Source: an uncultured Actinomycetota bacterium (lineage in GTDB: Bacteria; Actinomycetota; Actinomycetes; Mycobacteriales; SCTD01). From it: a DNA stretch of 64,000 bases. The notes under the pieces are model-generated. The model was not told the origin of the DNA and did no database searches. It saw only the letters and a list, made by a program, of their open reading frames with translations. Each line of letters starts with the position of its first letter. Position 1 is the first letter of the stretch. The position numbers were made by a program, and so were the translations under genes. Positions 1-64,000 of this stretch are shown one piece after another. The stretch covers positions 3,342 through 67,341 of the forward strand of contig CAVXBV010000010.1 of assembly GCA_963760125.1 (NCBI GenBank), given 5' to 3'.

Positions 1-1210
1 TCGTGAGCGTGACCACGTGGGGATCACTCCCGGGGTGGGATCGGCCCTGCCATCCCGGGGCCTGGCGAGCGTGGTTGCAGCGTTCGCACAGGCCCTGCAG
101 GTTGTGGGCAGTGGTCGGGCCGTCGTCGGCCCAGGGCTGGATGTGGTCGACCTGCCGGATCGGGGCGTCGCACCAGGGAGTCCGGCAGCTGTCGTCGCGC
201 AGCCGCACCAGAGCGGCCAAGCCGTCGGGCGCGCATCGGGCCTGGGACGAGAGCGCGACGAGACCGCCGTGCGGGCCGGCGTAGAGCTGTCGGACGAAGA
301 CCCGGGTCGTGGCGTCGACGCTGGCGTCGTGAACGAGCTGTCGGACCCAGGGAGCAGGCACTGGCCCCACTCCGGGCAGGTGGCCGGGTGTGTTGTCCTG
401 CGCGAGCAAGGTCGCGTCCGTCAGAACCACCTGCAGCGCAAGGTCGCAGGGTCCCTCGTGCGGGTCGCGGCCGGTGCACCTGGCGACGAGCGTGTCGGCC
501 ATGACCTGACCCAACCCCCGTCCGTCGCCGGCAGCGACGGCGCTCGTGGCTGCGGCGCGCAGCGAGGCGTAGAGGCTCACCGCGTCGGCGACAGGGAGCA
601 GGGCGGTCACGTAGGCCATCGTGTCGGGCGCCGGGCGCAACGAGACGCGCCGCTGCGCAGGGGCCTTTGCCGCGCGCTCGGCGACCGCTGCCACGTCGAG
701 CTCGACCGCGAGACGTCGTACGGCGGCCTCGACCTGACGGTCGCCCATCCCCAGCACGGCGGGGGTGTCGCCGCCGCAGAGCCGCGTGTCGACGGTCCGC
801 CGGTCGGCGAGTGCGAGGCAGGCGGTCTCGCGGACCAACAGGGTGGCACGCCACTCGGTCAGCTCTCCCGCCTGCATCAAGGCGAACGTGCGCGGCATCT
901 CCCGGTCAAGGATCGTCGCCAACCCCAGAAGCCGTGCCGCACGGTGCGGTGACACCCGGCGTGCGAGGGCGAGCTCGGCGGCCACGCCTTCGCCCTGTCG
1001 CGCCGCAGGGACGCCGGCCGCCGCGCGCTCCGTCCGACGGGTCCGGTCGAGGTCGACCGCGTCCCGGGCCTGAGCCGCGGCGACCGCGCACCCGATCTGC
1101 TCGAGGACGCGCAGCCGGCTGACCCGTTCGGCGTTCGTCACATCGCGGTCGAGACCGGCAAGCTGGGTCACCCAGCCAGCCAGGTCATCGATAGAGCGAG
1201 GCTGGTTCAC
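1..1210 (-). CDS. DUF222/HNH endonuclease (13E12 repeat-like), runs off the left edge
   Basis: Manual translation from GTG at 1210 gives MNQPRSIDDLAGW...AAELALARRVSP...LTEWRATLLVRET. The C-terminal part has CRTPWCDAPIRQVDHIQPW...NLQGLCERCNH (HNH motif) in the same frame. Absent from the ORF track because there is no stop in the window. Confidence 0.85.
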   Translation of the reverse strand, partial: MNQPRSIDDLAGWVTQLAGLDRDVTNAERVSRLRVLEQIGCAVAAAQARDAVDLDRTRRTERAAAGVPAARQGEGVAAELALARRVSPHRAARLLGLATILDREMPRTFALMQAGELTEWRATLLVRETACLALADRRTVDTRLCGGDTPAVLGMGDRQVEAAVRRLAVELDVAAVAERAAKAPAQRRVSLRPAPDTMAYVTALLPVADAVSLYASLRAAATSAVAAGDGRGLGQVMADTLVARCTGRDPHEGPCDLALQVVLTDATLLAQDNTPGHLPGVGPVPAPWVRQLVHDASVDATTRVFVRQLYAGPHGGLVALSSQARCAPDGLAALVRLRDDSCRTPWCDAPIRQVDHIQPWADDGPTTAHNLQGLCERCNHARQAPGWQGRSHPGSDPHVVTLT

Positions 1211-1217
1211 GTATTCG

Positions 1218-1246
1218 ATTGTACCGGGTCTAGGAGGCGTCGGCAA
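1218..1246 (-). promoter_or_regulatory. sigma70-like promoter, probably giving a leaderless transcript of the HNH gene
   Basis: Minus strand reads TTGCCG-N17-TACAAT, then 7 nt to the GTG start. Confidence 0.5.
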
Positions 1247-1334
1247 GCCCCTGGGGACAAAGCGGAGGCAGAAAAACCCAGGCAGGGCAGGCGATCTGCG
1301 ATCGCCGGTGTCGATGGTCGATCAGCGCAGGCGA

Positions 1335-2636
1335 CTACGCGTTCGCACCGACGGTGTCCTGCAGGAGCAGCTCGAGCGCCCGCAGCGGGGAGAGCACCTT
1401 GCAGTAGTGGTTGCCGGCGAACTCGGGGTTGAGCTCGGTGTCCGACAGCTGCGTGACGAGAGAGGGCGACTGCACCTGCCAGCGCCCGGTCGTCGGGTCG
1501 GTCGGAGCCAGCAGGAGCGGGGAGAACACCCACTGCGGCCCCGCCGAGGTGGCCTGGTCGGGGAGCACCGCCACGCCTCCTGACCGGGCACGGGCAGCCG
1601 GCGAGAGCACCGCGAGACCCGCAGCGATCGTCGCCTCGGTGAAGCCGGCGCAGGTGGGCGGCGTGCTGTCGACGCGCCGGTAGTCGTCGTACACCGCCTG
1701 GGCGATGGCGGACCGCGACTTCGTCTTGCACATCACCTCCGCGGCCCCAGCTCGGGTGCCGTCGACGACGTAGGAGTTGGTGGTCACCCGTGCCGTCGAT
1801 CCCTCGTCCACGAGCTCCGCCTTGTCGTACAGGAAGCCTCCGAGGTCGCGTTCGGCGACGCCGTCCGGTGTCGGAGCCACGAGGTCGATGTCGGCCCTGT
1901 TGGCTATCGCGAGGAGCCCTTCCTCGGCGAGGTCGGCCGTGTGCGCCTGCAACGAGGAGCACACCGCACCCCCCTGGGCCACCACGGCTGTGCGCACGGC
2001 GGAGACGAGCGCGTCGGCGGCGAGGCGGGCATCGAGGTCGCTCTCCAGGCCGAGCTGACGGCGGACCAGGGAAGCCAGGGCCTCGCCGGTGGACGGGCCG
2101 GCCAGGGCAGCGCGGTCCGCGGCGGGCAGGACGAGGACGTCGCCCGTCCGACCTGCCACGGCGTCGACGACCGGCACCAGCCGGTCGAGCTCTCCGAGCA
2201 CCTGCAGCGTCGCTTCCTCGTCGGCGCCAATGGCCGCCGTGCCCGCGAGGTCGTGGGTCTCGCCGAGCGAGGTCGCGGAGGCAGCAGCGTCGCCGAAGCC
2301 GGCCACGACGACGGCGCGGTCCGAGCCCGAGAATCCTGCTGTGCGGGCCGCAGCGATTGCCGAGGCATAGGTCTGCTCCCCGGCGATGCGCCCGGGCGTG
2401 GTCAGCGCGACCCAGAGGCGGAGTCCGCCCGCGGCCGCTTGCGCTGCGGCGGCCACGGGTCGCAGCTGCTCAGTGGTCGTACCGGTGGCGCCCAGGAGGA
2501 CCAGCAGCGCAGGGTGCGCCTTACCGGGCTTGGTGGGTGGCAGCACCGTGGGGCCGTCCACGACGGGCAACGCGTTGGCGTGGGGCACGACGACGGCCGA
2601 GACGGCGAGCACAGCCAGGACGAGGAGACGGCGCAC
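1335..2636 (-). CDS. Secreted hypothetical protein with a possible degenerate alpha/beta-hydrolase N-domain and a Cys-containing C-domain
   Basis: Signal peptide MRRLLVLAVLAVSAVVVPHANA; C-terminal MCKTKSR and GNHYCKVLSP; last gene of the minus-strand operon. Confidence 0.65.
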   Translation of the reverse strand: MRRLLVLAVLAVSAVVVPHANALPVVDGPTVLPPTKPGKAHPALLVLLGATGTTTEQLRPVAAAAQAAAGGLRLWVALTTPGRIAGEQTYASAIAAARTAGFSGSDRAVVVAGFGDAAASATSLGETHDLAGTAAIGADEEATLQVLGELDRLVPVVDAVAGRTGDVLVLPAADRAALAGPSTGEALASLVRRQLGLESDLDARLAADALVSAVRTAVVAQGGAVCSSLQAHTADLAEEGLLAIANRADIDLVAPTPDGVAERDLGGFLYDKAELVDEGSTARVTTNSYVVDGTRAGAAEVMCKTKSRSAIAQAVYDDYRRVDSTPPTCAGFTEATIAAGLAVLSPAARARSGGVAVLPDQATSAGPQWVFSPLLLAPTDPTTGRWQVQSPSLVTQLSDTELNPEFAGNHYCKVLSPLRALELLLQDTVGANA

Positions 2637-2638
2637 GA

Positions 2639-3949
2639 TCAGCTCCGGGGTGAGGTGGGGACGGTGGGTTGCTCAAGGGGGACGACGACGCGACCGCGGA
2701 TGATGAGCCCGTACACGAGCACCCCCACGCTGGCGAAACCGAACAGCGCGAACGGTGCAGCGGGCCGCCACAGGTCGTACAGCTGACCGCCCACCTCGAG
2801 GGCGAACAGGATGCCGAGCGCTCCGAAGGCGGTGAAGACCCCGACGACGGAGCCGCGGATCCGCGGCACAGCCTGCTGGCCGATGAGCACCGTGCTGGCG
2901 ATGACCCCGCCGACCTCGCCGACGCCGATGAGCACCGCGCAGGCATACATCCCCGCGCCCAGCGGGTCGCTGATGAGAAGCGTCGACGTGTAGCCGACGG
3001 CCGAGATCCCGCAAGTGATCAGCAGCGCGTCGACCCGCGGGATCCGGTCCGTGAGCTTGCCGATGAGCGGGGCCGACAGCAGGGCGCACGTCTGGGCGAT
3101 GCCGATGACCGCCCCGGCCTTGGCGAGGGCCTCGTTGGAGGTCAGGCCTCGCTCGTTGGTGCCGAAATCCTGCAGCCACAAGGTGAAGAAGGTCCCGACG
3201 ACGGCCAGGTTGCCGCGCGAGAGGAACGCCGCCGCGTAAGCCAGGGCGATGCCCGGGTCACGGCCGGCGCTCAGACCCTGGCGCAGCAGGACCGACAGAG
3301 GTGGTGCCGTCTCCCGCTCGGCGACGTTGTGCGCGGGGAGGTCGCGCCACAGCCAGAGGGCCAGGGCGACGCACATCAGCGCCACGACGCCGTACGCGGC
3401 GCGCGCCGCGTCGACCTCCGACAGGCCGGCCCTCTCGAAGCCCTTGGGCAAGGAGACGAGGCCGAAGACCGTGAGGACGGCACCGAAGCCGTTCATCACC
3501 CCGAGCAGGCCGGCCGCTCGTCCTCGGGAAGGGAGCGCGGCGAAGTCACTGACGACCGTCGAGATCATCCCCGCCACCGCCGCGGCGCCGAGGGCGAAGA
3601 CGATGCGGAACAGGCCGAGCTCCAGCACCGATCCGGCAAAGGGCGCGAGCACCAGGCCGAGCGCGACGAGCAGGAAGCCGCCGACAAAGACCGGCCGCCG
3701 GCCGATGCGGTCCGACAGTGAGCCGAAGAAGCCCACCGTGAACAAGATGATGACCTCGCCCGCAACACCGATGTGCCCGCTGGCGCTGCCCTTCTCCCCC
3801 TCGGGGACGCCGATCAGCTCGAGCAGCGTGCTCTGCGCGGCCGCGATGAAGGTGAACGCGGCAAGCCCGAACAGGCAGGCAGCGTAGAAGGCGCGCATGT
3901 TGCGGCGAGTCACCCCGGCGGCCAACGTCACGCCCCAGTAGGTGATCAC
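2639..3949 (-). CDS. MFS transporter
   Basis: About 12 hydrophobic segments and MFS motif A (GSLSDRIGRR; GKLTDRIPR). Start reassigned to GTG 3949, which overlaps the upstream stop (GTGA). Confidence 0.9.
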   Translation of the reverse strand: MITYWGVTLAAGVTRRNMRAFYAACLFGLAAFTFIAAAQSTLLELIGVPEGEKGSASGHIGVAGEVIILFTVGFFGSLSDRIGRRPVFVGGFLLVALGLVLAPFAGSVLELGLFRIVFALGAAAVAGMISTVVSDFAALPSRGRAAGLLGVMNGFGAVLTVFGLVSLPKGFERAGLSEVDAARAAYGVVALMCVALALWLWRDLPAHNVAERETAPPLSVLLRQGLSAGRDPGIALAYAAAFLSRGNLAVVGTFFTLWLQDFGTNERGLTSNEALAKAGAVIGIAQTCALLSAPLIGKLTDRIPRVDALLITCGISAVGYTSTLLISDPLGAGMYACAVLIGVGEVGGVIASTVLIGQQAVPRIRGSVVGVFTAFGALGILFALEVGGQLYDLWRPAAPFALFGFASVGVLVYGLIIRGRVVVPLEQPTVPTSPRS

Positions 3950-4848
3950 GGCACGACCTCGGGCGCGACGTCGCGGGCGAAGGCCTCCCAGCTCGACAGG
4001 ATGGGCCCCAGGTCCCAGTCGGTCGGGGCCTCGAGGTAGGAGGGGCAGTCGCGCAGGATCCGCTGCAGCAGGGGCGGGGGTACGTCGTCCAGCCCGCGTC
4101 GGGCCGTGCGGCTGAACAGCCGTCCGAAGAGCACACCGTCCACGCCGCTCCCCATGCGCATCCACGGCCACCACGGCGACAACCGGGAGAAGCCGGCGCG
4201 GAAGTGGGCCGACGGCGCGCTCGTGTCGGAGAGCTCCGACAGCGAGGTGTAGATCGTGAAGTGCTCGGACGGGTTGATCGTCGGTCCCGTCGAGGCCGTC
4301 GGCCAGCGCACCGGGTCGACGGGGTTCGGGTAGCAGTGGGCGTAGTCCCACTCGAGGAGCACCTCGTCGCCGTACACCTGCCAGGGGAGGACGAACGGCA
4401 CGGTGCCGGAGGCATCCGCAGCGGGGGCCGAGCCCTCGTTCATGAGAGCCTCGTCGGTCGAGTCCCCGACGGTGAGCCGTGGCATCTCGAGACCGAGCTC
4501 ACCGCCGATGCGGTCGTTGAGGAACGGGGAGACCTCGACGCGCTGGCCGGTGAAGGGGTTGTCCCAGTGGTCGATCACCGCGCCGGTCGCGAGGTCGGTG
4601 AAGTAGCCGGTCTCCTTGCCTCGCAGCTGCACGTGCCCGTTGTCGAGCAGGCGGCAGACGGTGACGCCCGTCCCGACGTACCCGAACAGCGGTTGCAGGC
4701 GCTCGCCCGCGCGGGAGGCGAACATCGTGCCGTGGAAGATCCCGAGCACCGGGTCGCCGAAGCTGGCCCACAGCTTGCCGAACGCGGCAACGTTTGCCGC
4801 CGGGTCGATCGGGTCGAAGGCAGGGAGCGTCCCGCCGGGCGCTCGCAC
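3946..4848 (-). CDS. DUF1838-like protein
   Basis: DPAANVAAFGKLW..., LQPLFGYVG, WDNPFTG and RLSPWWPWMRMG resemble the DUF1838 family as I recall it. Confidence 0.65.
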   Translation of the reverse strand: MRAPGGTLPAFDPIDPAANVAAFGKLWASFGDPVLGIFHGTMFASRAGERLQPLFGYVGTGVTVCRLLDNGHVQLRGKETGYFTDLATGAVIDHWDNPFTGQRVEVSPFLNDRIGGELGLEMPRLTVGDSTDEALMNEGSAPAADASGTVPFVLPWQVYGDEVLLEWDYAHCYPNPVDPVRWPTASTGPTINPSEHFTIYTSLSELSDTSAPSAHFRAGFSRLSPWWPWMRMGSGVDGVLFGRLFSRTARRGLDDVPPPLLQRILRDCPSYLEAPTDWDLGPILSSWEAFARDVAPEVVP

Positions 4849-4851
4849 CGG

Positions 4852-6129
4852 CTACTTCTTCTGGTCGAGGGTGGCGAGGCCGGCGTAGCCCCGGCCCTCG
4901 ACGACGGTCTTGGCCGTGTCCAGGCGGCCACGGGTCGAGGGGAAGGCCTGGACGAGGCCCATGGCGGCGTCGCGCATCGCGCGTCCCAGGGGCCCGTCCA
5001 TGACGGCCGTGGAGGTCCCGCACATCTGGAACGACGCCATGACCGTGGCGAAGGAGTCGTCGCAGATCGAGCCCTTGGACAGCCGCCAGGTCTTCACGAC
5101 CTCCTCCTTGGGTGCGACCGGCGGGTCACTGCTCTCGAGCAGGAGCTGGCGCCGCAGCCACAGGTGAGCGCTCTCCAGCTTCTGCTCGGCCTCGCCGATG
5201 AACACCTGGTGCATCGGGCTGGTCGCCAGCGCCGCACCGGTGTCGGCGAACGTCAGGGTCATCGAGCGGTCGAGGGCGTACTCGTAGGCACCGCGGGCGA
5301 TGCCGGCGTAGATGGCCGCGATGGCGACCTGGTTGCCGACCCACGAGCCGCGGCTGACCTGGGTCGCACGGCTGAAGCCGCCGGGGATCGTGAGGGAGAG
5401 CTCGTCAGCGACGAAGGCGCCGTCCAGGACGATGCCGTGGTTGGCCGACGCGCGCATGCCCAGGCCGTTCCAGACCGTCCGGTTGCGGACGCCGTCCTTC
5501 GTGCGGTCGACGAGGAACAGGCACAGCGACTCCATCCCCTCGAGGTCGTCGCGCCGCGCGGTGACGAGGTAGTAGTCGGCCGTACCGGTCAAGCAGCCGA
5601 AGGACTTCTCGCCGTACAGCTGCCAACCGCCCTCGACCCGCTTGGCCACGGTCTGGATGAGGACGCTGGCGTTGCTGGCCTTGACCGCTTCGCTGGCGAA
5701 GTTGCCGATCCACAGGCGGTCGCGGCCCAGGCCGTGCAGGACCCGCTCGGCGAAGGCCCGGACGACAGGCGCCTCCTCGTCGGTGTAGAGGCCGGCCTCG
5801 ATCGCGGCCAGCGGGAGGAGCCCGCGGCTGCTGGAGGAGCAGTGGAAGAAGAAGGACAGCGCGGTGGATCCACACACCGTGCCCAGGGCGTACGTCGTGG
5901 CGGTGAGGTCGCGCAGGCCGCCGCCCATCCCGCCGTACTCCTCGGGAACGACCAGGCCGAGCAGGCCGGAGTCGCGGAACAGGCGCACGTGCGCCTCAGG
6001 GAACTCCCCGGCGGCGTCGGCCTCGGCGGCGAGATCGCGAATGGCCGGGAGCACCCCTTCCACCACGGCCGCGCGGCTGCGCTCGGCGTCGGTCAGGTCC
6101 TCGATGAGCCGTTCTGCGGTGAGTGCCAT
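4852..6129 (-). CDS. Acyl-CoA dehydrogenase-family protein, probably the oxygenase of a two-component flavin monooxygenase
   Basis: GLLGLVVPEEYGGMG, GEKSF and WNGLGMRASANH motifs; divergent from a flavin reductase gene. Confidence 0.8.
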   Translation of the reverse strand: MALTAERLIEDLTDAERSRAAVVEGVLPAIRDLAAEADAAGEFPEAHVRLFRDSGLLGLVVPEEYGGMGGGLRDLTATTYALGTVCGSTALSFFFHCSSSSRGLLPLAAIEAGLYTDEEAPVVRAFAERVLHGLGRDRLWIGNFASEAVKASNASVLIQTVAKRVEGGWQLYGEKSFGCLTGTADYYLVTARRDDLEGMESLCLFLVDRTKDGVRNRTVWNGLGMRASANHGIVLDGAFVADELSLTIPGGFSRATQVSRGSWVGNQVAIAAIYAGIARGAYEYALDRSMTLTFADTGAALATSPMHQVFIGEAEQKLESAHLWLRRQLLLESSDPPVAPKEEVVKTWRLSKGSICDDSFATVMASFQMCGTSTAVMDGPLGRAMRDAAMGLVQAFPSTRGRLDTAKTVVEGRGYAGLATLDQKK

Positions 6130-6144
6130 GCCCGGACTGTATCT

Positions 6145-6157
6145 GGAACAGTGTTCC
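6145..6157. promoter_or_regulatory. Palindromic operator GGAAC-AGT-GTTCC
   Basis: Perfect 5-3-5 palindrome in a divergent intergenic region; recurs at 12439, 28920 and 29011. Confidence 0.75.
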
Positions 6158-6185
6158 GTTGGAAGGGACAGTTGCCCTAGAGTGC

Positions 6186-7166
6186 GTGCCAGTCGAACCC
6201 GAGGAGGCCGCCATCGGCACCGTTGACGCCGCGGCCTTCCGTGCGGTCCTGGGCCAGTGGCCCACGGGGGTCACGCTGGTGACGACGCTGCACCAGGGGG
6301 CGCCGTACGGCGTCACCGCGAGCTCGTTCAGCAGTGTGAGCCTCGACCCCCCGCTGGTATCGGTCTGCCTTGCCCGCAGCGCTTTTGCCCACGACCTGGT
6401 CCGGGACGCGGGGTTGTTCGGGGTCACCATCCTCGGAAAGGACCACGCAGGGCTGGGGATGGCCTTTGCGCGCTATCAGGCAGGTGTCGACCGCTTCGAG
6501 GGCAACGACTGGGTCACCGCCGAGACCGGGGCACCGCTGCTCGCGACGTCCCTCGGCTGGCTCGACTGCCGCGTCGCCCACGCGTACGACGGTGGCGACC
6601 ACACGATTTTCGTCGGTGAGGTCCTGGCGGCCGACACCCCTCGGACGACGTCGCCGCTGCTCTACCACTCGCGCACGTGGGGCCAGTTCGCCGACCAGCT
6701 GCCGGACGAGGTCGTCCTCGTGCGGCCGGACAGCAGCGACATCGCTGTCGTGGCGGGTGACGAGGGCTCGTTAGGGCTCGCCGTCGCGGCGCTGCAGCGG
6801 TCGAGCGACCTTCATCGCCGGCCTCGGCTGGTCGTCGAGGGCGCCTTCGGCGTGAAGCCGCTGCTGCTGGCCGAAGCGCTCGCCGTGCTCGCTGCCCTCG
6901 GCCCGGATGAGATCGTCCTCGTCGATGACGGCACCGTCACGCCGGTGCAAGTCCGCGAGGGCTGCCGTGAGGCGGTGCTCTCGGTGCGGCCGGTACCGCT
7001 CGCCGTGCGCGTCTCCGCGGCTGCGGGCCTCGGGCAGGCCAACCTGCTGACCGTCCTCAAGAGCGGCGTCTCCCGCCTCGACGTCGGCCCCGGTTCGGTC
7101 GATCGCGCCACCATCGCCCTGCTGGTCGACAGCCTCGACCTCCGTCTGCAAGGAGAATCCTCGTGA
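6186..7166 (+). CDS. Flavin reductase domain fused to a degenerate HMG-CoA-lyase-like domain
   Basis: FRAVLGQWPTGVT, SFSSVSLDPPLV and GGDHTIFVGEV. The C-terminal EIVLVDDGTVTP...GLGQANLLTVLKSGV resembles the HMGL barrel. Start is uncertain (likely GTG near 6186). Confidence 0.8.
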   Translation: MPVEPEEAAIGTVDAAAFRAVLGQWPTGVTLVTTLHQGAPYGVTASSFSSVSLDPPLVSVCLARSAFAHDLVRDAGLFGVTILGKDHAGLGMAFARYQAGVDRFEGNDWVTAETGAPLLATSLGWLDCRVAHAYDGGDHTIFVGEVLAADTPRTTSPLLYHSRTWGQFADQLPDEVVLVRPDSSDIAVVAGDEGSLGLAVAALQRSSDLHRRPRLVVEGAFGVKPLLLAEALAVLAALGPDEIVLVDDGTVTPVQVREGCREAVLSVRPVPLAVRVSAAAGLGQANLLTVLKSGVSRLDVGPGSVDRATIALLVDSLDLRLQGESS

Positions 7167-8596
7167 GCCTGCCTCCGTTGTCCGACCTCGTGGACGGGGA
7201 GAAATCCGCCCCGACGGTGGACCTCGGCACCTGGCTCGAGGACCCCAACACCGGCGAGCAGGTCCAGCTTCAGGTCGCGACCGATGCTGCGACGCTCGAA
7301 CGCGCTGTCTGCGCGGCGCAGCGGGTGCACGAGGCAGGAACCTGGTCCGGGCTGTCCGCGGACGCCCGGGCCGACTGGCTCGAGAGGTACGCCGACGCGC
7401 TGGCCCCCCGTTGCGCGGAGGTCGCACGGTTGGAGTCGCTGACCACGGGCGCGCCGATCAGCCAGACCTCCATGCTGTCGTTCATCGTGCACGCGGCGTT
7501 CCGTCTTGTCGCCGAGCAGCTGCGGGCCGGACTGCTGACCCGAACCTACGACGGACCCGCCGGCGACGTCGTCGTCCGCCGGCTCCCGCTCGGTCCGGCC
7601 CTGTGCCTGGTCCCGTGGAACGCCCCCGCACCCATGGCCGCCCACAAGGTCGCGTCGGCTCTGGGCGCCGGCTGCCCCGTGATCCTCAAGCCGTCGGAGT
7701 TCGCCCCGCACGGCAGCGGGGCCCTCGCCGACGCCGCGGTCGAGATCGGCTTGCCTGCGGGGGTTTTCCAGCTCGTCCACGGGGACGTGTCCGTCGGCAA
7801 GGCGCTGGTGGACGATCCGCGCATCCGTGCGGTCTCCTTCACCGGAGGACTCGCCGGTGGGCGCGCCATCGCCGCCGCGTCGGTGGAGACGTTGCGTCCG
7901 GTCCAGCTCGAGCTCGGTGGGCACAACGCGCTCGTCGTCCTGCCGGACGCTGACCTCGACCAGGCAGCGGGTGCGGTCGTCGGGCTGATGACGACCCTGA
8001 ACGGCCAGTGGTGCCGCTCCCTCGGTCGCCTCGTCGTCCCCGCCGAACTGCAGGACGACCTGCTGGCTCGGGTGCTGGCACAGCTCGCCGACGTACGTCT
8101 GGGGCACTGCCTCGACGAGGCGTCGCAGATGGGTCCGATCGTGCACAGCGGACACCTCGCCCACCTCCGTGCCCGCACCGAAGCGCTCGGCGGCAAGGTC
8201 CACACCGCTACCCCGCTGCCCGACCTCACCGGCAACTTCCTGGCGCCCACGCTCGTGACCGGAGTGGCGTCGGACGACGCGCTGCACGAGATCTTCGGAC
8301 CGGTCGCGACCGTCCACGCCTACGACACGGTCGACGAGGCGGTCGCCCTGGCGAACGCGACGCCGTACGGGCTGGAGGCCTACGTCGTCGGGACCGACAC
8401 CGAGGAGGCCCTCGCCGTGGCGGGTCGGATCCGGGCCGGCGGGGTCAAGGTCAATGGGGTCTCGCCGCTGTCGCTTCACCTCATGGCGCCCCGCCCGGCG
8501 TGGGGGCTGTCCGGGCTCGGCGCGGAGGGGACCATCGAGACGATCACGTTCTTCACCGGCGAGCAGGTCGTGGGCGTGGAGGGCTTCCCGGGGTGA
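7163..8596 (+). CDS. Aldehyde dehydrogenase
   Basis: PWNAP, LKPSE, SFTGG, LELGGH, NGQWC and EIFGPV motifs. Confidence 0.93.
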   Translation: MSLPPLSDLVDGEKSAPTVDLGTWLEDPNTGEQVQLQVATDAATLERAVCAAQRVHEAGTWSGLSADARADWLERYADALAPRCAEVARLESLTTGAPISQTSMLSFIVHAAFRLVAEQLRAGLLTRTYDGPAGDVVVRRLPLGPALCLVPWNAPAPMAAHKVASALGAGCPVILKPSEFAPHGSGALADAAVEIGLPAGVFQLVHGDVSVGKALVDDPRIRAVSFTGGLAGGRAIAAASVETLRPVQLELGGHNALVVLPDADLDQAAGAVVGLMTTLNGQWCRSLGRLVVPAELQDDLLARVLAQLADVRLGHCLDEASQMGPIVHSGHLAHLRARTEALGGKVHTATPLPDLTGNFLAPTLVTGVASDDALHEIFGPVATVHAYDTVDEAVALANATPYGLEAYVVGTDTEEALAVAGRIRAGGVKVNGVSPLSLHLMAPRPAWGLSGLGAEGTIETITFFTGEQVVGVEGFPG

Positions 8597-9354
8597 CCCG
8601 GCGCGACGCGCTACTCGTCGAGCACGACGGCGAGCAGCTCGGGGTCGAGGTCTGCGGCGACGGGCCCGCCGTCGTCCTGCTGCACGGCTCCGGCGGCAAT
8701 CGGGCGACGTGGTGGCAGCAGGTCGTGCCGCTGTCCCGTACCCACACCGTGGTCACCGTCGAGGCTCGCGGGTACGGACGGTCCACCGACCGCGCTGACC
8801 AGTCCGGACCCGTGGCCTGCGCGGCGGACCTGGAGGCGGTGCGGCTGCACCTGGGCCTTCCGACGTGGCACGTCGTCGGACACTCCCTCGGCGGCTGGAC
8901 CGCCCTCCGGTACGCCGTCACCCACCCCGCTGCGTGCTCGTCGGTGGTGCTGCTCAACTCGGTCGCCGGCGTCTTTCCGCTGGAGGTCGAGCAGTGGTGG
9001 GAGCAGCTGGCCTCGCGTGGCTGGCCGGCGCAGGCGCTGGCCGAGCCGCCGTCGTTGCTGGGGCAGGGGACACCGCTGGCCCACCTCTACCAGCTCGTCG
9101 GTGCGCTCAATGATCCGCCGTCGTTCACCGGTCCCGCTGCCCGCATCCGGGAAGATGACCTCACCGACCTGACGTCGCTGACGATGCCGGTCACCTTCGT
9201 CGCTGGCGCCGCCGACGAAACCGTCCCCGCTGGTGTCGTCCGTGCTGCCGCCGCGGCGGTGGGCGCGACGTATGTCGAGGTCGCCGGTGGGCACGTGCCG
9301 TTCTGGGAGGACCCAAAGGGCTTCAACCACCTGCTGCTCGGTCTCCTTACCTGA
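8593..9354 (+). CDS. Alpha/beta hydrolase
   Basis: LLHGSGG, GYGRS, GHSLGG nucleophile and GGHVPF. Start GTG 8593 overlaps the ALDH stop. Confidence 0.88.
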   Translation: MTRRDALLVEHDGEQLGVEVCGDGPAVVLLHGSGGNRATWWQQVVPLSRTHTVVTVEARGYGRSTDRADQSGPVACAADLEAVRLHLGLPTWHVVGHSLGGWTALRYAVTHPAACSSVVLLNSVAGVFPLEVEQWWEQLASRGWPAQALAEPPSLLGQGTPLAHLYQLVGALNDPPSFTGPAARIREDDLTDLTSLTMPVTFVAGAADETVPAGVVRAAAAAVGATYVEVAGGHVPFWEDPKGFNHLLLGLLT

Positions 9355-9466
9355 GTCGAGCGGGTAGGCGCGGAGCGAGAAGGCCGCGGCGCCGGGACGT
9401 GCCCTCGCGAACTGTCCGAAGCTCTGCGCTCGGCTGTGTCCGCAGCGTCGGACAGACCCGGGGCCT

Positions 9467-10762
9467 CTAGCCCGCGCAGGCCAACGCTGGTGCGCAACCG
9501 ACGGGCGGGGGCGGGGCTGCGGTCGGCGTAGCCCTTGGCCGGGCCGGCGCGGCTTCGCGGTACAGCGCGACCAACCCGGCGTCGTACGACGAGAAGAGCG
9601 CAGCGGGGGTCGAACCGCGCAGCCGTACCACCGCACCGCCCCCGGCCTGGCCGCGCTCGTTGGCGATCGCCTCCGTGCGGAAGACGCCCGGGGCGGTCTG
9701 GCGCAACACGTAGAGGTGCTTGTCGCCGTCGCCACTGACGGCGAGGTCGGTGTCACCGTCCCCGTCGAGGTCTCCCCAGCCGAACACTCCGGGCGCCCCC
9801 TGCTGCTGCCCCCCGCCGGTGTCGGCGCGCGAGACGATGCCGGTCGAGATCATCCGCGCGGTCCACGGCAGGCGTGGGTCAGGTCCGGGGGTGAGCAGGT
9901 AGACGCCCTCCCGCGCCGTCCCGGGTGGACCGCTCGTGGTGTTGGTGTGGTTGGTGCCGACCCAGCCGATGCCGGGGACCTTGGACAGTTGGATCGCCCC
10001 ACCGAGGTCCGCGACCATCACGTGCTTGACCCAGGCCCCGAACCCCGGGCCGCCCAGGTGCTCCAGCCAGGCGAAGGAGCCGTTGCGGCTGAAGTACTGC
10101 GCACTCGCGACGTCCAGGTCGCCGTCCCCGTCGACGTCGGTGACGGTCGGCAGGGAGCCGAGCCCCTCGCCCAGGATGATGGGCGTGCTGCTGAAGCCAC
10201 CGTTCACCCCGGGGAACACCATCGTCGTGGCGGTGGCGGGCGTCTCGCCGACCGTGAGCAGGTCGCGGATCCCGTCCCCGTCGAGGTCGACGATCTCCGC
10301 TTTGTGGAAGAACGCGGGGTTGCCGACCGGCACCAGGTCGTGGCGTGTCCAGGTCCCGCGCGGTTTCTGCTGCCACCACGACAGCGACCCGCACGGCGAG
10401 CAGATGAAGAACCCGCCCGGCGCGACCAGGTCGACGAGGCCGTCCCCGTCGACGTCGGTGAGGGTCGGCTCCGCCGGGAACTGGATGCCGTCGGCGGGCA
10501 CGATGATGTCGCTGCGGACCCAGCGCCTCCCCGTGAGGGAGTACGACGCGACGGTGCCGCCGGTGGTCGGCCCGAAACCCGCGACCTTGCCGAAGCTCGT
10601 GGCGACGATCTCGGGTTGGCCATCACCGTCGAGGTCTCCGGCCGTGGAGAAGGCTGCACCGGGGAGGACGCCGACGACCTCCTCGGTCCACGGCTCCGCG
10701 GCGTCCGCGAGGGACGGGACCGCGAGCGCGGCGGTCGCCACCAGGGCCAGCACGATGCGCAT
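9467..10762 (-). CDS. Secreted FG-GAP/VCBS repeat (beta-propeller) protein
   Basis: Signal peptide MRIVLALVATAALAVPSLADA; five DxDGDG repeats; TGATG coupling with the upstream gene. Confidence 0.85.
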   Translation of the reverse strand: MRIVLALVATAALAVPSLADAAEPWTEEVVGVLPGAAFSTAGDLDGDGQPEIVATSFGKVAGFGPTTGGTVASYSLTGRRWVRSDIIVPADGIQFPAEPTLTDVDGDGLVDLVAPGGFFICSPCGSLSWWQQKPRGTWTRHDLVPVGNPAFFHKAEIVDLDGDGIRDLLTVGETPATATTMVFPGVNGGFSSTPIILGEGLGSLPTVTDVDGDGDLDVASAQYFSRNGSFAWLEHLGGPGFGAWVKHVMVADLGGAIQLSKVPGIGWVGTNHTNTTSGPPGTAREGVYLLTPGPDPRLPWTARMISTGIVSRADTGGGQQQGAPGVFGWGDLDGDGDTDLAVSGDGDKHLYVLRQTAPGVFRTEAIANERGQAGGGAVVRLRGSTPAALFSSYDAGLVALYREAAPARPRATPTAAPPPPVGCAPALACAG

Positions 10763-11631
10763 CACAGGGACCACTGCTCCTCCAGGAAGGACTCGACGTG
10801 TTGGGCGATCTGGTCTCGTACCGCGTGGGGATCCCCGGTCGCAGGGTCCTCGAGATACCCGCGGCCGCTCGTGCCGTCGTACCCCTCGCAGATGCTGTAG
10901 TGGTTGGCGCCTTCGACGATCACGACCTCGCACTGCCGAGTCTGCGGGACGGCACGGGCCATCGTGAGCTCCATCGGGTGGCCGCCGGAGTCGCGACCGG
11001 TCTGCGCCCGGGCGATGGCGTCGCCGATCCCGTCCGCCGCGCCGCCGAGCAGCAGTAGCGGTGGCCCCTCGCCGAGCGGCAGGTAGTGGTCCTCGCCGAA
11101 CCCCTGCGGGACCTGCGTGCGGGTGTGCCCCCCGTAGGAGAACGCCGGGGCGCCGAGCCAGGAGGAGCACAGCAGCGCGAGGGTCCCTCCTGCGGAGTGC
11201 CCACCTAGGGCCAGCCGGGTGAGGTCGAGGGCCTCGCCGACGTCGGCAACGCGCGGAAGCCGGTCCAGGAGCGCCGGCAGCAGCCGGGAGGGGAGGCGGG
11301 AGCCGAAGGTCTCCGGCGTGACCGCGTCGAGGTCGACGCCGGTGCTGAGCCCGGCCCGACCCCCGAACAGCGGCGCCACCCACTGCCAGGTCGCGACCGC
11401 CATCCCGCGAGCGGCCAGCCGCTTGGCCAGCCAGGCATAGAGCTCCGGAGGGCAGTTGAAGTTCCCGCCGAGCAGCAGGACGGGGAGCGACGCGGCAGCG
11501 GGAGCGACGATCCCCAGCGTGGGGTCGCCGTCCGCCTGCACTGCGGGGTAGTGCACGACGAGATGCGCTGTCGCGTAGGGGCTCTCGACACCAGGCACGG
11601 TGACGGCGTCGTACACCGCGCGCACGCGCAT
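10762..11631 (-). CDS. Alpha/beta hydrolase (chlorophyllase/dienelactone-hydrolase-like), paralog of 14965-15945
   Basis: GGHSAGG nucleophile, GAADG Asp and GANHY His; colinear with the 14965 protein. Confidence 0.8.
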   Translation of the reverse strand: MRVRAVYDAVTVPGVESPYATAHLVVHYPAVQADGDPTLGIVAPAAASLPVLLLGGNFNCPPELYAWLAKRLAARGMAVATWQWVAPLFGGRAGLSTGVDLDAVTPETFGSRLPSRLLPALLDRLPRVADVGEALDLTRLALGGHSAGGTLALLCSSWLGAPAFSYGGHTRTQVPQGFGEDHYLPLGEGPPLLLLGGAADGIGDAIARAQTGRDSGGHPMELTMARAVPQTRQCEVVIVEGANHYSICEGYDGTSGRGYLEDPATGDPHAVRDQIAQHVESFLEEQWSL

Positions 11632-12389
11632 CACGACCAGAGCTCCACGAGGACGCCGCCGGGGGCCACGCAGCGGACCGCGCCGTCGCGCACCTCGCCG
11701 ACGCGGTCCCACGGCAACGCGAGGGCGGCAGTGAGGTCGTCCACTGCGAAGGCGGGCCACGCCCGACCCGCGAGGGGCTGACCGTCGGAGGCGGGAACGG
11801 AGCGCCCCGGGAACCCGAACAGCTCCAGGCGCATCGGGGACACGGCGTCATCGCTGACCATCGCCATGCGGACCGGGCCCGGCTCGGGGAGCCCCATGAT
11901 CTCGGTGACGGCCGGGGAGTCGAGAGGCACGTCGAATGCGCACGTCAGACCTGCCGCCGTGAAGAAGGCGACCGTCTCACCGACCTCCGGCACCACCCAG
12001 ACCAGGCTGTGCGCCTCCGAGAACTCCGCGGCTGTGGTGTCGAGCCGCGATGGCCGCCGGTGATTGGCCTCGATGAGCACGACCGGGAGCCCGTCCGGTC
12101 CGGTCATTCGCGACTGGTGCATCACGAGCGGTCCGAGATCGATGCGTACCGAGGGCCGGTCGCCGATGTCGCGGACGTAGAAGTCCAGCGCGGCAACGCC
12201 TCCGTCGTAGGGCGCTCGGGCCGGCCCGGGGGCGGCGCGGACCACTCGAACCCGGCCACGCTCGGCGCTCGCGAGGTCGACGTGACCGGGGCCCTTATCG
12301 ACCACCGCGAGGTCGAACCCCTGCAGGAAGGCGACGGTCGCCGCGACGTCGCTGGCACCGACGACGGCACCGATCGGACTCTGGAGCAA
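11631..12389 (-). CDS. VOC/glyoxalase-like protein (two repeats)
   Basis: Glyoxalase-like pattern (ALDFYVRD, GPDGLPVVLIE, PGGVLVELW). Probable TTG start at 12389 after an AAGGAGG RBS. Confidence 0.65.
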   Translation of the reverse strand: MLQSPIGAVVGASDVAATVAFLQGFDLAVVDKGPGHVDLASAERGRVRVVRAAPGPARAPYDGGVAALDFYVRDIGDRPSVRIDLGPLVMHQSRMTGPDGLPVVLIEANHRRPSRLDTTAAEFSEAHSLVWVVPEVGETVAFFTAAGLTCAFDVPLDSPAVTEIMGLPEPGPVRMAMVSDDAVSPMRLELFGFPGRSVPASDGQPLAGRAWPAFAVDDLTAALALPWDRVGEVRDGAVRCVAPGGVLVELWS

Positions 12390-12438
12390 AGCTCCTCCTT
12401 GACAGGTGACGGGCCCGGAGCCGACAGTTTCGCACAAA

Positions 12439-12451
12439 GGAACGCTGTTCC
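12439..12451. promoter_or_regulatory. Palindromic operator GGAAC-GCT-GTTCC
   Basis: Lies in a divergent intergenic region, downstream of TTGACA (12399-12404). Confidence 0.75.
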
Positions 12452-12473
12452 AAAACACCTGAGGAGCTCATCG

Positions 12474-14120
12474 ATGGTCCGCGTGGCCGCTGCCCAGTTC
12501 GCGACCGGACCCGACGTGGAGGCCAACCTCGCCACGGTCCTGCGCATGGTCGACCAGGCCGTCGCCGACGGCGCCGCTCTCGTCGTCCTGCCGGAGTTCT
12601 GCAACCACCCCAGCTGGTACGCCGACGGCGCCCACGCGTGGGAGGTGGCGTGCGACCTCGACGGGCCGTTCGTCACGGCGGTCGCCGAGAAGGCGCGCGA
12701 GACCGGCGCCTGGGTGATGCTGAACGTGACCGTGCGCCGGGAGCCCGGCCGGCTCACCGACACCAACGTGCTGCTCGACGCGAGCGGCGCGATCGTGGGC
12801 ACCAGCGACAAGCAGGTGCTCATGGGCGGTGAGCGCCTGCACATCAGCGAGGGGACGACCGACAGCCCGGTCCTCGACACGCCCTTCGGGCCGGTCGGCC
12901 TCTACAGCTGCATGGACGGCGTGATCTTCGAGACCCCGCGCATGCTCGCCGTCCGAGGTGCGCACCTGCTCCTCAACAGCCTCAACTCGTTCGCCCTCGA
13001 CGAGGCGTCGCTCCACGTCCCGGTCCGTGCCGCGGAGAACAAGGTCTGGGTGGTCGCTGCCAACAAGGTGGGCTACCTCATCCCGGACGGCACCCGGGAG
13101 CACGTCGCGTCTCAGCTCGGCATCGACCCGGAGTGGCTGCAGGGAGCTGGGGAGAGCCAGATCGTCGCCCCCGACGGCACCGTGGTGGCCATCGGTCCCC
13201 GGTATGGCGAGGCGGTCGTCGTGGCCGACGTCGATGTCTCGCTCGCGGCCGACAAGCGGCGTCCCGACGGCACCGACGTGATGGCCGCGCGACGGCCGGC
13301 GACGTACGCCCCGCTCGCAGCGGCTCCTCGTGGCATCTCCCAGCAGGCCGGTCCGGTCGAGGTGCTGGCCGCGGTCGTGACGGACCCGGCGGACGTCGGC
13401 AAGGCCGTCGCCGACGGTGCGCAGATCGTCGTGCTGCCCGAGCTGGCGCAGACCACGTCCGGGACCACGGACGACCCGGCTGCGCTGGCCGACGCCGCGG
13501 ACGACTTCCTCGCCGGCCTCCGCTGCGACGCGATCGTCGTCACGACCGTGATCCGCCGGGTCGGCGACGCCTTCGCGCATGTGGCCGTCGCCGTCGGTCC
13601 GGGCCTGGCCCACGAGCAGGTCGCCCTGCACGCCAGCGCCAGGCACCCGTGGGCGACGGTCCTGGCCGACGAGGTGTCCGTCGTCGCGACCGAGGTCGGG
13701 CGGCTCGCGCTGCTGGTGGGCGATGACCTGCTCTACCCGGAGGCCGCTCGGCTCGCGGCGATCGGCGAGGCGGAGGTCCTCGCGGCGCCGTACACCGCAC
13801 TGGAGGACTGGGAAGTGCGCGCGGGGCTCGTGGAGCGAGCCGCGGAGAACCGGGTGAACCTGGTGGCCGCGAGCCGCGTCACGGATGCCGGTCAGGGGGT
13901 CGTCATCGCCGCCCAACAGGACTTCACGCTGTGGACTCCCTGGGCGCGCGACTTCGACGGGACCATCAACTACCCGATCGTCCACGCGGCTCCGCGCGAC
14001 GGTGCGCCGCTCGTGGCGCCGGTGCACCCGGCGGCCACGGCGAACCGGTTCGTCAGTCGCGGCACCGACGTCGTCGACGGTCGTCCGTGGGCGCTTGCCT
14101 CGGTCCTCGCCGAGGGGTAA
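12474..14120 (+). CDS. Carbon-nitrogen hydrolase (nitrilase/amidase superfamily) with a duplicated domain
   Basis: N-domain has the E-K-C triad (LPEFCN, SDKQ, YSCMDG) and RAAENK. The second domain has LPEL and RAAENR but no catalytic Cys. Confidence 0.88.
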   Translation: MVRVAAAQFATGPDVEANLATVLRMVDQAVADGAALVVLPEFCNHPSWYADGAHAWEVACDLDGPFVTAVAEKARETGAWVMLNVTVRREPGRLTDTNVLLDASGAIVGTSDKQVLMGGERLHISEGTTDSPVLDTPFGPVGLYSCMDGVIFETPRMLAVRGAHLLLNSLNSFALDEASLHVPVRAAENKVWVVAANKVGYLIPDGTREHVASQLGIDPEWLQGAGESQIVAPDGTVVAIGPRYGEAVVVADVDVSLAADKRRPDGTDVMAARRPATYAPLAAAPRGISQQAGPVEVLAAVVTDPADVGKAVADGAQIVVLPELAQTTSGTTDDPAALADAADDFLAGLRCDAIVVTTVIRRVGDAFAHVAVAVGPGLAHEQVALHASARHPWATVLADEVSVVATEVGRLALLVGDDLLYPEAARLAAIGEAEVLAAPYTALEDWEVRAGLVERAAENRVNLVAASRVTDAGQGVVIAAQQDFTLWTPWARDFDGTINYPIVHAAPRDGAPLVAPVHPAATANRFVSRGTDVVDGRPWALASVLAEG

Positions 14121-14157
14121 GTTTCGCTCAGTAGATATACGTTCCACTGAGTGAAAC
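14121..14157. promoter_or_regulatory. Inverted repeat (12-bp arms) enclosing a degenerate operator
   Basis: GTTTCGCTCAGT-[AGATATACGTTCC]-ACTGAGTGAAAC, between the hydrolase stop and the RCCR-like start. Confidence 0.55.
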
Positions 14158-14170
14158 AGGGGCAGCAACC

Positions 14171-14968
14171 GTGGCGGAGACGATCAAGTCGGTCGCAGAC
14201 TTCGTGGCCGAGTCCGGGGAGACGATCGACGTCACGCCGGCGTACGAGGCCCTGTGGGCGCTGGTCGACGAGCTGACGCAGAAGGTCCAGAAGCGCTTCG
14301 CGCTGACGCGCGACGCGAGCACCGAGAAGTACGAGAGCTACACCGGCGACGGTCCGACCGGCACGATCCGCGGCTACTCCGGCCCCGAGATCGACTGGAT
14401 GATCCACTCCTGGATCGCCAACCCGAAGGCGTCCTTCACCAACATCCACCTGACGATCTGGCTCGGCCCGCAGGTCCGGGTGCCGCACTTCGGGCTCGCC
14501 TTCGGGACCTTCCCTCAGGTCTGGTGCTACCTCGACTACCTCCCGCGCGCTGACCTGCTGGTCGACCTCGACTACCTCGACACCTACTACGAGCCGCTGA
14601 ACGCCGAGCACCTGGACGTCCGCGCCCGCCCCGGCATCGACCCGTTCGTCAGCCACTCCCTGCACGTGCGGGAGTCGCTGACCAACACCTCGCACTGCTG
14701 GTCCTGCCTCGATCTCGAGCAGTCGCTCGCCCTGACCCGGGAGCTCGCGCACTCGCGCCTGGACCGGTGGCTGCAGTGGGTCGACGAGGCGCCGCTGGTC
14801 CCCGAGGACGAGCGGGCGGCGCTGCGCGCCCGTGACGAGGCGGTCCGCCGCAACATCGCCGAGCGCGACCCGGCCAACGTCATGGGCGTGAAGTACTTCG
14901 GCGAGCAGATGACCCAGGAGCTCGTGAAGACCCTCTGGGGCGGCGACCGCGCGCTGCCGCGACCGTGA
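14171..14968 (+). CDS. Red chlorophyll catabolite reductase-like protein (ferredoxin-dependent bilin reductase fold) 1
   Basis: IDWMIHSWI, LDYLPRADLLVDLDYLDTYYE and PFVSHSLHVR match RCCR-family segments as I recall them. Confidence 0.8.
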   Translation: MAETIKSVADFVAESGETIDVTPAYEALWALVDELTQKVQKRFALTRDASTEKYESYTGDGPTGTIRGYSGPEIDWMIHSWIANPKASFTNIHLTIWLGPQVRVPHFGLAFGTFPQVWCYLDYLPRADLLVDLDYLDTYYEPLNAEHLDVRARPGIDPFVSHSLHVRESLTNTSHCWSCLDLEQSLALTRELAHSRLDRWLQWVDEAPLVPEDERAALRARDEAVRRNIAERDPANVMGVKYFGEQMTQELVKTLWGGDRALPRP

Positions 14969-15945
14969 CGGTCCGCGCGGTCCACGCCGCTTGCACCGTC
15001 CCGACCAACCAGGCGCCGTACGACACGGTGCACCTGAAGGTCTTCTACCCGGCCGCGCCCACGGGCGACCTGGCGGAGAAGATGACCGGCGTCGTGGCGG
15101 CCGATGCTGCGCGGGCGCCGTACCCGGTGGTCGTGCTCTTCAACGGCATCAACGTCAGCGCGGACAGCTACCGCTGGCTCGCCGAGGACCTGGCCTCCCG
15201 CGGCTACGCCGTCGTGACGTTCACCTTCGTCGAGGAGGTGTTCGGGACCGGCGTCGCCGTCAGCCCGGGCATCGACGTCGAGATGATCAAGCCCGAGACC
15301 TTCGGCTCCGCCCCCAGCGGTACGGCGGTGCAGCCGGTCCTCGACGCGCTCGCCAAGCTCGGTGCTCCGCTCGAGGGCCTGCTCGACCTCGACCGCGTCG
15401 CCTTGGGCGGTCACTCCGGCGGCGGGACCGTCGTCCTGCAGTCGGCCAACCCGGCGTGGTTCCCGCAGGTCCGCGCGGTGTTCACCTACGGCGCCCACGC
15501 GATGGCCAGCACGATCCTGGGCTGGCCGGTCGGGCACGTCATGGACCTGTCCGACGACATCGCGGTCCTGCTGGCCACCGGCGAGTACGACGGCGTGATG
15601 GCGGCGAGCGCGGTGCGGTACGGCGAAGAGGGCGGCGTCGACCGCATCGACCCTGTCGAGCGCACCTTCGACCAGTCCTTTGCCGGCGGTCGTGGCGACG
15701 TGCACCACCTGGTGCTCAAGGGCGCCAACCACTTCACCGTGGCCCACCCGTTGGACCTCACCAGCGCCCGCGCCTTCCTCGACGAGCCGGCGACGGCGGA
15801 CGAGGACGTGGCCCGGGCGGCGCTCGCGGACGCGCTCGCGCTGTTCCTCGACGCGAGCCTGCGCGGCGAGGCCGCCGCCGCCGCGACCCTGACCAGCTGG
15901 ACCAGCGCGCCGCCGGACGCGGTGCTGAGCATGCGGAGCAAGTGA
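14965..15945 (+). CDS. Alpha/beta hydrolase (chlorophyllase/dienelactone-hydrolase-like)
   Basis: LKVFYPA, YRWLAEDLASRGY, GGHSGGG, GEYDG and GANHF give a complete Ser-Asp-His triad. Confidence 0.82.
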   Translation: MTVRAVHAACTVPTNQAPYDTVHLKVFYPAAPTGDLAEKMTGVVAADAARAPYPVVVLFNGINVSADSYRWLAEDLASRGYAVVTFTFVEEVFGTGVAVSPGIDVEMIKPETFGSAPSGTAVQPVLDALAKLGAPLEGLLDLDRVALGGHSGGGTVVLQSANPAWFPQVRAVFTYGAHAMASTILGWPVGHVMDLSDDIAVLLATGEYDGVMAASAVRYGEEGGVDRIDPVERTFDQSFAGGRGDVHHLVLKGANHFTVAHPLDLTSARAFLDEPATADEDVARAALADALALFLDASLRGEAAAAATLTSWTSAPPDAVLSMRSK

Positions 15946-15946
15946 C

Positions 15947-17137
15947 ATGAGTGCCCTGGACGACCTGCGTGTCATCGAGATGGGTCAGCTGCTCGCCGGC
16001 CCGTTCGCCGGCCAGCTCTTCGCTGACTTCGGCGCCGACGTGGTGAAGCTCGAACCGCCGGGCGTCGGTGACCCGATGCGCGAGTGGGGACGCGAGAAGC
16101 CGCACGGCAAGTCGCTCTGGTGGCCGATCGTCGCGCGCGGCAAGCGCTCGGTCACCTGCGACCTCCGCACTCCCGACGGCCAGCAGATCGTCAGGGACCT
16201 CGTCGCCAAGGCCGACGTGCTCATCGAGAACTTCCGTCCCGGCACGCTTGAGCGGTGGAACCTCAGCCCTGAGCTGCTCTGGGAGATCAACCCCAAGCTC
16301 GTCATCTTGCGGGTCAGCGGGTTCGGTCAGACCGGGCCCAAGTCCACGCAGGCCGGCTATGGCTCGATCGGCGAGGCCATGGGTGGTCTGCGGTACGTCA
16401 TGGGCGAGCCGGACCGCCAGCCGTCGCGGGCGGGCATCTCCATCGGCGACACCCTGGCGGCCATCTTCGCCACCCTCGGTGGCCTCATCGCCCTGCACGC
16501 GCGCGAGCGCACCGGCCGGGGGCAGGTCGTCGACTCCGCGATCTACGAGGCCGTCATGGCCGTGATGGAGTCGCTCATCACCGAGTTCGACGTGGTCGGG
16601 TACGTCCGCGAGCGCACCGGCGCGATCATCCCCAACGTCGCGCCGTCCAACGTCTACCCGACGGCCGACGGCGTCGGGGTCCTCATCGCCGGCAACCAGG
16701 ACACGGTGTTCAAGCGGCTCGCTCAGGCGATGGGCCGCCCAGAGCTCGGCGACGACCCGCGCTACGCCACGCACGCCGCGCGCGGCGCGACGCAGGAGGA
16801 GCTCGACGCCCTCATCGGCGAGTGGACCATCACCCTGGACTCCGCGAAGGTCATGGAGATCATGGAGGAGTACGGCGTCCCGACCGGCCTGGTCTACCGG
16901 GCCAAGGAAATGCTCGAGGACACCCACATCGCCGCGCGCGAGGCGATCGTGAAGATCGCCCACCCGATGTTCGGTGACATCCGGATGCAGAACACCTTCC
17001 CCAAGCTCTCCGACACCCCCGGGGAGATCCGCTGGGTCGGCCCGGAGCTCGGTGAGCACACCGACGTCGTGCTCGCCGACCTGCTTGGCTACGACGACGC
17101 GAAGGTCGACGCGCTCAAGGCCGCCGGGGTCGTCTAG
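15947..17137 (+). CDS. Class III CoA-transferase (CaiB/BaiF family)
   Basis: LAGPFAGQLFADFGADVVKLE, ENFRPG and SIGD motifs. Confidence 0.93.
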   Translation: MSALDDLRVIEMGQLLAGPFAGQLFADFGADVVKLEPPGVGDPMREWGREKPHGKSLWWPIVARGKRSVTCDLRTPDGQQIVRDLVAKADVLIENFRPGTLERWNLSPELLWEINPKLVILRVSGFGQTGPKSTQAGYGSIGEAMGGLRYVMGEPDRQPSRAGISIGDTLAAIFATLGGLIALHARERTGRGQVVDSAIYEAVMAVMESLITEFDVVGYVRERTGAIIPNVAPSNVYPTADGVGVLIAGNQDTVFKRLAQAMGRPELGDDPRYATHAARGATQEELDALIGEWTITLDSAKVMEIMEEYGVPTGLVYRAKEMLEDTHIAAREAIVKIAHPMFGDIRMQNTFPKLSDTPGEIRWVGPELGEHTDVVLADLLGYDDAKVDALKAAGVV

Positions 17138-17937
17138 TGCTCGACACGTCGCGGCTGGTCCACGCCCCCGGGGTGATGGACCCGGTGACCGCGCTGCTCG
17201 CGCAGCAGGCCGGCTTCGAGGTGCTCTACCTGTCGGGGGCGGTGGTCAGCGCCGTGGTGCTGGGTCGCGCTGACCTCGGGTTCGTCCACGGCAGCGACAT
17301 CGCCGCCCTCGCGGCGCGCATCACCGCCGTCGTCGACCTGCCTCTCGTCGCGGACGCCGACACCGGCTACGGCGGCGTGCTCCAGGTCGCGCGTACGGCG
17401 GAGGCCTACGCGCGGGCGGGGGTGACCGCGATGCAGATCGAGGACCAGGTGTCGCCCAAGCGCTGCGGTCACCTGGCGGGCAAGGAGATCCTGCCTCTCG
17501 GTGAGGCCGTGGCCAAGGTGCGCGCCGCCGTCGACACCGGCGCGGTGCAGGTCATCGCGCGGACCGACGCGCTCTCGGTGCACGGGCTGGACGAGGCGCT
17601 GCGTCGCGCCGCCGCCTACGCCGAGGCCGGTGCCGACCTGGTCTTCGTCGAGGGGGCCGCGGGGGGCGTGGACCTCGATCACCCGCAGGTGCTCAACCGT
17701 TCCGAGGCAGGGGGGGACCGCCCGGTCGTGCCCGACGACGAGCTGTTCGCCGGCGGGGTCCGCCTGGTCATCCACCCCGTGTCCGCCCTCGTCGCGATGG
17801 CCCAGGCGGCCCAGCAGACTTACGCCGCGATCGCGGCAACGGGCTCGGCGCAGTCGGTCCCCCGGATGTCGTGGCCCGTGCTCACCGACCTGCTCGGACA
17901 GGGCGAGGACCTTGCCCGCGAAGGGACCTACGCATGA
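17137..17937 (+). CDS. Isocitrate lyase/PEP mutase family C-C lyase (methylisocitrate/dimethylmalate lyase-like)
   Basis: DADTGYG, IEDQVSPKRCGH and IARTDA motifs. Confidence 0.9.
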   Translation: MLDTSRLVHAPGVMDPVTALLAQQAGFEVLYLSGAVVSAVVLGRADLGFVHGSDIAALAARITAVVDLPLVADADTGYGGVLQVARTAEAYARAGVTAMQIEDQVSPKRCGHLAGKEILPLGEAVAKVRAAVDTGAVQVIARTDALSVHGLDEALRRAAAYAEAGADLVFVEGAAGGVDLDHPQVLNRSEAGGDRPVVPDDELFAGGVRLVIHPVSALVAMAQAAQQTYAAIAATGSAQSVPRMSWPVLTDLLGQGEDLAREGTYA

Positions 17938-19085
17938 TCCTCGTCGCCGGAGCGGGCCCCGTCGGGCTCACCGCGGCGCTCGTCCTCGCCCGTCGCGGCC
18001 ACGCCGTGACGGTGCTCGAGGCCGGTCCGGACCTCGCCACCGAGAGCCGCGCCTCGACGTTCCACCCGCCGTCGCTGGAGATGCTCGCCGACCTCGACGT
18101 GCTCGAACCCCTGCTGGCTATGGGGATCACGTCGACGACGTTCCAGTACCGCGACCGGTCGGGCGGTGTCATCGCCGACCTCGACCTGTCGGTGCTGGCC
18201 GACGACACGGCGTACCCCTTCCGGGTGCAGTGCGAGCAGAGCCGCCTGACTCCGATCCTGCGCGAGGCGCTGCTCGGGCACGAGGGCTGCACGATCATGT
18301 ATGACGCCCGCGTGACCGACGTCGAGCAGACGGCGACCGGTGTCCGCGTGACGGCAGGCTCGGTGCACGAGGGCGACTGGCTGGTCGGGGCTGACGGCGC
18401 GTCGTCGATGGTGCGCAAGTCGCTCGGGTTGGCGTTCGAGGGGCTGACCTACCCCGAGCGGTTCCTGGTCGTGTCGACGCGGGAGGACCTCGAGCAACTG
18501 CTGCCCGGCATCGCGGCGGTCAACTACGTGTTCGACCCCGACGAGTGGCTGGTGCTGCTCAAGACGCCTGATCACTGGCGAATCCTGTTCCCGACCGACC
18601 CCGACTCGCCGGACGAGGTCGAGACGGCCCGCGTGCACGAGAGGCTGGGCGGTGTCGTCGACCTCGGCCGGGACTGGGACGTCCTGCACACCTCGCTGTA
18701 CAACGTGCACCAGCGCGTCGCGTCGTCGTTCCGCGTCGACCGCGTGCTGCTCGCCGGGGACGCCGCCCACGTGAACAACCCCCTCGGTGGCATGGGGATG
18801 AACTCCGGCCTGCACGACGCCGTCGCACTCGCCGGGGCGCTCGCCGACCTGCTGGAAGGCGGGCCGGACCTGCTGGACGACGTGGCAGCGCGCCGCCGCT
18901 GGGTCGCCACCGACTACGTCAAGACGCAGACCCACGGCAACTGGGAGCAGATCCGCGAGCGCGACCCGGAGGCGCGCGCGGCGTTGCACGAGGTGCTCCG
19001 TGCGCGCGGCGCGGATCCTGTGGCGATGCGGGACTACCTGCTGACGACGTCGATGATCGACTCGCTGCGGACCGTCGTCCGGTGA
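17934..19085 (+). CDS. FAD-dependent monooxygenase (PHBH-like family)
   Basis: GAGPVG, GADGASS and LLAGDAAHVNNPLGGMGMNSG motifs. Confidence 0.9.
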   Translation: MILVAGAGPVGLTAALVLARRGHAVTVLEAGPDLATESRASTFHPPSLEMLADLDVLEPLLAMGITSTTFQYRDRSGGVIADLDLSVLADDTAYPFRVQCEQSRLTPILREALLGHEGCTIMYDARVTDVEQTATGVRVTAGSVHEGDWLVGADGASSMVRKSLGLAFEGLTYPERFLVVSTREDLEQLLPGIAAVNYVFDPDEWLVLLKTPDHWRILFPTDPDSPDEVETARVHERLGGVVDLGRDWDVLHTSLYNVHQRVASSFRVDRVLLAGDAAHVNNPLGGMGMNSGLHDAVALAGALADLLEGGPDLLDDVAARRRWVATDYVKTQTHGNWEQIRERDPEARAALHEVLRARGADPVAMRDYLLTTSMIDSLRTVVR

Positions 19086-20492
19086 TCACCCGGGAGAACC
19101 CGGCGCGTCCGTCGGAGATCGTCGGACAGGTCGCGATCACGACCGACGTGGCGGCGACGGTGGGTCGCGCTGATCGGGCGCAGCGTGCGTGGGCGCTCGT
19201 CCCGTTGTCGGAGAGGTCCGAAGCGGTGGCTGCCGCCCTCGCGCCGTTGGAGCCGCGGCTCGACGACCTCGCGGAGCTGCTGGCTCGCGAGACCGGCAAG
19301 CCGCTCACCGACAGCCGTGGCGAGCTGGGCTTCTCCCTCGCCTACGGCCGCTGGGCGTGTGCGCGCTCCGAGGTGCTGCAGGACGCGCTGCTCGACGATG
19401 CCGGCGGACGGCTGGCGCTCCGGCGGGTGCCGTACGGCGTCGTCGCTGCCGTGACCCCCTGGAACGCCCCGGTCATCCTCACGCTGCTGAAGGTCGTGCC
19501 CGCTCTCATCGCCGGGAACGCGATCGTCGTGAAGCCCTCCCCGCTGGCGCCGTTCGCCGTGTCCGAGGTGCTGAGGTTGCTGGCGTCCGGACTGCCCCAG
19601 AACCTGGTCGCCACGGTGCATGGAGGCGCCGAGGTCGGCGCGGCGCTGATCGGGCACGCCCGGGTGCGCAAGGTCGCGTTCACGGGGGGCGAGGCGACCG
19701 GCCGGGCGATCGCCCACGCCGCGGCCGACCGGTTGATCCCCGCGGTGCTCGAGCTCGGGGGCAACGATCCCGCGGTCTTCCTCGGCGACGCGGACCTGCG
19801 CGACGAGGCGATGGACCGGCTGGTGATGGCCTCGTTTGCGACCGCCGGCCAGGTGTGTATGGCGGCCAAGCGCCTCTACGTCCACCGGTCGATCGCCGAC
19901 TCCTTTGTCGAGTCCTATGTCGCCGCAGCGGCCCGGGTCCTGGTGACCGGCGACCCACTCGAGAGCCGGCGTGACGATGGGCCCGGTCGTCACCGCCGAG
20001 GCGGCCACGCGCGTGCGGGGGCTTGCTCGGTCGAGGGGACGGCGCACGCCTTGGGTTCGCTGCGCGACCTGGGCGACGGCTACTTCGTCCCGCCCGTCCT
20101 GGTGACCGGGCGTGGCGGACGACGCGCCGCTCGTGGCGACCGAGCAGTTCGGCCCCGCCGTACCCCTGCTGGTCTTCGACGACGAGGACGAGGTCGTCGG
20201 CCGCGCTAACGCCGGGGAGCTCGGGCTGGGCGCGAGCGTGTGGTCCCGCGACGAGGAGCGCGCTTTTGCCCTCGCCTCGCGGATCGAGGCGGGGTTCGTG
20301 TTCGTCAACACGCACAACCGCACCGGCATGGCGCTGCGCGCGCCGTTCGGTGGGGTGAAGTCCAGCGGCTACGGCCGCGAGTACGGCGACGAGGGCCTGC
20401 TCGCCTACACGCAGACCTGCGTCACCCATGCCCCCGCGCCGTTCCGGGCCGGCGGTGCCGGGTCAGGCGCGAGCGCCTACCCGACCGGCTGA
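19082..20492 (+). CDS. Aldehyde dehydrogenase, frameshifted (probable sequencing indels or recent pseudogene)
   Basis: PWNAP, FTGG, ELGGND and GQVC lie in the first frame; EQFGP and PFGGVKSSGYGRE lie in another. Breaks occur around 19965-20110. Confidence 0.85.
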
Positions 20493-20511
20493 GTGGCCCC
20501 CCCGGGAACGA

Positions 20512-20548
20512 CGAAGCCGGGGTGGCCGCAACGGCCACCCCGGCTTCG
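20512..20548. terminator. Bidirectional GC-rich hairpin between convergent genes
   Basis: CGAAGCCGGGGTGGCCG-caa-CGGCCACCCCGGCTTCG, a perfect 17-bp stem. Confidence 0.8.
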
Positions 20549-20560
20549 GAGCCCTGAGTG

Positions 20561-21196
20561 CTACTTGCCGTAGACGTAGGCCCCATCGCCGGCAGCCTCG
20601 TCGATCTGGGGAACCGTCACCGCCACGCCGCTGAAGCGAGTGTGGCCGGACAGGCTCTCGATCGCCGTCCCGTTCTTGACCGCCTTGGGGATCAGCGACA
20701 CCGGCACCGTCCAGGTGATCGTCTTGTCCTTGACCGTGATGCTGTCGAGCTTGACCGACTCCGAGGTGGACGTGGCACTCGCCTGCGTGTAGCCAGGGCA
20801 GTTGTGCTGCAGGGTCTGCGTGTCAGTGCCGCTCGCTGGCTTGGTGTAGTTCAGCCAGAACGTCGAGCAGTCCGCAGTCGCTGTCGTGACGCGGTAGATG
20901 GTCCCTGCGGCCGGTGCTCCCGCCAGGGTCATGGTGACGCTGAAACCCGTGGGCTTGGATGCCGTGCCGGTGGTCGTCCACGAGATGCTCACGATGTCGC
21001 CGCCGCTGTAGCTCGACGGGGTGGCCGTGCCCGGCAAGTCCTCGAAGCCCTGACCGTTGAGCCCGTTGCCGTCACCGGCCGGGTCGGTGATCGTGACGGC
21101 CTTGAAGGCAGGGGCGGCGGCCTGCGCGCTCGCACCGGCGGCGAGCGCCAGAGCGGTCACAGCAACGGCACCGGAACGGACGAGGGATGAGCGCAT
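20561..21196 (-). CDS. Secreted hypothetical protein
   Basis: Signal peptide MRSSLVRSGAVAVTALALAAGASAQA; ITDPAGD motif; Thr-rich beta-type sequence; GGAG RBS. Confidence 0.75.
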   Translation of the reverse strand: MRSSLVRSGAVAVTALALAAGASAQAAAPAFKAVTITDPAGDGNGLNGQGFEDLPGTATPSSYSGGDIVSISWTTTGTASKPTGFSVTMTLAGAPAAGTIYRVTTATADCSTFWLNYTKPASGTDTQTLQHNCPGYTQASATSTSESVKLDSITVKDKTITWTVPVSLIPKAVKNGTAIESLSGHTRFSGVAVTVPQIDEAAGDGAYVYGK

Positions 21197-21291
21197 GCTG
21201 GTCTCCTGCGGCTGGGTGAGGTGATGAACGGGGATTCGCGATCTCGCGGGCAATTCCTGCCCGTCCGGAGGGACGAGTTTCGCGACGTCTG

Positions 21292-22185
21292 CTACTGGTA
21301 GCTGGGCTCGGTCCAGGGACCGATCGAGCGGGAGCGGACCGGCTCGATGAAGCGGGGCGCCGCGCTGTGCGGGTAGCCGTCGCCCCAGTTGGTGGGCGTG
21401 CCGTTCATCTCGACGCTCGCGTCGTCGGTGTACCAGTCGACGAGGTCGCTGTCGGACCGGACGATCCACGTGCAGCCGAGCTCGGCGTCGGCGGTGAAGT
21501 CTCCGTGGCGGATGAGGGCCGGGCGCCAGAAGTACGTGCCCGGCCACATCTTGCCGTAGTTGTAGTCGAAGCCGCCGGCGAGGCAGTAGGCCTCCTCGCT
21601 GCACGGGTGGTGCGCCAGCGGCTTCTCGACCCAGCCCGGCTTGGCCTTGATGAGCCGGCTGTAGAAGCCGGTCTTCTCGTCGCGGTGCAGCATCTTGATG
21701 TAGAGGCCAGGCACCGGCGTGCCGCCGAGGTCAAAGCGCATGGGACTGCCGTCCTTGACGTCGATCCACGGCATCTCTGCGGTGTTGAGAACGATGAGCC
21801 TTTGGTCCTCGCGCACCGACGTCAGCGACTCGTCCGCGGGCGTGAAGCCCCAGTCGCCGAACTCGCGGTACAGCAGCACCTCGGTGCCGGCCGTCACAGT
21901 GATCGCCGGGGTCCACACGCCGATCGGCGCGTGCCAGTAGCCCTCGGCGCCGAGCACGGTGTCGCCGATCGTGACGGACCCCGAGAGCACGAGCCACTCC
22001 GTCTCGGCGACGTGCACGCCCGCGGGGCGGGACCAGTCGCTGGTGAAGCGGACCTTGACCGACGCGGAGCCGTCCTCCTCGTCGTAGGAGAGGTTGCGCT
22101 GCTCCGCGGTACCTGTGGCATGCGCGAACTCGGCGAGGTGCCAGATCAGGTCTCGCTCGTCCACCAGCTCGACATGGGGGCGCAT
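21292..22185 (-). CDS. Bicupin protein (DUF4437/ChrR-like)
   Basis: Two cupin motifs: GVHVAETEWLVLSG and HHPCSEEAYCLAG...YFWRPALIRHG. Confidence 0.75.
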   Translation of the reverse strand: MRPHVELVDERDLIWHLAEFAHATGTAEQRNLSYDEEDGSASVKVRFTSDWSRPAGVHVAETEWLVLSGSVTIGDTVLGAEGYWHAPIGVWTPAITVTAGTEVLLYREFGDWGFTPADESLTSVREDQRLIVLNTAEMPWIDVKDGSPMRFDLGGTPVPGLYIKMLHRDEKTGFYSRLIKAKPGWVEKPLAHHPCSEEAYCLAGGFDYNYGKMWPGTYFWRPALIRHGDFTADAELGCTWIVRSDSDLVDWYTDDASVEMNGTPTNWGDGYPHSAAPRFIEPVRSRSIGPWTEPSYQ

Positions 22186-22267
22186 GGTCTCTCCTCGATC
22201 GGGGCCGCTTATCCGATACGGAACGTACTGCTATCTGATTAGCAGCACAAGATGTACCGTCAATGCC

Positions 22268-22834
22268 GTGACCAGACCCGGGCGTCCCGCTGGCCCCACC
22301 GCCGAGACCGCCGTCGTCGTGCTGACCGCAGCCCTCGACCTGCTGCTCGCTGAGGGGGTGGGAGCGCTGACGCCCCAGCGGCTCCACACCGCGAGCGGGG
22401 TGTCGCGCTCGACGGTGTACCGGCACTGGCCGACCGCTCACGCGGTGCTCGAGGCGCTCGTGGACGTCGCGCCCGAACGCCCGCACCCGCCGACCGGTGA
22501 CCTTGCTCTAGATCTCCACGAGCAGGTCGACGTGCTGTGCAACCGCCTGCGGGACAAGCCGGTGGCGGCGTTCCTGCAGGCCCTCGTCGCCGCGTCCGCC
22601 TCAGACCCGGACGCTGCGGAGCTCCGGCGGAGGTACGTCGGAGACCTGCTGGCGCCGTTCGACCAGGCTCTGCGCGCCGGGGGTGTGAGCCGGCAGGGCC
22701 AGCGCGACGAGATCGTCGCCGTGCTCGTCTCGCCGCTGCTGCTTGACGCGCTGCTGCTCGACAAGCCCACGGCCCGTACGCGCGCCCACCGACTGGTCGA
22801 CGACGCGCTCGTCGGGTTGGAGGTGCCCCGATGA
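22268..22834 (+). CDS. TetR/AcrR family transcriptional regulator
   Basis: AALDLLLAEG...SGVSRSTVYRHWP helix-turn-helix. Confidence 0.9.
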   Translation: MTRPGRPAGPTAETAVVVLTAALDLLLAEGVGALTPQRLHTASGVSRSTVYRHWPTAHAVLEALVDVAPERPHPPTGDLALDLHEQVDVLCNRLRDKPVAAFLQALVAASASDPDAAELRRRYVGDLLAPFDQALRAGGVSRQGQRDEIVAVLVSPLLLDALLLDKPTARTRAHRLVDDALVGLEVPR

Positions 22835-23574
22835 CGAACCGGGTAGGGCCGCGCGCCGTGTTCGGGGTCATCGTTCCGAGCACCAACACCGTCGTCGAGC
22901 ACGACTACTGGAGGGCAGGGGTCGACGGGATCGCCTATCGCGCCGGCTCCATGCACATCCCGAACCCCGTGATGAACGACGACGAGGGCTTCGAGGCGCT
23001 CCTCGGCCAGATCCGGGCCTCGATCGACACAGCGGTGCGCGACGTGCTGACCGCGGAGCCCGACCGGATGGTCATGGGCATGTCGGCCGAGACGTTCTGG
23101 GGCGGGATCGAGGGCAACGCAGCCTTCGAGCAGCGGCTTAGGGACCGCACCGGCCTGCCGGTCACGACCGGCGCGAGCTCCTGCCGTGCCGCTCTCCACG
23201 AGCTCGGCTGCCGCCGGATCGCCGTCTTCTCGCCGTACCAACCGGTGGCGGACCGCGAGGTGGGTCGCTTCTTCACCGAGGCGGGGTTCGTCGTTGAGGC
23301 GATCACCGGCCTGCGGTGCCCGACCGCCATGGACATCGCCAAGGTGCCGGACGATCGACTGCTCGACGTCGTCGCCGAGATCGACTCCCCGGACGTCGAC
23401 GCGATCGTGCAGGTGGGCACGAACCTGTCCTTCGTCGCCCTGGCCGATCGGCTCGAGGCTGTGCTCGAGAAGCCCGTCATCGCCATCAACAGCGCCACCC
23501 TGTGGTCGGCCCTGCGCGAGCACGGGTTCGACGACCGGGTCGAGGGTGCGGGGCAGCTCCTCCGCGAGCACTGA
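22831..23574 (+). CDS. Maleate isomerase/arylmalonate decarboxylase (Asp/Glu racemase superfamily) protein 1
   Basis: GVIVPSTNTVVE, FSPYQP, GTNL and KPVIAINSA motifs. Confidence 0.85.
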   Translation: MTNRVGPRAVFGVIVPSTNTVVEHDYWRAGVDGIAYRAGSMHIPNPVMNDDEGFEALLGQIRASIDTAVRDVLTAEPDRMVMGMSAETFWGGIEGNAAFEQRLRDRTGLPVTTGASSCRAALHELGCRRIAVFSPYQPVADREVGRFFTEAGFVVEAITGLRCPTAMDIAKVPDDRLLDVVAEIDSPDVDAIVQVGTNLSFVALADRLEAVLEKPVIAINSATLWSALREHGFDDRVEGAGQLLREH

Positions 23575-23588
23575 GCTGGTCAGGGATC

Positions 23589-23629
23589 TTGACCATCCGG
23601 CCGTGTTCCGCTTAGCGTGACAGCGTTCC
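23589..23629 (+). promoter_or_regulatory. Internal promoter TTGACC-N18-TAGCGT with an overlapping degenerate operator (GTGAC-AGC-GTTCC)
   Basis: Same -10 hexamer as the promoter at 28997; GTTCCGCT occurs twice. Confidence 0.55.
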
Positions 23630-23641
23630 GCTAACGAGGAG

Positions 23642-24445
23642 ATGCGCGTGCCGGTCAGCCAAGAGGTCAAGACGATCACCCAGATGCTCGACGAGGCGCC
23701 GGACGTCGACGTCCGAGCGAGCTGGGAGTCCCTGTGGGGCATCCTCACCGAGCTCAAGGACCGCATCGCGGCGGAGTTCGACATCGCCCCGCACCCGAGC
23801 ACGGCCGATCACGCCTACTACGAGACCGGCGGGTTCGAGGGCTCCCTCAACGCCTTCACCGGGCCGGAGGCGGAGTGGGTCGTCCACTCGTGGATCGGCA
23901 ACCGGAGCGCCTCGATCCTGGACATGAACATCACCGTCTGGCTCGGCCCGCAGATCGACGCTCCGCACCTGTGCCTGGTCTTCGGCACCGTCCCGCACCT
24001 GTTCCACTACAGCGACCTCATCGCGCGCCGCGACCTCGCGACCGACCTCGACCACCTCAACCGCTACTACGAGCCGGAGAACGCCGACTACCTCGCCTTC
24101 CGCGGCGACGAGCGCTTCACCTGGTCGGTCAGCCACGGCTCCTACATGCGCGCCGTCACCTCCCCGGTCGCGCACTCCTACATGGCCGAGCGCACGCCGG
24201 AGAACATCGAGGTGCTCCGGGGGTACGTCATGAAGCGCTTCGAGCGTTGGCTCGAGTACGTCCGCAACGCGCCTGCCGTACCGCCGGAGGAGCGGGACGC
24301 GCTGCGCGCCCGCGACCACGAGCTGCGGCGCAACTGCTACCAGCTCGACCCGATGAACGCCCTCGCCGCCCGCGCCATGGGAGAGGACACCGTCGCGACG
24401 ATGGTGGCTCTCCGCTCGGGCGAAGCCCAGATGGCAGGCCAGTGA
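23642..24445 (+). CDS. Red chlorophyll catabolite reductase-like protein 2
   Basis: Colinear paralog of 14171: EWVVHSWIG, ITVWLGPQIDAPH, DLIARRDLATDLDHLNRYYE and LRARD. Confidence 0.8.
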   Translation: MRVPVSQEVKTITQMLDEAPDVDVRASWESLWGILTELKDRIAAEFDIAPHPSTADHAYYETGGFEGSLNAFTGPEAEWVVHSWIGNRSASILDMNITVWLGPQIDAPHLCLVFGTVPHLFHYSDLIARRDLATDLDHLNRYYEPENADYLAFRGDERFTWSVSHGSYMRAVTSPVAHSYMAERTPENIEVLRGYVMKRFERWLEYVRNAPAVPPEERDALRARDHELRRNCYQLDPMNALAARAMGEDTVATMVALRSGEAQMAGQ

Positions 24446-25287
24446 TGCGCGTCCTCGTGCTCGGCGCCGGCCTGGTCGGCCGCGAGCTCTCCGAGCGCCT
24501 GCTGAGCGACGGCCATGAGGTCGTTGCCACCACCACGACCGAGGCCAAGGTCCCGGATCTCGAGCAGGTCGCGACCGAGGTCCACGTCCTGCGGGGCTCT
24601 GACACCGACGCGGTGGCCAAGGCTGCCGTGGGTGCGGACGCTGTGGTCGTGTGCGTCGGGCCCGATGCCCGGCGAGCCATGACGCCCGAGGAGCGCGCCG
24701 CGACGTACGACGAGGTGCTGGTGCAGACGGCCCGCAGCGTCGTCGCTGCCGTGCCGCGGGAGGCGCGGATCGTCGCGTTGTCGAGCCTGAGCGTGTACGG
24801 CGATGCGGCCGATGCCCTCGAGGTCGTCACCGAGGACGCGCCGCTGACCGCGGACGACGACGCCAGCCCGCAGAAGTTCCAGGAGATGGAGCAGATCTAC
24901 CTCGGCCGCGGCAACGCCGTGGTCTTCCGGTGCTCGGACATCTTCGGCGCCAACGACCCACCGATCGCGGACAAGGTCCGCTTCGCCCACACCGTCCTCA
25001 AGGGGTCGGTGCCGTTCAGCGCTGGCGCGCTGTTCTACCGGGTGCACGTGGACGACGTCCTCAGCGCGATCGAGCACGCGGTGACGCACGACCTGGACGG
25101 CGTCTACAACCTCACCCACGCCGACGTTCCCGCCAGCAACCAAGAGCGCTTCGACGCGATCAGCGCGGAGCAAGGTCTCCCTGCGCTCCAGTACCGCGAC
25201 GAGCTCAAGGCGCCGTCCCGCCCGATCAGCGTTTCCCGTCTCGCGGAAACCGGTTTCGCCACCTCACGCACGCCCGTGGAGCGCTGA
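24445..25287 (+). CDS. NAD(P)-dependent oxidoreductase (extended/atypical SDR)
   Basis: VLVLGAGLVG Rossmann motif, SSLSVYGD and RVHVDD; TGATG coupling. Confidence 0.85.
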   Translation: MRVLVLGAGLVGRELSERLLSDGHEVVATTTTEAKVPDLEQVATEVHVLRGSDTDAVAKAAVGADAVVVCVGPDARRAMTPEERAATYDEVLVQTARSVVAAVPREARIVALSSLSVYGDAADALEVVTEDAPLTADDDASPQKFQEMEQIYLGRGNAVVFRCSDIFGANDPPIADKVRFAHTVLKGSVPFSAGALFYRVHVDDVLSAIEHAVTHDLDGVYNLTHADVPASNQERFDAISAEQGLPALQYRDELKAPSRPISVSRLAETGFATSRTPVER

Positions 25288-25288
25288 C

Positions 25289-26071
25289 GTGAAGACCGCC
25301 GTCATCACCGGGAGCAGCCGCGGCATCGGCTTCGGCCTGGCGCGCGAGCTCATGGCCCGCGGCACCAACGTGGTCATCACCGGTCGGTCGCAGGAGACCG
25401 TCGACAAGGCCGTGGCCGAGCTCGGCGACTCCGAGCGCGTCCTCGGCATCGCCTGCGACGTCACCTCCGCCGCGTCGGTGCAGGGCCTCTGGGACGCCAG
25501 CACTGCCCGCTTCGGCCGCGTGGACCTCTGGATCAACAACGCTGGCACGACCACCAACCCGCTGCCGCTGTGGGAGGTCACGAGCGAGGAGGTCAAGCAG
25601 ACCGTGGAGACCAACCTGCTGGGCACCGTCTACGGGATGCAGGTCGCGATCCGCGGGATGCTCGCGCAGGGTGGCGGTCAGGTCTTCAACGTCGAGGGCA
25701 TGGGTTCCAAGGGAGAGATCCAGAAGGGCCTGCTGCCCTATGCCTGCACGAAAGCGGCTGTCGGCTACCTCGACAAGGCAGTGCTGAAGGAGCTCAAGGG
25801 GTCGAACGTCCAGGTCATCAGCGTGCGCCCCGGCATCAACGTCACCGAGCACCTCATGCACGGCAGCGAGCACCTCGGTGAGGAGCGGCTGGCCAAGACC
25901 AAGAAGGTCTTCAACATCTTGGGCGACCTGCCCGAGACGACCACGCCCTGGCTCGCCGACAAGATCCTGTCCACGACCAAGACGGGCACCAAGATCGCCT
26001 GGTTGAGCACCCCGAAGATCGCCTGGCGGTTCACCAAGGCGCCTTTCGTGAAGCGCGACCTCTTCGGGTGA
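25289..26071 (+). CDS. SDR oxidoreductase, chlorophyll b reductase (NOL/NYC1)-like 1
   Basis: TGSSRGIG, DLWINNAG, FNVEGMGSKG, YACTK, RPGINVTEHL and FNILGD motifs. Confidence 0.85.
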   Translation: MKTAVITGSSRGIGFGLARELMARGTNVVITGRSQETVDKAVAELGDSERVLGIACDVTSAASVQGLWDASTARFGRVDLWINNAGTTTNPLPLWEVTSEEVKQTVETNLLGTVYGMQVAIRGMLAQGGGQVFNVEGMGSKGEIQKGLLPYACTKAAVGYLDKAVLKELKGSNVQVISVRPGINVTEHLMHGSEHLGEERLAKTKKVFNILGDLPETTTPWLADKILSTTKTGTKIAWLSTPKIAWRFTKAPFVKRDLFG

Positions 26072-26646
26072 TCCGCTGGGCACGGGCGGCTGCGTACTTC
26101 GCCTTTTGCCTCGTGGCCGCCGCGGTCTCCGGTGTCCTCGGGGACGTGGTGCACCTCGTCGGGGACCCCGACCCGCTGGCGGTCGCCGGCTGCCTGGCCC
26201 TCGAGGTCGTGGCGTACGGCGTGATCTGGCCGATCGGGACCTATGTGCTCGACCGTCCGCGGGACTGGGTGTCACCGGTGTTCGGCCTGGTCTGGGGCGT
26301 CTGCGAGGGAATGCTCCTGCTGTCCGGGTACGTGCTCGTCGAGCAGCTGGGGTTCGGGAAGGTCCTCACCGTCGTGCTCGCCTTCCTGCTCCTGTCGGCC
26401 TTCCAGGGCGGCTGGCACGCGGCCTACTGGGACCCCAAGGTCTCCCCGGACCACAACGTCCCGGAGTGGAACCTGCGCAAGGTGCTGCTCTGCCACGTCC
26501 CCAACCTCGCGGCGACGTTGAGCTTCTACGCCGTGAGCGGTTCGGCGGTGTGGTTCGTGGTGTTCCAGACCGTCAGCCTGGTGCTGTCCTCGACCGCGAT
26601 GCGCTTCCCGCGGCCGTCGCGCGCCGTGGAGTGGTCGCCGGCCTGA
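26068..26646 (+). CDS. Hypothetical integral membrane protein
   Basis: About 6 hydrophobic segments; polar loop WHAAYWDPKVSPDHN; coupled to the upstream SDR. Confidence 0.7.
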   Translation: MIRWARAAAYFAFCLVAAAVSGVLGDVVHLVGDPDPLAVAGCLALEVVAYGVIWPIGTYVLDRPRDWVSPVFGLVWGVCEGMLLLSGYVLVEQLGFGKVLTVVLAFLLLSAFQGGWHAAYWDPKVSPDHNVPEWNLRKVLLCHVPNLAATLSFYAVSGSAVWFVVFQTVSLVLSSTAMRFPRPSRAVEWSPA

Positions 26647-26649
26647 GCG

Positions 26650-27471
26650 TCACAGCCCGAGTCGGTCCGCCGTCGCAACGGTACGACGCGACAACCGCAC
26701 CACGGCCTCATCGATCATCCGTCCGCGGTCGTCGAGCGCGACCCCGCCACCGGAGCTGTCCCAGGCGCTGACCGTCGCGCGCGCCTGAGCCACCTCCTCG
26801 GGGGAGGGGGTGAACACGGACTCGATGACGGCCACCTGGTCGGGGTGAATGGCCGACCGGGCGGCGAAGCCACGTCGGCGCAGGTCACCGGTCGAGGAAC
26901 GCAGTCCTTCGAGGTCCCTGACGTCGAGGTGGACCGGGCCGGTGGGTCCGGACTTGCCGGCAGCGGCGGACGCGATCACCGCAAGGGCGCGAACCGGTCC
27001 CAGCGCGGCCTGCTCGTCCCGGGCGATGCCCAACTCGGCGGCGAGGTCGGCCTCACCGAGCCCGATCTGGCGCACGCGTGGATGGGCTGCGAGCGCCTGC
27101 AGGTCCAGAACGGCGGCTGCGGTCTCGACCAGCGCCGCGAGAGCCATGCCCGGGGGCAGCACCGCTGCCGCACGGTCCAGGGCGGCGAGATCCGCCTTGG
27201 CGAGCACGACACCGGTCAGCCTGGCCACGTCAGCAAGCGCTGCGAGCTCGTCCACCGCGCGCGGACCTGGGTTGACGCGAACCCACACCTCCGGGCCGTC
27301 AGCCGGCACCCCCGGCGCCCAGTCGAGGATGGCGTCGAGCGCGAGGTCCTTGCGGTCCTCAGCCACGGCGTCCTCGAGATCAGCGATGACGGCGTCCCCA
27401 GCCTTAGCCAGCGCCTTCACGAGCCGGTCGGGACGGTCCCCGGGGACGTAGAGGTAGGAACGCGCGGTCAC
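26650..27471 (-). CDS. CitE/HpcH-family CoA-ester lyase
   Basis: RSYLYVPGD, DLEDAV, VRVN, LVET, GEADL and IHPDQ motifs. Confidence 0.9.
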   Translation of the reverse strand: MTARSYLYVPGDRPDRLVKALAKAGDAVIADLEDAVAEDRKDLALDAILDWAPGVPADGPEVWVRVNPGPRAVDELAALADVARLTGVVLAKADLAALDRAAAVLPPGMALAALVETAAAVLDLQALAAHPRVRQIGLGEADLAAELGIARDEQAALGPVRALAVIASAAAGKSGPTGPVHLDVRDLEGLRSSTGDLRRRGFAARSAIHPDQVAVIESVFTPSPEEVAQARATVSAWDSSGGGVALDDRGRMIDEAVVRLSRRTVATADRLGL

Positions 27472-27483
27472 GACTCTCCCGGA

Positions 27484-28902
27484 TCAGCGTTGGTGGCCGT
27501 GTCGTGCGCCAAGTCGGTGCCCGAGCTCCCGGCCGAGGACGAGGGCGGGCGTGATGAGCATGCCACTGCAGAAGGCGTTGCCGTTGAACGTCGCCGCCCC
27601 GAGGACCTCGCCGACGGCCCAGGTGCCGGGCAGCGCGGTGCCGTCCGGTCGGCGGACGGCGAGGTCTTCCGTGACGTCGACCCCGGTGAAGGTGACGATC
27701 GTGACGCCGTGGTTCTCCAGGGCGTAGAAGGGTGGCTCGACGAGCGGCGCCGGAAGGTGCGTGCGGCCGAATTCCTCGTCACTTCCCTGAGCGACGGCCT
27801 CGTTGTAGCGCGCCACCTGCTGCACGAGGCCCTCGGCGTCGATGCCCGCCACGGCGGCGAGGTCCACCAGGCTGTCAGCGACGTGGATGCCTGCTCGGAC
27901 CCCGGCGCGGCGCTGCACCTCGCCGGGCGCCCAGCCCACGACCACCGGGTGGGTGCTGGCGAGGGCGTGGGCGTCGAAGACCGAGAAGAACGTGAGGTCG
28001 GGCAGGGCCATGAGGGCGCGTTCTTTGGCGTCGATCGACGGCTCGTCCTCAGCCACCCACCGCCGACCGGCGCGGGACACGTAGATCTCCCAGGGCGGGC
28101 GCTCGACCGTGAGCAGGGGGCGGTCGTCCCAGACGGCCCGTCCTGGGTCCTTCGTCGAGGGCAGCCCGCCGAAGGTCGGGATGTAGGTGCCGAGACCGGC
28201 CAGGGCCGCACCGGCCTGCCTGGCCAGGATGATGCCGTCGCCGGTGGAGGTCTCCGCTGCCGCGCTGACCAGGGGCCGTTCTTCCAGCTCGGCGAACAGC
28301 TCAGGCGACGCCCCGAAGCCACCGGTAGCCAGCACGACCTCGGACGCCGTGACGAGGGCACCGTCCACCTCCACGCCGCGTCCGGGCACCAGCCGGGTCA
28401 CCCGGGTGTGGAGCCGGAGCTCGAGGTCGGTTTCGGCCATCGTGCGCTCGAGCAGCCTCCGCAGAGCGCGAAGGACGGAGCGGCCGCCGTCCTCGCCGTA
28501 GACCGTGCGGGGGGTGAGGTAGGGCTCATGTCCGTACACCAGGCGCGGCGTCTCCGCTGCCCACGTCATGCCGAGCCCCTCCAGCCAGGCCATCGTGCCG
28601 GGCGCGTCCTCGCACACGCGGCGGGTGAGCTCCCGGCGAGGGAGGTGCGTGGACAGCCCGGCGACCCGCCAGATGTCCTCGAGGTGGCGCTGGGCGTCGT
28701 CGTGGATGCCCCGGTCCCGCTGGAGAGCGGTGCCGCCGGCGCTCATGTGGCCACCCGAGACGTGCAACGCACCGCCGACTTCCCCCGCCGCGTCCAGCAG
28801 GAGCACCCGAGCACCGGCGGCGGCAGCCGCGCAGGCGCACGGGATCCCCGCCGTACCCGCCCCCACCACGATGATGTCGAAGGCACTCCTGGGGACCTCC
28901 AC
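27484..28902 (-). CDS. FAD-dependent oxidoreductase (fumarate reductase/flavocytochrome c flavoprotein-like)
   Basis: DIIVVGAGTAG, VVLATGGFG, TGDG, PPFYA and GTWAVGE motifs. Start probably GTG 28902. Confidence 0.85.
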   Translation of the reverse strand: MEVPRSAFDIIVVGAGTAGIPCACAAAAAGARVLLLDAAGEVGGALHVSGGHMSAGGTALQRDRGIHDDAQRHLEDIWRVAGLSTHLPRRELTRRVCEDAPGTMAWLEGLGMTWAAETPRLVYGHEPYLTPRTVYGEDGGRSVLRALRRLLERTMAETDLELRLHTRVTRLVPGRGVEVDGALVTASEVVLATGGFGASPELFAELEERPLVSAAAETSTGDGIILARQAGAALAGLGTYIPTFGGLPSTKDPGRAVWDDRPLLTVERPPWEIYVSRAGRRWVAEDEPSIDAKERALMALPDLTFFSVFDAHALASTHPVVVGWAPGEVQRRAGVRAGIHVADSLVDLAAVAGIDAEGLVQQVARYNEAVAQGSDEEFGRTHLPAPLVEPPFYALENHGVTIVTFTGVDVTEDLAVRRPDGTALPGTWAVGEVLGAATFNGNAFCSGMLITPALVLGRELGHRLGARHGHQR

Positions 28903-28919
28903 GCCAACAGTATTGTTCT

Positions 28920-28932
28920 GGAACACGGTTCC
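28920..28932. promoter_or_regulatory. Palindromic operator GGAAC-ACG-GTTCC
   Basis: Exact match to the motif in a divergent promoter region. Confidence 0.75.
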
Positions 28933-28973
28933 GACAAGTGGAACAAGCGCCCGTTTCGGCGGAGTCACCATCG

Positions 28974-29023
28974 TTGACAGTGGTGATCTCTGGGCCTAGC
29001 GTTCAGAACAGGAACACTGTTCC
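28974..29023 (+). promoter_or_regulatory. Promoter TTGACA-N17-TAGCGT with operator GGAAC-ACT-GTTCC (29011-29023) at the transcription start
   Basis: Consensus -35, 17-bp spacer, and the operator 8 nt downstream of the -10. Confidence 0.8.
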
Positions 29024-29076
29024 GTTCAGCGGCACACACCAGGTTCGCCACCCAGCCGGCAGGAAGAGCCCTCTGC

Positions 29077-30711
29077 ATGAAGCGACCAGCCCGTCCAGGA
29101 TCGTCCCTCACCAGCCGTCGCCTGGCCCTGGCTGCCTGCAGCGCCCTCGCTCTGTCAGCCTGCGGCCTGCAGCAAGCCGGGCTCGACGGCTCGGTCGCCG
29201 GCCGCGCCGTCCTGCAGAACGGGACGTCCGTCGACGGAACGCCGGGCGGAACGACGGGCGGATCCTCGAGCGGGACAAGCGGAACGACCGGCGACGCCAC
29301 GAGCTCGACCTCCACCGGCGGCTCCTTCACCGGTGGGACGTCGGGCTCGACCAGCGGCAGCTTCGGCGGCTCGAGCGGCAGCGGCGGCACGAGCTCCTCC
29401 GGCAGCACGGGGACCGTCGCCGGCGGATCGTCCACCAGCGGCAGCAGCGGCAGCAGCGGCAGCAGCGGTAGTTCGGGCGGCAGCACGACGGGCGCGGCGC
29501 CGCAGACCCCCGGGCTCAAGGGCGAGCTCACCGTCTCCTACGTCAACGTGACCGGCTTCGACCAGCTCAACGCCTTCCTCCCGGTGAACGTGGCGACGAC
29601 CGGTGACGCCAAAGCGCAGGCCAAGGCGATGGAGAACTGGGTGAACAGCCACGGCGGCATCGCCGGACGCAAGCTCAAGACGGTGGTGCACGACTACAAC
29701 GCCCAGCAGGCCAGCGAGGCGAACGACAACAACCTCTGCAAGTCCATCACCGACACCGACAAGGCGTTCCTGGCCGTCCTGCACGGGCAGATCCACTTCA
29801 GCGCCCGCAACTGCTACGCCGCGAAGAAGACCCTGGCCTTCGAGGGGGCGGCCTACGGCTTCGGCCACAAGTTCTACGCGGCGCACCAGCCCTACCTCTG
29901 GTCCCCGAGCTACGCCGACTACGACCAGACCTCCCGGGCGCTCGTGGAGAGCATCAAGGCCAAGAAGTGGCTGGCAGGGGAGAGCAAGGTCGGCATCGTG
30001 CTCTGGGACGATGAGCCCTACCACGAGATCGCCGACAAGACCCTGGCCCCGCTGCTGAGGGGGCTCGGCGTCGAGGTCGTCCAGGCGTCGGTCTCCAACT
30101 CCGACATCGGTTCCATCGAGGACGGCATCCACGCCGCTGCGCAGACCATGGTCATCAACCAGGTAGACCACCTTTTGTTCGTCGGTTCGGCTCCCTTGCA
30201 GCCCTTCTTCGTCCAGCAGAACCAGCAGCAGCGCAGTTTCGTCTACGCGCTGACGTCGTTCGACGTGCCGCGCTACATGGCCGTGAACTTCCCGAACAAC
30301 ATGGCAGGGGCCATCGGCGTCGGCATCTCCCCGGTCGACGATGTCCTCGACGCGCAGTACGCCTTCCCCCAGCCCGGTCTCGAGACCCTGTGCCGCGACA
30401 TCTACAAGGCGGCCGGTGTCCCCCTTCCAGGTCGGTATCTCGACGGGCAGTTCAACTCCAAGCAGGCCATCTCCTACTGCGAGGACACGCTCCTGCTGAA
30501 GAAGGTCGCGGACACGATCCCCGGGGACCTGACCGGGGCCTCGTGGACCAAGAAGGCGTACTCCCTCGGCACCAGCTTCCAGACCGCCCAGGCCTTCGCG
30601 ACGTCCTACAGCGCCAACAAGGTCACCGGTGCGGCGGCGTACCGGGACTTGATCTTCAACCCCGAGTGCAAGTGCATCACCTACACGTCGGGCAACAAGG
30701 CCATTTCGTGA
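29077..30711 (+). CDS. ABC transporter substrate-binding lipoprotein (LivJ-like fold) with a Gly/Ser/Thr-rich linker
   Basis: Lipobox LALSAC; WVNSHGGIAGRKL; about 90 aa low-complexity tether. Confidence 0.82.
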   Translation: MKRPARPGSSLTSRRLALAACSALALSACGLQQAGLDGSVAGRAVLQNGTSVDGTPGGTTGGSSSGTSGTTGDATSSTSTGGSFTGGTSGSTSGSFGGSSGSGGTSSSGSTGTVAGGSSTSGSSGSSGSSGSSGGSTTGAAPQTPGLKGELTVSYVNVTGFDQLNAFLPVNVATTGDAKAQAKAMENWVNSHGGIAGRKLKTVVHDYNAQQASEANDNNLCKSITDTDKAFLAVLHGQIHFSARNCYAAKKTLAFEGAAYGFGHKFYAAHQPYLWSPSYADYDQTSRALVESIKAKKWLAGESKVGIVLWDDEPYHEIADKTLAPLLRGLGVEVVQASVSNSDIGSIEDGIHAAAQTMVINQVDHLLFVGSAPLQPFFVQQNQQQRSFVYALTSFDVPRYMAVNFPNNMAGAIGVGISPVDDVLDAQYAFPQPGLETLCRDIYKAAGVPLPGRYLDGQFNSKQAISYCEDTLLLKKVADTIPGDLTGASWTKKAYSLGTSFQTAQAFATSYSANKVTGAAAYRDLIFNPECKCITYTSGNKAIS

Positions 30712-31136
30712 ACGATCACGCCCTGGACCGCCCGCGCACCGCGGTGTCGCTAGCGGTCGTCCTCGCCGTGGCCGGGAGCCTGGCCGTCGCTGCTGGCGAG
30801 GTGCCCCTGACCCGCGACGGCGGGTTCGGTGTCCTCGCTCCGCGGGACGGAGCGGAGGTCCCCGCGGCCTTCGAGCTGCGCTGGAGCAAGGCCGCCTCCT
30901 TCACGACGTACGCCGTGGTGGTGGACGCCGACGTCCCCATCACTGGGGATCTCGTGAAGCCGGGGGAGCGCGTCCTCACGATCAGCGGACAGCAGCTGGA
31001 GCTCTCCCTGGGTCGGGCCAAGACCGGTTCGCCCAGCGCCCGGTCGTTCCACACGGTCACCGTGATCCCCCTGGACGCGGCTGGCCGTCGCGCCGGCTGG
31101 GACGCGGCCGTGGTTCACGTCCGCAACGCCACGTGA
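30708..31136 (+). CDS. Small secreted/anchored hypothetical protein
   Basis: GTG start overlaps the SBP stop; N-terminal hydrophobic segment followed by a beta-rich domain. Confidence 0.6.
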   Translation: MNDHALDRPRTAVSLAVVLAVAGSLAVAAGEVPLTRDGGFGVLAPRDGAEVPAAFELRWSKAASFTTYAVVVDADVPITGDLVKPGERVLTISGQQLELSLGRAKTGSPSARSFHTVTVIPLDAAGRRAGWDAAVVHVRNAT

Positions 31137-33262
31137 GCCGGCTCTCGCGCGACTCCGGCGTCCGGACCCTCGGCGTCACCGGAGGCGGCCCGCACGGCAG
31201 CCTCGGTGAGGCCGTCGCCGCAGGCACCGGTTGGCGGCCTCTCCTCCTGCTTGGTGGCCTCGCTGGTGTGGTGCTGGCCCAGGGCGTGGCGCTCCTGCTG
31301 GCACCGGACATCGCCGCGAGCCGCGGCGGGTCCTCGACCTCGGTGGGTGGCGCCATGTTCGCCTGGGTCGGCGGTGCCGTCTTCGGGTTGCCGTTGGCAC
31401 TGCGCGCGGGCCTCGGGCGGCATCGGGTGCGCGCAGCGGCCCTCGGAGGAGCCCTGGTCTGCGTCGGCCTGCTGAGCGTCAGCGTCGCCGGTTCGCTGGT
31501 CTGGGTCGCGCTCGGCGCTGCTCTCGGTGGGCTCGGTGCGGTCCTCGTGGGAGCCACGCATCGGGCCCTGCTGGCGGACCTCTACCCGCCGCTCGCCCTG
31601 ACCCACGTGCTGGTGGCCTTCCGGGCCGTCTCCCTCGCGGTCGGTGGTGTCGCCGTAGTCCTCGCCTTTCCCGTCGCGGACGCCTTCGACCTGACCTGGC
31701 GCGCCGCCCTCCTCCTCGTGGCGGTGGTGGCCGGCGGGGTCGCGGTCGGCGTCGCCACCGTGCCGGAGCCGGAGGCGGGCGGGCAAGAAGGTCGTCGGCT
31801 ACGACGACTCGCCGGGGCCGAGGGCCTCGAGGTGGAGCCGCGTCGCCCGGGCTTCAGCGAAGCTCTCCGCCGGCTCTACGCCATTCCCACCGTGCGGCCG
31901 TTGCTGGCCCTGTTGGCGGTTCTCGCCTCGGTGGCCTACGGACTCGTGGTGTTCGGCTCCTACGCCCTCGCGCAACGAGGTGGCGTGGCGTCAGAAGCGA
32001 CACCGTGGGTCATCGTCGGCGCAGCGCTTGCCGGGGCGGCCGTCCTGCTCGACCGAGGCGCTCGGGTGGCGGTGCTGCTGCGGCGCAGCCCCGCGGAGCT
32101 GGCCTCCTGGACCTCCAAGGTCGTGGCTGCTGGGGGCGTTGCGCTCGCCCTGGTCGGGATCGCCCCCTGGCCGGTCGCCCAGGTCGTGGCGCTGGTCGTC
32201 GCCGTAGCTGCGCTCGGCCTGGGCCTGGTCGTCGTCGACCGGCTCCTCCTGCTGGTCGCGCCGGTCGAGCTGCGGGGAGTCGCCGGTGCGATGGCAGACA
32301 CCTACGCCGCACTTCTCGGTGTCGGGCTCGGCGGGTCCGTGCTCGCGGCGGTGGATCGTGCCAACGGGCTCGGCATCGGCCTCGCCGTCCTGGGGGCTGT
32401 TGCGGTCGTCGGTGGTCTGGCGCTGCGCCTGGTGGGTCGTTTGGTCGCGAGCGACCTCGCGGCCACCGGGGGCTCGCTCGTGGAGGCGGTCCAGAGCTCG
32501 GTCGACCGCTCCCGCGGCGTGCGTCCCCCGCTCCTCACCTGCCGAGGCATCAACTTCTCCTACGGCCCGCTGCAGATTCTGTTCGACGTCGACTTCACCG
32601 TCGACGAGGGGGAGATGGTGGCGCTGCTGGGCACCAACGGCGCCGGGAAGTCCACCCTGCTCCGGGTCATCTCCGGGCTCGGCCTCCCGAGCGCCGGCAC
32701 CGTCCGCCTGGCAGGTGAGGACCTCACCTACGCCGAGCCCGGCGATCGCGTCCGGGCGGGTGTCTCCCAGATCCCCGGCGGCAAGGCCGTCTTCGGCCCG
32801 CTGTCGGTCGCCGAGAACCTCCGCCTCTACGGCTACGCCCTCGGTCGCGACAAGAAGACCATCGACCGTGGGATCGACGAGGCCTTCGAGACCTTCCCCC
32901 GGCTGTTCGAGCGACGCAACTCCCTGTCCTCAACGATGTCCGGCGGGGAGCAGCAGATGCTCGCGCTCTCCAAAGCCCTCATCCTCAAGCCCCGGCTGCT
33001 GCTGATCGACGAGCTGTCCCTCGGCCTCGCGCCCAAGGTCGTCGGTGAGCTCCTCACCCTGGTGCGCAAGATCAACGACACGGGTACGGCGGTCGTGCTC
33101 GTGGAGCAGTCGGTCAACGTCGCGCTCTCCCTGGCCGAGCACGCGTACTTCATGGAGAAGGGGGCGGTGCGCTTCGACGGCGCCACCGCCGACCTGCTCG
33201 AACGGCCGGACATCCTGCGGTCGGTCTTCCTGTCCGGGGTCGCGGCGGGGACGAGCGCATGA
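31133..33262 (+). CDS. MFS-like membrane domain fused to a LivF-like ABC ATPase
   Basis: About 11-12 TM segments, then GTNGAGKS, MSGGEQQ and LLLIDELSLGLAP. Confidence 0.85.
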   Translation: MSRLSRDSGVRTLGVTGGGPHGSLGEAVAAGTGWRPLLLLGGLAGVVLAQGVALLLAPDIAASRGGSSTSVGGAMFAWVGGAVFGLPLALRAGLGRHRVRAAALGGALVCVGLLSVSVAGSLVWVALGAALGGLGAVLVGATHRALLADLYPPLALTHVLVAFRAVSLAVGGVAVVLAFPVADAFDLTWRAALLLVAVVAGGVAVGVATVPEPEAGGQEGRRLRRLAGAEGLEVEPRRPGFSEALRRLYAIPTVRPLLALLAVLASVAYGLVVFGSYALAQRGGVASEATPWVIVGAALAGAAVLLDRGARVAVLLRRSPAELASWTSKVVAAGGVALALVGIAPWPVAQVVALVVAVAALGLGLVVVDRLLLLVAPVELRGVAGAMADTYAALLGVGLGGSVLAAVDRANGLGIGLAVLGAVAVVGGLALRLVGRLVASDLAATGGSLVEAVQSSVDRSRGVRPPLLTCRGINFSYGPLQILFDVDFTVDEGEMVALLGTNGAGKSTLLRVISGLGLPSAGTVRLAGEDLTYAEPGDRVRAGVSQIPGGKAVFGPLSVAENLRLYGYALGRDKKTIDRGIDEAFETFPRLFERRNSLSSTMSGGEQQMLALSKALILKPRLLLIDELSLGLAPKVVGELLTLVRKINDTGTAVVLVEQSVNVALSLAEHAYFMEKGAVRFDGATADLLERPDILRSVFLSGVAAGTSA

Positions 33263-36084
33263 TCAACCTCTTCGGCCTGGAGCTTCCCTACGCCATCCTC
33301 ATCGCCGGCCTGGCGTCCGGGCTCGCCTATGGCCTGCTCGGCGTCGGGCTGGTCCTCGTCTACCGCTCGAGCAAGTTCATCAACTTCGCCCACAGCCAGA
33401 TCGGGGCCTTCGGTGCCGCGATCATGGCGATCCTCGTGCTCGACGGCGGTCTTCCCTACTGGGTCGCCCTTCCGGTGGGAATGCTCGTCGCGGCAGCTAT
33501 CGCCTCGTCGATCGAGGTCACCGTCGTCCGCCGCCTGGCCAAGGCGCCGCGTCTGATGAGCATGGTCGCGACCCTCGGGGTGGGGCAGTTCCTGTTCTTC
33601 ATGTCGCTGCTGCTCAACTCCAAGGCGACCTCCTCCTCGTTCTTCCCGGTGCCGACCGGAATGCCGGTCTTCGAGGTCAACGGCCTGCGCATCGGTGAGG
33701 ACGCCACCGGCATCCTCATCCTGGCCCCGCTCACCGTCATCGGGCTCACCCTGTTCTTCCGTCGCAGCCGGATCGGCCTGGCCATCCGCGGCGCCGCAGC
33801 CAACCCCGACGCAGCCGCCATGGCGGGCATGTCGCCGCAGCGCCTGACCAACCTGTCCTGGTCGCTCGCCGGAGCCGTGGCGTGTCTGACCGCGGCCCTG
33901 CTCATCCCCAGCCTGGGTGCGCTCGCCGGCGCGGCCCTCGGCCCGACCCTGCTGCTGAGGGCGCTCGTCGCCGCTGTCGTCGGCCGGATGACGAACCTGA
34001 CCGTGACCTTCATCGCCGGGACACTGATCGGGATGCTCGACAGGATCGTCAAGTTCAAGGTCCCGGAGCAGATCGGGCTGTCCGACCTCGTCCTGCTGGC
34101 GGTGGTCCTGATCAGCCTGCTGGCCCAGGGCAAGCCGGGACGTCGCGAACAGGAGAAGGGTGCCTGGCTCGCCGTCAAGCCGTGGCCCGCGCTCCCTGAG
34201 CAGCTCCAGCAGCTGTGGGTGCTGCGCCGCACCGGGTGGCTGCTCGCCGTTCCGGCGCTCGTGGCCGCGGTCGTGGTCGTCACGCAGCTGAAGTCCGCCG
34301 ACGCCTCGATCGTCGCCCAGTTCGCCTCGCTGGTCGTCGTCGGCCTGTCGTTGTCGATCCTCACCGGGCTCAGCGGGCAGCTGTCGCTCGGCCAGTTCGC
34401 CGTCGCGGGTGCCGGGGCGGTGGCCGCGATCGCGGTGTCGCAGGACACCGACAGCGTGCTGCTCGGCCTGCTGCTGGGAACCCTCGTCGGCGCGGCGGTC
34501 TCGGTCCTCATCGGGATCCCGGCGCTTCGGGTCCAGGGCCTGCTGTTCGCCGTGGCGACGCTGGCCTTCGCGCTCGCGATGCGGGGCTATCTGCTCAAGC
34601 TGGACGCGCCGTTCGGCTTCGGCGCCTCGACCATCACCAACGGGGCGAGGGTCTTCGGCCAGAGCATCGACGGAGGACGGGTGCAGGCCCTCGTTGCCCT
34701 CGGCGCCCTTGCCTTCGCGCTGCTGGTGGCGGGCAACGTGGCCCGCAGCTCGTTCGGCAGGGTGCTCGTCTCCCTGCGCGACAACGAGGACGCCGCGCGG
34801 GCCTTCAGCATCTCGGCCCCGCGCCGCAAGCTGCAGGCCTACGCCATCGGCGGCGCCCTCGCGGGCCTCGGTGGGAGCGTCTACGCCTTCACTCAGACCG
34901 TCGTCTCCGCAGGCAGCTTTCCGGCGGACACGTCCATCGTCATCACGGTCGTCGTGGTGGTCGGCGGGACGGGACTCATCGCCGGTCCGCTGCTCGGGGT
35001 GCTCATCGCCTACCCGACGCTGCTCAACGTCGGGCCGGCCACGAACGGCATCATCACGCTCGCGTGGCTCGTGCTGATCCTGTACTACCCGAACGGCATC
35101 GCCGGCGTCATCGCGCCGCTCCGCGCGCGCTACGTCGACCTGGTCGCTCGGCTCTACGGCGTGGACGCCCAGGCGGCGCGCGACTCGGCCGACCCGGCGA
35201 AGGCCGTCGCCGCCCCGACGACTCGCGGGCTCGAGGCCATTGCCGCGCGCGAACCCGCGCCCGACGAGCCGCCCCTGCTCGCGGCCGCCGGTCTGACGAA
35301 GCGGTACGGCGGACTGCAGGCCCTCGGCGGGGTCGACCTCAGCATCAGGCACGGCGAGATCGTGGGGCTGATCGGCCCGAACGGCGCCGGCAAGACGACC
35401 CTGTTCGAGTGCCTGTCGGGCTTCGTCAAGGTCGATGAGGGCTCGATCCACCTGGCCGGACGCGACATCACGCGCTGGAGCCCGGAGCGTCGGGCGGGGA
35501 GCGGGCTGATCCGCTCCTTCCAGGACAGCGCGCTGTTCCCGACCATGACGGTCCTGGACACGGTGCTGGTCGCCGGCGAGCGGTTGTTCCCCAGCTCGCT
35601 CGGCTCCTCCCTCACCGGACTGTCACGGGTCGAGCAGCAACGCCGTGAGCGTGCCCGGGAGCTGCTGTCCCTGTTCGGGCTCGACCGCTACCGCAACACC
35701 GAGATCGGGTCGCTCAGCACGGGCACGCGACGCATCGCGGAACTGGCCTGCATGGTCTCGCTCGAGCCGACGTTGCTGCTGCTCGACGAGCCCTCCTCAG
35801 GGGTCGCCCAGGCCGAGGTCGAGGCGCTCGGGGCGGTGTTGGTGTCGGTCCGCGACCACCTCGACGCCACGATGATCATCATCGAGCACGACATCCCGCT
35901 CGTCTCGTCCCTGGCTGATCGCCTGATCGCCATGGAGACCGGAACCGTGCTCGCTGAGGGCACGCCCGAGCACGTGCTCGCCGACGACGCCGTCGTCGAG
36001 TCCTACCTCGGCGGCGACCCCACCGCCGTACAGCGCACGACCCAACCCGCCCGTGATCTCGTCACGCCTGAGCTTGGAGCCTGA
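33259..36084 (+). CDS. Fused LivH-LivM-LivG-like ABC permease-permease-ATPase
   Basis: INFAH (LivH), GQLSLGQ (LivM), GPNGAGKT and LLLDEP (LivG). Confidence 0.9.
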   Translation: MINLFGLELPYAILIAGLASGLAYGLLGVGLVLVYRSSKFINFAHSQIGAFGAAIMAILVLDGGLPYWVALPVGMLVAAAIASSIEVTVVRRLAKAPRLMSMVATLGVGQFLFFMSLLLNSKATSSSFFPVPTGMPVFEVNGLRIGEDATGILILAPLTVIGLTLFFRRSRIGLAIRGAAANPDAAAMAGMSPQRLTNLSWSLAGAVACLTAALLIPSLGALAGAALGPTLLLRALVAAVVGRMTNLTVTFIAGTLIGMLDRIVKFKVPEQIGLSDLVLLAVVLISLLAQGKPGRREQEKGAWLAVKPWPALPEQLQQLWVLRRTGWLLAVPALVAAVVVVTQLKSADASIVAQFASLVVVGLSLSILTGLSGQLSLGQFAVAGAGAVAAIAVSQDTDSVLLGLLLGTLVGAAVSVLIGIPALRVQGLLFAVATLAFALAMRGYLLKLDAPFGFGASTITNGARVFGQSIDGGRVQALVALGALAFALLVAGNVARSSFGRVLVSLRDNEDAARAFSISAPRRKLQAYAIGGALAGLGGSVYAFTQTVVSAGSFPADTSIVITVVVVVGGTGLIAGPLLGVLIAYPTLLNVGPATNGIITLAWLVLILYYPNGIAGVIAPLRARYVDLVARLYGVDAQAARDSADPAKAVAAPTTRGLEAIAAREPAPDEPPLLAAAGLTKRYGGLQALGGVDLSIRHGEIVGLIGPNGAGKTTLFECLSGFVKVDEGSIHLAGRDITRWSPERRAGSGLIRSFQDSALFPTMTVLDTVLVAGERLFPSSLGSSLTGLSRVEQQRRERARELLSLFGLDRYRNTEIGSLSTGTRRIAELACMVSLEPTLLLLDEPSSGVAQAEVEALGAVLVSVRDHLDATMIIIEHDIPLVSSLADRLIAMETGTVLAEGTPEHVLADDAVVESYLGGDPTAVQRTTQPARDLVTPELGA

Positions 36085-36088
36085 TCTC

Positions 36089-37231
36089 ATGCTGAAGAAC
36101 TTCTGGTACGCCATCGCGTTCACCAAGGAGATCACCGACAAGCCGACGCGCCACAAGGTGCTGGGGCAGGATCTCGTGCTGTTCCGCCAGAAGCGCAGCG
36201 GCAAGGTCATCGCGATGAGCGACCTGTGCGTGCACCGCGGTGGCGCGCTCTCGGGTGGCTGGCAGGACGACGACGACTGCCTGGTCTGCCCCTACCACGG
36301 CTGGCAGTACGACGGCGAGGGCAAGGTCGTGAAGGTCCCCGCCAACCAGCCCGGACGACCTATCCCGAAGAAGGCGCGCGTCGACTCCTACCCGGTACAG
36401 GAGAAGTACCACTTCGTCTGGGTGTTCCTGGGTGACCTGCCGGAGGAGGAGCGGCCGCCGATCCCAGACTGGGACGAGCACTTCAACAACCCGGACATGG
36501 CGTACGTGCACGGCGAGTTCCTGTGGCAGGCGAACTACGAGCGGGTGCTCGAGAACGGCGTCGACATCGCGCACACGCCATGGGTGCACGGCGGGGCCTT
36601 CGGCAACCGGGAGAAGCCGGAGGTGGAGGAGTACGAGCCCCTCATCACACCCTGGTCGGCTGAGGCCACGACGAAGCAGAACCCGCCCAAGAAGAACGTC
36701 AAGGGCGTCAAGAAGCTCATCTACCGCACGGAGGCCAAGGACGTCGTGACGACGACCGCGTGGTACCTCCCGAACCTCATCAAGCTGCACGTTCGCCTGC
36801 CGATCGGCGAGCTCGTCATCTACGACACCAACATCCCGATCGACGAGAACACGACGCTGACCAAGTGGATCGCGTTCCGCACGTTCTTCACCGGACGTTG
36901 GGCCGACTTCGACGCGAAGCGGCGAACGCTGGAGATCTTCGAGCAGGACAAGGTCGTGGTCGAGAACCAGCGACCGGAGCTGCTGCCGGTCGACCTGGCG
37001 GGGGAGCTCCCCATGCGCAGCGACGCCATGTCCATCGCCTACCGCCGTCGGCGCGCCGAGCTCATGGATCTGGGCTGGGGCATCGAGACCGACCGCTTCG
37101 TCGGCTCCGGTCCCCGCACCGAGGCCACCGTCATCCCGTCCCCGGCGCGTCGCGACGGGGACTTCAACCGGGCGTGGGTGATGAAGGAAGTCCCTTCGCG
37201 CCCGACCGCCCCCGCTGACCAGGAGGTCTGA
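36089..37231 (+). CDS. Rieske non-heme iron oxygenase (VanA/CAO/PAO-type clade)
   Basis: CVH...CPYH Rieske ligands; ENGVDIAHTPWVH and EQD mononuclear-iron ligands. Confidence 0.92.
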   Translation: MLKNFWYAIAFTKEITDKPTRHKVLGQDLVLFRQKRSGKVIAMSDLCVHRGGALSGGWQDDDDCLVCPYHGWQYDGEGKVVKVPANQPGRPIPKKARVDSYPVQEKYHFVWVFLGDLPEEERPPIPDWDEHFNNPDMAYVHGEFLWQANYERVLENGVDIAHTPWVHGGAFGNREKPEVEEYEPLITPWSAEATTKQNPPKKNVKGVKKLIYRTEAKDVVTTTAWYLPNLIKLHVRLPIGELVIYDTNIPIDENTTLTKWIAFRTFFTGRWADFDAKRRTLEIFEQDKVVVENQRPELLPVDLAGELPMRSDAMSIAYRRRRAELMDLGWGIETDRFVGSGPRTEATVIPSPARRDGDFNRAWVMKEVPSRPTAPADQEV

Positions 37232-37233
37232 CC

Positions 37234-37953
37234 ATGCCCTTCACCACCGACTCCATCGCCGGACGGCTCTGCGTGGGCACGCTCGACAGCATCGTCGAGC
37301 GGACCGGGCTGCAGCCGGCCGTCGAGCTCCCGTTGCTCTCGGCGATGTCGCCGGACCCCGTGGGGGTGATGCGCACCTGGACTGGCGGGAAGGGTGTGGC
37401 CAAGGCGGTCTACTGCGGCCTGGCGGTCGACGCGATCGGTCTGGACTCCCACATGGTGTTCGCCTTCACCGACGGCGACAGCCTGGTGCCCCACTTCACG
37501 CTGGACTCGGTGTTCGGCCAGGGCACCTACGCCTTCCACCTCGACCTCATCCCACGCGCCGACATGGGAGCCAACCTGCAGTACGTGAACGAGGTCTACC
37601 AGCCGCTGCTCGAGGTCTACGAGGAGGTCGAGGCCCGCGAGGGGTTCAGCAAGGCTGCCATCGGTCCGCGGCAGCGAGCGGTCATGAGTCCCTGGATGCT
37701 CACGAACCGCGCCACCGAGCAGGCGTTCCTCGCGATGTCCGGACCGGTCAACGCCTATCGCGACCACTGGTTCGGTCTGCTCGACGCGGGCCTGCCTGCC
37801 GACCTGGCGATCGAGCCAGACCTCGCCGGTCGGGACAGCCGCAACCGTAACGCGCTGTTCAGCCGTGAGGTCGACCCGGTGTGGGACACCATCACCCGGC
37901 TGATCGGCGAGCAGGCCGAGCAGATCCGGCTGCAGCTGGTGAGCAATGACTGA
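37234..37953 (+). CDS. Divergent RCCR/ferredoxin-dependent bilin reductase-like protein 3
   Basis: VPHFTLD...FHLDLIPRADMGANLQYVNEVYQPL parallels VPHFG...LDYLPRADLLVDLDYLDTYYEPL of 14171; also a C-terminal LAGRD like LRARD. Confidence 0.6.
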   Translation: MPFTTDSIAGRLCVGTLDSIVERTGLQPAVELPLLSAMSPDPVGVMRTWTGGKGVAKAVYCGLAVDAIGLDSHMVFAFTDGDSLVPHFTLDSVFGQGTYAFHLDLIPRADMGANLQYVNEVYQPLLEVYEEVEAREGFSKAAIGPRQRAVMSPWMLTNRATEQAFLAMSGPVNAYRDHWFGLLDAGLPADLAIEPDLAGRDSRNRNALFSREVDPVWDTITRLIGEQAEQIRLQLVSND

Positions 37954-38881
37954 CCAGACCTCCGACTGGCAGAAGAAGATCGAGGGCCGCTGGTACGGCC
38001 GGCCATCGCTGTTCGACCACGAGGGCAACCACGTCGGCTACGAGTACGTCGATCGTGCGTCTGTCGTGAAGGACGGCGTGACGACCTACTTCATGGACAC
38101 CCAGCTCACCGGCTCGGGTCCCCTGCGCAACCGCTTCGAGCTCGGCGCGCAGTTCGCGTTCGGCGTCGTTGACTCCGACGACAACCGGATCTACACGGGG
38201 CCGGACTTCTACGGGACCGGGCAGCCGTACGGCACCTTCGTCGACGCCCACTACTACTCCCCGGGGTGGCAGGCAGACCTGGTCACGTGGAACCAGATCC
38301 TTCCCGACGGCGTCACCCAGGTGTACTCCTCGGTGCTGCACGACGGGTGGGCCGTCTGTGCCGTGTTCAACGGCGTGTACAAGTGCACCTCGGACTACGA
38401 CACCGACCCCTCGGTGAAGGAGTTCATCGACGGCTGGATCGCCGCCGAGACCGAGCGGGGCTCGCGGCCGCAGGTGCTCCCGACGAAGCAGGCCGGTCGT
38501 TGGACCGGTGAGTGCGAGGTGGTGGCCGCGGACCGCACCGTGCTGGGCAAGGACCTGGTGACCATCGACCACCAGCCGCTGTCGCTGCGGCGCTCCCGGC
38601 AGACGGTGACGTGGGACGGCCCCCTGGCCAAGACCTACACCTACGAGCGCTACCGAGACGGGGCCCGCACGCAGTACGACGGTCCTGATGTCTGGGGCAA
38701 CGCGACGTCGTACGGTCGCGCGCTGTTCACCAGCCAGCACAGCGACAACGGCACCTGGAAGGTCAAGGGCCGTGAGTTCCTCCTCAACGAGGAGCGTGAG
38801 CTCGCCGTCGCCTGGGAGCACTTCGAGGGCGACACGCTGACTCACGTCGTGCACGGCCTGCTGACCTGGGAACCGTCGTGA
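37946..38881 (+). CDS. Hypothetical protein with tandem lipocalin/FABP-like beta-barrels
   Basis: Two repeats, each starting with a GxW motif (EGRWYG, AGRWTG) and containing Y(T/D)GPD(F/V)xG. Confidence 0.6.
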   Translation: MTDQTSDWQKKIEGRWYGRPSLFDHEGNHVGYEYVDRASVVKDGVTTYFMDTQLTGSGPLRNRFELGAQFAFGVVDSDDNRIYTGPDFYGTGQPYGTFVDAHYYSPGWQADLVTWNQILPDGVTQVYSSVLHDGWAVCAVFNGVYKCTSDYDTDPSVKEFIDGWIAAETERGSRPQVLPTKQAGRWTGECEVVAADRTVLGKDLVTIDHQPLSLRRSRQTVTWDGPLAKTYTYERYRDGARTQYDGPDVWGNATSYGRALFTSQHSDNGTWKVKGREFLLNEERELAVAWEHFEGDTLTHVVHGLLTWEPS

Positions 38882-39651
38882 AGGTCGTCGTCGTCACCGG
38901 CGGCACGCGCGGCATCGGCCGAGGCCTGGCTAAGGAACTGCTCGCCCAGGGCTCGCGCGTCGCGATCTGCGGCCGCACCGCCGCGGCGGTCGACAAGGCG
39001 GTCGCGGAGCTCGGGAGCGGGGTCGTGGGCGTCGTCGCGGACGTCACCGACGCGGCCGGCATGCAGAAGCTCTGGGACCACACCGTCGAGTCCTTCGGTC
39101 GCGTGGACGTGTGGATCAACAACGCGGGGGTCAGCGCGCCGCGGAAGCCCTTCGTCGACAGCGAGATCGACGACGCCTGGAGCGCCATCGAGATCAACCT
39201 CAAGGGCGTCATGACCGGCTCGCAGGTCGCGCTGCGCGGCTTCACGGCCCAGGGATCTGGCCAGCTGTGGAACATGGAGGGCTTCGGCAGCGGTGGGCAG
39301 AAGGCCCCCGGCATGGCCTCGTACGGCGCCAGCAAGCGCGCCGTCACCTACTTCACCCAGGCGCTTCTCAAGGACCTCAAGGGCACCCCGATCCAGGTCG
39401 GACTGCTCTCTCCCGGCATCGTGGCGACCGACCTGCTCGTCGGTGACTACGACAACGACCCTGTGGGCCTCGCCAAGGCGAAGAAGGTCTTCAACATCCT
39501 GGGCGACCGGGTCGAGACCGTGACGCCCTGGCTGGCGCGGCAGGTCCTCGCGACCGACAAGACCGGCGCGCACGTCCAGTGGCTGACCAAGCGCAAGGCC
39601 TTCCTGAGGTTCGCGACCGCGTTCCGCGCGCGGGACATCTTCGCGGCGTGA
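38878..39651 (+). CDS. SDR oxidoreductase, chlorophyll b reductase (NOL/NYC1)-like 2
   Basis: TGGTRGIG, DVWINNAG, WNMEGFGSGG, YGASKR, LSPGIVATDLL and FNILGD motifs. Confidence 0.85.
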   Translation: MKVVVVTGGTRGIGRGLAKELLAQGSRVAICGRTAAAVDKAVAELGSGVVGVVADVTDAAGMQKLWDHTVESFGRVDVWINNAGVSAPRKPFVDSEIDDAWSAIEINLKGVMTGSQVALRGFTAQGSGQLWNMEGFGSGGQKAPGMASYGASKRAVTYFTQALLKDLKGTPIQVGLLSPGIVATDLLVGDYDNDPVGLAKAKKVFNILGDRVETVTPWLARQVLATDKTGAHVQWLTKRKAFLRFATAFRARDIFAA

Positions 39652-40319
39652 GCATGGCGCTCGCCGTCGAGGTGGCGACGGTTCCGCTGGCCCTGGACGA
39701 CCTCGTCCCGGTCGTGCTGGCAGGGCTCGGTGCGTTCTGGCTGGCCGACCTGGTACGCCGCCGGCAGCCGGACCTCGCCTCCGTCGCGCGGACGGGGGCG
39801 GGGCTCGTTCTCCTCGGGGGGCTCTGCAAGGCCTTGTGGAAGCTGACACTCGCCGTCAGCGACCGGGACATCACGTGGCTCGCGGACGGGCTGTTCGGGC
39901 TGCTGGCACCCGGGTTCACCTTCCTGGCCTGGAGCCTGCTGGCGGTGAGGCGGCGGCGGCTTCCGCTGCCGGTCCCCGTCGGCGTCCTCGGCGTCGGATA
40001 CGCCGCGGCCCTCGCCCTCGAGACGACAGGTCCGCTGCTCGCCGTCACGGTGATCAGCTCCACGACGACGGGGGTGATCGCCCTGCTGCTGGCCCGTGAA
40101 GGGGGAGACCTGGTCGCCGCCGTCCTGTTCGGCCTCCAGCTGGCGATGGCCTACGCCCTCGTCCCGCTGGCCGGCTCCGGCCAGACCCTCTCCCGCCAGT
40201 GGTGGGAGCAGTCGCTCAACACCGTCGGGCAAGCCGCCTTCGCGGTTGCTGCCTTCCGCCTGCGCAGCAACGACGTACCTGCCTCGAACGACCTCGCCCT
40301 CATCAGGAGCACCTCATGA
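39648..40319 (+). CDS. Hypothetical integral membrane protein
   Basis: About 7 hydrophobic segments; overlaps both neighbouring genes. Confidence 0.7.
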   Translation: MSMALAVEVATVPLALDDLVPVVLAGLGAFWLADLVRRRQPDLASVARTGAGLVLLGGLCKALWKLTLAVSDRDITWLADGLFGLLAPGFTFLAWSLLAVRRRRLPLPVPVGVLGVGYAAALALETTGPLLAVTVISSTTTGVIALLLAREGGDLVAAVLFGLQLAMAYALVPLAGSGQTLSRQWWEQSLNTVGQAAFAVAAFRLRSNDVPASNDLALIRSTS

Positions 40320-41056
40320 CCGACGCCCTCGGCTGGCGCAACAAGTTCGGCGTCATCGCCCCCAGCACCAACACCATCGTGGAGCCCGAGTTCTACGCCA
40401 TGGCGGTACCCGGGGTCACGGCGCACTTCAGCCGGATCCACATCCGCAACCAGGTCATGGACTCCGACGACGGCATGGAGCGACTGCTCGAGCAGATCCG
40501 GGCCGAGATCGGCGGTGCGTGCGAGCGAGTGCTGACCGCCGAGCCGGACTACATGGTCATGGGCATGAGCGCCGAGACCTTCTGGGACGGCGTCGAGGGC
40601 AACCGGGCGTTCATCAAGCAGATCAACGACATCACCGGTCTGCAGGTCGCGACCGGAGCGCAGGCCTGCGAGCGCGCCCTCCACCTGTACGGCGCCAAGA
40701 AGATCGGCGTCGTGACGCCCTACCAGCCGGTCGGCGACGCGAACGTCGTGAAGTTCTTCGAGGAGCTCGGCTTCGAGGTCACCGCCATCAAGGGCCTCAA
40801 GTGCCCCACCGCCGTCTCGATCGCCCACGTCACGCAGGACGAGCTGCGCGACGCGATCCTCGAGGTGCACGGCGACGCCGATGCCGTCGTGCAGTGCGGG
40901 ACGAACCTGTCGATGGTCACCCTGGCCGACGAGGCCGAGCGGTGGTTGCACAAGCCGGTCATCGCCATCAACGCGGCAACCTGGTGGATGGCCCTGCGCG
41001 ACAACGGCATCGAGGACAAGGTGTACGGCGCCGGTGGGCTGCTGCGCGACTTCTGA
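40316..41056 (+). CDS. Maleate isomerase/arylmalonate decarboxylase family protein 2
   Basis: GVIAPSTNTIVE, MGMSAETFW, TPYQP and CGTNL; paralog of 22831. Confidence 0.85.
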   Translation: MTDALGWRNKFGVIAPSTNTIVEPEFYAMAVPGVTAHFSRIHIRNQVMDSDDGMERLLEQIRAEIGGACERVLTAEPDYMVMGMSAETFWDGVEGNRAFIKQINDITGLQVATGAQACERALHLYGAKKIGVVTPYQPVGDANVVKFFEELGFEVTAIKGLKCPTAVSIAHVTQDELRDAILEVHGDADAVVQCGTNLSMVTLADEAERWLHKPVIAINAATWWMALRDNGIEDKVYGAGGLLRDF

Positions 41057-41061
41057 GCGCG

Positions 41062-41757
41062 CTACTGCAGCAGGCTCACGGCCCGTGACACCACCAGCAG
41101 CGACAGCACGAGCGACGACGTGGACTCGAGGGCCATCAGGGCCTTCACCCGTGACGACAAGGGCATCGTGTCGGTCGGGCTGAAAGCGGAGGAGTTCGTC
41201 ACGGACACGTACAGGTAGTCGACCAGCGTGGGCACCCAGTCGTCCCGGTCGCTGCTCCCACGGGCCACCTCCTCGATGGCGTCGTGGTCCTCGTCCTGCG
41301 GGAAGCGGAAGTCGGCGCTCGGCAGCTCCTTGCGGGGTGCCTGGGTGCGCGGCACCGGTCCGCCTCGGTCCAGCTCCCAGAACACCAGCCCGTAGGCGAT
41401 GACGTTGGTGAGCCAGACCTGCATCGAGGCGATGAGGAGCGCACTCGGGTCCTTGGCCTCGCCGTCCAGGAGGGCCTGGACGAGCAGGACCAGCACGGTG
41501 GTGTTGGCCGCCACGATGAACAGGGCCAGGGTGAGCGCGACCGGCCGAGACCACCGGGTCTGCCGGGTCAGGCGCAAGGGGTTGACGACGACGAGAGGGA
41601 TCAGCAGGAGCAGCTCGAGGGCGGGCACGACCAGCCGTGGTCCCAGCACCAACCGGGAGGGAAGCAGGGACTGCAGGGCGATGGCGACGAGAACTGCCAC
41701 GACGGCTGGCAACCGGGCCTCGCCTCGACGGCCTTCCCGGGGGGTGCTGCGGGGCAT
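41062..41757 (-). CDS. DUF1345-like membrane protein
   Basis: FWELDRGGP, DFRFPQ and DYLYVSVTNSSAFSPTDTMPL motifs. Confidence 0.8.
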   Translation of the reverse strand: MPRSTPREGRRGEARLPAVVAVLVAIALQSLLPSRLVLGPRLVVPALELLLLIPLVVVNPLRLTRQTRWSRPVALTLALFIVAANTTVLVLLVQALLDGEAKDPSALLIASMQVWLTNVIAYGLVFWELDRGGPVPRTQAPRKELPSADFRFPQDEDHDAIEEVARGSSDRDDWVPTLVDYLYVSVTNSSAFSPTDTMPLSSRVKALMALESTSSLVLSLLVVSRAVSLLQ

Positions 41758-41838
41758 CGGTCGGCTCCTGACAGGAAGGGCCCCGGTGCGGTCAGGGCAT
41801 GCGAGGCTGAGGCCTCACTACCCCGGGAGGATGCCACC

Positions 41839-42534
41839 ATGTGCACTGTGGTCGTCCGGCGCGACGGCGCGCAGCCGGCGCACGTTCTCGCGCTGCGCGA
41901 TGAGCTCGGGGATCGGCCGTTCGACGACCCGGGTCGGTGGTGGCCCAGGCTGCCGGGCGTGGTGGGCGGCCGGGACCGCCAGGCAGGGGGCAGCTGGTGC
42001 GTGACCGACGTGCCCCGCGGCCGCACGGCGCTCGTGCTGAACCGGCCGTTCCGCCGGGTGGCCGAGCCCGGCGCTCCCTCGCGGGGGGTGTTGCCCCTGC
42101 TGGCAGCGGAGCACGGTCCGCAGTGGGCTGAGCATCTTGAGCTTGGGGGCATGGCGACGTTCACCGTCGTGCTCGTCGAGCCAGAAACCACGCTGGTGTG
42201 GGACTACGACGGGGACGCGCTCCTGTCGCGCACGCTCCCCTCGGGGACGGCCATGGTGACGTCCGGAGGAGCGGAGGACGGGAAGGCCGACCGGTTCCTG
42301 CCCGCCTTCACCGCCACGCCGGTTGAGGCGTGGCCCGACCTCGTGGCAGGCCAGACCCCGGTCGATGACCCTGCTGCCCTGGTCGTCCATCACCCGGTGA
42401 CGCTGCCGGACGGCAGCAGTGGCACCTTTGCGACCGTGCTCGCGCAGCTGCTCCGCGCCGTACCCGGTCGGCTGGACGTCGCGTGGAGCAGGACGCCGAC
42501 CCAGCGGCCGTGGACGGCGTCGAGCTGGGGGTGA
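41839..42534 (+). CDS. NRDE/TANGO2 family protein
   Basis: N-terminal MCT, LRDE, GGRDRQAGGSW and SRGVLP motifs. Confidence 0.8.
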   Translation: MCTVVVRRDGAQPAHVLALRDELGDRPFDDPGRWWPRLPGVVGGRDRQAGGSWCVTDVPRGRTALVLNRPFRRVAEPGAPSRGVLPLLAAEHGPQWAEHLELGGMATFTVVLVEPETTLVWDYDGDALLSRTLPSGTAMVTSGGAEDGKADRFLPAFTATPVEAWPDLVAGQTPVDDPAALVVHHPVTLPDGSSGTFATVLAQLLRAVPGRLDVAWSRTPTQRPWTASSWG

Positions 42535-42546
42535 CCAGCCTCTGAC

Positions 42547-44163
42547 TCAGGGCATCGGGCCCGGGAAGTGCTTCGGGGACACATCACCGCAGTGCACGCC
42601 GTCGTTGAGGCAGCGGTCCACCAGTACGTCCAGGGTCGGCTGGTGCCAGGCGTTCCAGAAGTCCGCGTGCAGGGTCAGGCCCGACGTCTCGGACGCAAGG
42701 TAGGAGCGGCTGTTGGTCGTCCCGGGCGGGTATCGGAACGCCACCGTCATCTGGGGCAGCCGAACGGGATGGGCGCTGTCGCAGGAGTCGCCTTTCCCGT
42801 ACGACAGGTGCGACTGGTGGTCCGCGCTGTCGAGGTGGACCCCGTCCCAGCAATTGGGAAACACGACAGACCCCTCGAGCAGGTCCTCGGAGGCGCAGTC
42901 CGGGATCGTCGACTGCTTCCCGATCGCGGTCCGGTCCGGCGACACGGTGCGGCACTGCCAGCCGGCGATCTGCTTGGGCTGCGGGCTGGTGGCGCGGGCG
43001 TCGCCCGCGATGATCCGCAGGCCAGCGGGGATGGGGGCGACCTTGCCGAGCGTCCCCACGCGGTAGTAGGCCCGCACGAGGGTCGGCACGAGGGCGGTGC
43101 CGTGCTCGTCGAACAGCTGCGGGAACCAGTACGCAGCCCGGTCCCGGTCCAGTCGGCAGGTCGAGCCGCCGCGCTCCAGGGAGTCCTGGGTCGAGGCCGC
43201 ATGGGTGGAGTCGTTGCCCGCGAACACGTGCTGGTGCGACCGACCGGGCTGGTTCGGGTAGACGATCGGGTCGTCGCCCAGCACCGAACCGACGTCGCAC
43301 CGGACGTTGAAGTCGACGTTCTTCCGGTAGCCGTCGGGGTCGTCCCGGCTCGGTCGGTCGAACGAGCTGTCCAGGGCGTACGACGGCGTGGCCCTCGGGG
43401 AGGGAGCAGCGGTCGTGCGGGTGGCAGCGGACGGTCGCGAGCTGGGGGTGGCCGTCGGGAACGGGGCGGACGTAGACGTGGGCTGAACCCGGGCGGCCTG
43501 TGCAGAGGGGCTGGGTGCCGGAGTGCGAGTCGGGCCAGCCGTCGTCGTGGCTCGAGGGGAAGCCGCCGGTGCCAGGGTCAGTCGCATCGCCGAGACCTTG
43601 GCCTGCCCCGTGCGGTTCCGGAACGTCAGTGTCACCGCTCCCCGCTCGCTCGGCGCGTCGAAGCTCACGCGGGTGGCGCGGAACGCGCCGCCGGCGTTCC
43701 GCACGACGTCGACGGCGCGGGCGCGGACGACCCCGCGGGACAGGACGTCGAAGACGCGCTGCCCGCGACGCGCCCCCCCGGTCTCCGCCAGGTAGAGCGT
43801 CACGCGGTAGGTCCCCTGCGTGGCCACCGGGATGCGGCAGGACCTCACACCGACCCGCTGGCGCTGGTAGAGCACAGGCGTGCTCGTCCCGGTGATGCGG
43901 CGCGTGGACGCGCTGGTCACCCCGCCCCGGCACGTCGTGTCGGCCGCCCATCGTGCACCGGCCGGATCGCGATAGTCAGAACTGCCAGGGAGGAACCGGG
44001 TCGCCCCTGCGGTGCTGGTCGGACCCGCGGACGTCCCCGCCGTGGGCATGACGACCGCGGTCACGGTTCCTCCGGCCAGCAGGACCACGAGTCCTGCGGC
44101 GAGGGCGAACCGAGTCGTGAGAGTCGTGGGGAGGGACGAGGACAGAAAGCCGGAAAAGCGCAT
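42547..44163 (-). CDS. Secreted malectin-domain plus DUF1996 protein
   Basis: YRVTLYLAE...RVFDV (malectin); Pro/Thr linker; DDPIVYP, HQHVFAGN, FPNCWDG and HADFWN (DUF1996). Confidence 0.85.
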   Translation of the reverse strand: MRFSGFLSSSLPTTLTTRFALAAGLVVLLAGGTVTAVVMPTAGTSAGPTSTAGATRFLPGSSDYRDPAGARWAADTTCRGGVTSASTRRITGTSTPVLYQRQRVGVRSCRIPVATQGTYRVTLYLAETGGARRGQRVFDVLSRGVVRARAVDVVRNAGGAFRATRVSFDAPSERGAVTLTFRNRTGQAKVSAMRLTLAPAASPRATTTAGPTRTPAPSPSAQAARVQPTSTSAPFPTATPSSRPSAATRTTAAPSPRATPSYALDSSFDRPSRDDPDGYRKNVDFNVRCDVGSVLGDDPIVYPNQPGRSHQHVFAGNDSTHAASTQDSLERGGSTCRLDRDRAAYWFPQLFDEHGTALVPTLVRAYYRVGTLGKVAPIPAGLRIIAGDARATSPQPKQIAGWQCRTVSPDRTAIGKQSTIPDCASEDLLEGSVVFPNCWDGVHLDSADHQSHLSYGKGDSCDSAHPVRLPQMTVAFRYPPGTTNSRSYLASETSGLTLHADFWNAWHQPTLDVLVDRCLNDGVHCGDVSPKHFPGPMP

Positions 44164-44425
44164 GGCGGGGGCCTTGAGATCGCGAGGGGGATGTGGCGAG
44201 CGAGGGGCAGGGAGAGCTCTCAACACAGATGATCGGCCATCCGCAGCAGCGGATGAAACGCCAGAACTGCGCCATCTGCCTCACTCGTCGGCCCGATACG
44301 CCCGCCAGAGGTGGCGCACGCCGCCGAACGTGCCGTCCCGGCTACGTCCCTTGCCCCTCCCCCCAGAGGCTGGGGGCCGACACGCTCGTGCCCCTCACCA
44401 CGCACCCTCGAGAGGCAGGACGCCC

Positions 44426-45928
44426 ATGACGACCTCGACCGCACGGCACGCTCGGCCCCCACAGCGCCGGCTTCGCCGCCATGCACTGCCCCTGCTCCTG
44501 GGCACAGGAACCTTGCTGGCGGCGTCGCTGGCGATCCCGACGACGCCTGCCCACGCCTTCGGCGATGGCAGCTTCGCGGGCAGTCTCCTGCGCGGCTCGG
44601 CCCACGGCGGCACCGTGCAGCTGCGCCACGCCAGCGGCGCGCTGGTCAAAGCAGGCCCCATTGCCAGCCAGAGCCTGGGCTGCAACCCCGCTCTCGGTGA
44701 GAGCAACTACAAGTCCTCGGACGGAGCGACCTCGCAGCTCAACTACCTGGGGTCGATCACCATCCCCATTCCGCAGAGCACCGATCTCGTCCTGCGTTCC
44801 GACACGATCCGCAACAGCGGCTACGCCACGGCGACGGACGCCGCCGCCGAGGTCTTCGAGAAGTCGACCACGCAGGCGATGAACCTGATGCAGGGGCGCA
44901 TCACCGCCACCTCGGTCCAAGAGACGGCGCACACCAAGCTGGACGCCGACGGGTACCACAGCGACGCCGCAGCGGTGTTCACCGATCTCCTGCTGGACCT
45001 CGACGGCCCAGGGGGGAACGACCCGACGCCCATCGTGCTCAGCGGGCCCAACCAGCGCGTCGACCTCGGCCCGCTCGGGTACGCGATCTTCGACGAGCAG
45101 ATCCCGAACGCGACCGGCATCACGGCCAACGCCGTCCATGTGGTCGTCAACGACCTGCGGGGGTTCACCGGCGACGTCTACGTCGCCCATGTCCAGACCG
45201 AGGTCAGCGTGGCTCCGGCCCGCATCAGCGGGTTCGCCTACGCCAGTGACGCGCGGCTTGCACCCCTGGCCAGCAGCGGGAAGCAGGCCCTGGTCAACTT
45301 GCCGTGCAACGGCACCGGCGGCAAGGACAAGGTGCGTACCACCGGTCGCGTGATCGCCCCCGGCGCGGCGGCTGGGTCCCGGGTGATCGATGAAGGGGCC
45401 ACGAAGGACACGGTCAACGCAGTACTTAGCAAGACATCGCCGTACAGCCGCTCCACGGCCGAGAGCGAAGCCGTCAAGTTGGTGGTGGACCCGGACGGCG
45501 TCGCGCGCGTGACAGCGGACGTGGTCCGCGTCCGGGCCCACACGTACGCGGGCTACGACCGGCTGGCCTACGCCCTGACGGGGACGAAGTCGTGGATCCA
45601 GGGGATCCGCAGCGAGGGCTCGACGGAGCTGGTCAACCTCGTGGTCGATGGCTCTCCCATACCGGTGGACTCGAGCACAGGAACCACGACGCGGATCGAG
45701 CTCCCCGGGTTGGGCTACCTCCAGGTGAACGAGCAGCGCTGCTCCAGCGTTGCTCCGGGCGGGAGTGACGGCAACTGCTCGAGCCTGGTGAACGGGACGG
45801 ACTCGCACTTCAACCAGATCACGGTGACAGGCCTGCACCTGGTGGTCACGGTGCCGGACAACGCAGCGGGTCTGCCGGTCGGCGCGGACGTGCGGATCGG
45901 CGTCGCGCACAGCGACCTGGCCTTCTAG
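44426..45928 (+). CDS. Secreted beta-rich protein (choice-of-anchor P-like)
   Basis: Long signal peptide ending AHA; duplicated domain with LGY...(D/N)EQ...(A/G)(V/L)H(V/L)VV repeats. Confidence 0.65.
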   Translation: MTTSTARHARPPQRRLRRHALPLLLGTGTLLAASLAIPTTPAHAFGDGSFAGSLLRGSAHGGTVQLRHASGALVKAGPIASQSLGCNPALGESNYKSSDGATSQLNYLGSITIPIPQSTDLVLRSDTIRNSGYATATDAAAEVFEKSTTQAMNLMQGRITATSVQETAHTKLDADGYHSDAAAVFTDLLLDLDGPGGNDPTPIVLSGPNQRVDLGPLGYAIFDEQIPNATGITANAVHVVVNDLRGFTGDVYVAHVQTEVSVAPARISGFAYASDARLAPLASSGKQALVNLPCNGTGGKDKVRTTGRVIAPGAAAGSRVIDEGATKDTVNAVLSKTSPYSRSTAESEAVKLVVDPDGVARVTADVVRVRAHTYAGYDRLAYALTGTKSWIQGIRSEGSTELVNLVVDGSPIPVDSSTGTTTRIELPGLGYLQVNEQRCSSVAPGGSDGNCSSLVNGTDSHFNQITVTGLHLVVTVPDNAAGLPVGADVRIGVAHSDLAF

Positions 45929-45941
45929 CCCCGACCCTGGG

Positions 45942-45969
45942 CCGGGCTGTCGGAAGACCGGCAGCCCGG
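45942..45969. terminator. Hairpin between convergent genes
   Basis: CCGGGCTGTCGG-aaga-CCGGCAGCCCGG. Confidence 0.7.
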
Positions 45970-46704
45970 TCAGGCGGTGAGCAGGTTGTTGCGCACGGCG
46001 TAGGCCGCAGCCTCGAGCCGGGAGTGCACGCCGAGCTTCACCAGCACGTTCTGCACGTGGGTCCGGGCCGTGTGCGGGCTGATGAACAGCGTGGCGGCGA
46101 TGGCGACGGTCGAGGCCCCACCCGCGAGCAGCCTGAGCACCTCGGCCTCCCGCTCGGTCAGCGGGCCACCGGGGCCGCTGGGCACCAGGGGGGCGCTGCG
46201 CTGGGAGAGGTGCCGGACGAGGGCCTCGAGGCGCCGGCCCGAGAGCACGACCTGCCCGTCCGCCGCGGCACGCACCGCCGAGATGACCTCGGTCACGTCG
46301 GACTCGAAGCTCAGGAAGCCCGCGGCGCCCGCGCTCATGACGGAGGACAGCAGCTCAGGACTCGGTGACGGGCTCAGCGCCAGCACCGCGCAACGGGGCA
46401 GCGCCTCCCGCAACTCCCTCAGCACGGCGACGCCGTCGCACGAGGTGGACTCCACGTCCATGAGGACGACGTCGGGACGGCACTGCCGGGCGGCGGCGGG
46501 GACGTCGGGCAGTCGGGTGCACGTGCCGACGACGTCGTAGCCACCGCGGTCGGTGAGCGCGACGCGCAGCACCTCAGCGAACAGCGACTGCTCCATCGCG
46601 ACCAGAGCGCGTGTCGGGCGATCGACGACGCACAGCCCGTCAGGGCCGTGCCGCTCCGTCACGCCGTTCTGCAGGCCTGCCTGCTCAGGCACGAACACGG
46701 TCAT
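45970..46704 (-). CDS. NarL/LuxR-family response regulator
   Basis: PDVVLMD receiver; LTEREAEVL...TARTHVQNVLVKLGVHSR HTH. Start is uncertain. Confidence 0.88.
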   Translation of the reverse strand: MTVFVPEQAGLQNGVTERHGPDGLCVVDRPTRALVAMEQSLFAEVLRVALTDRGGYDVVGTCTRLPDVPAAARQCRPDVVLMDVESTSCDGVAVLRELREALPRCAVLALSPSPSPELLSSVMSAGAAGFLSFESDVTEVISAVRAAADGQVVLSGRRLEALVRHLSQRSAPLVPSGPGGPLTEREAEVLRLLAGGASTVAIAATLFISPHTARTHVQNVLVKLGVHSRLEAAAYAVRNNLLTA

Positions 46705-46885
46705 CCCAGCACCCCCGTCCACCGTGACCCCAGGGGAAGGAGTGCGGTGAAGGGCTGTGGCTATCACCAAAATTCACCGGCTGTCCACCTCTGCGTCAGA
46801 TGACACAGAATGCGCAGCGTGCTCGGGAACGACCGGATGACGCGGGATACCCCAGCCGACGTAGTGCGGGTGCTGCTGCCGTGGC

Positions 46886-47653
46886 ATGACCGTTCCCGCG
46901 CGGGGCCGCAGGCTCCCTGGGGTGTCGACCTCCCGTGTCCTGCTCGTGGACGAGCGACGGCTGCTCGCCGGCGGCCTCGCCCAGCTCCTGCGCGAGCACC
47001 CCTTCGTCGCTGAGGCGCAGGTGCTGCAGGACCGCACCGCGTTGGCGTCCGCCATGACCGGCGGGTGGGACGTCGTGCTCTGCAGCGAGCCGTACGCCGG
47101 ACCGGTGCTGCGGTTGGCCGGTCCGCAGACGCGGGTGCTGGTGCTGGTCCAGGACCCCGACGTGCCGAGGGTCGCCGCGCTGCTGCGCCGCGGCGCCGCG
47201 GGCGTGTGCTCCCCGGAGGACGGGCTCGAGGACGTGGCTCAAGCGGTCGCGCAAGCAGCCCGCTGGGAGATGCGGCTGCCGACCCACCTGGTGGCCGGGG
47301 TGCTGGAGGAGCTCCAGCGCCTGCAGGTGCTCGCCGACGGCGCCCACGAGGTCCTGGGCCGCCTCACGGAACGGGAGCGGGACGTGCTGCTCGGCCTGGG
47401 CCAGGGCAACGGGCGCACCGAGATCGGTCGCGAGCTCGGGCTGTCCACCAACACCGTCCGCACCCACGTGCAGCACGTGCTGCGCAAGCTCGGGCTGCAC
47501 TCACAGCTCGAGGCCTCCGCGTACGCCCGAGACCTCATGGCAGCGCTGGCCGAGCCCTCCGACGTTCCGGGTGCCCTCGTCCTGGACCTCGACGTACCCC
47601 GCCCGGGCCGGGACCCGCGTTCGACGGTGGAAGGGCTCATGCACCTGCAGTAG
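46886..47653 (+). CDS. NarL/LuxR-family regulator with an atypical receiver domain
   Basis: LTERERDVL...TVRTHVQHVLRKLG HTH; the phospho-Asp position reads DVVLCS. Confidence 0.85.
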   Translation: MTVPARGRRLPGVSTSRVLLVDERRLLAGGLAQLLREHPFVAEAQVLQDRTALASAMTGGWDVVLCSEPYAGPVLRLAGPQTRVLVLVQDPDVPRVAALLRRGAAGVCSPEDGLEDVAQAVAQAARWEMRLPTHLVAGVLEELQRLQVLADGAHEVLGRLTERERDVLLGLGQGNGRTEIGRELGLSTNTVRTHVQHVLRKLGLHSQLEASAYARDLMAALAEPSDVPGALVLDLDVPRPGRDPRSTVEGLMHLQ

Positions 47654-47732
47654 GCGGTACGACGCCGTGGCGATGACGGGGGTCGCGCACGACCGCGAGG
47701 GTCAGGCGACAGGGACGAGGAGCGGGGGAAGC

Positions 47733-49301
47733 ATGAGTGTGGGGACCGTGGCCGTGAGGCTGCCACGATCGCGGGTGCGAGGCCGGCACGCCACGAGGGC
47801 CACAGCCGCGAGCCGGGCGAGGGCCGTCGCCCTCAGCGGACCGATGGCGCTGACCGCGGTGGTAGCCGGTGGCGCAGCCCTTCGGCTGGTCCAGCTGGGG
47901 ACCGTGGGCTTCAACAGCGACGAGGCGGTGTACGCCGGTCAAGCGGCCAGCATCGCGGGAGACCCTGGCCTGACGCCGTACTTCCCGGTCTTTCGGGCTC
48001 ACCCGATGCTGTTCCAGACCCTGCTGTCGCTGTTCTACCTGGACGGCGTGAACGACGTCGCCGGTCGCGTGCTCGCTGCGGCGTTCGGGATCGGCACCGT
48101 CGTGGCCGTCTTCCTCACCGGGTCGCTGCTCTACGGTCGGCGCACCGGCCTGCTCGCCGCCGCCGTCATGGCCGTGATGCCCTACCACGTCATCGTGTCG
48201 AGGCAGGTGCTGCTCGACGGACCCATGGCCTTCTTCGCCACGGTCACGCTCTACCTGCTCGCGCGCTTCGCCCTGAGCGGTCGCGCCTCCTGGCTCTATG
48301 CCGCCGGGGGCGCGTTGGGGCTGACGTTCCTGAGCAAGGAGACGGGCGCGCTGCTGCTCGGCGCGATGTACGCCTTCTTCGCCCTCAGCCGCGAGCTGCG
48401 GGTCCGCCTGCGCGACCTGGTGCTCACGGCTGTCTGCTTCCTGGCGGTCGCGACGCCCTACCCGTTGTCCTTGGTCTTCAGCGGCAAGAGCTCGACGGGC
48501 TCCAGCTTCCTTGCCTGGCAGCTGTTCCGGCGACCCAACCACGGGCTGTGGTTCTACGCGGCCCACGTCCCTCCCGCCCTCGGCTACGGCGTGGTCCTCG
48601 CGGCCCTGGTCGCCGTCGTCCTGACACGGCGCGGCTGGACGTGGCGGGAGACGTTGCTGCTCTGCTGGGTCGCCGTCCCGGTCGTCGTGTTCGAGGTCTG
48701 GTCGGTGAAGGGGTTCCAGTACCTGCTGCCCATCGCGGCGCCGATGGCCATCCTGGCCGCCCGGGGAGTGCTCCTCCTGCCCGAACGCGCCCGCCTCGTC
48801 CAGGCTCAGCAGCGTCGGTGGGTGGGAGCCCTCGTGGCGGTGCTGCTCCTCAGCCTGGCCGTTCCGTCCTGGCGCGCCTCTCACCCCTCCGGAGACACGA
48901 CGTTCCTCGCCGGATCCGGTGGTGTGCAAGGCGGTCGGGAGGCCGGTGAGTGGGTCGGCGCCAACGTGCCGGAGGGGGCGCGCATGCTCGCGCTCGGACC
49001 GTCCATGGCCAACATCCTGCAGTTCTACGGACACCGCAAGGCGTTCGGGCTCTCGGTGAGCTCGAACCCGCTGCACCGCAACCCGACCTACGAGCCGGTC
49101 GGCAACCCCGACCTGGCGATCCGCACCAACACGGTGCAGTACGTCGTCTGGGACTCCTACTCGGCCGGCCGCTCCCCCTACTTCTCCACCCAGCTCATGA
49201 GGTACGTCGAGCGCTATCACGGACGCGCCGTACACACGCAGAGCGTCATCGCCGACGGCCTGGCCCGACCCGTCATCGTCATCTACGAGGTGCGCCCATG
49301 A
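47733..49301 (+). CDS. GT39/ArnT-like polyprenyl-phosphate-dependent glycosyltransferase
   Basis: NSDEAVY, HPMLFQ and multiple TM segments. Confidence 0.85.
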   Translation: MSVGTVAVRLPRSRVRGRHATRATAASRARAVALSGPMALTAVVAGGAALRLVQLGTVGFNSDEAVYAGQAASIAGDPGLTPYFPVFRAHPMLFQTLLSLFYLDGVNDVAGRVLAAAFGIGTVVAVFLTGSLLYGRRTGLLAAAVMAVMPYHVIVSRQVLLDGPMAFFATVTLYLLARFALSGRASWLYAAGGALGLTFLSKETGALLLGAMYAFFALSRELRVRLRDLVLTAVCFLAVATPYPLSLVFSGKSSTGSSFLAWQLFRRPNHGLWFYAAHVPPALGYGVVLAALVAVVLTRRGWTWRETLLLCWVAVPVVVFEVWSVKGFQYLLPIAAPMAILAARGVLLLPERARLVQAQQRRWVGALVAVLLLSLAVPSWRASHPSGDTTFLAGSGGVQGGREAGEWVGANVPEGARMLALGPSMANILQFYGHRKAFGLSVSSNPLHRNPTYEPVGNPDLAIRTNTVQYVVWDSYSAGRSPYFSTQLMRYVERYHGRAVHTQSVIADGLARPVIVIYEVRP

Positions 49302-50786
49302 CCGCCGTACGCCGTTCGCTGGCGCTGCTCGCTGCTGGCGGCCTGCTGCTCCCCGTCCTCGCCGTCGGCGGTGCGACCATCACGTCGGCCGAGCCCCGCC
49401 CTGCGAGTGGGTCGTCCGGCACCGGCCCGGCGGTGACGGGCTTCATCGGACCGCTGACCGCGGAGCGCACCCCGGCCGAACGGCTCCCGACGACCACGCC
49501 GCTCAAGCACGTCATCAGCCTGATGCAGGAGAACCACAGCTTCGACAACTACTTCGGCACCTACCCGGGCGCCGACGGGATCCCTGCGGACACTTGCATG
49601 CCGCGCGACCCCGAGAACGTCGCCGCCGGGTGTGTGAAGCCCTACCACCTGGGAAACCGGCCCATCTCGGACCTGGGTCACAACCGCACGGTGTACGACG
49701 CGGAGCTGGCCGGCGGTGCCATGAACGGGTTCGTCAGCGCCTTCGCCCGCCAGGGGATCCAGGACCCGACCCAGGCCATGGGCTACTACGACGACCGGGA
49801 CATCCCCTGGTACTGGAACGTCGCGGACAACTACGCGTTGTTCGACCGGCACTTCACGTCGTCTCAGGGCGGCAGCATCAGCAACCACATGTTCTGGGCG
49901 ACCGGGTCAGTCCGGTCTCCGTCCGAACGGTTTCGAGATCGTCCCCGACGCAGGGTTCAACGTCCCGACGATCTTCGACCGCCTCCAGGCGGCCGGGGTG
50001 TCCTGGAAGTTCTACGTGCAGAACTACGACCCGACGATCACCTTCCGCAACCGGGCCCCCGGGGACCGCGGTGCACAGGTCGTGTGGGTCCCGCTGCTGG
50101 CGATGCCGCACGTCCTGGACGACCCCGACCTGTTCAAGAACATCGTGCCGATCGAGGAGTACTACGCGGACCTGGCCGCCGGGACGCTCCCCGCCGTCTC
50201 CTACATCGTCCCCTCGGGAGCGAGCGAGCACCCGCCCGGGAGCATCGCCGCCGGGGAGGCGTTCGTGCGAACGCTGGTGACGTCGTTGCAGCGGAGCAGT
50301 GCCTGGCCCACGTCGGCGTTCCTCTGGAGCTACGACGACTGGGGCGGTTGGTACGACCACGTCCGGCCCCCGGTGGCCGACGCCTACGGCTACGGGTTCC
50401 GGGCGCCGTTGCTCATGGTCAGCCCGTACAGCAAGCGCGGGTTCATCGACCACCGCACCGCCGACTTCACCTCTCAGCTCGCTCTGATCGAGCGGAACTG
50501 GGGTATCGCGCCCCTGACGAGCAGGGACGCCAAGGCCTACCCGTTGACCGACGCCTTCGACTTCACCGCCCCTGCCAGGTCGGCGGTCATCCTGTCGACC
50601 TCACGGACCCCGGAGGTCCTGGTCGCCCCCCGTCGCAACGTGGTCTACGCGTCGTACGGCGCCGCAGGGCTCATCTTCCTGGCCGTGGTCGCCCTGGCTG
50701 CCCTGCTGGCGCGGCGTCGGACCATCACCCTCCCTGTCTCGGGCGTGCGACGCCCGGGACTCCCGCTCGCACCCCGGAGTGCCTGA
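49298..50786 (+). CDS. Phosphoesterase (phospholipase C/acid phosphatase family), frameshifted near 49905-49940
   Basis: MQENHSFDNYFG in one frame; SEHPP, YDDWGGWYDHV and GFRAP in another; C-terminal TM anchor. Confidence 0.82.
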
Positions 50787-51968
50787 TGCGTTTGCGATGG
50801 ACTGCCCATCCTCGCGTTCTTGCCGCTCTGCTCGATGGGCGTGGCTGAACCCGGCGTGGGCCGCCCCGCTCGGCGCGGATCTGGTCACAGTGGCAACGCT
50901 GCCGCCGCGCCTGGGTTCGGCTTCGAGTACGCCGGAAAGGCCTACAAGCAGGCGCGGACGGCTACCGGGGAGTCAAGTGTCCCCGAGCGCTCCCTGTCCC
51001 AGACGAGGACAGCGGGTTGCAGCCGCTCACGCTGCGCGTTCCGCACGGCCCCGGCGAGGTGGTGTTCGACCGATGGTTCGGCCTCGGACACCTGCACGAC
51101 GAGGGAGGGACGGCCATGGCGACGCTGAAGACCTCCTACCCGGTACGGTTGGCTTTCCAGAACCTGGAGGGACCAGTCGGTTCGAAGCAGCGGACCTCGG
51201 TTCGGTGAAGCTGAAGAGCAGCACCGGGTACATCGTTGAGGTGCCGGCGAACGAGCCGACACGGTCCTGCTGCAGGCGGATCGGGTGGTCCCCGACAACA
51301 ACGGGCTGCAGGTGAAGCAGCTGTACTTCACGGTCCAGTCGGTGGACGTCGAGGGCAACAACGTCGTGAACCGTTCGCAGACCAAGTTCTTCCCCGCCAC
51401 CGATCGGGTCGTCCAGGTCCCGCTCCTGTTCTTCGACGCCACGGTGCGGGCCCGCGACGCCCTGTTCGGCTTCGGCCTGTCGGGTGACCTGCTGATGCGC
51501 TACCCCAACGGCCAGGAGCGCACGCTGCGGCTCGGATCGGACGGCAAGGTCGAGCTGCCCGGCCTCGCGCGGGGGCAGTACGACCTGACCGTGTCCGGTC
51601 CCGGGTTGCGGGTCTCGCAGCCCGTCTCGATGTCGCGTCGCCAGGTGGTCGACCTGAAGGTCTTCACCTGGCTGGACGTGGTCGTCGTCAGCGTCCTGGC
51701 GCTCGTCCTGGCTGGTGGTCTGCTGTGGTGGGGCCGGCGGCTGCACCGGCGGCGAGGGCGTTCTGCTCCCGGCCCCGAGGGGGCGGGTCGGGGTCGCTGC
51801 TCCCCGAGGAACCGCTGCCCGCCCCGCACCTCCGGCGCAGGTGCCGGAGCAGGGCACCGAGCCAGCGCCGTGCCGCGAGCCGTCGGTCCCTTTCTCATCC
51901 ACGCCGGGCCGCTGCCGCCGCGGTCATCGGCCCCGCCGGTGCGGAAAGCGGAGAGCGAGTCGTCGTGA
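50786..51968 (+). CDS. Membrane-anchored secreted hypothetical protein with multiple frameshifts
   Basis: ATG overlaps the upstream stop. The C-terminal frame (51285-51968) reads as an Ig-like protein plus TM; the N-terminal part is broken by indels. Confidence 0.5.
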
Positions 51969-53091
51969 GAAGGCTCGGGCCGGCGGTCGTGCTGGCACTC
52001 ACCCTGACCCTGCTTCCGGTCCAGGGTCAGGCCGCCGCTGCACCCCGCGCGGCCGGAGCGTCCGCACCCATCCCGGTGCTGGCCTACTACTACATCTGGT
52101 TCAACGCCACCTCGTGGAACCGTGCCAAGCGGGACTTCCCCTCGGCCGGTCGCTACACCAGCGACGAGCCGAGCGTGATGCGTCAGCACATCCGGGCGGC
52201 GCAGGCTGCCGGCATCACCGGCTTCCTCGTGTCGTGGAAGGACACGCCGCAGCTCGACGAGCGGCTGGACAAGCTGGTCCGGGTGGCGGCCGAGGAGCGC
52301 TTCACCTTGGGGATCGTCTACCAGGGGCTCGACGTCGTCCGGGAGCCATTGCCGGTCACGCGGGTGCGCAACGACCTCGTGCAGTTCTCGAAGCGCTGGG
52401 GGAGCAACCCGGTGTTCGACCTGTTCGGCCGTCCCCTGGTGGTGTGGGCCGGGACCTGGCGGTTCACGACCTCCGAGGTGGACCTGGTGAGCAAGCAGGT
52501 GCGACCCGGGTCTTCAGCTCCTGGCCAGCGAGCGGCAGACCAAACGCTGGTCCGAGATCGGTCCGCTCGTGGACGGGAACGCCTACTACTGGTCCTCCGT
52601 GGACCTCGAGAAGGACACCCGCGCCACGAGCAAGCTGCATCGACATGGGCGAAGCCGTCCACGCCACCTCGGGGCTGTGGCTCCCGTCGGTCGCTCCGGG
52701 GTTCGATGCCCGGTTGATCGGCGGGACCAGGGTCGTGGAGCGCCAGGACGGAGCCACGTTGCGGCAGGAGTGGGCGTCCGCCACGGCGTCGTCCCCTGAC
52801 GCGCTCGGCCTCATCAGCTGGAACGAGTTCACCGAGGGCACCTACGTCGAACCCAGCCGGGAGTACGGCGACACGGCGCTGCGCACCGTGGCTGCACTGA
52901 CCGGCGCCCGTGGTCCCCAAGGGGAGCTCGACTCCTCGTCCCCTGCGGGGACGTCGTCCTCCGGCCCCTGGCGGGCCGGTCTCATCGGAGGTCTTCTCGT
53001 GCTGCTCGTCCTGTTCGCGGTCGTGCGCTCCGTCCGTGTACCTCGATCCGCGCCCGCTCTCCCCGTCGAACCGCAGGCAGGTACCCCGTGA
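51965..53091 (+). CDS. Glycoside hydrolase GH99/GH71-like, frameshifted around 52510-52645
   Basis: VLAYYYIWF, AGITGFLVSW, VAPGFD and ISWNEFTEGT motifs; signal peptide and C-terminal TM. Confidence 0.72.
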
Positions 53092-56000
53092 GCCGGGGAC
53101 CGCGCCTCGTCGGCGCAGGCGTCCTGCTCGCCACCTCGGTCCTCGTCGCGCTCGGGCCAGGCGCCGGTCACGCCGCCTCGGCCGGTGAGGGCGAGTCCCG
53201 GGCGTGGCCGTACTGGAAGACCGACCTGCATGCGCACTCCGTCGTCAGCGGGGACGCGACCGCGGACTCAGGGATCATCGCGACGTACGCGAAGGAGCAG
53301 GGGTTCAACGCGGTCTACCTGACCGACCACCAGGCCGCCAGCTACAACGTCATCGGTGGTGTCGTGGCTTCGCACCTGAGCTTCGACGACGACGCGGGAG
53401 CCAACCGCCAGTGGAAGGACGAGCCTAGCGCTCCGACCGCGACCGCGACCGCGACGCGGTCGACCGAGCATGCGCTGAGCGGCACCAACGGCTACCTCGT
53501 CTCCGCCACCGGCGCCCGTGAGGCGTTCGGGTGGATCAAGAGGGGTCCGAACCTGCGGAGCGGTCAGATCACGGCGAAGTTCAGCGTGTACCCCACCAGG
53601 ATCGACCCCGATGCCGGCCTCTACTTCTCCTTCTCCCTGGGCGGGGACGCCACGGTGCCGAGTCGGGAGAGCGACGGCTACACCACCCAGGCAGGGACCG
53701 TGCTCCCCGGACGCAGCACGACGTTCGTCTGGCAGCTCGGCGCGGCCCGGTCCGCCACCGACGACGGCACCACCCGGGTGGTCACGAGGCCACTGACCTA
53801 CTCGCTGAACACCTGGAACACCTACACGATCGACGTGACCCAAGCGATCCTCGACGCGTTTCCGGATCCGGAAACGCGGCCGGGCGACCTGAACGCCCTG
53901 CTCTTCCTGAAGATGGCGGCCTCTTCCTCCGGCGGCACCGCCACCGGGTGGTTCGACGCCCTGAGCGTCGACGCGGCGAACGCCCCGACCAAGTCCGCCG
54001 GCGCCGCAGCGGCGTCGGCGGACGACTTCATCGCCCGCAACGCCGCCATCAGCACCTGGGACACCCCGACCTTCCGGCTCCTGCCGGGGCAGGAGATGGG
54101 GGGCAACGACCACGCTCAGAGGTTGCACTTCCCGATCACCGATCCGGCCCAGTGGCAGCAGTTCAGCAAGGGCGTGGAGGGCATCCCGACCGTTCAGGCC
54201 TCGGGTTACCCGGTGCAGCTGAACCACCCGGGACTCCCCGGTGGCGTGACTGATGAGGAGGCCTTGACCAACCGCGCGTACGGCGCGGAGGCGATGGAGG
54301 CGGTGGAACGCGGGGTGAACGACGTCATGATCCGCGACTTCGACCTTCTCCTGCGTCAGGGCGAGCCGCTCGTCGGGACGTGGACCAGCGACAGCCACCG
54401 CGACGCGACGTTCGGCCCTGCGACCTTTCTTCAGGCTCCGGTGCTCAGCGGCGACGAGCTCCTGCACAGCCTGTTCGAGGGCCGCGCCTTCCTCGCGAAG
54501 GTCGACTTCCCCGGACAGGTGAGCTTCACGCCTGACCTGCGGGGGGGCAGCTACCCGGCCCGCTACCCGAAGTACCGCAGCGTGGACGAGCCGTTGTCGG
54601 CGCTCCGCCTGCAGATCACCGCCGGGATCCCCGCCGGTTCGAGCGTCGTGTGGCTCCGCGACGGCGCCGTCGTGCGCAGTGACGTGGTCGCGACCGACGG
54701 TGGCTACGACGGTCAGCTCGTGCTGTCCGTCCCGTCCGGCTCGACGCCCGTCCGCGCTGAGGTGCGCCGGCCGGATGGCTCCCGCCTGCTGATGACGGAG
54801 CCGGTGATCCTTCGCACCAGTGCCGCGCTGCCACGCGGCGTGTCCGCGCATCTCGAGCGGGTGGTCACACCCTCGGGGACGGGCTACACGAGTCGATCGA
54901 TTCCCGGCGTGACCGGCCTCGCCTTCGACGCGGCAAGTGGTGCCCTCACGACGACGGTCGGAGCTCCCGCGGGAAGTCGTCTCCTGGAGGTTCTGGGCAC
55001 CGGGTCCCGCGTACCGGCGGAGGTGCGTCGCGACGGTCAGGTCCTGCCTCGGTTGGCCTCGCGGGCAGCACTGGCCGCGACGGCAGAGGAGGGCTGGGCC
55101 TTCGACGAGACGAGGCACGAGCTCGTGGTGCAGGGGATCGGCCAGACCACGTCGACAGCCCTGAGCGTGACGCTGGTCCCTGGCGCCGACACGACTGCTC
55201 CCTCGACGCCGGCGGCGTTCACGGCCCTTGCCCTCAACGCCCGCACGGTTCGCCTGGCGTGGGAGGCCTCCGAGGACGACACCGGCGTGACGCGGTACGT
55301 CGTACGGCGCAACGGGGCGGTCATCACCGCGTTGACGTCGGGGGTGACCACCTGGGACGACACGTCCGTGAGCCCTTCCACCGACTACACCTACGCCATC
55401 GAGGCGGAGGACGCGGCAAGCAATCATTCTGGCCAGGTCACCGCGCAGGTCCTCACCCAGAGGACAACGGTGACCACCGTCGGCCCTCTGGCGGACACCT
55501 ACGCAAGTTCGACGGCGCCGTCGTCGTCCTACGGCACGGCGAAGACGATGAAAGCGGACTCGTCGCCTGAAGTGGTCTCGTTCGTACGATTTCCCGCACC
55601 TCCGCCGGCCGCTGCCCTTCTGGGTGCGTCCCTGCGACTGACCAGCAGCGCCGCGCTCCCGTCCGGCGTTCGCGTCCACCTGCTCGACAACCACACCTGG
55701 GGTGAAGCGACTCTGAACTGGAACAACGCACCTCCGCGAGGAGCCCAGATCGCCGCCTCCACAGCGATGTCGGGTGGGGCCGAGTCAGCCATCGACGTCC
55801 TCGCTGGGGTGGGCAGTGCCACCGTTGACTTGGCCCTGACTAATCCGAGCCCAACGAACGTCAGCCTCTACACCAAGGAGAACGGGACAGCCGTGCCTCG
55901 CTTGGTCTACGAGACCTCCACCGTGGCCCCGACCCTCGGGGCGCTCAGCCTCGCGACGCGCGAGGACCAGCCCGTCACGTTCACCCCGACGGTCGGAGGC

Positions 56001-57341
56001 GGCAACGGGAGTCCGCTCACGTGCCGCGTCGTGACCCCACCGGCCAGCGGCACGGCGTGGGTCGCCGGGGACTGCAGCACGGGGGAGGTGTCTCCCGGGC
56101 GCGACTTCTTCGGGACGGACGGCTTCGACCTCGAGGTGACCGACGGCGCGCAGCGGGTCCGGGCGCACGCACGTCTCGACGTCTCTGCCGTCAACGACCC
56201 GCCCTCCATCGACGAGGAGGTGCTGGGCGCCAGCACCGATGAGGACACACCGGTGAGCGTCACCCTGGCGGGCTCCGACGTGGACGGCGACTGCCCCCTC
56301 GCCTTCACGATCGTGTCCCCGCCCAGCCACGGGCGGCTCGGCCCGCTCAGCGACATCACGTGCACCGGAGGCAGCGCGAGTGCGACCACGCTCTACACCC
56401 CGGACCGTGACTTCCACGGCAACGACGCCCTGTCCTTCCGCCTGACCGACCCCTCCGGGGCGAGCTCGAACGCCGCCGGCGTCGGCATCACCGTGGCGGC
56501 GGTCAACGACGCCCCCACGGCAGGGGACCGCGCGGTGTCGGTCGCGGCCGGTTCCGCGGCGACGTGGACACCGGCTGCCACGGACGTGGACGGTGACGCG
56601 CTCAGCTGCAGCATCAGCGCTCCGCCGTCGAAGGGCACCGCCTCGGTGGCCGGGGACTGCACCTCGGGCTCCTACGTCGCCTCAGGGACGTCGTCCGGGT
56701 CTGACTCCTTCACCTACGCCGTCAGCGACGGCATCGCGTCAGCCAGCGCCACGGTGTCCGTCACCATCAGCGGGGCACCGGTCCTGATCTTCGACGACTT
56801 CGAGACCGGGGGCCTCGCCGGCTGGACCGTCGGCGGCAGCGCCACGGCGTCCGAGGCCAACCCGCGGGCCGGGAACTGGGCTGCCGATGTCGACAGCACG
56901 ACAGGAGGACCGGCGTTTCTCAAACGGCTGCTCCCCGGTACCCCGGCGGCGACGACCACGCAGGCGTGGGTGCGGGTGGGCTCCAGCCCGACATCGGGGC
57001 TCACGGCCCTGCTCAGGTTCCGTGGTGCCGACGACGCAGCCCTGCTGACCCTGTCGGTCGACAGCAGCAGGCGACTCAAGCTCCGCAACGAGGTGACCCG
57101 CGTCGTCCAGCCCTCGGCGACCGCGCTGCCGCTCGGCGCCTACGCCTTCGTGGAGGTGCGCGTCACCACAGCGGGGCCGAACAGCACCGTGCGCGTGCTC
57201 GTGAACGGGGTCGGCGTCAGCGGGCTGGACATGGATGCTGACCTCGGTCCGGGGCGGGTGGCGGCGGTCCAGCTCGGCGACAACGCGAAAGGTCCGACGG
57301 GGCGCTTCGCCTATGACGACGTCCGGGTGACCGGCGCGTGA
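53088..57341 (+). CDS. Large secreted multidomain protein: PHP-like metallohydrolase, Fn3, DNRLRE/CBM96-like, tandem Ig/cadherin-like repeats
   Basis: DLHAHS, TDH, GQE, NHPG and SDSH; DTTAPSTP...DAASNHS (Fn3); ADTY...W.E..LNWNNAP; VNDPP/VNDAP and D.DGD repeats. Confidence 0.75.
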   Translation: MSRGPRLVGAGVLLATSVLVALGPGAGHAASAGEGESRAWPYWKTDLHAHSVVSGDATADSGIIATYAKEQGFNAVYLTDHQAASYNVIGGVVASHLSFDDDAGANRQWKDEPSAPTATATATRSTEHALSGTNGYLVSATGAREAFGWIKRGPNLRSGQITAKFSVYPTRIDPDAGLYFSFSLGGDATVPSRESDGYTTQAGTVLPGRSTTFVWQLGAARSATDDGTTRVVTRPLTYSLNTWNTYTIDVTQAILDAFPDPETRPGDLNALLFLKMAASSSGGTATGWFDALSVDAANAPTKSAGAAAASADDFIARNAAISTWDTPTFRLLPGQEMGGNDHAQRLHFPITDPAQWQQFSKGVEGIPTVQASGYPVQLNHPGLPGGVTDEEALTNRAYGAEAMEAVERGVNDVMIRDFDLLLRQGEPLVGTWTSDSHRDATFGPATFLQAPVLSGDELLHSLFEGRAFLAKVDFPGQVSFTPDLRGGSYPARYPKYRSVDEPLSALRLQITAGIPAGSSVVWLRDGAVVRSDVVATDGGYDGQLVLSVPSGSTPVRAEVRRPDGSRLLMTEPVILRTSAALPRGVSAHLERVVTPSGTGYTSRSIPGVTGLAFDAASGALTTTVGAPAGSRLLEVLGTGSRVPAEVRRDGQVLPRLASRAALAATAEEGWAFDETRHELVVQGIGQTTSTALSVTLVPGADTTAPSTPAAFTALALNARTVRLAWEASEDDTGVTRYVVRRNGAVITALTSGVTTWDDTSVSPSTDYTYAIEAEDAASNHSGQVTAQVLTQRTTVTTVGPLADTYASSTAPSSSYGTAKTMKADSSPEVVSFVRFPAPPPAAALLGASLRLTSSAALPSGVRVHLLDNHTWGEATLNWNNAPPRGAQIAASTAMSGGAESAIDVLAGVGSATVDLALTNPSPTNVSLYTKENGTAVPRLVYETSTVAPTLGALSLATREDQPVTFTPTVGGGNGSPLTCRVVTPPASGTAWVAGDCSTGEVSPGRDFFGTDGFDLEVTDGAQRVRAHARLDVSAVNDPPSIDEEVLGASTDEDTPVSVTLAGSDVDGDCPLAFTIVSPPSHGRLGPLSDITCTGGSASATTLYTPDRDFHGNDALSFRLTDPSGASSNAAGVGITVAAVNDAPTAGDRAVSVAAGSAATWTPAATDVDGDALSCSISAPPSKGTASVAGDCTSGSYVASGTSSGSDSFTYAVSDGIASASATVSVTISGAPVLIFDDFETGGLAGWTVGGSATASEANPRAGNWAADVDSTTGGPAFLKRLLPGTPAATTTQAWVRVGSSPTSGLTALLRFRGADDAALLTLSVDSSRRLKLRNEVTRVVQPSATALPLGAYAFVEVRVTTAGPNSTVRVLVNGVGVSGLDMDADLGPGRVAAVQLGDNAKGPTGRFAYDDVRVTGA

Positions 57342-57847
57342 GGATCCGCACGGCACTCCCCCTTGGGGTGCTCCTCCTGGCCGCCGGTTGTCAGGGCGCC
57401 ACCCGGGCGGTCCCCACCGCTGCGGAGAGGCCAGCGACGCGCTCGGCCGTCCTCACGAGTTGTCCCCTGCCGGTCTCGTCGGGGGTCCCTGGCGACCTGC
57501 CGCTCGTCGACCGCGAGGTGCTGAACCTCGGCGGTGGCCTGCTGGGACACCGCGTGGTGTTCCAGCGGACCACCGCTCGGCGCGTCGTGCTGTCCGTCGG
57601 CGTCGAGGCGCTGGACGCCTTCGAGGACCTGGACATGGACGCCCGAGACCGGACCGTCGGCGGTCGCCGTGCCACGGTGTCCACCACGCTGTTCCAGCCC
57701 AGGCTGACCGTCGTGGAGCTCACGACCGGGACCGAGGACCTGCCCGATCGCTGCGCGCCGCTGTTCGCCGTCACGGAGAGCCTCACCGCCCTCGAGCTCG
57801 ACCAGGTGATCGCCGGGCTGTCGTTCGCTCCCGAACCCGCCGGCTGA
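57338..57847 (+). CDS. Hypothetical lipoprotein
   Basis: Lipobox LLAAGC; coupled to the upstream gene. Confidence 0.65.
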   Translation: MRIRTALPLGVLLLAAGCQGATRAVPTAAERPATRSAVLTSCPLPVSSGVPGDLPLVDREVLNLGGGLLGHRVVFQRTTARRVVLSVGVEALDAFEDLDMDARDRTVGGRRATVSTTLFQPRLTVVELTTGTEDLPDRCAPLFAVTESLTALELDQVIAGLSFAPEPAG

Positions 57848-57905
57848 CGAGACGTCGCGAACCCTCCCGCCTCGGCCGTGGGGACGGGCCGGGCTCGCAC
57901 ACGAC

Positions 57906-57939
57906 GGAGCGCCCGTCCTCCCCCGAGGACGGGCGCTCC
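57906..57939. terminator. Hairpin between convergent genes
   Basis: GGAGCGCCCGTCCTC-cccc-GAGGACGGGCGCTCC, a perfect 15-bp stem. Confidence 0.8.
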
Positions 57940-57956
57940 TCCTTCGCGTGGCTCTC

Positions 57957-60386
57957 TCAGTCGACGCCGGCGGTGACCTCGGCCGGGCGCTGTGCGGGCG
58001 TCTCGTCGAGGAAGGCCTGCAGCCGCCGGACGGAGTCGGCGTCGGCCGCGGCGCGCTCTGCCCGTGGGCTGTCCAGCAGGGTGCGAATGTCCTGCGCCCA
58101 GCTGAAGCTGTCGCTGGTGACGCGACGTGCGGCGATCCCGGCTACGGCGGTGCGCAGGATCTCGACCTCCCGGTCTCGCAGTTGCTGGTAGTCGGCATCG
58201 CCGAAGACGAGCGCAGGAGCGAAGTAGCGGAAGGGCGGGAAGCCGTACGCGTCGTCGGTGTTCTCGATGAGCTCCTGCAGCAGCCCGTCCTCGGAGATGG
58301 GCTCGACGCCTGGCGTGCCCCGCTCGATGACGAACAGGTCCGTCACCTCGACGCGGTCGACCACCTGGCAGGGCACCAGTCGACGCACGTCGAACTTCGG
58401 CGGCGGGATGACCATCTGCGTCAGGGCGTTCGTCCCCATGATCGGCAGGTTGTGCTCGGCGAGGAAGGTGCCGAATGCCCTGCCCTCCTTGCTGTGCAGC
58501 CGGCTCTGGACCCGCAGGCGGCGCCACTCCGCGGGCGAGAGGTCGTTGATCCCCAAGGCCCGCAAGGTGTGTTGGGAGATGGTCAGCGGCTTCGGGAAGC
58601 ACCGCGCCGTCCCGTCCTGCTCCAGCACGGTCATGTCGTCCGAGAGGAAGCGTGCGCCGTGGGAGCGCAGCATCGTCAGCACCGTCCCGGTCTTGCCGGT
58701 GTCGGTGCGGGCGGACAGCAGCAGACCTCGTCCGCCGAGCTCCAGGCAGGCGCTGTGCAGCAGCATCCGGCCTCGGCTCACCGCTTGGAAGCGGAGCAGC
58801 GCCTCGATGACGTTGGTGTAGAGGACGTGCGGTGACCGGGCGAGCAGCGGCCCGGCTGTGACCTCGATCGGGTCGCCGAGCTCGACGCGGAAGTTGGCAC
58901 CGAGCCGCCCGAGGTGCTCCTCGTACGCCACGCCCGCTGGTCCGACGTGCTGCGTCATGCGCGCCCGGCGCCGCGGGCTGCCGCCGACGGCGCCGACCCG
59001 GATCCGGATGTCGACCTCGCGACCCAGGGTGCCGTCGCGGAACCACTCCAGCTCCTTGAGCGGGATCTCTGAACCCACCGTGGCGATCCCGGGGATGGCG
59101 TAGCGGTGGGGCAGGTGGATGGGCTCGCGCGTGAGCCGCTGCCGGGACGACAGGTCGAGGACGACGTCCACCGGCTCCCGCTTCTGGCTCGGAGCGGTCA
59201 GTCGATCGGTCGTCAGGGTCGTCGTCATGGTGATGGTTCCCCCAGAGGTCGTGGACGGGTAGATGAGGCGGTCAGTGACGGTGAAGCGACCGGCGAAGCC
59301 GACGAGCAGCGTCAGGAAGGTCGCGGCGAGGTAGCCGACGCCCAGGCCGTCGACCAGCAGTGCCAGCAGCGGCAGACGCAGCAGGAGGACGGCGTTGTTC
59401 AGCAGTCCCGAGCGCACCAGCCGCCGGGCCCGGCCGGCGCGAGGGGCCCGGTCGGCGAAGACGAGGTGCTCGGTCAGCAGGGAGTTCCAGAGGGACGAGA
59501 CCTGGGTCGCAACGGCGGCGGCCGCCAGGTAGTGCAGGTCGGCACCGCTCACGAGCACGGCCACCGTCCCGAGGTTCACCGCGATGCCCGACGCGCCGAC
59601 TGAAGCGAAGGCCAGGGCACGGGCCCGAGGTGTCGACGCGCGGAGCCGCACCAGGGAGCGGAGGAAGCGCACGCCCTCGCGCCAGGAGGCCTTGCTGTCG
59701 CCGCTGTGCCGGTCGGCGAAGGCGAAGGGGACCTCCGTGACGCGGAGGGGCCCGCTGCGCACGAGCAGCTCGAGCAGGATCTTGAACCCGTCCGGCCGCA
59801 GCTGTCCGACGGCGTCCCGTCGTACGGCGAAGAAGCCGCTCATGGGGTCGGTGGTCGCGTGCAGCCGGCGAGGGAACGCCGCTTTGGCCAGGGACGTGGC
59901 GAGGCCGCTCACGGCGTAGCGCTGCCAGCCCGCCAGTCCGGCGCTGCTGCCGTTGCCGACGTGGCGGCTGGCGACCACGACGTCGTACCCCGGGGTGGCG
60001 TCGAGCAGCGACGCGACGGTCTCCGGCGGGTGCTGCAGGTCCCCGTCCATCACGATGACCCACGGGGCGTCGCTCGCGGTCAGGCCGGCGAGAACCGCCC
60101 CTCCCAGCCCACCGTCGCGGTGGCCAGGAGCCCGGTGCAGCAGACGGACCGGCAACGAAGCCGGAGCGTGTGCTGCAGCGTGCACGACGGCGTCGCAGGT
60201 GCCGTCGTCGCTGTCGTCGACGAAGAGCACCTCCGCGTGGCGGCCGTGCAGCGCTGGGGTGAGTCGGTCGAGCAGGGGAGCGACGTTGCCGGCCTCGTTG
60301 CGGGTGGGCACCAGGACGGTGACCTGCGCGGCGGGGCGGGCGGGGCCAGCAGAGCCAACCATCTCGTGCTGCTGTCGTTGGTGCAT
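57957..60386 (-). CDS. Fusion of a GT2 polyprenol-phosphate glycosyltransferase (DPM1-like), a GtrA domain and an HPr-kinase-like P-loop domain
   Basis: VPTRNE, VDDSDDG, MDGDLQHPP, DPMSGFF and GFKILLE; 4-TM GtrA; LHSAC, SARTDTGKT and FLSDD. Confidence 0.82.
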   Translation of the reverse strand: MHQRQQHEMVGSAGPARPAAQVTVLVPTRNEAGNVAPLLDRLTPALHGRHAEVLFVDDSDDGTCDAVVHAAAHAPASLPVRLLHRAPGHRDGGLGGAVLAGLTASDAPWVIVMDGDLQHPPETVASLLDATPGYDVVVASRHVGNGSSAGLAGWQRYAVSGLATSLAKAAFPRRLHATTDPMSGFFAVRRDAVGQLRPDGFKILLELLVRSGPLRVTEVPFAFADRHSGDSKASWREGVRFLRSLVRLRASTPRARALAFASVGASGIAVNLGTVAVLVSGADLHYLAAAAVATQVSSLWNSLLTEHLVFADRAPRAGRARRLVRSGLLNNAVLLLRLPLLALLVDGLGVGYLAATFLTLLVGFAGRFTVTDRLIYPSTTSGGTITMTTTLTTDRLTAPSQKREPVDVVLDLSSRQRLTREPIHLPHRYAIPGIATVGSEIPLKELEWFRDGTLGREVDIRIRVGAVGGSPRRRARMTQHVGPAGVAYEEHLGRLGANFRVELGDPIEVTAGPLLARSPHVLYTNVIEALLRFQAVSRGRMLLHSACLELGGRGLLLSARTDTGKTGTVLTMLRSHGARFLSDDMTVLEQDGTARCFPKPLTISQHTLRALGINDLSPAEWRRLRVQSRLHSKEGRAFGTFLAEHNLPIMGTNALTQMVIPPPKFDVRRLVPCQVVDRVEVTDLFVIERGTPGVEPISEDGLLQELIENTDDAYGFPPFRYFAPALVFGDADYQQLRDREVEILRTAVAGIAARRVTSDSFSWAQDIRTLLDSPRAERAAADADSVRRLQAFLDETPAQRPAEVTAGVD

Positions 60387-60597
60387 GTGCTGCAGGTTGC
60401 GTCGCGCCGGCGCTGTGCGGACCGCGCCGACGGCGCACCTCCCGGGGACCGTCTGCGGGGGAGGGGCTGGTGCCGTCGTACTAGCGGGGCTACGTCAGGG
60501 TGCGTGGAACGGACCTCCGGGGGGCCGGCGGGTGCCCTGGCGACCCGGCCCAGACCGCGATCGGACAGAATGGTCTCACCGAGACTGTGGAGGACGC

Positions 60598-61881
<1,284 letters not shown>

Positions 61882-61922
61882 AGCTCGCGCTCCCTGACCT
61901 CCGGACGCAGCAGGCTGTGCGG

Positions 61923-62324
61923 ATGACGCCTGCCGGGCGACGCGTCGACGTGGTCGGCGCCGCCCTGGTGCGCGACGGACGCGTGCTCGCCTCACGGAGA
62001 ACCGGACCGTTGCATCTCGCCGGGCTGTGGGAGTTCGCCGGCGGCAAGGTCGAGCCGGGGGAGACCGACGTCCAGGCGCTGGTGCGCGAGCTCGACGAGG
62101 AGCTGGGCTGTCGAGCGGTCGTGGGGGAGCGCATCGGGCCGGACCTGCTGATCGGCGAGACCGCGGTCCTGCGGGTGTACCTGGCCACGCTGGTCGCGGG
62201 AGAGCCCGCGCTGCGCGACCACGACGCGCACCGTTGGCTGACTGCAGGTGAGCTCGACGACGTGCCCTGGGTGCCGGTCGACGCCCCGGTCATCGAGGCC
62301 CTCAGGGCGCTGTTGGCTCCGTGA
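61923..62324 (+). CDS. NUDIX hydrolase (MutT-like)
   Basis: WEFAGGKVEPGETDVQALVRELDEELG Nudix box. Confidence 0.9.
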   Translation: MTPAGRRVDVVGAALVRDGRVLASRRTGPLHLAGLWEFAGGKVEPGETDVQALVRELDEELGCRAVVGERIGPDLLIGETAVLRVYLATLVAGEPALRDHDAHRWLTAGELDDVPWVPVDAPVIEALRALLAP

Positions 62325-62832
62325 CGTCCGCGACCTGCGCCGCCAGGGAGCGCAGGAGGTCTTCGGTCTGCAGCAGGGCTGTCACGCCGTCAGCCCCCGC
62401 GCCAATGCTCACCTCGCCGCTGACGGAGGCATCCACGACGACCGGCCAGGCGGTCGTGGCGCCGTACGGCGTGATCGTGCCCTTGCGGTAGCCGGTGCGC
62501 GTGAACGCGTCTTCCGCATCGGGCAGGGACAGGCGCGAGACACCGAGCAGGGCCCGGAGCTTCGGCCAGCTGATTCGCCGGCCACCGGGGACGAGGACGA
62601 ACAGGTAGTCGTCGTCCCCCCGGCGGACGACCAGCGACTTCAGGACCGACGAGACCGGCAGGCCGCGCAGCGCCGCGGCCTCTTCCAACGACGACACCGG
62701 CCCGTGCCGCACCACGCGGTGGGGCAGGCCGGCGAGTGCCGCCAGCGCCCGCTGCTCCTCCTCCGACGTGCCGGGGGACGTGCCGGGGGACGTGCCTGGG
62801 GATGTGCCACGGGGCGTGCCAGGGGGCTCCAT
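62302..62832 (-). CDS. YbaK/EbsC family aminoacyl-tRNA deacylase
   Basis: VLKSLVV and TGYRKGTITPYG motifs. Confidence 0.85.
   Translation of the reverse strand: MEPPGTPRGTSPGTSPGTSPGTSEEEQRALAALAGLPHRVVRHGPVSSLEEAAALRGLPVSSVLKSLVVRRGDDDYLFVLVPGGRRISWPKLRALLGVSRLSLPDAEDAFTRTGYRKGTITPYGATTAWPVVVDASVSGEVSIGAGADGVTALLQTEDLLRSLAAQVADVTEPTAP
62765..62824. repeat. Five imperfect 12-bp tandem repeats (GACGTGCCGGGG)
   Basis: Read directly; encodes (PGTS)n at the YbaK N-terminus. Confidence 0.8.
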
Positions 62833-62891
62833 CGCTCGAGCGTGGCACGCCGGTGCGCGTCCGCCAGGTGGCGGACCAGTACTTTCCGGGC

Positions 62892-64000
62892 ATGCGGCTC
62901 CGTCAGGTCCTCGCGCCTCCAGCGATGCGCCACGCCCAGCTGGCCTCGCTCGCCGCGTGGACCTCCGAAGGAGCGTTCCTCACCGGGATCGCGGTGTACG
63001 CCTACGACCAGGGCGGGGCCGCCGAGGTCGGCGTCGTCGGCTTCCTGCGGCTCCTGCCGGCAGCTCTCGTGCTTCCGCTGGTTGCGCTGGTTGCCGACCG
63101 GGTGCCGCGCCAGCGCCTGCTCGAGTGGGTGTCGCTGGTGCGCGCGGCCGCCCTGACGGCGGCGGCCGGAGCCATCGCCCTCGCGGCGCCGGCGCCGCTG
63201 GTCTACGCCGGCGTCGTGGTTGCCAGCCTGGCCTTCACCGCGTTCCGCCCGGCCCACGGGGCGCTGGTCCCCTCGCTGTGCACCACGCCCGCCGAGCTCG
63301 CCGGCGCGAACGCCGTACGAACCCTGTGTGACGGGTTCGGTGCCCTCGCCGGGCCGCTGGCCGCGAGCGCGGTGCTCGCGCTGGGCTCGCCGGCCTGGGC
63401 GTTCGCCCTCACCGCCGCCCTGGCCCTATGGGCAGCCGTCGAGATGGGGGGGGTCCGCTTCGAGGCTCCCCCGCTGCCCGCGCACGTCCCGGTGGCGTTG
63501 CGCGAGGACCTGCTCGCCGGGCTGCGCGCGCTGTTCGCCGACCGGCGGGTCCGGCTGCTCGTCGGGCTGGGTGCGGCGCAGGCGGCCGTGCGGGGCGCCC
63601 TGAATGTCCTGCTGGTGCTGGTCGCGGTTGACCTGCTGGGCACCGACGGCAGCGGAGTGGGGCTGCTCTGGGCCGCCTTCGGGTTGGGCGCCCTGGTGGG
63701 AGCGGCCGGTACCTTCCGGCTGGCCGGCAGCGGTGGGCTGGCCCTCGCGTTCGGGTGCGGCATCGCCCTGTGGGGCGGGCCGCTGCTCTTGCTCGGCGGC
63801 TCCCGGAACTGGCTGCTGAGTGGGCTCCTGCTGGCGGTCGTCGGAGCCGGGAATGCCCTCGTCGACGTCACGGCCTTCACCCTGCTGCAGCGCCTGGTCC
63901 CCGATGGGGTGCTCGGCCGGGTGCTCGGGGCCGCGGAGATGCTGTGGACGCTCACGATGGCCCTGGTGTCGCTGCTCGTCCCGGTGCTGGTCCACCTGGT
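62892..64000 (+). CDS. MFS transporter, partial (runs off the right edge)
   Basis: Manual translation MRLRQVLAPPAMRHAQLASLAAWTSEGAF...LVADRVPRQR... with multiple TM segments. Confidence 0.8.
   Translation, partial: MRLRQVLAPPAMRHAQLASLAAWTSEGAFLTGIAVYAYDQGGAAEVGVVGFLRLLPAALVLPLVALVADRVPRQRLLEWVSLVRAAALTAAAGAIALAAPAPLVYAGVVVASLAFTAFRPAHGALVPSLCTTPAELAGANAVRTLCDGFGALAGPLAASAVLALGSPAWAFALTAALALWAAVEMGGVRFEAPPLPAHVPVALREDLLAGLRALFADRRVRLLVGLGAAQAAVRGALNVLLVLVAVDLLGTDGSGVGLLWAAFGLGALVGAAGTFRLAGSGGLALAFGCGIALWGGPLLLLGGSRNWLLSGLLLAVVGAGNALVDVTAFTLLQRLVPDGVLGRVLGAAEMLWTLTMALVSLLVPVLVHL

Follow-up and report, generated by a model that had tools for sequence, protein, structure and literature searches.

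The window analysed here, a stretch of 64,000 nucleotides from the 3.4-Mb genome (91% complete) of a soil actinobacterium, carries a gene island at about 2639-41056, and its genes were called by GC3 (Table 1). The island holds three paralogues of the red chlorophyll catabolite reductase (RCCR) family, a Rieske oxygenase, a tandem-domain protein, two SDRs and two paralogous esterases, together with a tandem nitrilase-type amidase, an ABC importer and enzymes of branched dicarboxylates. The weakly glyoxalase/VOC-like ORF was placed on the minus strand, where its GC3 is 0.84-0.96 versus 0.75 in the plus frame, and its start codon is uncertain (12389, 12437 or 12458). Aldehyde dehydrogenase 2 passes from frame 2 to frame 3 at about 19977-20107 by tblastn and lies in a single frame in locus L007. 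The FAD_binding_2 flavoprotein finds no match in the island of genome G017 and is an insertion specific to the host genome.

Table 1. Features of the island, with positions in the window, the basis of each assignment and the number of the 80 compared loci in which the gene was found
Feature	Position	Strand	Basis	Loci (of 80)
MFS transporter, island edge	2639..3949	-	MFS_1 145 bits; kept in G017	2
DUF1838 protein	3946..4848	-	PF08894 110 bits; kept in G017	0
Acyl-CoA-dehydrogenase-fold oxygenase component, two-component flavin monooxygenase	4852..6129	-	three Acyl-CoA_dh domains; weak NCBIfam matches to HsaA, DszC, HpaB types	18
Operator-like palindrome 1, GGAACAGTGTTCC	6145..6157		56-bp divergent region, oxygenase/flavin reductase genes	
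Flavin reductase, HsaB/HpaC-like	6186..7166	+	Flavin_Reduct 142 bits	13
Aldehyde dehydrogenase 1	7163..8596	+	Aldedh 352 bits	30
Abhydrolase_1 hydrolase, PcaD/RutD-like	8593..9354	+		1
Esterase paralogue (g10762), cutinase/PETase/chlorophyllase-type alpha/beta hydrolase	10762..11634	-	paralogue of g14965	
Weakly glyoxalase/VOC-like coding ORF	11631..12437	-	GC3; Glyoxalase_4 E 0.05	
Operator-like palindrome 2, GGAACGCTGTTCC	12439..12451		23 bp upstream of CN hydrolase ATG	
Tandem nitrilase-superfamily amidase (CN hydrolase)	12474..14120	+	CN_hydrolase 149 bits	69
RCCR1, RCCR homologue	14171..14968	+	PF06405 57.4 bits	80 (by construction)
Cytoplasmic esterase (g14965), cutinase/PETase/chlorophyllase-type	14965..15945	+		61-62
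Family III CoA-transferase	15947..17137	+	CoA_transf_3 413 bits	44
Methylisocitrate/2,3-dimethylmalate lyase-like (ICL-like) C-C lyase	17137..17937	+	PEP_mutase 117 bits	25
Group A FAD monooxygenase	17934..19085	+	FAD_binding_3 179 bits	28
Aldehyde dehydrogenase 2, in two reading frames	19082..20492	+	tblastn	
TetR regulator ahead of RCCR2 sub-cluster	22319..22834	+	TetR_N, TetR_C_11	1
Maleate-isomerase/arylmalonate-decarboxylase family protein 1	22831..23574	+	Amdase 90 bits	
RCCR2, second RCCR homologue	23642..24445	+	PF06405 41.8 bits	
NAD(P)-binding epimerase/NmrA-type reductase	24442..25287	+	Epimerase, NAD_binding_10	0
Classical SDR	25289..26071	+	adh_short 141 bits; generic NCBIfam matches only	
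Membrane protein without assigned family	26068..26646	+	hydrophobic segments read from sequence; no Pfam match	
CitE/RipC-like acyl-CoA C-C lyase	26650..27471	-	HpcH_HpaI, C-C_Bond_Lyase	43
FAD_binding_2 flavoprotein, TcuA/KstD-like	27484..28902	-	Pfam, NCBIfam	
Operator-like palindromes 3 and 4	28920-28932, 29011-29023		174-bp divergent region before importer genes	
Putative lipoprotein solute-binding protein of importer	29077..30711	+	lipobox LSAC, Gly/Ser/Thr linker, position	
ABC importer genes	31268..36084	+	MFS-like domain-ATPase fusion; permease-ATPase fusion	
Rieske non-heme-iron oxygenase, alpha3 VanA type	36053..37231	+	Rieske 84 bits, VanA_C 97 bits	72
RCCR3, divergent RCCR/FDBR-fold paralogue	37234..37953	+	hhalign to profile A1	73
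U311, 311-aa tandem-domain protein	37946..38881	+	internal repeat	71
Classical SDR of core operon	38878..39651	+	adh_short 147 bits	55
U223, membrane protein	39648..40319	+	transmembrane segments read from sequence	27
Maleate-isomerase/arylmalonate-decarboxylase family protein 2	40316..41056	+	Amdase 70 bits; PDB maleate isomerase 1e-9; median identity 80%	29

A sequence-only reading of this DNA had described two clear and one divergent RCCR-like reductases, and all three were recovered: RCCR1 and RCCR2 exceed the cut-off of Pfam RCC_reductase (PF06405, 24.9 bits), and RCCR3, which has no Pfam match, aligns by hhalign with the RCCR-like profile A1 (94.5%, E 8e-8) and weakly with moss RCCR (55.6%). 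RCCR2 is 34% identical to RCCR1 and has a representative elsewhere at 56% identity. Searched against the PDB, profile A1 finds the Arabidopsis RCCR structures at E 9e-17 and FDBRs at 1.7e-7 or worse (64 versus 34 bits), and by sequence RCCR1 and RCCR2 are closer to RCCR than to the FDBRs. The profile also aligns with a moss protein listed in UniRef as red chlorophyll catabolite reductase (98.4%, E 4e-15, hhalign), the same protein that RCCR2 matches in BLASTP at E 4e-12. The earlier reading was to be given up if these proteins failed to group with RCCR; they do group with it, by profile A1 and by the moss matches. A profile search among 1.84 billion representatives returned 442 proteins at E <= 0.001, and of the 10 looked up four were of the green lineage, one of them the moss protein with its RCCR name, the others having no informative name. 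To our knowledge, all characterised members of the RCCR/FDBR family have a linear tetrapyrrole as substrate. Enzymes of the RCCR and Rieske types depend on electron donors; the genes recognised in the island include neither a ferredoxin nor a Rieske reductase.

The Rieske oxygenase was likewise confirmed by its Rieske and VanA_C domains, and an alignment (A5) shows invariant Cys/His columns (C59, H61, C79, H82) and Asp/His columns (D171, H174, H179). Its proposed homology to the plant PAO step is not supported: the protein lacks a PaO domain, which was also found nowhere else in the genome, and is of the VanA/SxtT/NdmA type. Its nearest PDB entries are SxtDIOX/SxtT at 5e-49, followed by NdmA and DdmC, and these solved relatives (SxtT, NdmA, DdmC) hydroxylate or demethylate small molecules. 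As for U311, which had been called a tandem lipocalin-like protein, its two halves align with each other (88%, E 3e-6, hhalign) and two homologues bear the UniRef name 'Lipocalin-like domain-containing', in agreement with that description; the protein has no Pfam or PDB match, and a DUF3598/BFA1 lead (Atlas feature, 0.86) comes from its homologue P0201 and not from the window protein. U311 would probably fold as a lipocalin-type double beta-barrel. A paralogue, F308, is present in Acidimicrobiia loci.

Conservation was assessed by comparing 80 related loci. RCCR1, the Rieske oxygenase, RCCR3 and U311 occur together in 71 of them, spread over Actinomycetes, Acidimicrobiia and Chloroflexota, and in all 71 complete loci the latter three genes are consecutive. 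Lack of conservation elsewhere had been named beforehand as an outcome that would refute the earlier reading, which survives this test with the four core genes kept in 71/80 loci. The RCCR family itself is rare, being found in two of 400 sampled Actinomycetota genomes besides G000.

Other analogies with plant chlorophyll breakdown fared less well. The two hydrolases had been called chlorophyllase-like, but against a Chlorophyllase cut-off of 26 bits g14965 scores 21.4 and g10762 12.6, and among solved structures PET hydrolases and cutinases are nearest. The g14965 esterase scores 21 bits for PETase, again below cut-off, and finds PET hydrolases in the PDB at 1e-11; reading by eye gives a GHSGGG motif and no N-terminal signal peptide. 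The two esterases are 36% identical and match the same gene in related loci. Two classical SDRs are indeed present, but their supposed NOL/NYC1 likeness is not borne out by their generic SDR matches. Of the four plant steps claimed for the island, only the RCCR step stands on specific homology: PaO is missing from the Rieske protein, and the hydrolases, like the SDRs, are generic. NCBIfam equivalog cut-offs were reached by none of the proteins tested. A Staygreen domain (Mg-dechelatase) was not found, in a search whose control likewise gave no match, nor was a heme oxygenase. No photosynthetic reaction-centre genes were found in the 91% complete host genome.

The enzymes that had been read as acting on ring fragments are present: the CoA-transferase, the ICL-like and CitE-like lyases, two Amdase-like proteins, two aldehyde dehydrogenases, the FAD monooxygenase and the CN hydrolase. 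In the CN hydrolase alignment (A6) the first half has invariant E39, K111 and C144, which we take to be the catalytic triad, and a second repeat is present, this half being degenerate; in the PDB the enzyme is related to nitrilase, beta-ureidopropionase and Nit. The CoA-transferase matches succinate-glutarate CoA-transferase best in NCBIfam (289 bits versus a cut-off of 750), the CitE-like lyase reaches 131 bits for RipC versus 375, and the PDB relatives of the ICL-like lyase are methylisocitrate and dimethylmalate lyases (1e-43 to 1e-47). These families act on methyl-branched di- and tricarboxylates and on amides, which, we infer, is the chemistry that pyrrole-ring fragments of the alkyl-maleimide type would require.

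The importer noted earlier proved to be a branched-chain-type ABC system at 29077-36084. It includes two fusion genes: the first (31268-33262) joins an MFS-like membrane domain to an ATPase, and the second (33259-36084; 23/80 loci) joins a pair of BPD_transp_2 permease domains to a LivG-like ATPase. The lipoprotein encoded ahead of them has no Pfam or PDB match, and it is its lipobox, its linker and its location upstream of the permease genes that suggest a binding protein. Since importers of the branched-chain amino-acid type usually carry small solutes, the system fits fragments better than whole tetrapyrroles.

The exact palindrome GGAACNNNGTTCC (GGAAC-N3-GTTCC) occurs at 6145, 12439, 28920 and 29011, each time between divergent genes; such intergenic DNA accounts for 1010 of the 38418 island bases. 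L007 and G017 both retain the first site in place, L007, L008 and G017 retain the second, and G017 has two sites at the place equivalent to the third and fourth. A palindrome shared by divergent promoters had been noted in the earlier reading; within the window alone its count, four against 1.95 expected, is not significant (17 of 100 shuffles reach four). Throughout the 3.4-Mb genome there are seven exact palindromes, as against one for the reversed control pattern, and six of the seven lie at the island's divergent promoters or around an IclR gene. This gene is found in a second locus, on contig C3, beside PrpD-like, amidohydrolase and HMGL-like genes, and homologues of these four genes occur in 30-39 of the 80 loci. 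In G017 the island and the IclR locus form one contiguous island of 48 kb, in which each of the six equivalent places carries a palindrome. If up to one mismatch is allowed, 44/80 loci have a palindrome in the 200 bp upstream of RCCR1, mostly at -53/-54. All three genomes of the genus that carry PF06405 have an IclR orthologue, and none was found at 1e-30 in the two searched genomes without PF06405. The IclR gene and an operator conserved across classes give co-regulation more support than the earlier reading could, and the regulon is probably under an IclR-family repressor with G(G/A)AAC-N3-GTTCC as its binding site.

A preprint (10.64898/2026.03.19.712979, 2026) already puts forward chlorophyll a degradation of the RCCR type for Actinomycetota, and therefore the idea of such degradation in bacteria is not new; as its main text presents it, that work is an independent arrival at a similar idea, and the former statement that no characterised bacterial pathway of this kind was known needs updating. 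The sole genetic test in its main text is a Shewanella hydrolase double mutant with slower pigment conversion, and that text does not describe the operon, its operator or the lower pathway.

As an island for chlorophyll or tetrapyrrole catabolism, the locus is supported by RCCR homology, conservation and co-regulation, but not by the specific plant analogies of its Rieske, esterase and SDR proteins. In sequence, the core enzymes resemble those with which plants open and detoxify the chlorophyll ring, and the island probably lets bacteria consume chlorophyll-type pigments. We hold, with moderate confidence, that it belongs to an IclR-controlled regulon degrading a ring-opened tetrapyrrole, most likely chlorophyll-derived, to central metabolites. 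That the substrate is derived from a tetrapyrrole at all appears reasonably probable; its narrower assignment to chlorophyll, as pheophorbide, RCC or a phyllobilin-like compound, is tentative and somewhat short of an even chance. We regard a heme- or phycobilin-derived substrate as unlikely.

For a bilin-type tetrapyrrole or its fragments, the whole island would act as one catabolic regulon for import and complete degradation. Uptake would proceed through the ABC importer and its solute-binding lipoprotein, and the cytoplasmic esterases would remove an ester. The Rieske oxygenase may then oxygenate or open the substrate and the two flanking reductases, RCCR1 and RCCR3, reduce conjugated double bonds in its product, a step that we liken to PAO and RCCR of plants, while the tandem-barrel U311 might hold the pigment or pass it on. 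Flavin monooxygenases, SDRs and aldehyde dehydrogenases would cleave the bridges and oxidise formyl groups, giving maleimide-type ring fragments. From these the second-locus amidohydrolase, with the tandem CN hydrolase, could release ammonia to leave alkyl-substituted maleates. On the maleates the maleate-isomerase-like, PrpD-like, ICL-like, CoA-transferase, CitE-like and HMGL-like enzymes would act, with pyruvate, acyl-CoAs and dicarboxylates as the expected products. One protein of 777 aa consists of a CN_hydrolase fused to an RCC_reductase.

Judged by profile and alignment scores, RCCR1 and RCCR2 are true homologues of plant red chlorophyll catabolite reductase (RCCR). Both exceed the PF06405 gathering cut-off of 24.9 bits (57.4 and 41.8 bits, respectively), and they are the only genes with this domain in the 3.4-Mb genome, which is 91% complete. 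When a profile of bacterial homologues (A1) was compared with the PDB, the Arabidopsis RCCR structures were matched at 9e-17 (64 bits), while the best ferredoxin-dependent bilin reductase (FDBR), 6qwq, reached 1.7e-7 (34 bits) and HY2 0.014; several RCCR1 homologues also bear a secondary PF05996 annotation. The same profile found 442 proteins at E <= 0.001 among 1.84 billion representatives, and four of the ten looked up belong to the green lineage (Ceratodon, Spirogloea, Chlorokybus and Chlorella), the moss (Ceratodon) protein being named red chlorophyll catabolite reductase in UniRef. This moss RCCR was matched by the bacterial profile in hhalign (98.4%, E 4e-15), by RCCR2 in BLASTP (E 4e-12) and weakly by RCCR3 (55.6%). 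The RCCR analogy drawn from the sequence alone is thus a good one, and the PDB profile scores and the moss alignment place RCCR1 and RCCR2 closer to plant RCCR than to FDBRs. The divergent paralogue RCCR3 has no Pfam match, its own profile gave chance-level matches only in the PDB, and it joins the family solely through alignment to the RCCR-like profile (hhalign 94.5%, E 8e-8). In a quick FastTree tree of 43 hand-picked rows, with FDBR rows left out, RCCR1 and RCCR2 fell into a bacterial group beside the green-lineage proteins and RCCR3 stood separately. We found no RCCR1 homologue on plasmids, and our literature search gave no description of RCCR catalytic residues. A 777-aa homologous protein of Nonomuraea monospora (P0241) has CN_hydrolase fused to RCC_reductase, in the same order as CN hydrolase and RCCR1 in the island; this fusion is either natural or made by annotation.

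The RCCR1 family comprises 486 relatives in a word-indexed search, with Nocardioides, Micromonospora, Actinomadura, Streptosporangium, Mumia and Thermomonospora among the named sources. Scanning one genome per species gave 320 loci with an RCCR1 relative, and the best 80 of these were taken with 10-kb flanks; their sources are Mycobacteriales MAGs (89% and 80% identity), many Acidimicrobiia including the sponge-associated Candidatus Poriferisocius, and Nocardioides, Actinoplanes, Micromonospora, Catellatospora, Streptomyces and Chloroflexota. Comparing all window proteins with these 80 loci by tblastn, we found that the clustering noticed in the sequence-only reading is kept elsewhere as a four-gene core: RCCR1, the Rieske oxygenase, RCCR3 and the 311-aa tandem-domain protein U311 occur together in 71 of the 80 loci, with the last three genes consecutive in 71 of 71. 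The full core is missing from the other nine, which comprise two close relatives with the split layout of the window, three truncated contigs, three Chloroflexota and one Nitriliruptoria. Other cluster genes are present in the 80 loci at varying frequency (CN hydrolase 69, esterase 62, SDR 55, CoA-transferase 44, CitE-like 43, ALDH 30, Amdase-like 29, FAD monooxygenase 28, ICL-like 25, ABC permease 23), and recurrent extra neighbours are HMGL-like, PrpD-like, amidohydrolase, formamidase-type cyclase, IclR and DUF3891 genes. The actinomycete layout is a single co-directional 15-gene operon, running flavin reductase, oxygenase, ALDH, ICL-like, FMO, ALDH, CN hydrolase, RCCR1, esterase, Rieske, RCCR3, U311, SDR, membrane protein, Amdase-like. 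The Acidimicrobiia order has CoA-transferases on the minus strand, CN hydrolase on the plus, CitE on the minus, then RCCR1, Rieske, RCCR3 and U311 on the plus, followed by further barrel-type paralogues, esterase and SDR on the plus and ABC genes on the minus strand. The window carries a rearranged and enlarged version, with the core halves 22 kb apart. The family is nevertheless rare: 2 of 22 further genomes in the genus have it, as do 2 of 400 sampled Actinomycetota, but none of 18 other-genus genomes in the sample of relatives. The second Amdase/maleate-isomerase-family protein is kept at ~80% identity across genera (median, 29 loci), as against ~50% for most cluster proteins, a difference which points to an apparently unusually strong constraint on this enzyme. 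Five small ORFs that seemed conserved in related loci (F144, F127, F148, F220 and F157) were rejected as shadow frames, their translations being rich in Ala, Ser, Pro and Arg.

A shared regulatory element links the island to a second locus of the same genome. The palindrome GGAACNNNGTTCC has four exact copies in the window, each in a divergent promoter region, a count that alone is not significant (4 versus 1.95 expected); genome-wide, seven copies were found versus one for a reversed control pattern. Two of the further copies flank an IclR-family gene (IclR_C and HTH_IclR) on contig C3, which adjoins HMGL-like, amidohydrolase and PrpD-like genes, and homologues of these C3 genes lie inside the 80 RCCR loci (IclR 39, PrpD 37, HMGL 37, amidohydrolase 30). 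The seventh copy (G000:C7:415265-415277) falls within the 5' end of thiC and probably arose by chance. The related genome G017 has the two loci joined in a single uninterrupted island of 48 kb, and each of the six corresponding places there holds a palindrome. Three of three genus genomes with PF06405 have the IclR orthologue; in two complete genomes without this domain, a search at 1e-30 did not find it. With at most one mismatch, the palindrome occurs no more than 200 bp upstream of RCCR1 at 44 of the 80 loci, mostly Acidimicrobiia, the one-mismatch copies typically reading G-A-AAC-N3-GTTCC at -53/-54; allowing two mismatches gave noise (35 versus 29 expected). The palindrome that the sequence-only reading had regarded as a shared promoter mark is therefore real, and an IclR gene is linked to conserved copies of it at promoters, as in an IclR regulon. 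It is very probably the operator of the IclR regulator, and it predates the split between the classes that carry it. Between the DUF4437 cupin and TetR genes, a separate inverted repeat with ~7-base arms and a short spacer, unlike the island palindrome, is possibly a TetR operator for the RCCR2 sub-cluster.

Because of the high G+C of the window (70-73%), genes were called via third-position G+C. By this measure the plus frame at 12009-12473 is non-coding, the minus-strand ORF from 11631 to ~12437 is coding, and translation of the CN hydrolase begins with the ATG at 12474. Pfam and profile matches bear out the gene inventory first drawn up from sequence inspection, and the genes are listed in the table below. 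For nine proteins without a family, Pfam at E <= 1 yielded nothing useful; none of the proteins searched reached an NCBIfam equivalog cut-off, and the lipoprotein binding protein gave chance-level matches only in a profile search of the PDB. The window holds no Rfam family or tRNA, and in the island Pfam revealed no PKS, NRPS or other biosynthetic core and no recognisable ferredoxin gene; the reaction that characterises the RCCR family, reduction of the C20/C1 double bond of RCC, depends on ferredoxin. The second ALDH gene runs through two reading frames, with the switch at ~19977-20107, and through a single frame in the close relative L007; one base is missing at 19965 in one low-depth contig of a relative. 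Contigs from four soil runs of one study cover the gene only sparsely, and the split is either a true frameshift or an assembly error. The DUF222/HNH endonuclease gene at the left edge of the island has a homologue in G017 (G017:C12:70245-71384) that separates the IclR/PrpD/HMGL part from the remainder of the island, the same point at which the assembly of the window genome breaks between C3 and C10; the gene probably belongs to a repeated mobile element. The TcuA/KstD-like FAD_binding_2 flavoprotein gene adjoins an operator pair; neither the G017 island, collinear in other respects, nor any of the 80 loci contains a counterpart, which marks it as an apparent lineage-specific insertion.

Features of the island and its surroundings in order, with basis Pfam for named families unless another is given
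Feature	Position	Strand	Basis
DUF222/HNH endonuclease (left edge)	2-1141	-	
MFS transporter			
DUF1838			
Acyl-CoA-dehydrogenase-fold oxygenase			
Flavin reductase			
ALDH			
Abhydrolase_1			
FG-GAP			
Esterase paralogue			
VOC-like ORF			
CN hydrolase	12474-14120	+	
RCC_reductase, RCCR1 (57.4 bits)	14171-14968	+	
Esterase			
Family III CoA-transferase			
PEP-mutase/ICL-family lyase			
FAD monooxygenase			
Second ALDH (ALDH2)	19082-20492		
Secreted protein			
DUF4437 cupin			
Divergent region, cupin/TetR	22186-22318		sequence
TetR			
Amdase-family protein			
RCC_reductase, RCCR2 (41.8 bits)	23642-24445	+	
Epimerase-type reductase			
SDR			
Membrane protein			
CitE-like lyase			
FAD_binding_2 flavoprotein	27484-28902	-	
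Lipoprotein			
Small protein			
Two fused ABC components			
Rieske + VanA_C	36053-37231	+	
RCCR3	37234-37953	+	RCCR-like profile
U311	37946-38881	+	sequence
SDR			
Membrane protein, no Pfam family	39648-40319	+	sequence
Second Amdase-family protein	40316-41056		
TANGO2/NRDE-family ORF (32 bits)	41839-42534	+	
1417-aa protein	53088-57341	+	

Unlike the RCCR analogy, the further plant analogies are generic. The Rieske protein has a [2Fe-2S] Rieske domain (84 bits) as in the PAO/TIC55/PTC52 group, and its alignment (A5) has invariant columns C59, H61, C79 and H82 as well as D171, H174 and H179, which we take to be metal ligands. It consists of Rieske and VanA_C domains and has no C-terminal PaO domain (PF08417); this domain had no match across the whole window genome either, in a search whose control was positive in 3 of 14 genomes. 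Among solved structures it is nearest to SxtDIOX/SxtT, NdmA/B and DdmC. Its reading as a PAO homologue was not supported. Nor was the description of two hydrolases as chlorophyllase-like: both esterases stay under the 26-bit gathering cut-off of Chlorophyllase PF07224 (21.4 and 12.6 bits), and the best solved relatives of the esterase profile are PET hydrolases and cutinases (1e-11). A GHS-x-GG nucleophile elbow is visible in the esterase sequence, a motif that we presume to be common to chlorophyllase. The two SDRs, described from the sequence alone as NOL/NYC1-like, gave generic NCBIfam matches only, with no equivalog cut-off reached. Genome searches found no heme oxygenase, no photosynthetic reaction-centre domain (the genome being 91% complete) and no Staygreen Mg-dechelatase, the last a weak blank as its control was positive in no genome.

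U311 shows an internal duplication and may be a pigment-carrying tandem-domain protein. Two of its homologues are named 'Lipocalin-like domain-containing' in UniRef, its homologue P0201 gave an Atlas feature lead to DUF3598/BFA1 at 0.86 (<0.9), and a profile search of the PDB with U311 returned no match at E <= 10. Up to three further proteins sharing an N-terminal 'G-W-G' motif (L015:14401-15327, L041:13799-14533 and L052:1134-1592) belong to the Acidimicrobiia and Chloroflexota versions of the cluster, and one of these extra barrel-type proteins is a full-length U311 paralogue (95.8%). The same cluster versions also carry a DUF3891 protein and a Dabb-type small protein.

PAO-RCCR coupling is known from plants, and the island resembles the plant PAO/phyllobilin pathway in having RCCR homologues, a directly adjoining Rieske oxygenase, an esterase and an SDR. 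It differs in that its Rieske protein has VanA_C instead of PaO, in that no Staygreen dechelatase was found, in its three RCCR paralogues, one very divergent, and in its importer, IclR operator and full set of fragment-degrading enzymes; its aim would be nutrition, as against detoxification and storage in plants. A second comparison is with two lower routes, the itaconate/citramalyl-CoA route and, in the catabolism of nicotine and nicotinate, the maleamate/maleate branch. Four enzyme types are common to them and the island, namely amidase, maleate-isomerase-family protein, family III CoA-transferase and CitE/RipC-like lyase; unlike these routes, the island reaches no NCBIfam equivalog cut-off and has no pyridine-ring enzymes that we could see, and its PrpD-like, ICL-like and HMGL-like enzymes indicate alkyl-substituted substrates. 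FDBRs (PcyA, PebA/B, HY2 and pre-PcyA) share the fold superfamily, and the matches of the island profile to them are weak but real, the scores being much lower than those to RCCR. In the part of PMC10151467 available to us, RCCRs and related bacterial sequences form an outgroup to FDBRs, in which the bacterial RCCR-like family would belong, and pre-PcyA clusters of heterotrophs have Fe-S, V4R and globin partners that the island lacks. Two RCCR-domain genes of Nostoc punctiforme, Npun_R3279 and Npun_R3277, are called 'side-by-side' in the accessible text of PMC2716323; compared by gene numbers only, they leave a one-gene gap as in the Acidimicrobiia order RCCR1-Rieske-RCCR3. RCCR is treated as a streptophyte innovation in the text available of PMC9306834, and riboflavin catabolism, as far as PMC12746152 was accessible, is unrelated to the island.

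Our literature search found no characterised bacterial pathway with an RCCR-family enzyme, and on a bacterial phyllobilin, maleimide or RCCR-like pathway it found only the preprint of Aliyu et al. (10.64898/2026.03.19.712979). Its main text proposes 'SH-RCCR-type' prokaryotic chlorophyll a degradation from the mining of structural homologues of plant enzymes, and reports 1,193 RCCR homologues, 'complete RCCR-type' sets mainly in Actinomycetota (156, ~33%, of RCCR-type genomes), top matches within ~11 kb in Shewanella acanthi, and slower pigment conversion in a delta-PPH delta-CLH mutant, the sole one tested. The island agrees with this proposal, which concerns heterotrophs, in having RCCR-like, Rieske and alpha/beta-hydrolase homologues, and the general idea is, by that text, already in print since March 2026. 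The preprint's main text contains no operon architecture, regulator or operator, third RCCR paralogue, lipocalin-like or tandem-domain protein, amidase or lower pathway, and 'operon', 'synten', 'neighbo' and 'maleimide' have no occurrence in it.

What the sequence-only reading observed largely stands, namely the genes, their conservation and the palindrome; its interpretation of a chlorophyll/tetrapyrrole catabolism island is plausible but unproven. To our knowledge, every characterised protein of the RCCR/FDBR fold family acts on a linear tetrapyrrole. Since three paralogues of this family are kept beside a Rieske oxygenase and the tandem-domain protein, we regard a tetrapyrrole-derived substrate as fairly probable, the chances of a chlorophyll-derived one coming somewhat short of even and those of a heme- or phycobilin-derived one being small; a similarly small share of our expectation goes to none of the readings set out here. 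The main counter-arguments are that the Rieske protein is not of the PaO kind, that esterases and SDRs are generic, that no ferredoxin or reductase was recognised, and that the ABC importer is of the branched-chain type, which suggests small solutes and may mean import of fragments rather than whole pigments. Tentatively, and with some doubt, we propose a complete bacterial route for feeding on chlorophyll-derived linear tetrapyrroles, either RCC-like compounds or the phyllobilins shed in very large quantities by algae and senescent leaves. In it a Rieske oxygenase of the non-PaO kind would act jointly with two RCCR-fold reductases and a novel tandem-barrel protein carrying the pigment; a dedicated maleimide-to-dicarboxylate lower pathway would follow, and other island genes would strip esters, oxidise formyl groups and cut bridges. 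Maleimide-type fragments would be hydrolysed by the amidohydrolase and then the CN hydrolase, and the resulting methyl-, ethyl- or carboxyethyl-substituted maleates could pass through the isomerase, the PrpD-like hydratase and the ICL-like lyase or, alternatively, through the CoA-transferase and CitE/HMGL-type lyases. One IclR repressor would switch the whole system, by an operator conserved from Mycobacteriales to sponge-associated Acidimicrobiia.

The regulon may instead act on heme-derived or phycobilin-type bilins from the environment (biliverdin, phycocyanobilin or bilirubin-like compounds) or on their oxidation fragments, the Rieske protein hydroxylating a side chain or bridge with no macrocycle opening; we consider this unlikely. 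The FDBR matches of the RCCR family and the PF05996 annotations speak for bilins, as do the missing PaO domain and Mg-dechelatase and the range of carriers, which includes sponge-associated Acidimicrobiia and soil actinomycetes, and the two propionates of bilins could suit a carboxylate importer. However, the similarity is clearly greater to RCCR than to FDBRs, the Rieske oxygenase and esterase with which the family is constantly paired have no role in known bilin metabolism, and the partners described for pre-PcyA clusters in the accessible text of PMC10151467 are not seen here.

A non-tetrapyrrole substrate such as a smaller N-heterocycle, amide or alkaloid (for instance a pyrrolinone, a maleimide or a methylated heterocycle) seems improbable to us. 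The Rieske protein would then be a demethylase or hydroxylase, in keeping with its nearest solved relatives (SxtT/SxtDIOX, the caffeine N-demethylases and dicamba O-demethylase), and the proteins of the RCCR fold would serve, after recruitment, as ene-reductases acting on an exocyclic double bond. The branched-chain amino-acid type of the importer and the generic esterases and SDRs fit such a substrate, and the amidases, formamidase-like cyclase, maleate-isomerase-like proteins and FAD monooxygenase resemble pyridine/nicotinate lower pathways. Against it, three paralogues of a fold for which only tetrapyrrole substrates are known stay linked in different phyla, as do one or more tandem-barrel proteins, and the literature search found no small-heterocycle pathway using an RCCR-family protein. 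That unrelated catabolic genes came together in the 40 kb by chance, or that the cluster serves biosynthesis or detoxification, is very improbable: DUF1838, FG-GAP, cupin, TetR, FAD_binding_2 and NmrA-like genes do occur in 0-1 of the 80 loci, in the nearest relatives only, an HNH/DUF222 element lies at the left edge, and the core falls into two separate modules in this genus, but the shared operator, the co-occurrence of IclR and the conserved gene sets mark one regulon, 15 of these genes form one operon in other actinomycetes, the content is an importer with lyases, CoA-transferases and dehydrogenases, and a biosynthetic cluster was rejected as no biosynthetic core was seen.

What mineralises chlorophyll and the colourless products of its breakdown in the end, on land and in the sea, has long been a gap in knowledge; plants go no further than detoxifying and storing them, and we know of no organism in which the steps beyond RCCR are known. 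The operon is small, sharply defined and widely conserved, which makes the question directly testable; cultured carriers include Nocardioides alcanivorans and strains of Actinoplanes, Catellatospora, Dactylosporangium, Streptosporangium and Actinomadura, and the locus offers a candidate regulator and operator for ligand screening together with candidate enzymes for the post-RCCR steps. If the route does act on chlorophyll-derived tetrapyrroles, it would be a missing microbial sink for chlorophyll breakdown products, and plant RCCR would be one member of a family with many bacterial catabolic members; even with another bilin or a heterocycle, it would give a first function to bacterial RCCR-family proteins and to an uncharacterised tandem-domain family.

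Just beyond the island lies the TANGO2/NRDE-family ORF. Farther on, the 1417-aa protein has Big_9, cadherin-like and CBM96 domains and is neighboured by glycosyltransferase, PMT-type mannosyltransferase and phosphoesterase genes, a cell-envelope group with no relation to the island.

Follow-up and report, generated by a model that had tools for sequence, protein, structure and literature searches.

[quoted passage not shown] They lie in an accessory supercluster of catabolic genes that spans ~37 kb (~3.9-41 kb of the window, which is the whole stretch of 64,000 nucleotides analysed) and holds three of the four FDBR-fold paralogs of the genome. The four RCCR relatives, an oxygenase and a set of breakdown enzymes point to an undescribed bacterial route that may consume pigment-like compounds. 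A described function for such a cluster was not found in the literature searched.

RCCR1, RCCR2 and their catalytic positions

The initial annotation had proposed two RCCR-like paralogs, and both ORFs proved to be open:
14171-14968, + strand: RCCR1, RCCR-type FDBR-fold protein of 265 aa (PF06405, 57.4 bits; structure model)
23642-24445, + strand: RCCR2, paralog of RCCR1 in its own orthologous group (PF06405, 41.8 bits)

Both scores exceeded the Pfam cutoff of PF06405 (RCC_reductase; 24.9 bits), and a BLASTP alignment of 252 aa at 35% identity (E 3e-63) showed the two proteins to be true paralogs. GC3 was 0.97 for RCCR1 and 0.96 for RCCR2, and codon-position GC was typical for real genes in the window. 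The likelier start of RCCR2 is the GTG at 23648, 6 nt past GAGGAG; its database copy is 265 aa long, and its orthologs in Nocardioides, Mumia and Aeromicrobium showed 55-60% identity. Each of the colinear motifs noted earlier (HSWI, WLGPQ, PH, R.DL..DLD.L..YYE and LRARD) was present in both ORFs. The plant segments that had been named with them, IDFVIGSWI, LDLPHRKDLVLNPDYLKEYY and PYVSPSLFVR, were found in Arabidopsis RCCR chains and aligned to these motifs in the HMMER alignment.

RCCR1 had 485 homologs at E<=1e-3. The family profile matched AtRCCR (E 3e-17), GtPEBB (7e-8) and HY2 (0.006). The predicted structure of RCCR1 (pLDDT 91.7) gave AtRCCR as the top fold match (TM 0.69-0.77), followed by HY2, PebB, PebA, PcyA and PebS. 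The matches listed were all tetrapyrrole enzymes (RCCR, FDBRs and CPOX) except 8xqw_H and 8xks_P, two chains of the chloroplast Ycf2/Orf2971-FtsHi motor complex. Since the model matched RCCR and the FDBRs, its predicted fold is FDBR-like, as had been supposed. The genome holds four paralogs, more than had been counted before.

A check of the catalytic acidic residues, as suggested in the initial annotation, showed that RCCR1 and RCCR2 have lost the central beta-sheet acid. The residue at this position was Ala in 34/34 RCCR1-type and Val in 18/18 RCCR2-type rows (Ala/Val in 52/52), and Asp (D91) in 17/17 rows of the third paralog, RCCR3. The second Asp, at the GtPEBB Asp-219 position, was kept in all 52 RCCR1/2 rows and in all 17 RCCR3 rows (D214). 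H106, D222, R226 and D233 were invariant in 52/52 RCCR1/2 rows and aligned with FDBR pocket residues. GtPEBB Arg-215 was not conserved, and its RCCR1 counterpart is Ile229. The RCCR numbering is reportedly Glu154 and Asp291. Since they retain only the C-terminal Asp, RCCR1 and RCCR2 are, as judged from their sequences, not canonical FDBR or RCCR catalysts. The roles of FDBR/PebB catalytic residues are those given in the available part of PMC6755814.

The conserved supercluster

The genes on the RCCR1 side of the supercluster were as follows:
4852-6129, - strand: ACAD-fold oxygenase component (Pfam and NCBIfam)
6123-7166, + strand: flavin reductase (Pfam and NCBIfam)
7163-8596, + strand: aldehyde dehydrogenase (Pfam and NCBIfam)
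12474-14120, + strand: tandem nitrilase-superfamily (CN_hydrolase) amidase (PF00795, 150 bits, two stretches; ORF open from 12009)
14965-15945, + strand: alpha/beta-hydrolase with GHSGG nucleophile elbow (sub-threshold Pfam matches only)
15947-17137, + strand: family III CoA-transferase (PF02515, 413 bits)
17137-17937, + strand: ICL/PEP-mutase family lyase (methylisocitrate/2,3-dimethylmalate lyase-like)
17871-19085, + strand: FAD-dependent aromatic-type monooxygenase (PF01494, 179 bits)
19082-20492, + strand: aldehyde dehydrogenase with an assembly frameshift near 20107 (two ORFs, one with the N-terminal and one with the C-terminal part of Aldedh)
20512-20548, + strand: perfect 17-nt hairpin, terminating the first operon

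In the translation read by eye, the second amidase domain is without the Cys motif. The sub-threshold matches of the alpha/beta-hydrolase included Chlorophyllase (21.4 bits, cutoff 26) and PETase. The intact L011 ortholog of the frameshifted aldehyde dehydrogenase aligned across the two frames. The canonical operon of other genomes places the genes at 4852-8596 directly upstream of the lyase gene.

The remaining genes, from the RCCR2 operon onwards, were:
22094-22834, + strand: TetR regulator, heading the RCCR2 operon with Amdase1 (Pfam)
22831-23574, + strand: Amdase1 (Pfam)
24445-25287, + strand: NAD(P)-binding Rossmann protein, an SDR of atypical or extended type, with a start that overlaps the stop of RCCR2
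25289-26071, + strand: SDR1 (Pfam)
26068-26646, + strand: multi-pass membrane protein, the RCCR2-side gene after SDR1
26650-27471, - strand: CitE/RipC-like C-C lyase
27484-28971, - strand: FAD_binding_2 flavoprotein
29077-30711, + strand: lipoprotein, read as solute-binding protein (lipobox and Gly/Ser/Thr linker)
31133-36084, + strand: pair of ABC transporter genes, branched-chain amino acid type (ABC_tran, BPD_transp_2)
36053-37231, + strand: alpha3-type Rieske non-heme iron oxygenase (Pfam Rieske and VanA_C), immediately 5' of RCCR3
37234-37953, + strand: RCCR3, divergent FDBR-fold paralog (tblastn E 7e-7; hhalign; both Asp positions kept)
37946-38881, + strand: unk311, double beta-barrel (lipocalin-like) protein (model fold)
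38878-39651, + strand: SDR2, classical short-chain dehydrogenase (Pfam adh_short)
39579-40319, + strand: unk246, multi-pass membrane protein (six hydrophobic segments)
40199-41056, + strand: Amdase2, maleate-isomerase/arylmalonate-decarboxylase family (Pfam Amdase)

The Rossmann protein matched Epimerase (53.9 bits) and NAD_binding_10 (45.3 bits) in Pfam. Amdase1 and Amdase2 shared 56% identity, and SDR1 and SDR2 49%; the nearest solved chain to Amdase2 was the maleate isomerase 2xed (E 9e-10). The lipoprotein gave no family match in Pfam or NCBIfam, and none of the island proteins that were scanned passed an NCBIfam cutoff. No Pfam or PDB sequence match and no known family was found for unk311; its model (pLDDT 88.4) matched the folds of BFA1 (5yvf) and DUF3598 (2o62) with TM 0.56-0.68. 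RCCR3 had no direct Pfam or PDB match, and hhalign placed it against the RCCR1/2 profile with a probability of 98.6% (E 9e-16, 224 columns). The nearest solved chains to the Rieske protein were SxtDIOX/SxtT, NdmA/B and DdmC (best PDB match E 7e-35). Its translation, read by eye, shows the Cys-X-His...Cys-X-X-His cluster motif and the Asp-X2-His-X4-His iron motif; no PaO domain was found by domain search, and no reductase or ferredoxin component gene adjoins its gene.

The supercluster recurs in a scatter of Actinomycetota, among them Nocardioides, Micromonospora, Actinoplanes and Acidimicrobiales, with cultured carriers such as Nocardioides alcanivorans and Actinoplanes italicus, and gene order is conserved across RCCR1-carrying loci. 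The host is a soil, non-photosynthetic actinobacterium. Within 10 kb of RCCR1 orthologs, RCCR3 was found in 76/80 loci, the Rieske oxygenase in 75/80 and unk311 in 74/80, counts that are not independent because the loci come from related genomes, were picked as best RCCR1 matches and in some cases end at contig ends. With the same reservation, the alpha/beta-hydrolase was present in 67 of the 80 loci, the CN_hydrolase amidase and SDR2 in 64 each, Amdase2 in 46 (median identity 76%), the FAD monooxygenase in 44, unk246 in 42, the ICL/PEP-mutase lyase in 41 and the family III CoA-transferase in 25, while the ABC importer (17/80) falls outside the conserved core. RCCR2 and RCCR1 orthologs lay 18-20 kb apart in 5/5 Nocardioidaceae genomes searched, and the Rossmann gene adjoined RCCR2 orthologs in 7/7 other genomes. 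The lipoprotein and ABC genes were found at the corresponding place in the superclusters of Nocardioides and Mumia, and the Nocardioides version also has an isochorismatase. The separate operons of the initial annotation hold in the window, where the hairpin closes the first one, but both operons belong to one conserved supercluster.

Natural fusions were also found. P0415 joins Rieske, VanA_C and an RCCR3-type domain, the last with 35% identity to RCCR3 (E 8e-36) and a weak Fe_bilin_red match. To our knowledge, Rieske alpha3 enzymes adjoining or fused to an FDBR-fold protein have not been described. In P0416, P0401 and P0467, FDBR-fold (RCCR3-type) domains are fused to Rossmann domains of the NAD(P) type, and the Rossmann protein beside RCCR2 was 53% identical to the P0416 N-domain (E 9e-104). 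A fusion of the P0416 type, encoded on a different contig of this genome, is the fourth FDBR-fold paralog.

Possible substrates and roles of the FDBR-fold proteins

We tentatively favour, at somewhat less than an even chance, an oxygenase-plus-reductase pathway for tetrapyrrole-derived compounds that is partly NAD(P)H-linked. Fold, homology, paralogy, linkage, fusions and residue patterns are established here; from them we infer the substrate class, reductase activity, electron donor and step order. The Rieske oxygenase would oxygenate or open a conjugated tetrapyrrole-derived substrate; candidates are macrocycles derived from chlorophyll or heme, bilins, phyllobilins and smaller pyrrolic fragments. 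The FDBR-fold proteins may then bind the product, which would be conjugated and reactive, and reduce specific C=C bonds in it, as plant RCCR does after PAO (pheophorbide a oxygenase). RCCR3, which has both Asp residues that serve canonically as proton donors, would partner the Rieske enzyme; RCCR1 and RCCR2, having lost the central acid, probably rely on invariant His (RCCR1 His79, His106). RCCR2 may act with the adjacent NAD(P)H-binding Rossmann protein, so that NAD(P)H and not ferredoxin would drive at least some of the reactions. Sequential or regiospecific reduction of a bilin by the paralogs, as proposed in the initial annotation, is a candidate scheme. Fragments could reach central metabolites through the amidase, alpha/beta-hydrolase, maleate-isomerase-like proteins, SDRs, aldehyde dehydrogenases, the methylisocitrate/dimethylmalate-lyase-like and CitE-like lyases and CoA-transferases.

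Several data argue against a tetrapyrrole substrate. The Rieske enzyme lacks a PaO domain, and its solved relatives act on saxitoxin, methylxanthines and dicamba. Heme oxygenase was not found in the genome (91% complete) or among annotated neighbours, and a plant-type ferredoxin gene is absent from the window, the nearest Fer2 match lying beyond it on the same contig. The importer is of a type usual for small polar solutes, not whole tetrapyrroles; the central FDBR/RCCR acid is missing in RCCR1 and RCCR2; and the chlorophyllase likeness of the hydrolase is under the Pfam cutoff. The downstream enzymes would serve just as well to break down other N-heterocycles by a maleamate-type route.

In a second reading, which we consider less likely, the cluster degrades a small non-tetrapyrrole N-heterocycle or aromatic, perhaps along a maleamate-like pathway of the pyridine type, with the FDBR fold serving as a cofactor-less ene-reductase or isomerase on a small conjugated intermediate from the Rieske and flavin oxygenases. 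The Rieske relatives (small-molecule monooxygenases and demethylases), the importer type and the lost central acid would fit, as would three oxygenases, two aldehyde dehydrogenases, the nitrilase-type amidase, the alpha/beta-hydrolase, the maleate-isomerase-like protein and the Nocardioides isochorismatase. Such an enzyme set recalls nicotinate/maleamate pathway logic. However, the island proteins scanned stayed under the NCBIfam (equivalog) cutoffs of all known heterocycle pathways, every fold match listed for the RCCR1 model other than the two motor-complex chains is a tetrapyrrole enzyme, and 3-4 FDBR-fold paralogs with Rieske-FDBR fusions are hard to square with a simple monocyclic substrate.

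The motor-complex chains and the missing acid of RCCR1 and RCCR2 also suit non-catalytic delivery, product-sequestering or scaffold subunits, with redox chemistry left to the Rieske oxygenase and Rossmann reductase, and the Rieske and Rossmann fusions agree equally well with accessory domains. We regard this as improbable in view of the invariant polar, pocket-aligned residues of RCCR1/2 and the two catalytic-position Asp of RCCR3. Synthesis of a bilin-type chromophore or pigment is more improbable still: at least two FDBR-fold genes per locus recall the PebA/PebB pair (available part of PMC6755814) and heterotrophs have active FDBRs, including pre-PcyA enzymes (available part of PMC10151467), but heme oxygenase was not found, the island has no phytochrome, globin or V4R partner, its surroundings (importer, lyases, CoA-transferases, aldehyde dehydrogenases) are catabolic, and Fe_bilin_red reached only 14.5 bits, far under its Pfam cutoff of 31.

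Comparison with known systems

The unk311 model has the two-barrel architecture of BFA1 and DUF3598, with 8-12% sequence identity and no sequence-level match; BFA1, going by its entry title, belongs to the chloroplast and is not known to act on small molecules. The Rieske and VanA_C domains are common to the oxygenase and to the alpha3 enzymes SxtT/SxtDIOX, NdmA/B, DdmC and VanA, whereas here the gene is translationally adjacent to that of an FDBR-fold protein and fused to one in P0415.

The RCCR1 model shares the alpha/beta/alpha fold with FDBRs (PebA/PebB, HY2, PcyA, PebS and pre-PcyA of heterotrophs). RCCR3 has the Asp of the central beta-sheet as well as the second one described for PebB-type enzymes in the available part of PMC6755814. 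The locus differs from FDBR systems in the low Fe_bilin_red score, the heme oxygenase not found and the replaced Arg-215. In the FDBR trees in the available part of PMC10151467, 'RCCRs and related sequences' serve only as outgroup.

The best sequence and fold match was plant RCCR (Arabidopsis RCCR/ACD2; PDB 2zxl, 3aga), of the same Pfam family. RCCR1 and RCCR2 have its C-terminal Asp position in common, but Ala or Val stands at its central Glu position, and the fold-alignment identity to the RCCR1 model was only ~21-25%. In the available part of PMC8219035, ring opening in plants falls to the Rieske enzyme PAO, with RCCR as its 'companion enzyme'; the genetic coupling of Rieske and FDBR-fold proteins here echoes that pair, although the Rieske partner has VanA_C in place of a PaO domain. 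In contrast with plant RCCR, the proteins described here belong to a non-photosynthetic host with 3-4 paralogs per genome, a catabolic operon and one NAD(P) Rossmann pairing.

RCCR-like paralogs and their fold

The two reading frames that the initial annotation had taken for RCCR-like paralogs, RCCR1 and RCCR2, and a third, weaker paralog, RCCR3, lie at the following positions of the window.

14171-14968: RCCR1, 265 aa
23642-24445: RCCR2, 267 aa; likely start 23648
37234-37953: RCCR3, a weak paralog match (E 7e-7) in a tblastn search of the window with RCCR1 and RCCR2

RCCR1 and RCCR2 were both open reading frames, with a GC3 of 0.96-0.97 that is typical of genuine genes in this window (G+C about 71%), and they shared 35% identity across 252 residues (E 3e-63). 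Both exceeded the curated cutoff (24.9 bits) of the Pfam family RCC_reductase (PF06405): RCCR1 scored 57.4 bits and RCCR2 41.8. These data confirmed the proposed pair of RCCR-like paralogs; every motif that had been listed for them was found in both proteins, and the plant RCCR segments named at that stage occurred in the HMMER profile alignment with the Arabidopsis red chlorophyll catabolite reductase (AtRCCR). The bilin reductase family Fe_bilin_red (PF05996) matched RCCR1 with 14.5 bits, well under its cutoff of 31, and RCCR2 had no match to this Pfam family. A profile built from 12 members of the RCCR1/2 family matched AtRCCR chains over nearly their full length (E 3e-17), as well as the ferredoxin-dependent bilin reductases (FDBRs) GtPEBB (E 7e-8) and tomato HY2 (E 0.006).

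An alignment of RCCR3 with 16 orthologs (A2) gave no match of its own in Pfam or the PDB. Compared with the RCCR1/2 profile by hhalign, it aligned across 224 columns with a probability of 98.6% (E 9e-16), and this profile-profile comparison is the sole tie of RCCR3 to the RCC_reductase family. A fourth paralog of 549 aa was found on another contig (L010:466-2115; also G000:C12 and L111:9826-11475), which joins an NAD(P) Rossmann domain at its N-terminus (NAD_binding_10, 43.1 bits) to a domain of the RCCR3 type (hhalign probability 100%, E 1e-40). In all, the genome encodes four paralogs of the FDBR fold, which fall into three subfamilies. Next to the fourth lay a divergent MarR regulator gene and a gene resembling nitronate monooxygenase, and a bacterial-like globin gene was about 4 kb away.

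RCCR1 was modelled with AlphaFold2 on an alignment of 52 sequences (A4), and the model had a pLDDT of 91.7 and a pTM of 0.90. In a Foldseek search of the PDB, the top nine chains were those of AtRCCR (E 1e-12 to 1e-10, TM 0.66-0.77), followed in order by HY2, PebB, PebA, PcyA, and PebS; the next two chains belonged to the chloroplast Ycf2/Orf2971-FtsHi motor complex, and coproporphyrinogen oxidase came last. Because AtRCCR and then the bilin reductases ranked first, the FDBR-like fold expected from the initial annotation held for RCCR1, which is predicted to form an FDBR-type alpha/beta/alpha sandwich. By homology, RCCR2 and RCCR3 probably share this fold.

The RCCR1, RCCR2, and RCCR3 families add new variants to the RCCR/FDBR group and form part of a catabolic system. 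Three new FDBR/RCCR-fold subfamilies are defined in this way whatever the substrate, and one of them is undetected by Pfam. Our literature search found no function assigned to actinobacterial RCCR-like proteins and no description of this cluster; in the accessible text of PMC10151467, 'RCCRs and related sequences' serve solely as an outgroup.

Catalytic positions and fused partners

The catalytic positions were read from HMMER and hhalign alignments comprising 52 RCCR1/2 rows and 17 RCCR3 rows. According to the available portion of PMC6755814, GtPEBB Asp-99 is the central beta-sheet Asp and Asp-219 the second Asp. A Glu of AtRCCR, chain residue 111, aligned with the central Asp, and this position was occupied by Ala110 in RCCR1-type rows (34 rows) and by Val in RCCR2-type rows (18 rows), being acidic in 0 of 52. 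The central Asp was kept in RCCR3 as Asp91 (17/17 rows). The second Asp, which corresponds to AtRCCR chain residue 248, was present in every row as D233 of RCCR1/2 (52/52) and D214 of RCCR3 (17/17), so that the Asp pair of FDBRs is complete in RCCR3 and represented by its second member alone in RCCR1 and RCCR2. The two AtRCCR acids would be Glu154 and Asp291 in the numbering reportedly used by Sugishima et al. (2010, J Mol Biol 402:879). The earlier interpretation, which placed the proteins in the FDBR fold and asked for a check of the catalytic acids, was borne out in part: the fold stood and the second Asp was invariant, but the central position was not acidic in any RCCR1/2 row. Whatever the substrate, the alignments argue for a central catalytic acid that is dispensable or replaced in two of the three subfamilies.

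Other residues were also conserved in the RCCR1/2 rows, namely His106, Asp222, and Arg226 (52/52 each) and His79 (51/52). In the RCCR1 model, His79 and His106 were located on central strands, and the segment from Asp222 to Asp233 on and just past the C-terminal helix; these two groups would lie on the pair of faces between which FDBRs hold the bilin.

Searched exhaustively with a profile of the RCCR3 family, the database yielded 302 representatives at E<=1e-3. The multi-domain proteins among them were as follows.

P0415: Rieske domain, VanA_C, and RCCR3-type domain
P0416: Rossmann domain and RCCR3-type domain
P0401: RCCR-like domain and NAD_binding_10
P0467: ankyrin and FYVE domains, RCCR3-type domain, and NmrA-like domain

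The last domain of P0415 shared 35% identity with RCCR3 (E 8e-36) and had a weak Fe_bilin_red match, and its Rieske part shared only 28% identity with the Rieske protein of the window. The Rossmann protein encoded next to RCCR2 (24445-25287) was 53% identical to the N-terminal domain of P0416 (E 9e-104). P0467 is a protein of 1286 aa that looks eukaryotic (ankyrin repeats, FYVE finger), with the RCCR3-type domain directly before the NmrA/NAD_binding_10 domain; from this architecture, the Rossmann-FDBR pairing would therefore occur outside bacteria as well.

The FDBR-fold paralogs are coupled to a Rieske oxygenase and a Rossmann protein, genetically and, in other organisms, physically as well. 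In functional terms, the fusions link the FDBR fold with a Rieske oxygenase and with a partner that binds NAD(P). From the fusions and gene adjacency alone, RCCR2 would be predicted to bind its Rossmann partner, and the RCCR2-Rossmann pairing together with the fusions suggests NAD(P)H as the electron donor for some members. No ferredoxin (Fer2) gene was found in the window, and four matches were found elsewhere in the genome. A kinship of the Rossmann partner with biliverdin reductase B found no support: its PDB matches were generic epimerase/SDR proteins and none was annotated as a biliverdin or flavin reductase.

Gene content and distribution of the island

The three paralogs of the window lie in an island of about 37 kb (about 3.9-41 kb of the window), with the following gene groups.

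4852-8596, upstream genes: ACAD-fold oxygenase component, flavin reductase, another aldehyde dehydrogenase
12474-20492, operon 1: tandem nitrilase-superfamily amidase, RCCR1, alpha/beta-hydrolase, family III CoA-transferase, methylisocitrate/dimethylmalate-lyase-like (ICL-like) protein, FAD monooxygenase, aldehyde dehydrogenase; terminated by a perfect hairpin
22094-26646, operon 2: TetR, Amdase1 (maleate-isomerase-like), RCCR2, Rossmann protein, SDR1, membrane protein
After operon 2, opposite strand: CitE/RipC-like lyase, flavoprotein
Then: lipoprotein and ABC importer of the branched-chain amino acid type
36053-41056, operon 3: Rieske oxygenase, RCCR3, unk311, SDR2, membrane protein, Amdase2

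The neighbourhood of the paralogs is catabolic. Operons 2 and 3 were alike in build, with 56% identity between Amdase1 and Amdase2, 49% between SDR1 and SDR2, and one multi-pass membrane protein in each, and the start of the Rossmann gene overlapped the stop of RCCR2. An NCBIfam scan of 21 island proteins gave none at the curated cutoff. The nearest relatives of Amdase2 were maleate isomerases, those of the ICL-like lyase were methylisocitrate and 2,3-dimethylmalate lyases, and those of the amidase were archaeal nitrilase-superfamily proteins. The Rieske protein was nearest to alpha3 monooxygenases and demethylases, and the chlorophyllase similarity of the alpha/beta-hydrolase was under the Pfam cutoff. 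No sequence family was found for unk311 (37946-38881); its model (pLDDT 88.4) was a tandem beta-barrel like BFA1 and DUF3598, and some database entries label its homologs lipocalin-like. Kinship of unk311 with the DUF1838 protein of the window was rejected (hhalign probability 0.3%). The aldehyde dehydrogenase at 19082-20492 was split into two overlapping reading frames. The intact ortholog of a close relative (L011) matched frame 2 as far as 20107 and frame 3 between about 19965 and 20486, so that the gene has a frameshift (pseudogene) or the assembly is wrong here.

Several other features were observed in the island. An AT-richer inverted repeat (12-nt arms, 11/12 complementary, 13-nt spacer) was seen by eye at 14121-14157, in the gap from the end of the amidase gene to the start of RCCR1, and is a possible operator; it was missed by a repeat search with seeds of 7 nt. 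The motif CGTTCCRCT, which is related to this repeat, was rejected as a shared operator upstream of RCCR1 and RCCR2, since its 3 matches against 1.29 expected were not significant (14 of 100 shuffles reached 3). A gene for an FG-GAP repeat protein (9467-11851, minus strand, 794 aa) lay between the ACAD, flavin reductase, and aldehyde dehydrogenase genes and the amidase gene, where it breaks an operon that is continuous in other genera; a counterpart was present in 1 of 80 compared loci (L011). At 31133-33262, a single protein has an MFS-like membrane domain (MFS_1 44-398) at its N-terminus, followed by an ABC ATPase domain (ABC_tran 484-627), an arrangement that is unusual in operons of Liv-type importers. 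Genes for DUF1838 and DUF4437 (ChrR-like cupin) proteins (3946-4848 and 21292-22185, both minus strand) flanked parts of the island; DUF4437 had a counterpart in L011 only, and DUF1838 in 0 of the 80 loci.

RCCR1 had 485 database relatives at E<=1e-3, and those with names were from Actinomycetota; RCCR2 formed a separate orthologous group. A scan of one genome per species gave 347 RCCR1 relatives, and the best 80 loci were compared with the window proteins.

Window genes at the best 80 of 347 RCCR1 loci (at most 10 kb on each side, some loci ending early at contig ends; tblastn matches at E<=1e-8 that span 50% of the query or more)
RCCR3: 76/80
Rieske oxygenase: 75/80
unk311: 74/80
Alpha/beta-hydrolase: 67/80
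CN-hydrolase: 64/80
SDR: 64/80
Amdase: 46/80
Aldehyde dehydrogenases: 45-46/80
FAD monooxygenase: 44/80
Membrane protein (unk246, 39579-40319): 42/80
Lyase (ICL-like): 41/80
ACAD-type: 32/80
CitE: 26/80
CoA-transferase: 25/80
Flavin reductase: 17/80
ABC permease: 17/80

The genes formed a single collinear operon in Micromonospora, Nocardioides, Mumia, Actinomadura, and Streptomyces, which in the window is split in two. In all five Nocardioidaceae genomes searched, the RCCR1 and RCCR2 orthologs shared a contig and were 18-20 kb apart, and the Rossmann gene directly followed RCCR2 in 7 of 7 other genomes. Of 22 further genomes from the same genus, many of which are incomplete, 2 had the trait, as did 2 of 300 others that were drawn from across the phylum and were each at least 90% complete. 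The RCCR supercluster is accessory and rare, yet conserved. In a Nocardioides supercluster (L102:4004-14044), genes for a sortase, a 768-aa protein of no family, and a neocarzinostatin-family protein (chromophore-binding type) lay between the main operon and RCCR2, the last adjoining an ABC importer; among the 80 loci, neocarzinostatin-family genes occurred in 10 and sortase genes in 7.

Substrate and comparison with the plant pathway

The substrate may be tetrapyrrole-derived, because the listed structural neighbours of RCCR1, the motor-complex chains apart, handle tetrapyrroles (for FDBR-fold enzymes, see the available text of PMC10151467). By analogy with plant RCCR and its Rieske oxygenase partner PAO, as presented in part of PMC8219035, the FDBR-fold paralogs would reduce conjugated intermediates made by the Rieske oxygenase, and the downstream enzymes appear to suit maleimide-, maleamate-, or dialkylmaleate-type fragments. 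A tentative and rather doubtful reading is that heterotrophic actinobacteria have a counterpart of PAO/RCCR with which they begin to mineralise tetrapyrroles from chlorophyll or heme for carbon and nitrogen. It would combine the Rieske oxygenase with three to four FDBR-fold reductases, of which some would take electrons from NAD(P)H via a dedicated Rossmann partner instead of from ferredoxin, and the substrates would be phyllobilins, bilins, or their pyrrolic fragments.

Several findings were counted against a tetrapyrrole substrate: no PaO domain and no heme oxygenase were found, the island had no ferredoxin gene, the importer was of a small-solute type and outside the conserved core, the central acid was lost in RCCR1 and RCCR2, and the chlorophyllase similarity was sub-cutoff. 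The heme oxygenase search, which covered the PF01126 type as distinct from IsdG/MhuD-type heme degraders, gave no match in the genome itself (91% complete) and matches in 3 of 14 genomes in a control search. A pathway for a non-tetrapyrrole heterocycle is a serious rival, against which stand the structural neighbours of RCCR1. Riboflavin/lumichrome catabolism was rejected, since its gene set, as given in part of PMC12746152, differs (P450, xanthine oxidase, alpha/beta Rieske dioxygenase).

To our knowledge, no enzyme fold other than that of the FDBRs is known to carry out cofactor-free reduction of linear tetrapyrroles. The turnover of chlorophyll and heme in nature is very large. Plant litter contains phyllobilins together with smaller pyrrolic products (PMC7318184). 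Our literature search found no paper on the way in which soil or marine bacteria mineralise them. The cluster, which is conserved and contains the FDBR fold, is a concrete and testable candidate for bacterial pigment mineralisation, and its carriers include the culturable genera Nocardioides, Micromonospora, Actinoplanes, and Catellatospora. If the tetrapyrrole reading is true, the cluster would represent the first bacterial route to be described for chlorophyll- and heme-derived pigments, which are very abundant, and would contain the first NAD(P)H-linked FDBR-fold enzymes. The recurrent fusions with Rieske and NAD(P) Rossmann domains predict partners that are new to the FDBR-fold class and perhaps also a new source of electrons, and the bacterial RCCR-like families bear on the origin of plant RCCR. 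In the PAO/RCCR system of plants, a Rieske oxygenase is coupled to RCCR. In the window, a Rieske oxygenase in which the domain search found no PaO domain adjoins RCCR3, the paralog whose type of domain is fused to a Rieske oxygenase in P0415.
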